DNA of 54,797 nucleotides, counting the filler, from Bipalium vagum (lineage: Eukaryota): the NCBI GenBank assembly GCA_037834085.1. It is 3 parts of 3 records of this genome, joined end to end, with 100 filler letters (N's around TTAATTAATTAA, not from the genome) between each part and the next. Parts side by side here need not be neighbours in the genome. Positions count along the whole stretch, not along the records: positions 18,478 to 36,540 come from JBBMKC010042151.1; positions 36,641 to 54,797 come from JBBMKC010038926.1; 1 more part is not named here. The stretch is one strand, 5' to 3'. Shown here in pieces: positions 1 through 54,797 of the stretch. Position 1 is the stretch's first letter. Each line of letters starts with the position of its first letter. The notes below the pieces were generated by a model. It was given only the letters and a program-made list of their open reading frames with translations, was not told the DNA's origin and ran no database searches. The position numbers were made by a program, and so were the translations under genes.

Positions 1-12400: not shown

Positions 12401-15400
12401 AAACAAAAGATAAACTGTTGGAGCGTTGTTGGGAATAAGCTCACGATGTTGCAAAATTTCCTAACCAAAAGTTGCAGGTAAAGCACATTTTCAAGCTATT
12501 ATTCTACTACCTTCAAATTTTAATGATTTGTTAAAGTTTTACTGCCAAACCAAAATCAACTGAACAGTACGATAAAACAATCAATAAGAGTACATTTAAA
12601 CTTTTATTCTCCCTCCTCACAAATTTAATAAATGAAAAAAGTTGTTCTGATGTATTCTGTCAATGAAAACAATTTTTAAAAAATGGCACTATTATTTTAT
12701 TCCAATCTAGTCCAGAACAACACCAGACAGAATGTTATCATGGATTTTAGACAAAACAAACAGAAACTCTTACAATCGATAAGGGTTAGAAAAAAACATT
12801 TACTTTCAGGTTTTTCTTGCGCAAGACTTTCCTCATTAACGTCCAAATTAATGAGCGTACAGCGCCGCTCCGGGATGACGTTATCAAAATATGATGGCAA
12901 ATGGTCACATTTTAAGATTGACAGGGTCCTTTTTAATAAACCATTGATAAAATTCTCCACGTAAATCGGAAGAGGTTGACCTAATGGTGTTATTAGGTGG
13001 CGAAAATTTTTCGATTCAATTGATATCCTTTTAACAATATCAGTAATCGATTTGCGACAGGCCAAATAAAAAACTGCTTTGCAAGATTCCCTAAAACGAA
13101 AAAAAACAAATTCAAACAAAATCGAATCGAATCGATCGATAAACAAATATTTTCCACAGATTTCGATTTAGAAAGGTCGCACACGCTGACAAGCACACAA
13201 AGCAATCACAACGCGAGGCTTGTGATGGTCAACTCAAATGACCAACCAAACCAAAGTGCACTCATAATCATCACTCAATTATTTTTCATCAAATGATGAG
13301 CGCAGAGACAACTATTTGCCACTGTGTGTTGTCACATGATTGACGTGTGTGTCTCTTTGTGTTTCATGCCGGTAAGTATTACATATAAAAAGATAATGGA
13401 GCCAAATCAGTAAATCAATATTTCACAAAAGCCACTTTAACGAGTCAATATGTATTCAAATTTCGACCGAAATGTAAATGAGAATGTAATTTCAATTTAG
13501 CATAATTAGCACAGTTGTCACATGACTTCAATTGAAAATAATTTCACCAACGAAAAAGAGAATGGTATGATATAATGATAATAATAATGAAAACAATAAA
13601 AATAAAAAAAATTTAAGGTGTGGAAATTTAAGTAATACCTTAAGGTAAAAATAAATTGAAAAAGAAATGTTAATGTAACATTGTGAATCCTCAGTTTTAA
13701 AAGATTTAGCAGGAAACAGTTTCAGAGAGAACTAAAATTAAATTCAATAATTATTGTTATTAATTAAAATGCAGAAAAAAATTAAAATAATGGTGATGAA
13801 TAATTGTGAAAAAAACTTTAATCTTTCAAATTGACTTAATAAAATAAATATTCAAAATTAATTAAAAATAAAATTGAAAAAACCAGGTTAAGATTTAGAA
13901 AAATATCTCGATACCTTGATCAGTTTTGAAAGTATTGATAATGTTACAGAACATCTCTCAGATTAAAGAAGAAATAAGTGTTTTTTTAGAAAATATTAAT
14001 ATTTTTTCAAAATTGTCCCAATTTTGAATTAAATGAATGTTTAATTGTTAACATTTTTAATGAAAATTAATATCGCACCAATCAACTGAGATATGCAACC
14101 AGAACGGTACTTTTTTTGAAAAGGTTATATAGTTTTGTAGAAAATTTAAACAACCAAACAAGTGTCAGATTCAATATTATAATTCAACTCTTTGTAATTT
14201 AAATGAAACAATATTTGATAATTTAAAGAGTAATTATAACAAATTATCGAAGACATCTTTCACAAACACAAAGATCTTAATCAAATTCATATAAACCCTG
14301 AAAAAACAATAGTATTGTGAAATTGTATTTTTCACTGAGAACGGTTTATTATTAATATTTTCTGTTTATTTTTTATTGATGTTACTTTTATTTTCTTTTA
14401 TAGTCTCAAATTTGAAAATTTTTTAAATTGACCTAAAACTTTTTCAACTGTAGAATTAACCGGGGTGATACGAAAAATCAAATGATTTCAGAAATATTTT
14501 TTGAAAAGATAATCTCAATTTCCCATAGGTCAAATAAAAATATCTTTTCATTATTAGACATAATGTTTCAGATGAAAGCTAAAAGGACGAATTATTGTAT
14601 TTTGATATTTTTTTTAATTCATAAGCTCATTATTGATTGATATATTACACATTGAAAGTTCTTAGGAATTATTGAATAAAAATTCGTAGATAATTAGTAT
14701 TGTGGAAGATATTTTAAATTAAAAATACAGTGTGTTTCATAAATATATATTCGAGCTTTAATTTATTGATCCAAGCGTTTTTTTGTACAAAAAATATACT
14801 ATTAAAAAATGTCTATCAACAATTTTAAGTAATAATATATTAAAATAAACTTTAATATATTATTACTTTCAAACTTTCTGACAAAGATCTACTAAAATCA
14901 TCCTGATTTCTCCTAACGTTTTCAAAATACAAAATATTTATATTTTCCAATGATGTATCTACAATAATATATAAAAATGATTCATGTTCATTGACAAATT
15001 TTTATTTGTTTAAAAGCATATGCATATTTATGAAACATCCTGTATAAAGGAAGAATTCAATATTATTTGAAAAGTTTTAAATTTTTAATCAATCTTGAAA
15101 TAAATTTATGAATTACATACCTATAGATATTAACATGGTAACTAAGTACATCAGAAAATTATGCTCATTGAACACTGTTATTCTGTACGTAGCTTTTTTA
15201 CCTGGAAAAACGATATTCGTAGAAAACAAACGAAACGAATATTCATTTATCAATTGAAGTTGATTTACAACGGATAGTCCCAAAAAAATAGAAAAATTAA
15301 TAAAAGAATTCTAGAAATGTCTTTAAATAATCGAGCTCCGGTAGAAACCGACAAATGAAAGAAATTTTTAAAATATTTTTATATTTTACCTATTCTTTAT

Positions 15401-17457
15401 ATTTTAAAATTATTTTATTATTTTAATTTTATATTTTTATATATTAATTTTTTTATTATTTATAGTTTTTAAATTATTTCTTTAAACTTTTTAATTAAAA
15501 TTTTATATTTATTTATTTATTTAGATTTTTTTCTATTTATTTTATTGTAATAAAAATAATAAAATAAAAATAAGCACCCAAATATTAAATTTAAACAAGC
15601 ACTCAATGAGGCCAGTCATCGCTTTAAGAAAAATTGAAAAAACGTTTTACCTGCAAGGTTTGGAAAGGTAATAATGAGTTTCGTTACAAAAGGGAAACAA
15701 AGTAGAGCACACGAGTCTCTTGAATCTGTCGATACATTCTGCTTCGTAATAATCATAAATAACATTGTCCAAGATGTAAAAGATTTTTTTTAATATTTTA
15801 TCCTCAATTTCACGAGTTTTGTCATGAGTAAAATATACAGTTGATGTTTTTGAAAATTTCAATGAACTACACAATTTATAGGTCTCAAATCCACACTTTG
15901 CACTATAAGATGGAAGATTATTTCAAATAGTAATCGATTAAATAAAGTTTACTTTACAAATATTTCTTCGTCAGTCAGCAACCCTGGGAAATTAGTTAAA
16001 ATTAACAATGATAACAACAATATTATTACAATTAATTTTTGGAAAGATTCTCATAAGTATAAAAACAATTTGCAATGAAATGTTGATTTTGTATAACTAT
16101 AGAAAAGTTTCACATTACTGGTCACCGGACTATTATGCTAAAACCCCTTGGTCATTTTCCTATCCTATTTTACATTGTTCATGAGACAATTTAAAGAAAT
16201 ATCAGAGCTTAGACTACGAAAAGACTCTACATCATTTTCAAAATAAAAATTTAGATCAATAAGGTTTAAGGGTGGTGATTCGTAGTTTAAAGCTAGTATC
16301 ATTCATTACAGCCTTTTGAATTCAGGTGAAATGATTACTTAAAATAAAAATTATTAACACACATACTATATGTACTAAGAACAGTGACATCTATTTATTG
16401 ATAAAAAAGAAATAAACTAATGAAATGAGTGATCACAAACTGCACAATTAACTTTTCAAAAATTGAACTATATAGGATATTAAACATTATTTATTTTGGT
16501 ACATCCAACCATCCCCTCCCCATAACCTTTATTAAAATCTCTATAAGTTTCTGAAGACTCGGAACTGTCGAAAACATATGAAGATCTTAATGCATTTAAT
16601 TCCAAAAAAATATTTGTTGAAATACTTTCAAAGCGCATTATTATTAGATCATTGCAAAAATTATGATGCGATTCAAAAAAATTAAAGACTAAATTAAAAT
16701 AAAACAACTTTATTACATGGTATTTCAATTCTATAGTCTCATCATTTAAAATTTAAATGTACTAATAAAAAATTCAGCTATACTATAGATTCAATGTAAA
16801 AGCCATATAAGAATATTACATATATTATATATGACGTTTATAAAACAAGATCATATAAGAACATAATATATATAACATGATGTTTATAAAATCTTATATG
16901 AACGGTTTTTTTCTTCTTGCCAAATCCAATCAAAAAAATTATTAATGTAAATTTTGTTAAGAAACCAAATAAACCAGAACATAAATACCTTCTCTTTTTA
17001 TGGAAATATATGCGACCACTGATAATATATCAGTTCCAGATTCCACTCTGCATTCAATTTTCGTGTCATCAATAATATGAAAAGGTTTAGGATCTGTGAC
17101 CTATAAATCAAAAAATTTTTTTGAAAACTTAAGATACTTCTGAAATGAAGATAAGCAAAAAATTGAAAAATGAATTCTACCTTCTCGATCTTTTTTTACA
17201 TTATGTTTTTCATATTTTTTAAATGAATACTACATTTTGGACAGGTATTTCAATGATTATCATAATTGAAATAGTAAATAATAAAAATTTTCTTTAATGA
17301 AGTAATATTAAATATAAAAGACCAACCATTTTGTCATTAACAAAATACATGAGTTTCACAATTGAAAGATCACCACCTCCGGCCAAACATTTAATTGAAT
17401 ATAATGTATTGTTTACTACTGTTTCATTTCTTGGAGTATTTGTTAACATCAAGGGAC
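79..17457 (-). CDS. Ror/MuSK-class receptor tyrosine kinase (Ig-Fz CRD-Kringle-TM-TK), multi-exon, partial at both ends
   Basis: Hand-built exon chain with matching phases: 17457-17327, 17100-16989, 15983-15953, 15902-15651, 13090-12804, 8502-8189, 7226-7051, 3729-3491, 2121-1942, 415-79. The domain order is diagnostic of the Ror/MuSK/Nrk family. The kinase continues left of the window after LIHR. Confidence 0.9.
969..1537 (+). mobile_element. Merlin (ISXO2/IS1595-like) DNA transposon, internally deleted
   Basis: TIRs GGAACATGTTTAGTTTTCAACC / GGACCATGTTTAGTTTTCAACC; 8-bp TSD AAATTTTC (961-968, 1538-1545); decayed transposase RSAATLLPII..DEWKAY..HRTVN..FVNKETGATIQRIESIW..YLAEWTWR. Confidence 0.9.
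1942..2121 (-). CDS. RTK exon: kinase subdomains II-IV (AVIK...FNRE...LNHPNIIRFYG)
   Basis: ttttcag acceptor, 180 nt, phase 1-1. Beta3 Lys and alphaC Glu are present. The donor is G|GCAAGT. Confidence 0.9.
2392..3028 (-). mobile_element. non-autonomous hAT (Buster/Charlie-type) element
   Basis: TIRs CAGTGATTCCCAAA / CAATGATTCCCAAA; 8-bp TSD ATTTAGAG (2384-2391, 3029-3036); residual transposase C-terminus STYLVERGFS...EPNITKLVAAHQVHPSH*. Confidence 0.9.
3491..3729 (-). CDS. RTK exon: Gly-rich loop LGKGEYGEIV plus long insert
   Basis: cattag acceptor, G|GTGAGA donor, phase 2-1; GxGxYG motif. Confidence 0.9.
7051..7226 (-). CDS. RTK exon: transmembrane helix and juxtamembrane
   Basis: SGIGTALILLLVLITLFIILWY followed by the basic stop-transfer KRILISRKKK; gacag acceptor, GG|GTGAGA donor. 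Confidence 0.88.
8189..8502 (-). CDS. RTK exon: Kringle domain
   Basis: KCFHKTGRNYFG...RCISW...NFCRNPGG...PMC...PCSDIGDC with six Cys; tttcag acceptor, GCG|GTAATT donor in phase 0 matching the TM exon. Confidence 0.92.
9245..10009 (-). mobile_element. mariner remnant (5' half, truncated)
   Basis: Decayed HTH region (LADIFGVHSTTVCDHLKQIGKVK), TCDEKWI motif, and a TIR-like end TATTACGTTGAGGGAAAAGTA. Confidence 0.8.
10806..12095 (+). mobile_element. full-length mariner (DD34D), Hsmar1/cecropia-like, 1290 bp
   Basis: 30-bp TIRs T(A/T)AGGTTGGTGCAAAAATAATGCATCTTTT with TA target duplication at both ends. Confidence 0.96.
10999..12021 (+). pseudogene. mariner transposase with two nonsense codons and no frameshift
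   Basis: WVPHEL, TSDEKW, QDNARPH and HPPYSQDLAPTDFHFF motifs. ORFs 10999-11571 and 11587-12003 are in the same frame, with stops at 11569 and 12001. Confidence 0.93.
12181..12490 (-). mobile_element. mariner 3' fragment, highly decayed
   Basis: Minus-strand remnants of the transposase C-terminus (..LFRSIQISLTDARFR...FFYTGIHSLPKKWR) ending in a TIR-like sequence. Confidence 0.55.
12804..13090 (-). CDS. RTK exon: Frizzled CRD, second half
   Basis: (R)ESCKAVFYLAC...KCDHLP...RRC supplies CRD Cys7-10; ttttag acceptor, A|GTAAAT donor, phase 2-1. Confidence 0.88.
14459..15043. mobile_element. possible Tc1/mariner-type MITE remnant
   Basis: Ends resemble CAGGGTG-type TIRs (CCGGGGTGATACG...TGAAACATCCTG-TA); degenerate. 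Confidence 0.3.
15651..15902 (-). CDS. RTK exon: Frizzled CRD, first half
   Basis: AKCGFETYKLC...ECIDRFKRLVCSTLFPFC...KPCR supplies CRD Cys1-6; cttatag acceptor, AG|GTAAAA donor. Confidence 0.9.
15953..15983 (-). CDS. RTK 31-nt linker exon (GLLTDEEIFVN)
   Basis: ttcccag acceptor and AA|GTAAAC donor; phases 1-2 bridge the Ig and CRD exons; followed by a 50-nt intron. Confidence 0.75.
16989..17100 (-). CDS. RTK exon: Ig-like domain, C-half (TKIECRVESG)
   Basis: tttatag acceptor, G|GTATTT donor, phase 0-1; contains the second Ig Cys. Confidence 0.82.
17327..17457 (-). CDS. RTK exon: Ig-like domain, N-half (PRNETV...YSIKCLAGG)
   Basis: ttctag acceptor, ATG|GTTGGT donor, phase 1-0; I-set-like P-x-N-x-T-V...C pattern. 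Confidence 0.8.
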
Positions 17458-17570
17458 CTAGAATATTGATGTCAAATTATTTTTTAACAAATGATAACTA
17501 TACGAAATATATAAGTATATATAGATATATCATAAAATTTACAAATCGATAATAATAATATTTCGAAAAA

Positions 17571-17574
<4 letters not shown>

Positions 17575-17648
<74 letters not shown>
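17575..17648. repeat. (ATT)n microsatellite
   Basis: Seen directly. Confidence 0.95.
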
Positions 17649-17695
17649 AATATTATACATTTTGAAGTATAAAAATTTAAGAGAAAATTCTAAAC

Positions 17696-17893
17696 ATTTT
17701 AATTTAGATTTCTGAGTCAATGAAAGTGAATCTGTTTCAAAAAAAGACTGATTGAGAAAGTACACAAAATAAAAAGATACACATCGGTATTCAAACAAAT
17801 TTCCTTTCATTCTTTGATGTAGGAAATTATTAGTTTTGTTTATAATTAGTTTTACAGCTTTTGAATCAAGAATTGAAAAGCTCGAGTTAAAAA
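17696..17893 (-). CDS. possible further RTK exon (another Ig-like half, ...GNLFEYRCV...)
   Basis: attacag acceptor and an open frame with a YxC Ig-like motif. The donor is uncertain. Confidence 0.35.
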
Positions 17894-18377
17894 CTGTAAT
17901 TGTACAGAATACGCTTATGATTATATTTTTATATCAAAATATATATTGAGACGGAACTCAATTTTCTCTATTAATATATTTTCTATTGATTTTCAGACAA
18001 TTATTATACTGAACTCTTTCGAGGCCACCGAAACCAAAAATTTCATAATGAAACGTCATAAAATAAGAAATCATAGTTTCCCACTTGCTTAGAATTTAAT
18101 TTTTTTCTCAGTAACGTTTTCAATAGAAGTTAGTTTAGAAATTTGACAGACAACCTTTAAAAAAAGAAATAAAAACAAATCTTTAAATAATAATTTATTG
18201 AATATATAAATAAAAAATTTCAATGTAAATTTCAATTGCGAATTAATGAAGGAAATCTAAAGTTGATATTAAAAGAATGTTTGAAAATATAATTTCATAA
18301 TATATTGGGTTGAGTAAAAAGTCTTTTCGTATTTTTAAGAAAAATTGAAAGTCATTTTTTTATTATTACAAAACATT

Positions 18378-18477
18378 NNNNNNNNNNNNNNNNNNNNNNN
18401 NNNNNNNNNNNNNNNNNNNNNTTAATTAATTAANNNNNNNNNNNNNNNNNNNNNNNNNNNNNNNNNNNNNNNNNNNN
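18378..18477. other. artificial contig linker N44-TTAATTAATTAA-N44
   Basis: Exactly 100 nt with a central six-frame-stop spacer. Confidence 0.95.
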
Positions 18478-18487
18478 TTTTATTTCC

Positions 18488-18488
<1 letters not shown>

Positions 18489-18554
<66 letters not shown>
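18489..18554. repeat. (TAA)n microsatellite
   Basis: Seen directly. Confidence 0.95.
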
Positions 18555-18557
<3 letters not shown>

Positions 18558-18567
18558 CGATTAATCA

Positions 18568-18961
18568 TGTGGGTTAATTTTTTAATTAATATCTAACTCC
18601 ACATTTTATAATTTTATTTAACTTTTATTTTATTTTAAAATGATTATTATTTATAAAATTAAAATATTAAATTATTTAAATAGTTTTTTTCCAACATAAA
18701 ATTTAAATTCAGGTACATTTTACAGAATAATTAAAATAAGAAATAAGGTCTTACGAATCCGCTTCATGCACAAAATTAATTCAAATATCAAATTCAAATG
18801 TTTTAAATGTTCCTAGTATCGATTACTTATTTCAGAGAGCTGTCATCATTCTCCATCGGCTCTTCAAGTTTCTTGATATCGTGATTTCTGGAAGATTTTT
18901 CTTGGGATTTTGTGTTGGATCTGTCTGATTTTTTACCAGTTTTTTTCTATGGATCCCAACA
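18568..18961 (+). mobile_element. dispersed solo-LTR-like repeat, copy A
   Basis: Termini TGTGGG...TCCCAACA; colinear similarity to 39810-40139 (TTAATTAATATCTAACTCCAC, CTTACGAA, GAGAGCT..CTCCATCGGCTC, TTTTTACCAGTTTT, GGATCCCAA). Confidence 0.7.
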
Positions 18962-19350
18962 ATATTATTATATTTTCATTTCTATCATTAATTGTGTTTT
19001 ATTTTTACTGCAACAAATAAAAATATTTTAATTGAAAAAATATTTTTTTTAATTAAAAATTAAAATTGAATTAAAAAATTAAAATTTAAATGAATAAAAT
19101 GTAATTTAAATTGTAAAAATTAAAATAAACTAATTAATTTAAAATATAACAGAGATAAAAATAAAATATTTTAAAGTTATTTAAAATATTAAAAAATAAT
19201 TTAAATTAACTGTACTTTTTAAATTAAAAATCAAAAAATATATATGCATTAATTATTACCAATTAAAATTGAGATAAAATTCAAAAAATATGATCTTTGC
19301 ATTATTTATCAATAATGATAATATCTTAACAAAACTATAATAATTTACTA

Positions 19351-20907
19351 ATGACCATGGATACCAAAGAAACTTTTGATTGCTGTGCTTGCATGAACGA
19401 GGTGGATATATCTGATCAAGTAACGACCGAATGTAATCATGTATTCTGTTTCCAATGCTTACAACAGTGGCTGCCCTCCAACCAGACTTGTCCTTTAGAC
19501 AGAAATGAAGTTTTGAACCTTTACACTTTTCAAAAAGAAAAGAATGAAAAAGCACATATTTCAATTGCACTTTTTCTCTATCCTGAGTTGTGTCAGAGAC
19601 TTAAAGATTTTATCACGGAAGGTTTCACAAAGAATAAAAATGCGTTAACATTGACTTTCAACTTCCATAAAGATTTCAAACAAAAATTACAGTCATTGAA
19701 AGACAATTTTAAAATCTTTGGTAAAAAACAGTTCCGAAATTGGCTTATCAATCAAAACGACTTTTCGGATAGAAGTATTGACGAATTTATTAAAACCCTT
19801 TTACCAAATGTCAAAGACTTCTTTGACCACTTTGAAAACTACTTGGGAAAGATTAAGTCTTTTCATCTTGAGATCAAAGAAGATGTTCTAAGCGCTATGA
19901 ATATGAAGGCTCTCAAAGAGTTTCATAAAGGAATTGTCACAAATCATATATTTAAAGAAATATTCCATCATATTTTTTCGGTTTACTGTATAATGTTTAA
20001 CCCTTTTGCGTCCGTTATAGAAAAAACTCTTAATGGATGTGACAAATCAGATAGTTTAAAAAGCGATTTAAAACCTTTATTTGATGTTGTCTGTAATAAA
20101 AAAAAAGTCACCAATTTAGCAGAGAAATATCTCAACTATTCCAAATCGATCATACTAAGATCATCAATGATTTTCGAGGTAGGTTTCTCAGAAATATTTG
20201 AGGATTCCCTCTACTATTGCTTGGTCTGCAATTGTTACCTTGATAAAACCATGACCATCTCCTACAAAGACTGTCAGCATAAAGTCTGCAGAGACTGCTT
20301 CCAAAGATTCTATCTAAAAAAGATCCAGTGTCCATTTCACGGGATTATTACTGAGAATTCCAATGTGATTGATACTGAGAGAGCTCATATCTGTTTAGTG
20401 AAAGAGCAAGAGAATATCCTTTATCAAATGATAGACTTGTTTAGTGAAACCTTTCTCATCATAAAAAATTGGTTGAAAAATATTTTTATAGGCTCGCTCT
20501 TAGAACAAGATGTGTACGATATTTCTATATTAAATGATCATAACCATGCCATTAAGTACAAAAATATTGAATTAGATTTTTCTATTATGGTGGAAAACTG
20601 GAAGATCTTTACATCAGAAGAATCAAGAAATGATGTATTTTTTACGTGCAGCAATCACATCTTCAATAGTTATAAAAGTATACTATTAAACACTCTAGTC
20701 CTTCAGAGGTGTCTAAGATCACCAGACAAGGAAAAACTTGATAAAACTTCAGTGATTGATAGTTTCAAGATTGATATAATTAATTTGCTTATAAGAACCG
20801 AAGAAAGCTTGAATGAAACATATTCAGAAACAAATAATCTCAAAATAGTGATGCAAAAATTTAATGCGTTAATTAAAAGTATTCATTCTGATTTATCTGA
20901 ACTATAA
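19351..20907 (+). CDS. intronless tandem double-RING protein (putative E3 ubiquitin ligase), 518 aa
   Basis: Uninterrupted 518-codon ORF in very AT-rich DNA. RING-A at aa 11-50 (CCAC..CNHVFCFQC..CPLD) and RING-B at aa 290-330 (CLVC..CQHKVCRDC..CPFH). AATAAA at the stop. Confidence 0.92.
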   Translation: MTMDTKETFDCCACMNEVDISDQVTTECNHVFCFQCLQQWLPSNQTCPLDRNEVLNLYTFQKEKNEKAHISIALFLYPELCQRLKDFITEGFTKNKNALTLTFNFHKDFKQKLQSLKDNFKIFGKKQFRNWLINQNDFSDRSIDEFIKTLLPNVKDFFDHFENYLGKIKSFHLEIKEDVLSAMNMKALKEFHKGIVTNHIFKEIFHHIFSVYCIMFNPFASVIEKTLNGCDKSDSLKSDLKPLFDVVCNKKKVTNLAEKYLNYSKSIILRSSMIFEVGFSEIFEDSLYYCLVCNCYLDKTMTISYKDCQHKVCRDCFQRFYLKKIQCPFHGIITENSNVIDTERAHICLVKEQENILYQMIDLFSETFLIIKNWLKNIFIGSLLEQDVYDISILNDHNHAIKYKNIELDFSIMVENWKIFTSEESRNDVFFTCSNHIFNSYKSILLNTLVLQRCLRSPDKEKLDKTSVIDSFKIDIINLLIRTEESLNETYSETNNLKIVMQKFNALIKSIHSDLSEL

Positions 20908-22279
20908 ATAAATTATTTTTAGTATTTTATTTTTTATTCTTTATTAATAATAATAATAAAAATTATTTAATATTTAAATTTGTTTTTTTTCATTTTTTGA
21001 GATTTGAGTTTTGCTTTACTATATAACATGTAGTCTGTCAAACGCCTAACTTTAACTTATACGCAAATGATAGCAAAAACCTTGTTATTAACTATTGATT
21101 TGATTTGGTCTATAAATACTAATCTATTGAAAAATGACATTACTAATCAATAGTAAATTAAATTAGAATCTGGTTCCAAAAGAATCAAATGCAATTCACA
21201 ATAATAATCAATACAATAAACATTAAGGCGACTCGAATGTATTTGTAATATTACAATTAAATTAAAGATCTATCACTTCGAAGGTAAGTGATGAGCTATT
21301 CTGATAAGAACTACATTTCCACTGACTAGTTTAATGGAAATACAAAAAGGAAAACGAAAGTGACAAGTAAAAAGCATAATGTTAATTACTTGAATTGATT
21401 GGTTTTCATCAATTCTAACTTTATTCCTTAACGACGGTCGCAACTATGCTTACCGTGAGATTACCGGGAAATAGTTGAGAGTCTATTTCTGATTTTAGTT
21501 TTTGAATCTGCAGTTCGGTGTGTTAAACTCCTATATGTTGTCATTCATACTATATTACATTAACCTAACTGAATGACGTTATGCTTATAATATTTCGGCA
21601 AAACCTCATCTTTTCATGTTTCGCTTGGCTTAAGGTTAGGACTCATTGATTCTCTTGAGTCCTAATTTTGCCATAGCTAGCTGAATTAAACTGGTTTATA
21701 TTCAATTTTCAATTAATTAATTAATTAACTTATTATTTATTATTATTCCTTAAAATTCTTATTTAACCTATTCCTTGTTACATTATGAGGTTAGTTTAAT
21801 TATTATTTTTATTTTCAATTAATTTTTGGATCACTGAATGAAACAAATGTTACTTTGTACCTGGAAAAAGTTGAAATGTTTAAATAAACTTTCAGTACAA
21901 TTTGAGCCACACAATATATATGAAAGTGATTTTATCAAATGTCAGTAGATTTAATCAAATATAAAAAACAATCAACAAGACGATTAAGTTATTATTATCA
22001 AATGAAAGTCGGTTTAAGTAATTAATACATTTTAATTACAAGTAATGACGCAATGTGTGTGATCCTGTTTCAATATAAATAGCTTTACATTTACCAAATA
22101 TAAATAACCTGGTGAGTATGTTGACTTTTGTTTTTACACATTCAAGATCATTTGGGATTCCTAAAACTTTTTAAGCTGTCTTTAAATAAGCTGTAAAAAT
22201 AATTAATCATTAGTAATTATAACTGATCTTATTTAATACAAAACAGCAAATCAGGAATTAATAACGTGTATACCTACCA

Positions 22280-23326
22280 TGAACTAGAATGCAGTCATGA
22301 ATACGTGTATGCCATGAATAATATTATTTGCTGATGGTAGCCTGGTAGTTTAAGTTCCATTGCTCCTCGAGAGGCTGTTGAAGATCGTGAATATTTGCAA
22401 TAGGATAGCATAGGTGGTCTATGGGATTTAAGTCTGGCGACATCATTGGTCATGGCAGAATCGCAACGCCCATAATATCAAAATATGTCATTGTTGCTCG
22501 CTTAGTGTGGCAGCATACATAGTCTTGGTGTAAGATTTTGTCAGACATATCTAGAACAAAAGAAACCGCTTCTACAGATAATACCCCCCCAATGAAACGT
22601 TTTGAGTCCAATATTCCTTTGTTGAAAATTGCTTGGGATTTCCTATTATAGATAATTTCTGTCAATACCACCATTTCGATTATGCTCTTGGATACAACTG
22701 CCCTTGAATTTTTCAGCTGGAAACCTGTGAAATACTATTCGTCCGTCATTAAACTCAACGGTGAAGCGTAATTCGTCCGGGAAAATTTATTTCCTTCAGA
22801 ACACAATCTTTATCTTGATACTAGTTGCACCATTTTAGGTTATGATTTAGATGAGTGGTTGTCAATGAAATGCGTACAAGTGGCTTATGAAAACCAGACC
22901 CTAGTTCCAAGTCTCTTCGTTTTTAACATTCACCTGAAGATTTGCACACCCAAGTTATATTGCAGTATACGATATGAACGAGATCTGTCAGGAATAATTT
23001 CCATACAGATAGATCGATCATCTGGTGCATTATTCAGACAAAGTCTTCCTAATCGAAGAGCAATAGCTGCTAATTCAGTTGATGCCATTTTTTCCAAAAA
23101 AGTGATACTGTTCCTTGAGAACATCTAACTATATTAGCAGCAAATCCTTGAAAACAACCTCCTTCTAACAAACCAATAATTCGTCCACCAAATAGCTTAT
23201 CAAGCTCATTGTCACCAATCTTTCTTGGCATAATTACTCCTTAGAATTATAGTAAACAAACGCAAATATAAAATGATTAAATTAAACTAACACAAATGAA
23301 TTAATTACTTTTGGCCACAAGTGTAT
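22280..23326 (-). mobile_element. decayed Tc1-like transposon
   Basis: ATG at 23231: MPRKIG...GRIIGLLEGG...VSLFWKKW, then FPDELRF..DGR and LHQD..H..T..GVAILP*PMMSPDLNPIDHL; many stops and frameshifts. Confidence 0.85.
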
Positions 23327-24479
23327 TTTAAATTATTCAATGACTTATAACTATAAAATAATTAAGAAATAAAGTTGATAAATGAATAAATATAAAATAA
23401 TTAAATAAATAGATGAATTATCAAATTATATTTTAAAAGTGGTATTCAAAAATATATATATATATAAATTATTTTAAGAAATTTTAAACCATATTAAGAT
23501 TAAGAGATTATTAATTATAAATCTTGAATTATATAATAAATTAAGTATGGGAGTAAGGTATAAAATTATAAAATAATTTGTAAAAAATTAATTATTGTAA
23601 TGTGAAAATTTTATTAAGTTCCATAAGAAAAATAGTGGAATACGTAAAAAAAATTATTAATAATGTAAATTATTATATCTATTATTATTATATCTATTAT
23701 ATCTTCTGATTAAGATAACTTTGACGAAACAACAAGTATCCATAACTTTAAGTAATTTCGGTCAAATTTCATATTATCCCATACATCATGTCGAGTTGAT
23801 AGATCAAGGTTGATTCTTCACACTCATCTTGGGTTTTTCTGCTTTAAAATCCTTCTGATGACCAGTTTTAAACATGAAATTCCATTGAAACTCTTATTTA
23901 ACGCAAGTATCTACTGAAGAGAACTTTATCCTGAATATGTTATAACAAATGAGTATCCCTTTCCTGTCAGAGGTCCACGACCTGGACCTAACTGGTTCAA
24001 TCTATCATTAGGATAAACGGATATCCTTTGAATTTTAAATTTTTTAGTGTACATAATAAAAAATGCTAAAATACATAGGTTTGTAACATTCACATGTTTT
24101 AGTTAAGTATAATTAACAGCTCAATATTACTTATTAAAATTCAATTTGGTAAATTGTAATTAATACCATGCTTTAAGTATATAAATATTGAAAGAAATAA
24201 TCTTGATATTAAGAGACTTAATTGTCTTGTAAACCAAGTTTAATTTAAGTATAATTTAATTTAGAAATTATAAATTAAACACATAAAAACTATAAAATTT
24301 AATATAAATATTCCTACTTTAGCTATTTAAACATAAAATTTAAATAAAAGTTCATATTTAATTTAATTTTGATAATTTTTGTTTAAATAATAAATATTTT
24401 GAAATTTTCAACTGAATGTTGCTGGCTATAGTTTTGTAGTAATATAAAATTATATTATTGCCACAATTAGCCATACAGT

Positions 24480-25632
24480 AACTTAGCCGTTATTCATTTT
24501 GTTTTCTAAAAGTTGAAAATAAGTTTCGGTTAAACAGTTTTGATTGAAAGAAATTAATAATTTTAGTTGTGAAAATATAAATATTTCAAATCAAATAAAG
24601 TTGTCATTTAGCCTCTATTTTGCAAAATGCTTTATTTCAGAATTTAAATGCCATTTTTAGCAATTGGTACTTTCCAGCCAATTTTTGTTTGGGGTTCTGA
24701 TTATTTAAACATGGTTTATACACCACACAAAAATATATAAACCATTGTATTTTATGCAAATATGCATATTATTACTACATTAATAATTTTTAAATATTTG
24801 TGAGTAACAAATTGATATTTGGTTGAGGCAAATTCCCTTTTTGGTCAAAAAAATGTCTGCTTCAAAACAGCATTTAAAAACTTGTAAGAAAAAATTGTTA
24901 TTGATTTGATTGAAAGAATAAAAATTTTATCAGAAACTGTCATGGTGTGATGAACACCATAAATGTGGTGAGCTATCCTAAACTAAAAACTATATGGCAA
25001 ATTAATTAAATGACATCGATTTTTCTTGATAACTGTCGACTTCAGTTCAGGTCTTGATGACAATCAACTAGGCAATTTTAGTCACCTGTCATATCTTACA
25101 GATTGCGAATCGAAGAAACCTATACTTTCGAATCAACAATTTACTTACAAGATAGATTTATTACTATTACCAAAGTTTTCCTTTGAGTTTCTGAGAAAAA
25201 TTTGATTGATTATCAGAATTCATAAAACTGATGTTATTATTAAAGGCAACAAAAAGAGCAAGATATTAAGAGGTAAAAATTCATTTTATGTGATCTATCC
25301 CAAACGGTTTCTCATAAACTGCATTATCTGCCATATATCAGTTTGATTTTTATTTTGAAGTTACTCGTGTTGCAAAAATAATTACAATATATAATATATG
25401 TTTCTGACAACAAAAATCGTGTCTTTCTAATTGAGCATGTGATAATGGTAGACCTTTGGTTATTGATGTATACAAATGAATAATTTTTATGTGAAAAAAT
25501 CGTCCAAATGCCGATTGCACTGTAAATGAAGATAGACTGAATCGGTACTTTTTTTAAGTAATATTTTTCTGTAATTTCATTACTGGTAAACAAACATGTT
25601 AGGTTTGCGAAGGACACATCCCTGTTAACCAT
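24480..25632 (-). pseudogene. decayed ORF of unknown family, possibly related to the 44219 and 52950 copies
   Basis: 102-aa ORF starting in a ttacaATG context. KYYLKKVPIQSIF resembles KYYCFKKAIQKYIF, and AGTTTCGGTTAAACA (24522) is shared with 52031. Confidence 0.35.
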
Positions 25633-26044
25633 TGTAAAAATTATATGTTAAAGACCACAAAAGGGTCTAGAAATTTATAATTATTAAGTCTGCAAAAGGG
25701 TCAAGTAAAATAATATTAATTAATTAAAAATAGTGCAAATTTAAATAAAACAAAAAAGGCAATTTCTTATTTTCTAAAAAGGATCTAATCTTGACAATGG
25801 CGAATCTAAGTTGCCAAGATTAGATCAGCGTCCGTAAGGAGGGACAGATTTAGTAATTTATTATCTAAAAAGGGAATTGACATTCCCCATTAATCAAGCT
25901 GGTCTACGACTAAATTGGATTCCGCAGTGGATTGCAACAAAAGAGATCAAGAAAACTTCGTTTATTATTTTGTCGGAAGAGCCAAAATTTGTCTCTGTTA
26001 TCAGATGATTTTCGAGGATTCCAATTTGTAATTAATATTTATGC

Positions 26045-26160
26045 CCTCTATGCGACAGGAGCTTACGACGGGTACTGTGCTGTTGGGGGTTTCTGAGCGA
26101 ACCGGATTGGGTTCAGCAAACCAACCTTTGGACATGTCGTCGGCTGATCGGTGAGAGGAT
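26045..26160 (+). repeat. GC-rich dispersed repeat, inverted relative to 37640-37730
   Basis: GTTTCTGAGCGAA..CGG..GGG.TCA.CA...ATCGGTGAGA is shared with the reverse complement of 37641-37720. Confidence 0.65.
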
Positions 26161-26397
26161 TTTTATTCTTTGTTTTTAAATTTTCATTTTTAAATTAATT
26201 TTGATTAAGACATTATTTACCCCAGCCAAATTCATATTGTTATATTCATCATCTGAAACTAAATTATTTTAAGAAATAATTTATTTAAATGTTTCAGTCA
26301 TCATTCTATTTAGAGAGAAACCGTTTTAAATGATCATTACTTAAATGAATTGAAATTATATTTTAAATAATTTTTTAGACTGAGTGATTGATTACTA

Positions 26398-26568
26398 CAG
26401 TCAGCGCTCAGTTATTTGAACTTTCAGTTATTTGAATAATTCAAACAAAGCTGGAAGATCATGGATTTGTTTTAAAATAAATTTTATTTGTAATTGACTT
26501 ATTTCAATAATTGAGTTATTTGAACTTTTTTGAAATCCCCACGAGTTCAAATAACTGAGCGCCGACTG
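26398..26568. mobile_element. Tigger/pogo-like MITE, 171 bp
   Basis: TIRs CAGTC(A/G)GCGCTCAGTTATTTGAACT, TA TSD, internal GTTATTTGAA repeats. Confidence 0.9.
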
Positions 26569-26917
26569 TATTTTATTACTAAAAATGAATTTTTTTAGAA
26601 TTCTCATTTAAAATTTAAGAACACAAACCGTAGAGATCTGGAGATCACTAAGAGTCTTTAATAATAATAATGATGATGATAACTTTATCTCGTTGTCTTG
26701 ATAATCACAAATTAGTTTTGGACGTAATGGCGAATTGTTGTAAATAGCCTCCCAAAAGTAGAGATTGAAGGTTGCCGGTCAACCATTTTGTGCGAGAACA
26801 TGATAAAGTCTAATTGAAATTATTTTGATTTAGTGAAGTTCTCGTGGTTATTTAGATTTAATGAACACGTTATCAAATAAGTGATTAGTTAGGGAAGTTT
26901 GAGCTTAACTTTACATA

Positions 26918-27950
26918 CAGGGTCGGAAACAAGTTAGTGACACATTACAAAAAGTTACTAAAATTTATATTTTAAAGATTTAGTATCATTATTAGTGACA
27001 AATAAATGTGTGTTTTTAGAGTACCTGAATGCAATTTCATTTAAGATAAATTTTTTTTATAAAAATATATGACGACTTGGCAATCAATATAATTTGAGTA
27101 ATATACCAAATATATCGGAAATTTAACTTTGGTGATACTACAAAATTTAGCCAGAATATTAGGGTTTAATTAATCATATTCCAAGGCAAATGATTGTATT
27201 CCATGAAATACTTTATAAATAACATTTAATATTTGCAATGATGTCCTTTATCCTTCACAAATGCTTTTAGTTTCCGAGGGATTGACTCATACAAATTACT
27301 GATGACCTTTTTTGGGATGTCATTCCATACCTTGTGGCTTACATTCCATAAATCTTCGGATGATATTATATTGAATCTAAAAACAGTTGTCTTCAGAATG
27401 GACCTTATATTTTGATGATATTGATGTCAAGCAGCTAGTCACTAAGAAAACCATTTTTTTCTGTTCCAGATATCACATTGCTGAGTGCGAAGTTTGACAG
27501 GGTTCACAATCTTGCATGAAGACGGAATCATTTACGTACATATCCAATAGTCCTTCTTCCAATATTAGTTGATAAGCAGTTGAATCAAATCGTATTGGAT
27601 ATCTAATGAGTAGTATTCTGCTACCGTCAGCTTTTATGGTTCTCAATATTAAAATGGATTTGCTGCTGTTTCGGACATTTTTAATGATATATTTGGGTTC
27701 CAACAATAGTTCACGTTGTCTTCTTACATATTGGGTATAAGGTGAACTAATTTCAATGCGACATTCATCAGAAAAATGATATTTTTCCATTGTTCTCTAT
27801 CCCAATTTTTGTAGGTCTTGCACCAGAAAACACATCTTTGCATATTAGTGTTACTAATGGGCGTTTTGCACTCAGCAATTCTTCTGGAAATCCGGATCTG
27901 TTTAAATACGACTGTATAGTTCGTAACTAAGACGAATTCAAATTTTCAAA
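26918..27950 (-). mobile_element. decayed Tc1-like transposon
   Basis: FSDECRI...VRR...FMQDCEPCQTS motifs in ORF 27473-27790 and a TA-CAGGG terminus at 26916. Confidence 0.8.
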
Positions 27951-27989
27951 ATTATATTTTTTAATAAAAGAGGGACTTTATTTTACAAA

Positions 27990-28631
27990 TGAGGGTGATC
28001 GACCTTGATGGATTTCAATATAGTCTCTTATTTTAGGGTTAGTTTTAGTTTGGGGTTAAAAAGTCCTCTCGCTCTTAGGCTCAGCGTACTTATTTATTTT
28101 ATTTGAGATCGACTTTGTTTTGTCTACAACAACTAATAATTTAAAACTAATAATAAAAGACAAAAATAATTTTAAACCGAAGCATATATATTACTGGACT
28201 AAAAGTGGATTTATAAGCTTGGCTGTAGAATGGTTTTTTTTAATGAATTAATCGCTCGTAGCCGTTCAACTGATCGTAATCTTCGTCGTACTCTTTGTAG
28301 TCGCAGGGTTTACTGATCGAAGTCTTTGTCGTAGTCTTTATAGTCGTGGGGTTTCACTGATAGTAGTATTTGTCGTATGTTTACGAGAAGCTGTAGATGA
28401 ACTGGCTCCTTGAAATAATTATCGTAGTAAATAATTGTGTACTGGCTTTGCTTGAACGTTGTTTTTATACGTTGATTGCGTTTTTGATTAATTGATGCTG
28501 TCGGTTTGGGATAACTTTGATTGATGAATACTTCCGGTTTGTTTTTAGAAATTTATTTTGTATTTTTTTTATTATTTTATTTATATTTTTTTATTATAAT
28601 ACTATTATTTTCCATCAAGGGCGACCTTACA
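27990..28631. mobile_element. solo-LTR-like / fold-back element with internal ~43-bp tandem repeats
   Basis: TG...CA ends; inverted match TCG(A/C)CCTTGATGGA near both termini; about 2.5 copies of ACTGATCG..CTT.GTCGTA.TCTTT.TAGTCG..GGGTTT at 28269-28382. Confidence 0.55.
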
Positions 28632-31586
28632 ATTTAAATAAAAAAAATTTACCAATGTAAAATATAAAAAATACAAATGTTTAGATTTATATACACAAAA
28701 TGATGATCACATAATGTCAAATGTCTAAAATGTAATTAAAATCACAGAGATCAAGGTCTTGATTGTCTCCGGGTTTTGAATGGGCTTGGAGGATTTGTTA
28801 TGGATGTGAATGGGAGTCTCCACAATAACTTTAAAAAAATAAAAAATAAATATTGACTTTAGTCACTGATTATAATTATCTTTTACAAATTGAATTTTAA
28901 AAAACGTCAAAATTTGTTACCATAGAAATATCTTTCTAGAAATTCTTCCTACTAAAAGATAGCACGCGAGCTAGAAATCACCCAGAAAATTCATTAGAAC
29001 AATGACTAGTAAGTTCATTTAAATAAGTCAAAAAATATTTAGTCAACCACAATCAACATTTTTAAAATAGCAGCAGTTGAGGTAATCCAACATAATGGCG
29101 TTATTCGCAAAAGTTTACGTCATCCGCCAGGTGTCAAGAAAAATAATGTATAGATAAATAACAGGCTAAAAACAAACTGAAATTAAAATTAAAATAATAG
29201 CTAATTAAAATAATCGGTAACTGACATTCAGCGATTTTCAAATATTTATTATGGATAATGGAAAGATCGATAAGAATTGATCAATTAACGTTTATCATTA
29301 TTTTTTACTTGTTTTCTGGGTTTTGTCCCATTTTTGCAGTAACCTCGATCTAGTCGACTGAAACGTAATTCTTATCAGAAGGACTCCAATTTGTAGTGAC
29401 AGATTATTTTTATTCTTAATTAAAGTTATAATATGAATTAAGTTTCGATGCATTAAGTCTTGTTTAATCAAATTATTTTTTGTTAGTGAACCATAGCATA
29501 TTGACATATTAGTCTTTTGGAGTCAAGTTAGTGTCAAGTGTGAAGGTCTTTCCTAAATCAACTAATTTATTAGATAGGATTTTGATCGTTTCCACTACGA
29601 ACTTAAGTTGAAAGTTTGACAGATTAAGGGTTGGTAAGTGCGACTTGAATCTCGAAACGAATATCAAACTACGCTCTCATTGACATATAATTGTTGTCAT
29701 TCATTGATTTCAGTGAGGTTTTTTTGACTTTGAATTTCTAAATAAATGGTATGATTTTCAGTCATGAGTGGCCCGTAGCAAGTTAATAGTTTTCACAATT
29801 GGTCCATGAATTTCGGTTTTCACCCGAAAATAAACAAAATATTGAAAAAAATAATATAAAAAATCTTCCATTTGCTTAATTAGGCAAATGGCTTTCCGTT
29901 CTCTGAACAGATAGGTTGTATTTTTAGTTTTTACCTATCCCTAATAGGTCTAAATATCAGGCAGGTTGCTGGTTTTTCCTGCTTTAGAAATCCTGGTAAT
30001 AGTGGACTACTTCTTACTAAGATAATATAAAAATTTATGTTTCATCGGCAGCAATATCTGTCTTTGAGCTGCGAGTTCCTATTGATCAATTATGGTGATC
30101 TATAGAGTTCGTAGAGCTGCCTAAGACAAAAAAGGATTTTATTAATTAAAACAAAAAAGTTAATTTTTCTTTTTGAAAATTCATGAAAAAGAAGGTGCTT
30201 TTGGTTATTGGGAAAATTTAAACATCAAAGATTATTTGTTAATCAAAGGTTTACTAGTGCTATATTTAAATATCTTTCTCAGGACGGTTCGACTGACTAC
30301 GAATGATTCGGATGAGTGGGTCTAATTTTCAGTTGGTGATCTGTATCATTTTTCTTAATTTTTTTTATTTTACTATTTTAATTTTTTAATAATTAATGAT
30401 ATTTAAATAATATTTTTAATTCGATTATTTAAAATTAACCGTAATTGATTTTCTTTAGTTATGATCATTGCTTTATCATTTTACCAGTATTTTATTTTGG
30501 GACGTATTGACAGTACTTGATTAAAATGTGTGGAAAGATAAAGTTGTCGTTATCTTAGTGGACTAATGACATGCATTGAGTGCGATTTAGAGAGGTTTTT
30601 TGTGATTTTTGTGTTAGGGTTTAATTAATTTAATATTATTATTCGTTATTTTATTTCCCCCGTATATATTTCCCAGTTAAACCTAATCAAAATAAAAGAT
30701 TTGGAAGTCAGATTAGTAATCAAATTATTTTTTTTAACAATTTTTTTCAATTATTTTAAAAATAAAAAAAATCGAAACCATTTTTTTAGTGTTGCTTTTA
30801 ATAATATTTTTAAAAAGTATTTTATACTTTCTTATCAGCTGCTTTTCAAAAAAACTTAATTTTTATATTTTGCAATAGTTATATATTTTTATATAAAAGT
30901 CGATAAGTAACCTTTTTTTCAGGACAATGTCAAGAAAAGTGGTTTTAAAAACAAGACAACGTGATACCGTCATCTTCGTGCGAGCCTTAAACTTAACCAT
31001 ACCTACATGCTTTAAATAAGCAGTAGCAAACTTACGGAATACAAAGTCTGAGCTCGTCAAGTACCCGAAACCCTGAACGATACTTGTGATATCTTTATCA
31101 TCATTAGAAGGGATGATGTCAAACCCCCGAGGGCCGAGGGTGCATACAAAAAGCTATGTTGGTACCTTGTAGAAGAAAGAGTTAAGCAGCTACTATTGTT
31201 TGTTATTCATAATTTTTATTAAAGGCAGTATTAACTGCCGCAACTTTTAGACGTCGATAACTCTGTGTCTTCTATTTGGACTCTACCTTATAGGTTTGGA
31301 AGACAAAAAATATGTTTCGATATTATATGTTAAAAGTTGAAGATTTTGAAACCAAACAACGACAGGTTTCGATGATACGTTTTTTGAAAATTAATAAAGA
31401 AAAAATAAATTTATCGTTGCCTTCTAAGATGACCGGGTTCTATCGATCTCAAGCATCAACAAATGACTCTTTAAGGCTAGAATTCTTTCAATTATATTTT
31501 TAATAAATATTTTTAATTTGTGATAGTTGTCGATTCCATGAGTTCTTCATCATTTTTCTCTAGTAATTGTCGAAATTTGCATTCAC

Positions 31587-31589
<3 letters not shown>

Positions 31590-31640
<51 letters not shown>

Positions 31641-31643
31641 TAT
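31590..31643. repeat. (TAA)n-(TTA)n inverted microsatellite junction
   Basis: Seen directly; palindromic. Confidence 0.9.
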
Positions 31644-32762
31644 CGATATTATTATATGTTAATAGTTATTAAAATAAGATTAGCTATAATCTTTAATATT
31701 ATTATCATCTTTCAAAAGACAACTTTCTAAAATTATGCTGATACTCGGTAAACACATTCAAAAGTTCACATTGTCATTGAGAACAATGTTTTAAAGACCA
31801 AATTGTAAGCACCATACCCCACTATACCAATATGAAAGAAAATTATTTGCTCGGTGCGACTTCAAAACAAACAATTGTTACATTGTGATCACTGAGTTTC
31901 TTTGCTCATGGGTTCGCCGCCATTGGATGTTCAGTAGCCATCAACGTATTCGATCTGATGGACCATGAGGTGTGTTACCTGCTGCATGTCAATGTCAAAG
32001 CTGCCAAGGGATGTTGAAACCGCCGCAAAGTAAGATGACTACCAAACATCAGCTTGATGGTAGCCGCTTGACAAACAAAAAAAAATGGCTCGGCCATGAG
32101 AGTTAACTTTCATGAAGCTCGATTGTTATTGATTTAAAGTATTAATCATTTTGGTTCTAAAATGTGTCGTTTAGTTAAAATAAAGTATTAATTAATTATT
32201 TTTCATAAATCTGATGAAATAAGTCTGTACCTGGAGATCTTCATTAATTCAAACAAAATAAATCAAAGGGTCATATGAGAAAATTGAGATGTAAATAGTT
32301 CCATTAGAATATCCTCACGGTACAGAAGAGGACCCCAAGTCTCAACAGTTTTCTATTCGATTTTAATGTCATATGTATTTCAATATTCAGTTACCTGACC
32401 TCTCAATCACAAATCGAAGGAACGCTCAACAGCAAATCGAACAATGGTCGCTTGATTTTCACTTGTTACTTATTATTTATTTTGTTGTTGATCTGAATTC
32501 GAAAATGTCACCTTTGATCTTTATTTCACCTTAAGACAACATAAATTCCTACCAATATTTTTAAGATTTGAGATAACCCTTAGTCGTTTTGAACCAGTTT
32601 CCTCGGTAATGTTGTTCATTTTAGTCAGTTTTTTATAAATTAGATCAGAGTTTTATAATAGGGCTGGAAAAAATTCGATCATTTATTGAAAAGAATCTTT
32701 TAAAAGAAGTTTTGAATATAATTATTAATTTATTTTATAATTTTTAAATTGATTTTTCCTCT

Positions 32763-33446
32763 CCGAAAGTCTTCTAAAGAGTTCCACAATTAAGTTATTA
32801 ATTTAAGGAAAAGGAACAATTATAGCCTTATGCAAATCGGGAATGCTGACCAGATTCCACTTATCTTTGACATGCCATATAATAAAAAAATTGACCACAA
32901 AAGATTAAAAACCATTTCCATAAAGTCTACAGGACACGTTTCACAGTTACGCCTACATGCACCGCAGACGGCGGAAAGCTGCCTCCTATATCAATTTTAA
33001 AAGAAAAACTCTCTATAAAGAGATAAAATATCCAAAAGGTATTTATGTAACAAGTGGTGGATGGACAAAACCTTAACTTTGGATTGGCTGAAATCTGTCT
33101 GGGGAATGAGGACTTTTATTTATACGAAGAAGTATCAGAAGAAAGATTTTCAGAAGATGAGGATGGTGAAGTAGACTACTATGATGGAGAAAGAGAAGTT
33201 ATCGAAGAGGATGATTTTAGAAAACTTCTTTCTAGCTGCTCTGAAGACGAAGATGTCTCACTGTTTTGCTAATTGTCTGTATTTTCACAAACTATATGGT
33301 TTGTTTTTAAAAAAATAAAATCTCGCATATGATACGTACTTATTTAATCTCATTATTTTTCCAAAAATTGTTCTGCGTATTATATTTAATTTTTCTCAAT
33401 TTTCAAGTTTAAATGTACCCTGCGTATTATACATGAGACTTTTCGG
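32763..33446 (+). mobile_element. pogo-family transposon remnant
   Basis: FDMP.N...KTISIKSTGH...TVT.TCTADGGKLPP..FKRKT, an acidic C-terminal tail (ORF 33054-33272) and GCGTATTATA subterminal repeats. Confidence 0.8.
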
Positions 33447-33519
33447 AAATTAATCATCAGTAAGTTATTAACTTCATTTTAAAAACATATTTCGTAGGTA
33501 TTTTAAAATTTTAAAATTA

Positions 33520-34694
33520 TTATTATTTCTTGATACCAATAACACAAGAAATTCGCGACAAGATTTTATTTCTCAAAGGAAATATAATACCTTTGAAGAA
33601 TATTTCTGAAAAACTAATCTTTGTGCTTCCACAATCAATACCATCATAAGGAATTATGCAAAAACTGGAACAACAGCCAACAAGCTAAATAGACGGTTAT
33701 TTGTACATAAATTAAAAGAAGCGTTATCGTTTGAGTTAAGTCAAAATCAGAAATCAATTTCCGAAGATTTTAAGAACGTTGAAAAAGGCAGGTTTAGCAA
33801 GTAGAATAGGTAAACGGAAATCACTGATTAACAATGCCAACCGAAACAGGAGATACCTAAAGAGTGAAAAAATACTTCAAATGGACAAAGGAAAGCAGTT
33901 CTATTGTCCGATGAGATAAGGCTTAGTAAATTTGGGTCTTCGGAATCATTAGGGCGTGGCAGAAGAAAGGAAACAAATTGATTCCACAATGCACTCGATC
34001 AACAATGTAACAAAGAGTTACTTGTATTTCAATTTTGGGAACAATTTCTGAGAATGGAATGGGTAATTTTACATTCATAGATGGCATTATGATAAAGGAA
34101 GTTTACAATAATATTTTGGTCACAAATTTACCTCAATCAGCTCGAAAATCCGGACTCAGACATCGATTTGTCTTCTACCAAGATAACAATCCGAAGCATA
34201 CAGCTGAAATTAAGAAGAAATGGTTGGTTGGTAATAAAATTAAAACATTAGATTGGCCTTCATAGTCACCTGATCTCAATATTGAGCATTTATGAACAAA
34301 TATTTAAGGTAGAATACGAAAACGGAGACTCAAAAATGAAACTATTTTTTAAGGCAGAATGGGATGTTACCCTTTAGGAATTTCTCAAGAAACTTGTGGA
34401 ACCAATACCAAAACAAATCGCAGTTGTTATTAGGCGTGGAAGCAATACAAAAATATTAAAATTGTTCATCTGAATTAAATAAAAGTCTTAAGTTTTGATT
34501 GCTTTATGTTATTTATTTTTACATTTGTATACTAGAAGTTTTGTAATTCCAAAACATTTAAATAAAATTTTACAAATGTAATTGAAATATAACTTAGGTA
34601 TAAATACTATCAGATTATATACAGTTGATTTAATCTTGTTGAAATTTTGATCGTAGGAGCATTTATAATATCTCACTTCATTGTTCACATACTG
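33520..34694 (+). mobile_element. decayed Tc1-like transposon (DD34E)
   Basis: VLLSDE, GMGNFTFIDGIM, FYQDNNPKHTA, LDWPS*SPDLN-IEHL motifs; ends ...ACTG-TA. Confidence 0.88.
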
Positions 34695-34799
34695 TAGATG
34701 TTATCAATTTTAAATTAAAATTAAAATTTTTAAATATTAAATTTTGTAAACAGATATATTTAAACAAATATTACATAGACTTATTTGAAATTTACATAA

Positions 34800-34915
34800 A
34801 TATTACTCAAATAACTAAATAATTCAAATAACCCAGCTTTTTCAAATAACTGAGTGTAAATTGAAAAGTTTTGGAATTTATTCAAATAAATAAGAATTCA
34901 AATAACAGAACGCCC
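34800..34915. repeat. remnant of the 26398-type MITE
   Basis: Repeated TTCAAATAAC motifs, including TTCAAATAACTGAG. Confidence 0.5.
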
Positions 34916-35039
34916 ATTTTTTGATTAATTATTATACTTTTAATCCATATAAACAAATTACCAATATCTAAATGTTATCAAATTTTATTTCAACAGAAAG
35001 TATATCCAAATACACAATAAGCACCCTGTATATAATAAT

Positions 35040-36540
35040 TAGGGCCCCCAAAAGTCAATAAAGTGAAAAAAATTGACCGTCAAAATAAAGTCAGAATAAT
35101 AACTTAAAGTTAAAATTTTCCATAAAGTTAAAAAGTCAATTAAAAGTCAATATAGAATCAAAATTATTGTTTTAATAATATCACAAAATATTTTAACTTT
35201 AAAAAATGCCTAAAAATGCTAAATCAGATTTTATGAAAGTACAGGAAATTGTTAGAAAATTCAGCTCAGAATTCACGAAAACTGATGAAAATAAAATATA
35301 TTGTAAATTATGTGAAACGATTCGAAGTTATTTTTCATTGAAAGTCATCAGAATTCGGCAAAGCACAAAAATGCAATGAAATCAACATCAAAAGCTACAA
35401 TTCAACAATTTTTGCAATTCCCAAAGAACAAATTTAAAAAAGAACTCGTGCGGGCTTCTGTTTATGCAGATATTCCACTGTGAAAATTAAGGTATGAAAG
35501 CATTTGAAACCTATTCACTTCGATTGGAAAATCAATTCCAAGTGAGCAATGGTGTTGAACTATTATTCCTGAATTATATGATGAAGAAATGATAAAAATG
35601 AAGAATTTAGTTGAAGACAAGGAAGTTTTCATGATTATTGATGAATCCGATTTATCAAGTAAAATAATTGTTGATGTTCTAGTTGGGTGTTTGGACATGC
35701 CTGAAAAATTTTATTTGGTTGATTGCATCCCTCTTTCAATAACACCTAATACTAAAATTATGATACATTTCATTGAAGATAATATTAATCTTTTAGGAAT
35801 TAAAAGAGGAAATTTTGTTATTAATAAGTGATGCAGCTCGGTACATGACTGGTGCAAGTAAAACATTACCTGTACTTTATCCAAAACTTTTCCATGTAAC
35901 TTGTATAGCACACTTAACCTATAATTGTGCTATGCGAATTAGATCGTTTTACGAAAATGTCGATTATTTGATCGCAAAATTTAGAAGCGCAACGTTGAAA
36001 AAAAACGAAATTGAATGATTTTGCAAGTATTGGATATCCACCAGAAACAATTATTACAAGATGGGGCTTTGTACCACTCTAGTACTACTCTTGTACTACT
36101 CTAGTAACTTTCCGGATGTTAAAAAAATTATAGAAAACTGGACAGGCGAAGGGATATTAGTACAACAGACAAAATTAGCAATTCAATGTGACAACTTGAA
36201 TAATTCATTGGTTGAAATTCAAGAATGCTACTCTTAATTATCATTTTGTATTAGTAAACTTGAAAGTTCAAAGTATTCCATATATGAAGCATTTCAAGCT
36301 TTTCAAAATTTGAATTTCAGTATCGATCCATGTCAAATTAGGGAAATATGGCAAAAAGACTTGATAAAAATGAAATGCAAAATATCATAAATTGTTCCAG
36401 GCCTGAAATATCACCGCGAGAATATGTTTTATTGAGAAAATGCCAAAGCACAACATCAGAGGCAGAAAGAAGCTTTTCTTGTTTGAAAAATATGCTTAGA
36501 AGCAATCGGAATTTCAAAATGGAAAATATTAAGATGTACT
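35040..36540 (+). mobile_element. hAT transposon remnant (CGGBP1/DUF659-like), truncated by the linker
   Basis: MPK...IYCKLCE zinc-finger start at 35207; IIDESD; LLISDAARYM..LFHVTCIAH; TTSEAERSFS dimerisation motif; AAAGTCA subterminal repeats. Confidence 0.88.
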
Positions 36541-36640
36541 NNNNNNNNNNNNNNNNNNNNNNNNNNNNNNNNNNNNNNNNNNNNTTAATTAATTAANNNN
36601 NNNNNNNNNNNNNNNNNNNNNNNNNNNNNNNNNNNNNNNN
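36541..36640. other. artificial contig linker N44-TTAATTAATTAA-N44
   Basis: Same 100-nt structure as 18378-18477. Confidence 0.95.
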
Positions 36641-37200
36641 ACCAAATCACAATTACATTTTCCTTCTAATAGTCAAAAATAGAATTATAATAAAATACTG
36701 CCCACACTATACTTCTTGAAGTGCCGCTGTAGTGCCGCTGCAATGCCAAATTATAACAGTACTGTCCATCTCTAATACAAAAAGCAGTCTTCTCTTGCAA
36801 ATCTATGTTAATTCAACTTGATAAAAAGCATTACCCAGGTTAGACATTGGAAATGCTTGTCTTTCGGTCACTGCATTAAGTCTTCTAAAGTCCAGACAAA
36901 TCTGAATGTCTTTCTTTTCTTTTTTCCAAACGCATATCAATGAGGTGTTCCACGGAAAAATACATTTTCTGATGATATTATTATCATACATATTCTTTAT
37001 CGTCTCGTTTATCTTTTCTTCTAAATTCATTGGTTGCTTGAATGGTTTAAAATTCATTGGCTCACCTTTCGTTTTTATTGTATGTTTTGTCAGATGGGTA
37101 GATCCAAAGTCCTATTTATCGGCCATAAACGCTTCTTCGTTTACTTCAATTACCTTTAGTAATTTGCCATCTGCATTATCATTTAATAGAATTAGAGGTC
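36641..37200 (-). mobile_element. Ty3/Gypsy pol (reverse transcriptase) fragment
   Basis: HTIKTKGEP...IIRKCIFPWNTSLICVWKK..IQICLDFRRLNAVTERQAFPM...NAFYQVEL; internally deleted. Confidence 0.9.
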
Positions 37201-37239
37201 ATTTTTTGAATAGATTTATTGAGTCATAAAACAAATAAG

Positions 37240-37520
37240 ATTTTAAAAAATTTTCTCAGACCTATAAATTCTTTTTTTTATTAAATTTTTAAAAAAAGTT
37301 TATTTTTAAAATTTCATTTATACTTTTTAAATATTTTAAAATAAATAATTAAAAAATTCCCCAGGTATGATTGCCTCCTCATATCAATTGTGAACTGTGG
37401 AGAATCACTTTTAGTCAGCTTTAAATAATTTTTGCAGCTGTGGCTCCTTTGTGGGCTTTGTTTTTGGATTGCTAAGGGGTTCTGAGGATGCTGAGACCTC
37501 TTTTTCTATGGACCCCAACA
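37240..37520 (+). mobile_element. dispersed LTR-like repeat
   Basis: The 5' part matches 47818-47965. The 3' end TTTTTCTATGGACCCCAACA matches the end of 18568-18961. Confidence 0.6.
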
Positions 37521-37809
37521 ATACTACTTAAAAAAACAATCAAATGAAATAATCAAAATTATTCAAATCAGTAAAAGTTCTTAGTAAAATTAATGTTAAT
37601 TGTTAATTTTTAAAAAATAAAAATAAAACAATTCAATATAGATCTCACCGATTCTGTTGAGCCCGAACCGTTTCGCTCAGAAACACCCTAGAAGCGTATT
37701 CCCCATCGTTGGATTCTGTCCACTGCGGACTTCAATTCATTTTATACTAGTCAGACGATTAATAAATTGTACTTTATAATTATTATATAATTATAATTAT
37801 TATTTCACC

Positions 37810-37828
37810 ATTATTGTTAGTATTATTA

Positions 37829-37888
<60 letters not shown>
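37810..37888. repeat. (TTA)n microsatellite
   Basis: Seen directly. Confidence 0.95.
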
Positions 37889-37889
<1 letters not shown>

Positions 37890-39688
37890 ATTTCTGACTC
37901 TTTTGCGCTCTTCAAACTATAATATTGTGGAGACAATGCAACATTTTTGTGACAATTACATTATAATATTTTATATGAATAAAAAATTTGTTTTATTTAA
38001 TTAGTTTTATGTTTTATGTTAAAAGAAATTTCCCCGAGAGTTATATATAATAAAAAATAAATAAAATGAAATATAAATTAATTATTATTATTATCATTAT
38101 TATTGTTTTTATTATTATTATTATTATAAAAGTACGGATATTAAAAACAAAAAATACATAAAAATATTGTAAAAATCATATAGAAAGTAGAACTTACTAA
38201 AAATAGATTATATGAGAAAATAATGTACAGAAAAATTTCAAGTTATTATTATAAATAAAAATTAATTATTAAATATAAAATTGTTGATTAAAATTATATA
38301 TATATATATATGTTCAGCGACAAAACAAAAAAAATTATTCAGCCAAAAAACGATTCAAGTGCATTAAAAATATCAACAACGATCACCTCGAAATATCAGG
38401 AAATTCACGCCGATAACACGAAACCATCACGACCTAATCAGCACAAATTATCACTATAAAAGGAAACACAATAAATCCTCGTTCAGAAATAAAGTGCCAG
38501 ATATTTATGCCTATTAGTAAGTATTTATTACAATTACTTTATAGAATACATTGTTAACCATAAGTACTCTTTTTTATTATATATTCAATTAAATGAATTC
38601 CATATAATTGATAATTCTAACGAATTACACAATCATTATAATATTGACTAAATAAATAAATAATTTTAAAATCTAATTCACAATTGGTAATTCTAACGAA
38701 TTGCACAATTGTATAATTAAATATCTTTTAAGTAAATGTTAGGGTCTAGTCCTAAAATCAATTATTCTTTTTTGTTTTCCCTTCACTTCAGAAGCAGTTG
38801 TTTTTGTTTGTTTTTTTGTTTTTTTTGCAGTTCACGCGCTAATTAGGGTGGTGAATTGCATATCTTTGAGGGCTTATGAGACACTGGCATTTTTATCAGT
38901 GCGAAAAGATATTTTTCCTGTTAATTAATTCTAAACTCGGGAAATTTTTCTTTAAGAGGATTGTTGAAATAGCAATCACTCTTGTTTTGTAAACTCATAA
39001 AATCAAGTTGTCATTTAATATAAATGTAACGATCTAGGTCGCAAGCTAAACTGTTACAAGGGGCACTTACAACTGCGCTCACCAACTCCCTTGAAGGAAG
39101 TGTAAATAATAGAAAACTCAAGAATAAAAAAATCGATTAACAAAATAAGATATATTTGTTATCAAAAATGCAACGTTAGAAATCTATTCAATCAAACAAT
39201 ATCCAAAATTACACAATAATTAAATTAATAAATTATCTTCTCTTGACTTTACGATAGTCGAAGAAGTCCTGATGACAAAATGCGTATTCTGCCGCTTAGA
39301 GCGAAGCAGAATCGAATTAGGGAGAGAGCAATAAAAAAGAATAAAGAAAATATTAAAAAATTAGTGATGAGAAAAATTAACTTTTATCTCTAAATAATTG
39401 TTAATTGATTAATTATTTAAGTTTAACTCTATCGGTTAAACAATTTGGAATTAATACAAATTCCTACCTATTATTATTATTACCGGCGTCTTAAAAATAT
39501 CTTTAATTTTAATAGCAGTATGCGTATTCTCAGATTGTATAAGGGCGTTTTGAATGTGAAAACCAGGAGTTTATATGCTCCGGTTTTCCACATTCTAGAG
39601 CTTCTCATTGGCTCTATTCTAACTTACTAAATATATTTGTGGACGATTTCTATTTTAAGTAAGTTTTTCTTACTAATAATAGAAATTG

Positions 39689-39754
39689 AGTAGCTGGTTA
39701 CTATTTTAAGTAAGTTCTGATACCATAGAACTTACTATATTTAGTAACCCTACT
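39689..39754. repeat. short fold-back palindrome (MITE-like)
   Basis: AGTAG..GGTTACTA..AGTAAGTTCT / AGAACTTACT..TAGTAACC.CTACT; related half-sites at about 38188 and 39650. Confidence 0.7.
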
Positions 39755-39809
39755 TCCAAAACATTTATTTATAATAATTTAATTTCTATAATAATAATAA
39801 TGTTAATAA

Positions 39810-40139
39810 TGTGGGTTCATATTTTAATTAATATCTAACTCCACTTTTAATTAACTTTCCTTAACATTCCTTTTTTAGAAATATAAAATAAATATAGTAG
39901 GCTTTACGAAGCCTTTTCGTGCATATCAATATAAAATTTAAAATTTAAATTTAAATTCAAATATCAATTATAAAATCAAATGATGATCATTAGTTTTGGA
40001 GAGCTATCGTCACTCTCCATCGGCTCCTGAGGTTCGTCAGCGATCTCTGGAATCCGTTGCTTTGGATTTTTTTATCAGACTGGTTTTTTTACCAGTTTTA
40101 CTGTGGATTTCACTGGGGATTTCACTGTGGATCCCAATA
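39810..40139 (+). mobile_element. dispersed solo-LTR-like repeat, copy B
   Basis: Colinear with 18568-18961 and also preceded by (TAA)n. Confidence 0.7.
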
Positions 40140-42334
40140 TTGATAAAGTTTTGTATATTAAATTGTTATCTTATTCGATTAAAAATCATAGTTAAAACGC
40201 GCCTGAAAAACCTTCTAACCGTTAAGCTCTTAACCCAACCCACTTTATTTAAGAGACTTAACAATATAAAAAAAAGGTTAAAAGGGTGTATCCATGGCTA
40301 ACCCAACAATATAAATATATTTTAGGATTATGGCAAAAAATTTAAATATGAACCAATAATTATAAATAATTACATTTTCATTATCGATCAAAAGTAGTTT
40401 TAAGTAACGTGGATCATGAAAAGTGGTCATAAAGGTAAACTCTGAATTCTTCACAACCGCCAAATGTCCAATATCAGATACCTATGTAAGTGATTCCCAA
40501 AGTGAGCGCTCCAAGGAATTTAGTGTGAGTTATTTTGGGGACACCAAGTAATATTTATTCTGAAAAGGGGACGGTACGATTTTGTCAATTTCGATTTGTT
40601 AAGATAAGAGAAAAAATATACTTTTTATTATTATGTACTTTATTAATTATTATTATTATTATGCAAATTATTATCATCATCATTGGAATTTATTATTGTT
40701 GTAAGGCAGATCCTTTTGCGGTCTTCACAATCCAAGGGGGACGTGCCTTTGGTCAACGCAACAGACACTTCAGACTTTGATTAAATTCGGTCCTCCGATT
40801 CTATTATAAAACGAAAATGTTATATTAATACAACATCAACACCAAGTTTATTGTTATCAATTCAGTCCATTACTCTCGTCACCGCTGCTTCTCCTTTACC
40901 CTTTTCTTCTTGATGCCGACCCATTCCGATTCCACGTTCTTCAACCCTCCTCCTTTTCTTTCCATGCTTTATCATGAGTCAGAATTACTTATTGTCCTGT
41001 TCGCGCAGATCTTAGTTTAACCTCAACCCATTCCTTCCTATTCTCCTTGATGAGTAGCTCTAGACTCCCTACTTTGACGGGTTTGTCTAATTGGCAGGTT
41101 TCTGCAGCAGGTAAATTGTCCTACTAGCCAGAACATTGTCAGAAAATATGACAGTTAAGTCAAAATAGATCCGATAAATTTACCAATTTCAAGACGCGTG
41201 CCTACCCCTTACGGATATGTTGAAGTAAGGGTCAACTGAAGACTGTTGACATGACTTCATTATGTTAACTAACTTGACCAAACCCTCTCAGACATTTGAG
41301 AGGTAACAGGTCTCAATCGACCAATCCAAAGTAAAATATACATTTTGTGGAATTTAGAACGAAAAATAAATGTCACTCTTCCTTTATTTATTATTTTATT
41401 TAATTAATGTTTTGATCTTACGAAGGGAACGATAATTAAATCAATTTTGCAACAACTTTTTTCCCTAGACTTCACTGACACTCTCCAAATGTCAGAATTG
41501 TTTACGAGGGAATATCAAATGCTATTTTCTGTATTCGCCAGCGGATCGGTCTGCTACGGTTCTGCAAATGTGTTGGAAGTGCTTTGCTAAGAACAAAGGT
41601 TACGTATTTCTTCAAACGATGTTTATTAATTATATTAAATTACAAATGGAATGTTATACAGTAACGGCCACAAGAAATTCAATTAAGCAATAAAGTCCCA
41701 ATTAACGAAATGCAGAGGGAAAAGATCACGAATGGCCATTGTTCGTGGTTCAGGCTTGATCCGAGAGGACATTTGAAACGGGATCCCAGTTTCAAAGTCA
41801 ATCAAGTTTGATATTTGCCCATGTCGAAAAAGTGAACGGCCATGACTGGCAACATGACCACGATTGGAATTGACCAATGAAAACGAGTTGTGCAATTAAT
41901 AACCTCCACGAGACACACAGTCGACACGGCGTCATCTGTTCACAGAGTCGAATGTATGTCAGATCATGCAGTATGCATATTATAGCGTTCGGTGTGATGT
42001 GATGCGGGTAATAGTAGCAGTGGAGGCGGTGGTGTGTTTGTTGATGGATGTTTACTACAAGAAACTAATTGATTGGACTCCATGCTGTGGTTGTAGTAGG
42101 TCGACGTGTGTTGGCATGACACACACAGGGTTTTCTCACCCCCGGTCTTTGTTAGTCATGGCCAGACACGCCTGTTGGTGTGCATTGTCTCTCATATTGT
42201 CTGGCTGTTCACCGTTGGCTGTCCACAATTGTTAATGAGTCAGTTTTCTTTATCCGGATTGTGATCAACGGATTTTGTCTTTGTTCGTCAAACGCGAAAA
42301 AACCGCTCTTGCAATTAAAGTTGACCGTTGTTTC

Positions 42335-42570
42335 ATGAAGAAAATGTCTTGTTTCTGTGCCTCGAACTCGTCTGCAGATTCCGTCTATTCGGGATATTTT
42401 CGCTGGAGAATGGGCTTGCCGCTGCCGCCGATTCCGCAAGAAGACTCCAACGTTCTTAGAACCGGTTCCAAAGACATTTTCGGTGAAATTATCGGAGTAA
42501 AGCATACCAATGATTTTACCATGGACGATACGGATGCCAACAACACTCCGCGTCGTTTTCGGCGCAGAAA
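42335..42570 (+). CDS. first coding exon of an orphan low-complexity adaptor-like protein (MKKMSCFC...LPLPPIP...RRFRRR)
   Basis: GC-rich ORF ending in an AA|GTAAGA donor, phase 2, which matches the acceptor at 45537. Confidence 0.65.
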
Positions 42571-44029
42571 GTAAGAGCTGTTAATTGTTTTGCACCAATA
42601 AACCTTTTTCCAATGTCAAAATTTCTTGTTGAGAACTTCACACTCTTCACCGTCTTGTTGTTTTATCATCGTTAGGGACGGTGAAGTATTTTTTTAATCT
42701 TGAAAATTTATTTTTATCTTTCCACCTGAAAAGGATCAGTTAATTTTTTTAAATATTTAAAAACCAAAAAATTTTACATTTTATAATTAGGGAAAATAAT
42801 TAATTTTGTTTTAATCAGTCAAACAAAGACTCAAAGGTCATTGGTTGATTTCGCTGAGCATAGTCAACAGTTGGGGAATTTTATCATTTTTATTGTAATT
42901 TTCCTATGGTTTTTCTAATATAATCAAAGTTGAAGGTTTCGGATAAATTACATTCGTCTTTCTGTTATTTGTTTCCTCTTGTTTTATTATTTTTCCTCTT
43001 TGTATTTTAAGGTTTCTTGAGAAAAGTTTGAATCAATGTTTGAGCAAATTTTAGAGACCTGTGTCTGGTTCTTGTTTGTTAATGTCTCGAGATTAGCAAC
43101 AACATTTGTGCTCTTTGTACTGAATTATTGTGTGAGATAAGATTTTATTCTATTGTTTATTATGAAAATAACAATAAAGGATTTGTGGGTCTTACTCATA
43201 AAGTCTGAGACTATTCGAAAGAATTTGGTGAAAATAATATTTCTGGTTCATTCAGGATTTCTTTTTTTATTTTCATTGAATGGGATTTCTTTATACATAA
43301 TATTAAAAATTTATTATGTTTTTAAAAATAGAGATAAGTTTTACTATAGATATCAAACTAAATTGAGCTGCTCATCAGTAATCGAAACAACCCTACTAAT
43401 TTATTATTTTTAATTAATTTTTTCTTTTGGTCTTGAAAATATTTTTGTCTTTTATTTAGGTATACCTTATACAGCTACTTAAGCCTTGCTGTAGTCAAGC
43501 CATTTAATTATTTCTTATGGCTTTCTTCCGGTGCAAAATTTATCTTACAATACAGTTCTTCGGTCATATTCTAAACCCATGACTAATATTAAATAATTCA
43601 AAATGTATAAATCAATTTTATTGATAAATTAACTTACTTAAACAAAAATAATTATATTGATTACTGAAATAATGTAATATAACTTTGAAAATCATCCGAA
43701 TTTATCTCGACGACTCTGTAAATTTATGAAATTCCTTAAAATTGACACATGATGAAAAATCTCATTAGAAGTTTAGAATGTTGATAATTAAAACAAGTGG
43801 ATCAGGAAAAACTAATTTTATAATAGTCATAAATGATGACTTTGATAATGATATTAATTTGATTATATTTAATAAAATTGCATTAATTTGATCAGAATCA
43901 AAATATAAATAATAAAAAATAAATAAACAGTCCTTATCTTTGGGATGATAATGTTCATTCTAGTTTCGTTAATAAAGACTGGGGATGTAAAATATGAACA
44001 GAAAAAATGCTGACTGATTAAATGTTTAT

Positions 44030-44362
44030 TAAATCAAATGAGTTTAACAAAAAATAAAGATAAAAGTAAACCAATAGTAAAATTTGTGGCAATATTGATC
44101 TTAGGTGCAATATCAACAAAATCAGTCACAGTGTTAAAGATATATTTTTGAATCGCTTTTTTAAAACAATAATACTTAAACGAATTTTCCATTCTTGATA
44201 AATCAATATATTGGACCATTGTAACTAAATATCGAAAATCATTTCAATAAAATTTATTTTAAAATAAATATTAAAATTAAATTTACACTTAATTAAAAAT
44301 TAAAATTAGGCGCACTATAAAAATTCAAAAATTAGAAATCAGTTTAAATACTCACAATTGAT
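44030..44362 (-). pseudogene. decayed ORF start (MVQYIDLSRMENSFKYY...) with an upstream intron-like segment; paralog of 52270-53075
   Basis: Colinear nucleotide similarity with 52300-53075; shared GTGAGTATTTAAACTGATTTCTAATTTT donor-like motif upstream. Confidence 0.55.
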
Positions 44363-44998
44363 TTTTAAGAAATTTAGAAAATAATGAATGAATTTTAAAA
44401 ATAAGATTATTTCAATTGTGTAAAATGAAAATATCAATAAAAGAATTTGTTGGTGGAACCTGATGTCTGAGGTTCGTTGAAGAAAAGACAGTTATTTTTT
44501 TTATTCGTTACAAGGAAAATTAAACGGTAACTGTTGCCGATCGTGGGGAAATTGTAGAATAGAATTAGTTCGCTCAAAGTAGAACTTTCATCTTCTGAAA
44601 TTTTGGCTTATTTTTATTAATGAGTAAATATGAGAGTAACGATTTAGTTGGCACCAGAGTCTATCAGTCATGAAAATTAGTTCGTTCTAACCGTTCTCCA
44701 TTAACAAATGGAATTTGTCCGTCCTAATCTTCGCACTAATGTAAATTGTTGCGTGTTGGCTTTTCTCATTTCCCCTAACTTAAAATATCTTAACAAGGCA
44801 AATCTGTTGATCATTTATTATTTTTTTGGGTAACTGACTTTATAAATGAGTTATCAAAAGGTTGCTTATCTTCTGAAATATTGGTTTAAGTTTGTGTACG
44901 TGATAAAGACCATGGCAAGCTTACTAGAGAGTCAAGTGCATTAAAATTACAACAAAAAAGGTAGCGAAATTTCATTTTTATTAACTATTGATCTAACA

Positions 44999-45162
44999 NN
45001 NNNNNNNNNNNNNNNNNNNNNNNNNNNNNNNNNNNNNNNNNNNNNNNNNNNNNNNNNNNNNNNNNNNNNNNNNNNNNNNNNNNNNNNNNNNNNNNNNNNN
45101 NNNNNNNNNNNNNNNNNNNNNNNNNNNNNNNNNNNNNNNNNNNNNNNNNNNNNNNNNNNNNN
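44999..45162. other. assembly gap
   Basis: N run. Confidence 0.99.
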
Positions 45163-45536
45163 TTAATATAATTTGTGTTATTTTCACATTATTTCATAAT
45201 ATTAATGTTAACATAACATAACATAACAATAACATAATATTAATGTTGTACACGTAAATTAAGTCAGAAGGTAACAGGATTTATGTAGAATTAATTTTTT
45301 TATTTTTACAGTTATGATATTTGCTGTGTTTTAATTAATAAATACCTTTGATTACTGCGTTGTTATTTTAAATGAGATTAAACAAGAGTTTATATTAATC
45401 AATAATTTACAAATTAATAAAACAATAAAATGTTCTTCATTTTATGATTTCTAAACAATATTAATGTTAAAATATTTTTATATTTATTTATTTATTGAAA
45501 AAAATATTCTAAATATACTTTGTTATACCCAAACAG

Positions 45537-46284
45537 TGTGAATAGCAGAATATCTAATCGGATTTTGTCAGAGCAACGGTTTTTGAATGAGCTACGAGCC
45601 AGGAGACAAACGAATACAATAGGACGTGGATTTAACGACCAGCTTGATTTCACCAATCAAAATTCTCAAAATGATCAAAAGCCATCAGAATCCTCCACAA
45701 GCAAGGTCTTAAGAGCAGCTCCGCCACCGTTACCTCCACACAGAACAAGACCCCAAGGGGATCAACGAACAAACAGTAATGGAACATTGTACAACTATGG
45801 TGAATCAGACTCAGAAGCTTATTTGTATTCCGATCCTGAATGTAGTTTATTGCGTATAAATGAAGATGATATGGGTGCTGCCATGTCATTGGGTCGCGGA
45901 AGGGAGAAAAGCATCCCTATGGACAATGATAATCTATATGATCTTCACTGCTNNNNNNNNNNNNNNNNNNNNNNNNNNNNNNNNNNNNNNNNNNNNNNNN
46001 NNNNNNNNNNNNNNNNNNNNNNNNNNNNNNNNNNNNNNNNNNNNNNNNNNNNNNNNNNNNNNNNNNNNNNNNNNNNNNNNNNNNNNNNNNNNNNNNNNNN
46101 NNNNNNNNNNNNNNNNNNNNNNNNNNNNNNNNNNNNNNNNNNNNNNNNNNNNNNNNNNNNNNNNNNNNNNNNNNNNNNNNNNNNNNNNNNNNNNNNNNNN
46201 NAGAAAATAAATTCTCTGAAGAACGGAGACATCGATCAAGACATGGACATTGACAACCACCAAAAATGGGACACTGTGAACTGA
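45537..46284 (+). CDS. last coding exon of the same orphan protein (PPPLPP, several Tyr motifs); contains a 249-nt gap
   Basis: aaacag|T acceptor in phase 2, GC-rich open frame, and the frame is preserved across the gap to TGA at 46284. Confidence 0.72.
45953..46201. other. assembly gap inside a coding exon
   Basis: N run of 249 nt. Confidence 0.99.
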
Positions 46285-46724
46285 GGTGACAAAGACATCA
46301 TTTGAATATGAAGCCATATTTAATTCATTATTTCGTCTTATCTATCATAGCGTTTTACTTTTTCATATGATAACGATTAAATAATGTTTATTTCTCAAGC
46401 ATATTTTTACGTGTTTGCCCAATGGATCGATATGAATGAACAGTTTCGTTTGTACCATTTTTTTGTAAGGGATATTTCCATTTTCCAACGATACGACCAT
46501 TTGGGCTCACCTTTCGTGTTTTTGGCAATGAATAAAAAGAGCATAGACCATTGTAAATGCTTCGACGGTTCGATGGTGGTGTAGATAATAAATAGAGTTT
46601 TGCAAATTAATTTCAACCATTTCAGAAATTATTTATTTTATTTTCTTTATGTGGATTATTTATATTTTTCAATGTAATGATTTTATTATTATTATTATTA
46701 TTATTTAATTTAGTACTGATTTAT

Positions 46725-46935
46725 TCGAATAATATATCAGCGACTGGTTTCATTCGTTTTTTAATATTTAATTACTTATTGGTATTTTTATAATCCCCGT
46801 ATTTCTAGGAAGCTTCCAATTAATAATAAAAAATAATATAAATATAATAATTTATCAGCAGTTGGCTTTATTATTTGACATTCAACTAATTACTGGTAGT
46901 TTTATAATCCTCATATTTCCGATTAATTTCCTTTT
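46725..46935. repeat. degenerate ~118-bp tandem duplication
   Basis: TATCAGC...TGGTA.TTTTATAATCC.C.TATTTC occurs twice. Confidence 0.6.
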
Positions 46936-47817
46936 TTAATTAGAAATTATTATTAGAAAGAAACTTAGAACCAATAAATAAATAAATAAAAGCATACTAC
47001 TTATCATTATCAGTGAACAAATATTATCATTATCCTGGTTCCATATTATAGTAATATATATATATATATTTTTTTTGTTTTAATTTTTATCACAAGGTTG
47101 AATGAAACTTTGATTTTCTTTGTGAAAACTTTTATGGAGTTTCCAGTCTCCAAACACGAAAGAACTCAATGGTGACAATTGCGGTCTTTGAAGTCCACCG
47201 ATTTATGGTGTTTTTATTGTCTTTTTATGGGTAATTTTATTTTGTTTTCGAAAATATGTCATGCCAAAGAAACCGAACCAATAAAGCAGTCAATACTGCC
47301 AGGAGGTGATTAAATTCCCACTGGAGTATTTCTTGTATATGAGTTACCCTGCTTGATGTTTGTTTAGCATCAAATGTACGTTTGGTGGTCAAAAAGGTTT
47401 GAAGTCAAAAATTATTCTTCGTCGCAGTCTGTTTCACTTTATCTTGCTATTTTCTTTATTTCGTGTTTTTTTTCAACATAAAACTGCAAATAAAATTGAT
47501 TTTTTCATCTGCAGATAGAAAATATTATTTATTTATATAATGAATTATATTATTTATATATTAGTATTATAATATGAGCTATTGTTCAATGACGAAGTCG
47601 ATCTGCATTAAAAATAAACATATAATCGATTTGTAAAATTATTTTCAGAGAAAACTGTAAAAAGGAGCAGTTTTTTAGGAGAATTAAAATTATAATAAGA
47701 ATAAAAACCAATAATATGATAACTGAAATAATAATACTGTTAATATCAATCGGTTTATAATCGGAACTAAAAGTTATTTTTTTGAATAAATTTATTAAGT
47801 GATAAAACATATTATAT

Positions 47818-47965
47818 TTTAGAAAAATGTTCTCAGACCTGGAAATTCTTTTTTTAATTTTAAAAATATGTTTACTTTTAAAATTTCATTTATACATAGA
47901 CCTTTTATTTTAAAATAATTACAATAATTAAGAGAGTCCCCAGGTCTGATTAACCTCCTCATAAA
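47818..47965 (+). repeat. dispersed repeat, copy of 37240-37385
   Basis: TCTCAGACCT..AAATTCTTTTTTT..TTTTAAAATTTCATTTATAC..CCCAGGT.TGATT..CCTCCTCATA is shared. Confidence 0.75.
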
Positions 47966-48104
47966 AGCAATTAAATATTCAGGTCAGTGTTTGCTTTTTA
48001 AGAACCGCTGCCTCAATCGAAGGTTGTACTTAAATAGTGTGAGGTTGTTATACAATCAAATACAAACACAGGTATGAATTAATTATATAAGTAAACATTT
48101 ATTA

Positions 48105-48403
48105 TTTTAGGAAATATTCATCAATAGTTGTTCTAAATTTTCGTGCAGCTTCGGCAGATTTCGTGCCAAGTTTGTATTCATAGAGTAAACTACTTCAAAT
48201 TAGCGCTTTTTTGGAGGCCATTTTGACTAAGTAATTGAACTTTTTAAACAATATTTTCTAAATTTTTTTAAAATCAATTGAAAGAAAAAATATTACCTAA
48301 GCGAAATAAAACAAAATAAATAATTCACATCAATAAGTATCAATAAAATCTATCATAATAGGCGGTATTTAAAAAAACCACACGAACTTTATTGGTTACC
48401 TAA
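48105..48403 (-). mobile_element. mariner 5' fragment
   Basis: TIR-like TTAGGTAACCAATAAAGTTCG and MASKKALI*SSLLYEYKLGTKSAEAARK. Confidence 0.8.
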
Positions 48404-48733
48404 TAGATTAGAATTTTTTCATTATAATAATTATTTAAGTTAAAGAAAATATTAAAAAATAAAAAAGATATTTTACATAAAAATCTTAAAATTTATTTAT
48501 CGTTGAAATGAGATCACCAATGAAAATCGACTTTTTAACATAAAAATTTAAAACTTCTTCAACTTTGGTTTTGGTCTCAATTAGCAATTTCCGCACTACT
48601 CACGTAAATCTGCGAAATAAATAATTATGTCTAATTTTAATAAAATAAATGTAATATATTTTAGATTCCGTAATTTGAAATCTAAACGTCGTTTATTTAA
48701 CTCATTTTTCACAATATTTATATTTAAGTTACA

Positions 48734-50335
48734 ATGTCAAATTTTACATATGATGAAAAGTCATGCCTGGTTTGCTATGATTCTGAGAACGGTGACAACT
48801 TTGTTACTTTTATGCAATGTAATCATACATTCTGCAATACTTGTTTTATTGAAATATTACTCCAAGAAAACGTGGTGTGTCCCATAGATCGAAATTCAAT
48901 AGGGACAGTAAAGACCAACGGGATCTTAGGACTAACACTGCCACAAATGAGACATAATATTTTGGAAAAACAGCCTCAAGTATTAATGAAAATTATTGAA
49001 AGTCAATGGCAGGAAGATATATTGTATATGTATAAGACTCACAATAAATTCAAGGACACATTGGAGAGAACAGTAGATATTTTAGAAAACAGTCTAATGC
49101 AATACCAAGAACAAAGTGAAATGACTTATTCGGCAAAATTAATTTTAGATCTCTATGAACAACAACAGGAATCGTATGAAAACGTAGTTCGTCTTAATTT
49201 TTCGTCAGCAAAACAAAGAATATTTAATGATTATATTAAAAAATTACCATATGAAGAAAGGACTCCAATTCACTTCAACGTGTTAAGTGCACCACAATTA
49301 TCATATACACAATATCTGTCATATCCTACGTTCTTATATGCATTCGATCAATGTGCTATGCCAAAGATGTATATCAGTCAGAATATAAAGATTCTTAAAG
49401 AAGATTTATTTGAAATTAAAACATCATCCAATTTCATTTTGAGCATTGTTATATCGTTTATAAGTGACAATAAAGAGTTGTATTTTCAGCTTCAACCTGA
49501 AATCAAGGAAACCGATATCGATAAATGTTTAATCTGCTGTCATCAAATTGGAAGTGACTTATATGGTCAATTTGAAAGCTGTTCACACAAGTTATGTTCC
49601 AACTGCATCAAGCATTTTATGGTAAGTCATGGAAGTTGTCCATTCCATAATAGTGAAATCCATGACTTAAAAATGAAAATGAGCCCGGGAGATGTAAACA
49701 AAGAATTTGTTTGTGTAAAAGAATATTTATTGGAAAATATAGTGAATATTGGTGAAGAATTGTTTGAGGAAATCGACAAGTTGAATTTAACAATAATCGA
49801 GGATCTTGTTTCAAATAAATCTCACATATCCGTGTTTTTGGAGGAGTTTGCATGGATAGATTTTGGGAAAAAAAGAAATTTAACTAAAGATGAAATTAAA
49901 TTACTGTTAGAAAATGTTGAAAGCTCAATTGAACATATTCTGAACAAAAATATCTTGAATTTGTGTCAAACCCGGTCTAACAACTTAAAATGTTTTGTCT
50001 TTTGTTTGAAGAGGTTTTTGTCAAATCATTCTTCAAACATTTTGACTCAAAATTTAAATGAGACGGTGATTTCATCTCTTTCGGAATTGTTATTTGCATC
50101 TGCACGAGATTATTATCATTTTTATGATATCATTTCGTATTTTGCAAGGGATATATATACTACAGAGACGATGTCAACCAGTCTGTTGAAACATTACCAA
50201 AATATTTTCATTCTGACTTTCGAAGATACATTCAATTCTATTATGTATTACGGGGTAGATGGAAATACGGAATTTACTGACTTATATGTTAATAATAAAA
50301 GAGAGTGTCAATTAAAATGGCGAAATAAATTATAG
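48734..50335 (+). CDS. intronless tandem double-RING protein (putative E3 ubiquitin ligase), 533 aa; paralog of 19351-20907
   Basis: RING-A from aa 11 (CLVC..CNHTFCNTC..CPID) and RING-B from aa 265 (CLIC..CSHKLCSNC..CPFH); uninterrupted ORF. Confidence 0.92.
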   Translation: MSNFTYDEKSCLVCYDSENGDNFVTFMQCNHTFCNTCFIEILLQENVVCPIDRNSIGTVKTNGILGLTLPQMRHNILEKQPQVLMKIIESQWQEDILYMYKTHNKFKDTLERTVDILENSLMQYQEQSEMTYSAKLILDLYEQQQESYENVVRLNFSSAKQRIFNDYIKKLPYEERTPIHFNVLSAPQLSYTQYLSYPTFLYAFDQCAMPKMYISQNIKILKEDLFEIKTSSNFILSIVISFISDNKELYFQLQPEIKETDIDKCLICCHQIGSDLYGQFESCSHKLCSNCIKHFMVSHGSCPFHNSEIHDLKMKMSPGDVNKEFVCVKEYLLENIVNIGEELFEEIDKLNLTIIEDLVSNKSHISVFLEEFAWIDFGKKRNLTKDEIKLLLENVESSIEHILNKNILNLCQTRSNNLKCFVFCLKRFLSNHSSNILTQNLNETVISSLSELLFASARDYYHFYDIISYFARDIYTTETMSTSLLKHYQNIFILTFEDTFNSIMYYGVDGNTEFTDLYVNNKRECQLKWRNKL

Positions 50336-50644
50336 ATATCATTTTCCAATTTTTTATTCTTCTTTAATGTATGTAATATTGTTGGTCTAATTTATTTATT
50401 CATTTATCAATTCTAACTTAAATGATTTGTCTTTGAAAAGAAAACTAATTTTAAGATTATTATGAAATAGTACACTCAATATTTAAGTAATTTTTCAAAA
50501 TAGTTTGATGTAAAAACAGTAATAAAAAAACTCGATATATTAAACAAATCAAAAATACAAAAACACAAGAGGAATATAGTGCAAATGCAGATCCACCTTG
50601 AAAGACACTAGTTTTTACTAAATAATTTTTTGCCTAATTTTTTA

Positions 50645-51929
50645 TTTATTGTCACATATGAAATGTCCGATTGCGTAAAAAGCAATAAAAAGCAATAAAA
50701 GTCCAATAAAAAAGTTTTATTTAATTGAAATAGTCACCATCAGATTTTACACATTTTGCAATCTAGAAACTAGTTTCAAAATGCCAGTGCAATAAAAATC
50801 TGGTACCCTGGATTCAATGAATTCGAATATGACCTTTTTAACATCCCCTGGATTAGCAATACTTTTTTTTTATACAAAAAATTATCTAAATGCTTAAAAA
50901 AATGATAATCTGTAGGAGATAAGTAGGGCAAATATGATGGATGTTTCAAAGTTTCAAGTTTTAAGTCTAACAGCTTTTGCAACGTCTTCTTTACACATGT
51001 GGTCTGGCATTATCATGCAAGAGTATTATTCCTTTCCTAATGACCAAAGAAGGTTGTTTAATGAGAAAAAATTGACACATTATTTCAATTTCGGATCAAT
51101 ATTGATCTGAGTTAATAGTTTTACCTTTTTCCGATAAAGAAAAAAATTATGACTCCAGCCATAGACCACCAGACTGTTAACTTGTCTTTTTAGATGTAAA
51201 TCTCGCTTTGGACAATGTAAAGGAGATTGGTCGGCATCTAACCATTGTGCAGAACGTCTACTATTGTAATGAATAATCCATTTTCATCACACGTGACGAT
51301 GCTATTTAAAAATAGGTCTTTTTCATTTCGATCCAGCAGTATTTGGCAAATTTTCAATCTTTGCGATTTTTGAGAATTACTGAATAAATGACGAACACAT
51401 TGATCCAGCTTTTGTTTCTTTTCAATGCCTTTCAGATGTCAGGAAATGGCTTGACGACTAACGGCTAACGTTTTTCCTAGTTCTCGAACTGATAGCTTGG
51501 TATTTAGCTCCATCTGTTTTCGTAAATCGTCGTTGCTAATGAAGACCCCGGGGCGACTCCTCTCTTCAATTATCCGGGTCAGATCACCATTTCGAAATTT
51601 TTTGAACCACCTCCGAATAGTTCTTTCATTAGGGATCACCCTCTCTAAATGCAAAATTGATGTTTCGGGCAGCTTCTGATGCATTATACATTAATTTCCA
51701 TTCGTATAAAATAATTGTTCGCATTTCTGTATTTTTTAATATCATTCCCATGCCGTCTAAAATTATTTTAAATAATTCACTTTTTTAAAAAAATATTATT
51801 GATATTGATTCTTAATGATATTGATTCAAAACGATATTTAGATAAGTTCCAAATGCTAAATATTACGTGAATTATGGTAGTTTAAAAAATTAGTGTTAAC
51901 AATCGGATATTTCATATGTGACGACCTAA
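50645..51929 (-). mobile_element. full-length decayed mariner
   Basis: TIR core GTCACATATGAAAT(G/A)TCCGATT at both ends; NERTIRRWFKKFRNGD, HDNARP and HPSYLPYLSPTDYHFFKHL motifs; many frameshifts. Confidence 0.9.
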
Positions 51930-52269
51930 TATTTGCCGTGAAATCTCGCTGGTCTAAATATTAATAAAACAATTAATAATTATAAGATTTAAAGTGCTGT
52001 ACAATTCTTGGACCTTTCAATCTTTGATTCAGTTTCGGTTAAACATCAAATTACAACAAATATATTCTTCCACGCATAAAATCTGAAAAATCGGCACCTC
52101 ATCACGTATTGTTGCTGGCATGGATTTTAAAGGGTTGACTTCATTGTATACGACTGTATTGTATACTTTTTTTATATATTATGTTGGTTTTGAGAGGGTC
52201 AACTGAGATATTTATTAGTTATTTTATTAGAGATCATATTATACAAATATTAATTGTTTCTTCCAATCT

Positions 52270-53075
52270 CCGAAATAATACAAAGAATGGAAATTTGGCT
52301 GTTAGCTGCGATATCAACAAAGTCAGTCATTTTGAACAATATATTTTAGAAAAGGCTTTTTAAAAAAATAGTACTTAAAAAAATTTTCCATTCTTACATG
52401 GTTATGCAGAAATATATAGAAAATTATTCAGAAATATATAGAAAATTATTCAGAAATATATAGAAAAATTTTCAGAAATATATAATGGAATAATAATAAT
52501 TTGCGAATTGTAGCTGAGGCGAGTATGGTGGCAGAAATCTGTAAGCAATACCTCGTTCTGTCAGCAACTTAATAACATCTTTGCGTTGATGGAACCTGCA
52601 ATTGTCCATCACCAATACATCCCCAGGATTTCGATCGAAATGATTGCATAAATTGTCACTAATAAAGTTCATTGAAAGACCCGTCTTCGATTTCAAAGCA
52701 TAAAATGCCTGTAAATTTGATTTAATAAAAAACAGATGACAAAACAATGAAATCTGACATAATAATAGAAACAGTGCAGCTGATATTTTTGGCTGACTAA
52801 AATGTGATCAAATTTAAATAGAAAAATCGATTTTTTTCCTATATATTTCTGAATAATTTTCTAAATATTTCTGAATATTTTTCTATATATTTTGAATATT
52901 TTTCTATATATTTCTGCATAAACCTGTAATAAATTAATATATTGCGCCATTAAAAATTAAAATAAAAATTATTTTAAAATAAATATTAAAATTAAATTAA
53001 ATAAATATTGAAATTAAATTTACAATTAATTAAAAATTTAAAAATTAGAAATCAGTTTAAATACTCACATTGATA
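52270..53075 (-). pseudogene. decayed paralog of the 44219 ORF, interrupted by a Tc1-like insertion
   Basis: Removing 52397-52926 plus one TA restores MAQYINLLRMENFFKYYFFKKPFLKYI from the ATG at 52950. Confidence 0.6.
52397..52926 (-). mobile_element. non-autonomous IS630/Tc1-like element with long TIRs built of ~22-bp tandem repeats
   Basis: TA TSD; TIRs CA(T/G)G(G/T)TTATGCAGAAATATATAGAAAA.. repeated; internal VLVMDNCRFH...FLPPYSPQL. Confidence 0.9.
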
Positions 53076-53299
53076 ATATATTGTTCTGACCAATTGATAT
53101 TAAATTAAAAGTGAAAATATTGTACGTCTCCAAAATAATGTTTAGAAAAAATATGATTTTTTAAAAAATAGAATACATTATATATACTCCATACCATAAA
53201 AACCCCGATTTATTTATTTTAGAAAGAATTAGTAAGTCTAATTTGTTTAACTGGTGTAATATTGATTATTATAGATGTCACTATCTAATTATAAGAAAA

Positions 53300-53675
53300 T
53301 GCAGTAAGAAACAATTGAAAGTCTATGTGATGCATTAAATGTTAACAAAGATTACACAAACGACTTAAGAAAGAATTTTTTTGAAATAAATGCTCTGGAC
53401 AGAAAGAGTGGTTCAGAAAGAAAGCATATCGAAAGATATGTTGACAGATGACAACGAGCTGTGGAATCTATTCGGAAGCAGGGATTCTCTAGCACTGTGC
53501 GTATTTCTGAGGTGACTGAGATTCCACATACAAGTTTTTAAAGAATTTTTAAAGAAGAAGGAATGAGACTTATTTCCAGAACAACATGTCCTCTGTCAAG
53601 TGATGACCAGAAATTGAAGAGGCTAAAATGGTGTAGACAGAATCGTCATTATCAGTAGAAATACATAATGTATAT
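53300..53675 (+). mobile_element. Tc1-like transposase N-terminal fragment
   Basis: LDRKSGSERK...RIFKEEGM...PLSSDDQKLKRLKWCRQNR. Confidence 0.6.
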
Positions 53676-54056
53676 AAAAAATTAAATTAAAAGTCTATGA
53701 AAGAAAAATAAGTCAAGTTATAATTTTTATATTAAAATGACTTTAAATGATAATGAAATCACAAGGCAATAAATTCTCAAATTAAAACATCAAATAATAA
53801 TAATAATAAACAAAATAAATAAATAATAATCAACGGAATTTTTTACAAAATAACAAATATTTTCTGTTATAATTTTAATAATAAAATGATTTTTTTTCTA
53901 AAAAAAATAGCAATATAGAATTCCACAAATCTTTTCCAAGCATGATTATGAAATCGAACCGTTTATGTGTAAGATAATACTCAGCAATAAAAGTCGTATA
54001 TAATATACATTGACAATGAACAATACCCGACTCATTATTTAAGGCAAGCATCCCCA

Positions 54057-54553
54057 TCACACATAAAACTCATCAATCACGGGCTGAGACAGCCAGTTTT
54101 GATACTTAATAATTTTCGTGATTGTTAATGAATTCATATCGTCTACGGAACAAAATTTCATGAGGAAATTGTCCCTGTTACTGTACTGATCACAGGAGGC
54201 CAAGTCTGGACTTTTCCGGTGCACTGGTCGGTTGACGGAAGGCAAATCAATAAGACTTTTGGCTGATAGTGGAGCACGGATTTTGGATTGTCGAACAAAA
54301 GGGGACAGATCCGAAGAAGGTTTCTGATTGACAATTTTATGATTGGACTCACTTAGCGTAACAGATGATTTCGATCGATATCTCTTCTGCGTCATTTTCG
54401 GAACGATATCAGTGAAGCGCAGACAATTATTATTATCATTGTATAAAGTAGACGAAGAACCCAACGAAGAAACTTCAGGAATAGGACAAAATGAAGACAT
54501 AGTTTGCAAAAGAGAATGTTCAGTCTGCTTGTTGATTCGAAACACCGGAAAAT
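54057..54553 (-). CDS. probable terminal exon (or single exon from ATG 54500) of a Ser-rich disordered protein
   Basis: GC-rich open frame of about 165 codons with a tatttcag acceptor at 54554; no recognisable domain. Confidence 0.6.
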
Positions 54554-54725
54554 CTGAAATAGATATCACAATGAGCACCAGAAGGAAAATCAGTTTTGTT
54601 TGTGCTTTGTTAGGAAATGTTGGCAGTTAATTAGAAACGGTCAAAGCAGCAAACTAGGGAAAGCTGTTAATTCCGCAGAAATAACATAATTAATACCAAA
54701 AACAACAATACAAACAGTACAATTA

Positions 54726-54729
<4 letters not shown>

Positions 54730-54797
<68 letters not shown>
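54730..54797. repeat. (TAA)n microsatellite
   Basis: Seen directly. Confidence 0.95.

Follow-up and report, generated by a model that had tools for sequence, protein, structure and literature searches.

LONRF proteins combine a Lon substrate-binding domain with two RINGs, RNF32-type proteins are double RING-H2 proteins with His at ligand 5, and PHRF1, SCAF11, LNX and RNF41 contain C3HC3D RINGs. In the RBR ligases (Parkin, Ariadne, HOIP), too, a single chain contains two domains named RING. RINGs with Asp as ligand 8 form a recognised class, accounting for 5 of 139 fly RINGs, and TRAF6 and Roquin carry C3HC3D RINGs (PMC3166285). Among natural tandem-RING ligases, PRT1 of Arabidopsis is called a prototype in the available part of its description, where a canonical and a non-canonical RING (RING1-RING2) form a natural single-chain pair, accompanied by a ZZ domain, and an intramolecular RING-RING contact is shown (PMC12370974). 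RING heterodimers with one active and one scaffold RING are named in the accessible text of another source, which also shows Arg to be the most effective linchpin, lists XIAP (Tyr) and Doa10 (His) as active ligases without a linchpin Arg and describes linchpin-independent E2s (PMC12326332). For planarians, 99 TRAF-like genes are tabulated, together with 18 transcripts whose best human match is PHRF1 (17 of them below 62 bits) and 17 without a human match (PMC8807557, Table S1).

Gene structure of the two ORFs

The window (the whole stretch of DNA analysed, 54,797 nucleotides) contains two intact single-exon ORFs on the plus strand, ORF1 at 19351..20907 (518 aa, P0001) and ORF2 at 48734..50335 (533 aa, P0002), the coordinates and frames of the original prediction being exact. 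Shuffling the window 100 times gave stop-free runs of at most 182 codons, and shuffling the bases of each ORF 1000 times gave at most 151-161. In a six-frame scan the window showed four RING patterns and no more, two in each ORF, and Pfam zf-RING_2 matched two stretches in each ORF (53.8 and 36.8 bits; cut-off 27.3). A RING-B-specific DNA pattern matched both genes and none of 100 shuffles. Rfam gave no match, and the exact sequence of neither ORF was present in the protein collection searched; positions 19100-24000 are covered without difference by a contig of one public run, which is possibly the source sample.

Both products have the layout RING-A, spacer, RING-B and tail that had been proposed for them, with lengths close to the 220-240 aa and 190-230 aa originally estimated for spacer and tail. 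The RING-A of ORF1 (Cys11-Arg51, C3HC3D; 19381..19503), recognised by the RING pattern and by Pfam, keeps the helix Trp40 and the linchpin Arg51 and has Ala13 where most family members carry Ile. It is followed by a 238-aa spacer (19504..20217), by RING-B (Cys290-Gly331; 20218..20343), with His as ligand 8 and Gly in the linchpin position, and by a tail of 187 aa (20344..20904). The corresponding parts of ORF2 are RING-A (Cys11-Arg53, C3HC3D, linchpin Arg53; 48764..48892), a 211-aa spacer (residues 54-264; 48893..49525), RING-B (Cys265-Asn306, ligand 8 His, Asn in the linchpin position; 49526..49651) and a 227-aa tail (residues 307-533; 49652..50332); its spacer and tail are each predicted by AlphaFold2 to form a beta-hairpin and a helical bundle (bundles 1 and 2). 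RING-A begins at Cys11 and ends in CPxDR in both ORFs, and RING-B ends in CPFH in both, as first noticed (CPLDR and CPFHG in ORF1, CPIDR and CPFHN in ORF2).

A diverged family of double-RING proteins

A phmmer search of 1.84 billion proteins with ORF2 as query gave 54 matches at E<=0.001, 34 of them at E<=1e-10, which bears out the idea of a highly diverged, multi-member family. Both RINGs stand at the family spacing (223-298 aa from the first Cys of RING-A to the first Cys of RING-B) in 32 of the 54, and 30 of those 32 are full length (482-664 aa). Full-length relatives are 22-32% identical to ORF2, bundle identity between members is 13-14%, and all 20 relatives looked up for names are unnamed. 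The family alignment (A1) has 37 rows, 19 of the 54 matches having been left out, namely 15 short fragments and, as RINGs of a generic or unclear kind, P0049, P0050, P0053 and P0054; every row has a zf-RING_2 match at E<=0.05. A tree built by a quick method, also without five partial rows, is star-like, with support of at least 95 on 8 of its 29 branches. Against RING-free profiles built without it, ORF2 scored 72 bits in the spacer and 41 in the tail (shuffle maxima 8 and 5), scores favoured by selection because the relatives had been collected with ORF2. Fragments held out of the RING-free profile still scored (among them P0037 with 55 and 70 bits, P0044 with 46, P0056 with 41), and P0047, P0051 and P0055 failed this test. 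Word-based protein searches with ORF1 and with the family alignment found no relative, blanks that mean little because both searches missed relatives that phmmer recovered. None of 27 matches in a metagenome pattern scan was a relative, and the two metagenome matches to the RING-B pattern were a chance match in a bacterial locus (L001) and a single-RING protein outside the family (L002). By sequence, ORF2 is thus a clear member, and a core one, of a large, very diverged, unnamed double-RING family. The best reading of these sequences is a putative lineage-restricted E3 family, its relatives being database proteins that carry no taxon labels. No description of it was found in the openly accessible literature, and its members may be listed in planarian annotation tables under other names.

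ORF1 is an outlying member, and its place had to be weighed against the possibility that the window holds two unrelated double-RING genes, alike through the constraints on RINGs. In a BLASTP comparison of ORF1 and ORF2 alignment is confined to the RINGs (31-35% over about 50 aa), and outside them the two proteins score no better than shuffles (z 0.1), so that direct RING-free similarity is not found; on the family RING-A profile ORF1 scores as an unrelated RING does (31.0 against 33.0 bits), and its RING-free parts reach 3.8 and -4.3 bits on the family profile, the level of noise. Set against this is a bridging relative, P0043, which, although recovered with ORF2 as query, can be aligned with ORF1 in co-linear order (28% identity over 393 aa, E 5e-25). 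The RING-free spacers of ORF1 and P0043 resemble one another (z 5.1, 0 of 3000 shuffles), and a profile from which P0043 was left out gives its spacer 7.6 bits (maximum of 200 shuffles, 0.3). Each ORF1 RING also favours the matching family profile over the non-matching one (RING-A 31.0 against 21.6 bits, RING-B 34.8 against 21.7), and the RING-B pattern is common to both genes. The join of ORF1 and P0043 in the tree is flagged as long branches meeting. Taken together, these comparisons make it probable that ORF1 belongs to the family, weakly joined through this one relative, and two separate families appear improbable. By homology, the ORF1 spacer is a predicted helical bundle 1; the tail is probably bundle 2, and since 261 of 3000 shuffles equalled or beat the local score between the ORF1 and P0043 tails, family homology of the tail is not supported.

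Zinc ligands, linchpin and E2 face

The conserved non-canonical ligands originally proposed hold for RING-A, where ligand 8 is Asp in 33 of 34 rows, and not for RING-B, where it varies among 37 rows (Asp 19, His 13, Glu 2, Phe 2, Cys 1). Six Cys and the His of RING-B do not vary among members, the RING-A ligands are nearly invariant, and ligand 5 is Cys in 34/34 RING-A and 37/37 RING-B. The Cys11 start is found in just 7 of 34 members (range 4-30). RING-B lines up column for column with RING-A, and the linchpin Arg of RNF4 and RING1B falls on the residue that follows ligand 8. This position is Arg in 21 of 34 RING-A (Lys 4, Asn 3, other 6), whereas Arg is absent from all 37 RING-B (Gly 15, Cys 6, Ser 6, Asn 3, Asp 2, Lys 2, other 3). 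On the E2 face, RING-A has Ile or Val in 30/34 and Pro in 32/34, and RING-B has Ile in 27/37, Phe or Tyr in 30/37 and Pro in 36/37; the helix Trp is present in just 3 of 34 RING-A. Identity is higher in RING-B than in RING-A, both overall (0.44 vs 0.37) and without the ligands (0.32 vs 0.22).

Predicted fold and comparison with known ligase classes

The AlphaFold2 model of ORF2, computed on the 37-row alignment, has a pLDDT of 81.7 (78.6-81.7 over five models) and a pTM of 0.84, a value which says only that the two halves of the model are placed with confidence; for ORF1, from its single sequence, the pLDDT was 36.6. The model is compact, with a RING, a hairpin and a helical bundle occurring twice in similar order, the spacer and the tail being all-helical after their hairpins. 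Its RING fragments superpose on the RINGs of MEX3C, IDOL and TRAF at 1.9-2.7 A. Neither PDB nor the viral models yielded a Foldseek match at E<=0.001, the Atlas had no usable match for residues 56-262, and VIA-align of the whole model found only generic helical bundles (best Z 10.0, rmsd 7.6 A, 192 residues aligned to a designed protein, below the value of about 13 named by the tool for helical bundles). No single-chain RING-dimer entry was among the 50 rows listed, which has little bearing on the geometry of the RINGs. Comparison of the two RING-free halves was not significant (probability 1.35%, E 0.038); nevertheless, we lean towards an origin of the protein through internal duplication.

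In keeping with the unrecognised architecture first noted, this layout matches no RBR, TRIM, TRAF or LONRF protein, and the observation that no IBR Cys pattern is visible also stands: the spacers hold four scattered Cys in ORF1 and one in ORF2, IBR had no Pfam match at E<=1 in either ORF, and the spacer is helical in the model. RING-B shows ordinary cross-brace spacing and a RING-HC profile match rather than the catalytic Cys pattern of the RBR ligases. No B-box was found by pattern or by Pfam (25 of 30 Pfam families listed, the others matched by at most one row), and Pfam likewise returned neither the zinc fingers and MATH domain of TRAFs, the modelled tail being all-helical rather than a beta-sandwich, nor the LON domain of LONRF. 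Unlike RNF32-type proteins, the family has Cys at ligand 5 in every row aligned, and no PHD finger or SRI domain, as in PHRF1 or SCAF11, was found by Pfam beside the RING. RING-A shares its Asp ligand with TRAF6, Roquin and TRIM23, the last of which also has a CPxDR ending (CPFDR); none of the domains that accompany these RINGs elsewhere (TRAF zinc fingers, MATH, ROQ, B-box, ARF, PHD, PDZ) was found here, and the present family adds a second RING and the helical bundles.

The nearest functional parallel lies in PRT1, which, in the part of its description available, also has two RINGs per chain, one canonical and essential and the other non-canonical, and offers a model for the asymmetry seen here. 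However, no ZZ is present in this family (no Cys cluster after RING-B and no Pfam match), each of the RINGs leads into a bundle of about 200 aa, and common descent beyond the RING fold is not indicated. RING1B-BMI1, MDM2-MDM4 and BRCA1-BARD1 similarly pair an active linchpin RING with a scaffold RING, as far as the accessible text goes (the linchpin position is Arg in RING1B and Asp in BMI1), but are encoded by two genes each and not by one chain. In the model no helix precedes RING-A, which begins some 10 residues into the chain, and the usual dimer bundle may therefore not form.

Genomic setting and origin

According to Pfam, the ORFs are set among an intron-rich Ror-like kinase gene and mariners, and this setting is host DNA. 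An origin from a DNA virus, or copies that are endogenous viral genes, could account for the lack of introns; the top Atlas matches by features are short giant-virus RING proteins (0.89, below 0.9 and a lead only), and among viral folds an unnamed protein of 538 aa ranks first (E 0.003). That match, however, has a TM of 0.14 and an rmsd of 31 A, and no viral row reached E<=0.001. Three scans of 2.9 million viral contigs, whose reach covers close or motif-exact relatives, found no relative, PHROGs gave nothing at E<0.01, viral hallmark domains occurred in 0 of 33 flanking reading frames scanned, and the composition is like that of host exons (GC 0.31 in the ORFs, 0.31-0.39 in the Ror exons). 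Matches to viral RING ligases (ICP0, IE2/PE38/CG30, giant-virus RINGs) were RING-only or not superposable. We therefore regard the viral origin raised earlier as very improbable. The other suggested route, recent retroposition, found no support either, the 700 bases on each side of the two ORFs containing neither an A-run of at least 8 nor a direct repeat of 12 bases; old retroposition may have occurred.

Function of the two RINGs

The residue pattern (the E2 face, and Arg or Lys in 25 of 34 RING-A) makes the proposed E3 activity likely, and we expect that family members are active ligases. As an explanation of the whole, to which we give about even credence, they would be monomeric ubiquitin ligases in which each product is predicted to form one compact unit of RING, hairpin and helical bundle, twice over; activation of the E2-ubiquitin conjugate would fall to RING-A and substrate choice to the variable helical bundles, with RING-B as a helper that is itself non-catalytic. 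That RING-A is the catalytic RING is slightly favoured by the sequences, despite the 13 of 34 RING-A that lack Arg and the Ala of ORF1 at the usual Ile. A contact between RING-A and RING-B, by analogy with PRT1, is conceivable and rather doubtful.

The stronger conservation of RING-B and its retained hydrophobic E2-face residues (Ile, Phe/Tyr, Pro, Phe) mean that it may be the main functional site, either with a linchpin-independent E2 or by holding E2-Ub open; alternatively both RINGs would serve different E2s, for priming and chain building, with RING-A secondary. His and Tyr linchpins and linchpin-independent E2s, described in the part of the literature available (PMC12326332), would permit this, but RING-B has Gly in 15 of 37 rows and never Arg where RING-A mostly has Arg or Lys, and strong conservation would also suit a finger buried for structural reasons in the compact model; we consider this arrangement unlikely. 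More improbable still are zinc-stabilised scaffolds or pseudoligases without E3 activity of their own (adaptors, E2 sinks, decoys), a type in print as far as the accessible text shows (PMC11992055). The drift of ligand 8 in RING-B, which includes Phe and Glu, the RING-A without Arg and the mostly missing helix Trp would suit them, yet a surface position still has mostly Arg or Lys in proteins that are otherwise 14-22% identical, and the Ile/Val and Pro of the E2 face are retained.

Significance of the family

Lineage-specific RING expansions and Asp ligands are already known kinds. Single-chain ligases with an active and a helper RING are rarely characterised, and the present family would add an independent example from animals; its dozens of natural variants, its confident model and the residue asymmetry make the division of labour between its RINGs directly testable. 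The planarian RING expansions are likewise large and weakly annotated, and family members could be among their weak-match rows; the available part of that study describes no double-RING family, and its Table S1 gives no sequences or domain layouts (PMC8807557). It can be speculated, as a somewhat remote prospect, that the family is a lineage-wide repertoire of single-chain E3 sensors, with a fixed, built-in RING heterodimer (RING-A active, RING-B the scaffold) and two hypervariable helical bundles, novel in their arrangement, that recognise pathogen or transposon proteins. If so, it would be a flatworm counterpart of the vertebrate TRIM expansion, lying among planarian RING genes that are weakly annotated. 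Should the host be a planarian, the family would give an identity to part of the unexplained RING repertoire of a model for regeneration and innate immunity.

Two double-RING genes and their genomic setting

Two intact reading frames, ORF1 (protein P0001, 518 aa; 19351-20907, plus strand) and ORF2 (P0002, 533 aa; 48734-50335, plus strand), lie where the original prediction had placed them, each with two RINGs, as confirmed by a frame check, a pattern scan and Pfam. The longest stop-free run was at most 182 codons in shuffles of the window and at most 161 in shuffles of the ORFs' own bases. Exactly four RING patterns occur in the whole window, two per ORF, and all four are backed by Pfam scores above the cut-off. 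In both ORFs the first RING (RING-A) starts at Cys11 and has the predicted CPxDR ending (CPLDR or CPIDR), and the second (RING-B) the predicted CPFH ending (CPFHG or CPFHN). Direct comparison of P0001 with P0002 gave an alignment confined to the RINGs, with spacers and tails scoring at shuffle level. A public contig, possibly from the same sample as the source, spans 19100-24000 with zero differences from the window. Summed contig depth at 80% likeness reached 133 over 20229-20409 (RING-B of ORF1) versus about 26 over the 5' part of ORF1; one explanation is short matches from paralogous RING-B copies, and such depth does not equal copy number.

The ORFs are 28 kb apart in window coordinates, and no third double-RING copy was found within the window. 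The DNA (GC about 28%) is that of the animal host, given a Ror-like gene and transposon remnants. This very diverged, intron-rich receptor kinase gene (78-17457, minus strand throughout) was recognized from Pfam domain matches and exons read by eye: an Fz domain just under the cut-off (15650-15922), a kringle that passes it (8168-8515), kinase exons with long inserts (78-3803), one of which passes, and two possible Ig-like exons read by eye (about 17457-17349 and 17100-16989). ORF1 lies about 1.9 kb, in window coordinates, from the most upstream Ror-like exon visible by eye; as no first exon was found, ORF1 may be head-to-head with this gene or within its first intron. The transposons include a near-complete Mos1-type mariner (10803-12098), whose 33-base inverted ends are 97% alike and whose transposase frame is broken by one in-frame stop, other mariner or Tc1 remnants (near 9463, 27226-27945, 34011, 50776-51690 and 52472), and hAT-like transposase fragments (weak DUF659 match) within 35559-37111, which presumably also holds the start of a Ty3-type reverse transcriptase. 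The window also holds two genes of no assigned family, and ORF2 starts 2.4 kb downstream of the stop codon of one such gene. Two or more exons at 42338-46284 (plus strand), with a raised GC of 0.42-0.48, probably form a gene that has no Pfam match; by eye, its proline-rich stretches and Tyr motifs resemble a signalling adaptor. A Ser-rich frame of 147 aa (54057-54500, minus strand) has no meaningful Pfam match.

A family of relatives

A phmmer search with P0002 against 1.84 billion representative proteins returned 54 matches, 34 of them at E<=1e-10. Both RINGs stand at the family spacing (223-298 residues between their first Cys) in 32 matches, 30 of which are full length (482-664 aa); the remainder are mostly fragments, with four generic or unclear RINGs. 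None of the 20 clusters checked is named, their sources being only Logan (14) or ENA (6); 18 are singletons, which suggests rarely sequenced species, and every sequence has a single contig of 1.3-3.7 kb as its source. In the relatives the frame is unbroken, with transcript and genomic contigs not told apart, so that "intronless" is established for the two window genes only.

The claim of a highly diverged, multi-member family applies directly to ORF2. Against spacer and tail profiles built without the window proteins, P0002 scored 72 and 41 bits (shuffle maxima 8 and 5), and its family similarity is thus independent of the RINGs. P0001 stays at noise level on the same profiles and appears from sequence to be an outlier of the family, joined through the relative P0043 (28% identity across 393 residues, E 5e-25). 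The P0001-P0043 spacer score was matched by none of 3000 shuffles, the P0043 spacer scored 7.6 bits on a profile built without it (shuffle maximum 0.3), and the tail link was not significant by local score. A quick tree is star-like (median terminal branch 1.44 changes per column) with the window genes far apart, so either the duplication is old or evolution is very fast. In one well-supported subgroup (P0008, P0014, P0022 and P0034) a long acidic stretch extends the C-terminus, and RING-B often has an additional Cys beyond its last zinc ligand (ligand 8).

Predicted fold and candidate mechanism

The AlphaFold2 model of P0002, from a 37-row alignment (pLDDT 81.7, pTM 0.84), predicts that each half runs from RING to beta-hairpin, short helix and long-helix bundle (bundles at residues 69-253 and 328-532). 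With the RINGs included, an alignment of the two halves extends over 102 columns (probability 98%), whereas their RING-free bodies do not align (1.35%); internal duplication is therefore likely but unproven. Mean pairwise identity in the family is 0.37 in RING-A and 0.44 in RING-B, against 0.21 in the stretch that leads into RING-B and 0.13-0.14 for the bundles. Fold searches with the model returned only RING fragments and generic helical bundles, and Pfam found no IBR, B-box, TRAF finger, MATH, PHD, ZZ or LON domain in either ORF or the family alignment. The layout is thus, as predicted, unlike that of RBR (no IBR between the RINGs), TRIM, TRAF and LONRF proteins, whose defining tests the family fails along with those of RNF32, PHRF1 and PRT1.

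The proposed conservation of non-canonical ligands holds for RING-A, with Asp at ligand 8 in 33 of 34 members, but not for RING-B (Asp 19, His 13, Glu 2, Phe 2, Cys 1; n=37), so the His common to ORF1 and ORF2 is not a family constant. Passages of PMC3166285 give this Asp as the defining mark of the known C3HC3D class, and the TRIM23 RING, ending CPFDR, matches the family's RING-A ending. More informative is the residue that follows, which falls in the same column as the Arg of RNF4 and RING1B; its position makes it the predicted linchpin, which, according to parts of PMC12326332, keeps E2-ubiquitin closed. Among 34 RING-A sequences this residue is Arg in 21 and Lys in 4; RING-B never has Arg (0/37), Gly being commonest. 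Both RINGs retain the E2-face Ile/Val and Pro.

In the simplest reading of sequence and model, RING-A would be catalytic and RING-B a helper in one rigid chain, and substrates would be bound by the variable bundles. A precedent is PRT1, its RING1 being essential, its RING2 non-canonical and contact between them required for full activity (sections of PMC12370974); by analogy, the two RINGs of the family may touch as well. Against this reading, RING-B is better conserved than RING-A, one third of RING-A lacks Arg, and ligases without a linchpin Arg are known (parts of PMC12326332).

Origin

The original prediction offered a DNA-virus origin or spread by retroposition; neither a viral origin nor recent retroposition was supported. 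Scans that reached close or motif-exact relatives found none in viral contigs, PHROGs held none, viral protein models gave no fold match at E<=0.001, and GC and third-position GC of the ORFs are like those of the Ror exons. Atlas matches to giant-virus RING clusters scored 0.89 with much shorter proteins. The top viral fold row (E 0.003), the unnamed A0A8T9VS70, is near ORF length (538 aa) but does not superpose on the P0002 model (TM 0.14). Neither ORF carries the poly-A run or the direct repeats at its flanks that would mark a recent retrocopy. We favour descent from a host gene with a single CPxDR-type RING that later duplicated internally. A Trp-bearing RING-A, which we take to resemble PHRF1/SCAF11, is kept in ORF1, P0043 and P0055. 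The S. mediterranea RING list in PMC8807557 includes 18 transcripts with PHRF1 as best human match (17 under 62 bits), 99 TRAF-like genes and 17 entries without a human match; the PHRF1-best transcripts are a lead, in a list that carries no sequences. Outside the family, the metagenome locus L002 holds a compact, GC-rich single-RING frame (568-1686, minus strand) with an acidic N-terminus, CPxDR RING and Arg/Pro-rich tail; it is reminiscent of ICP0-type or PHRF1-type RINGs, and a small C2H2-like frame comes after it.

Paper searches found no description of this double-RING family. The observation behind the prediction is confirmed, and its interpretation as a rapidly evolving double-RING E3 family is supported in part. 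By sequence and analogy, the family probably acts like a RING E3 of the active-plus-helper kind.
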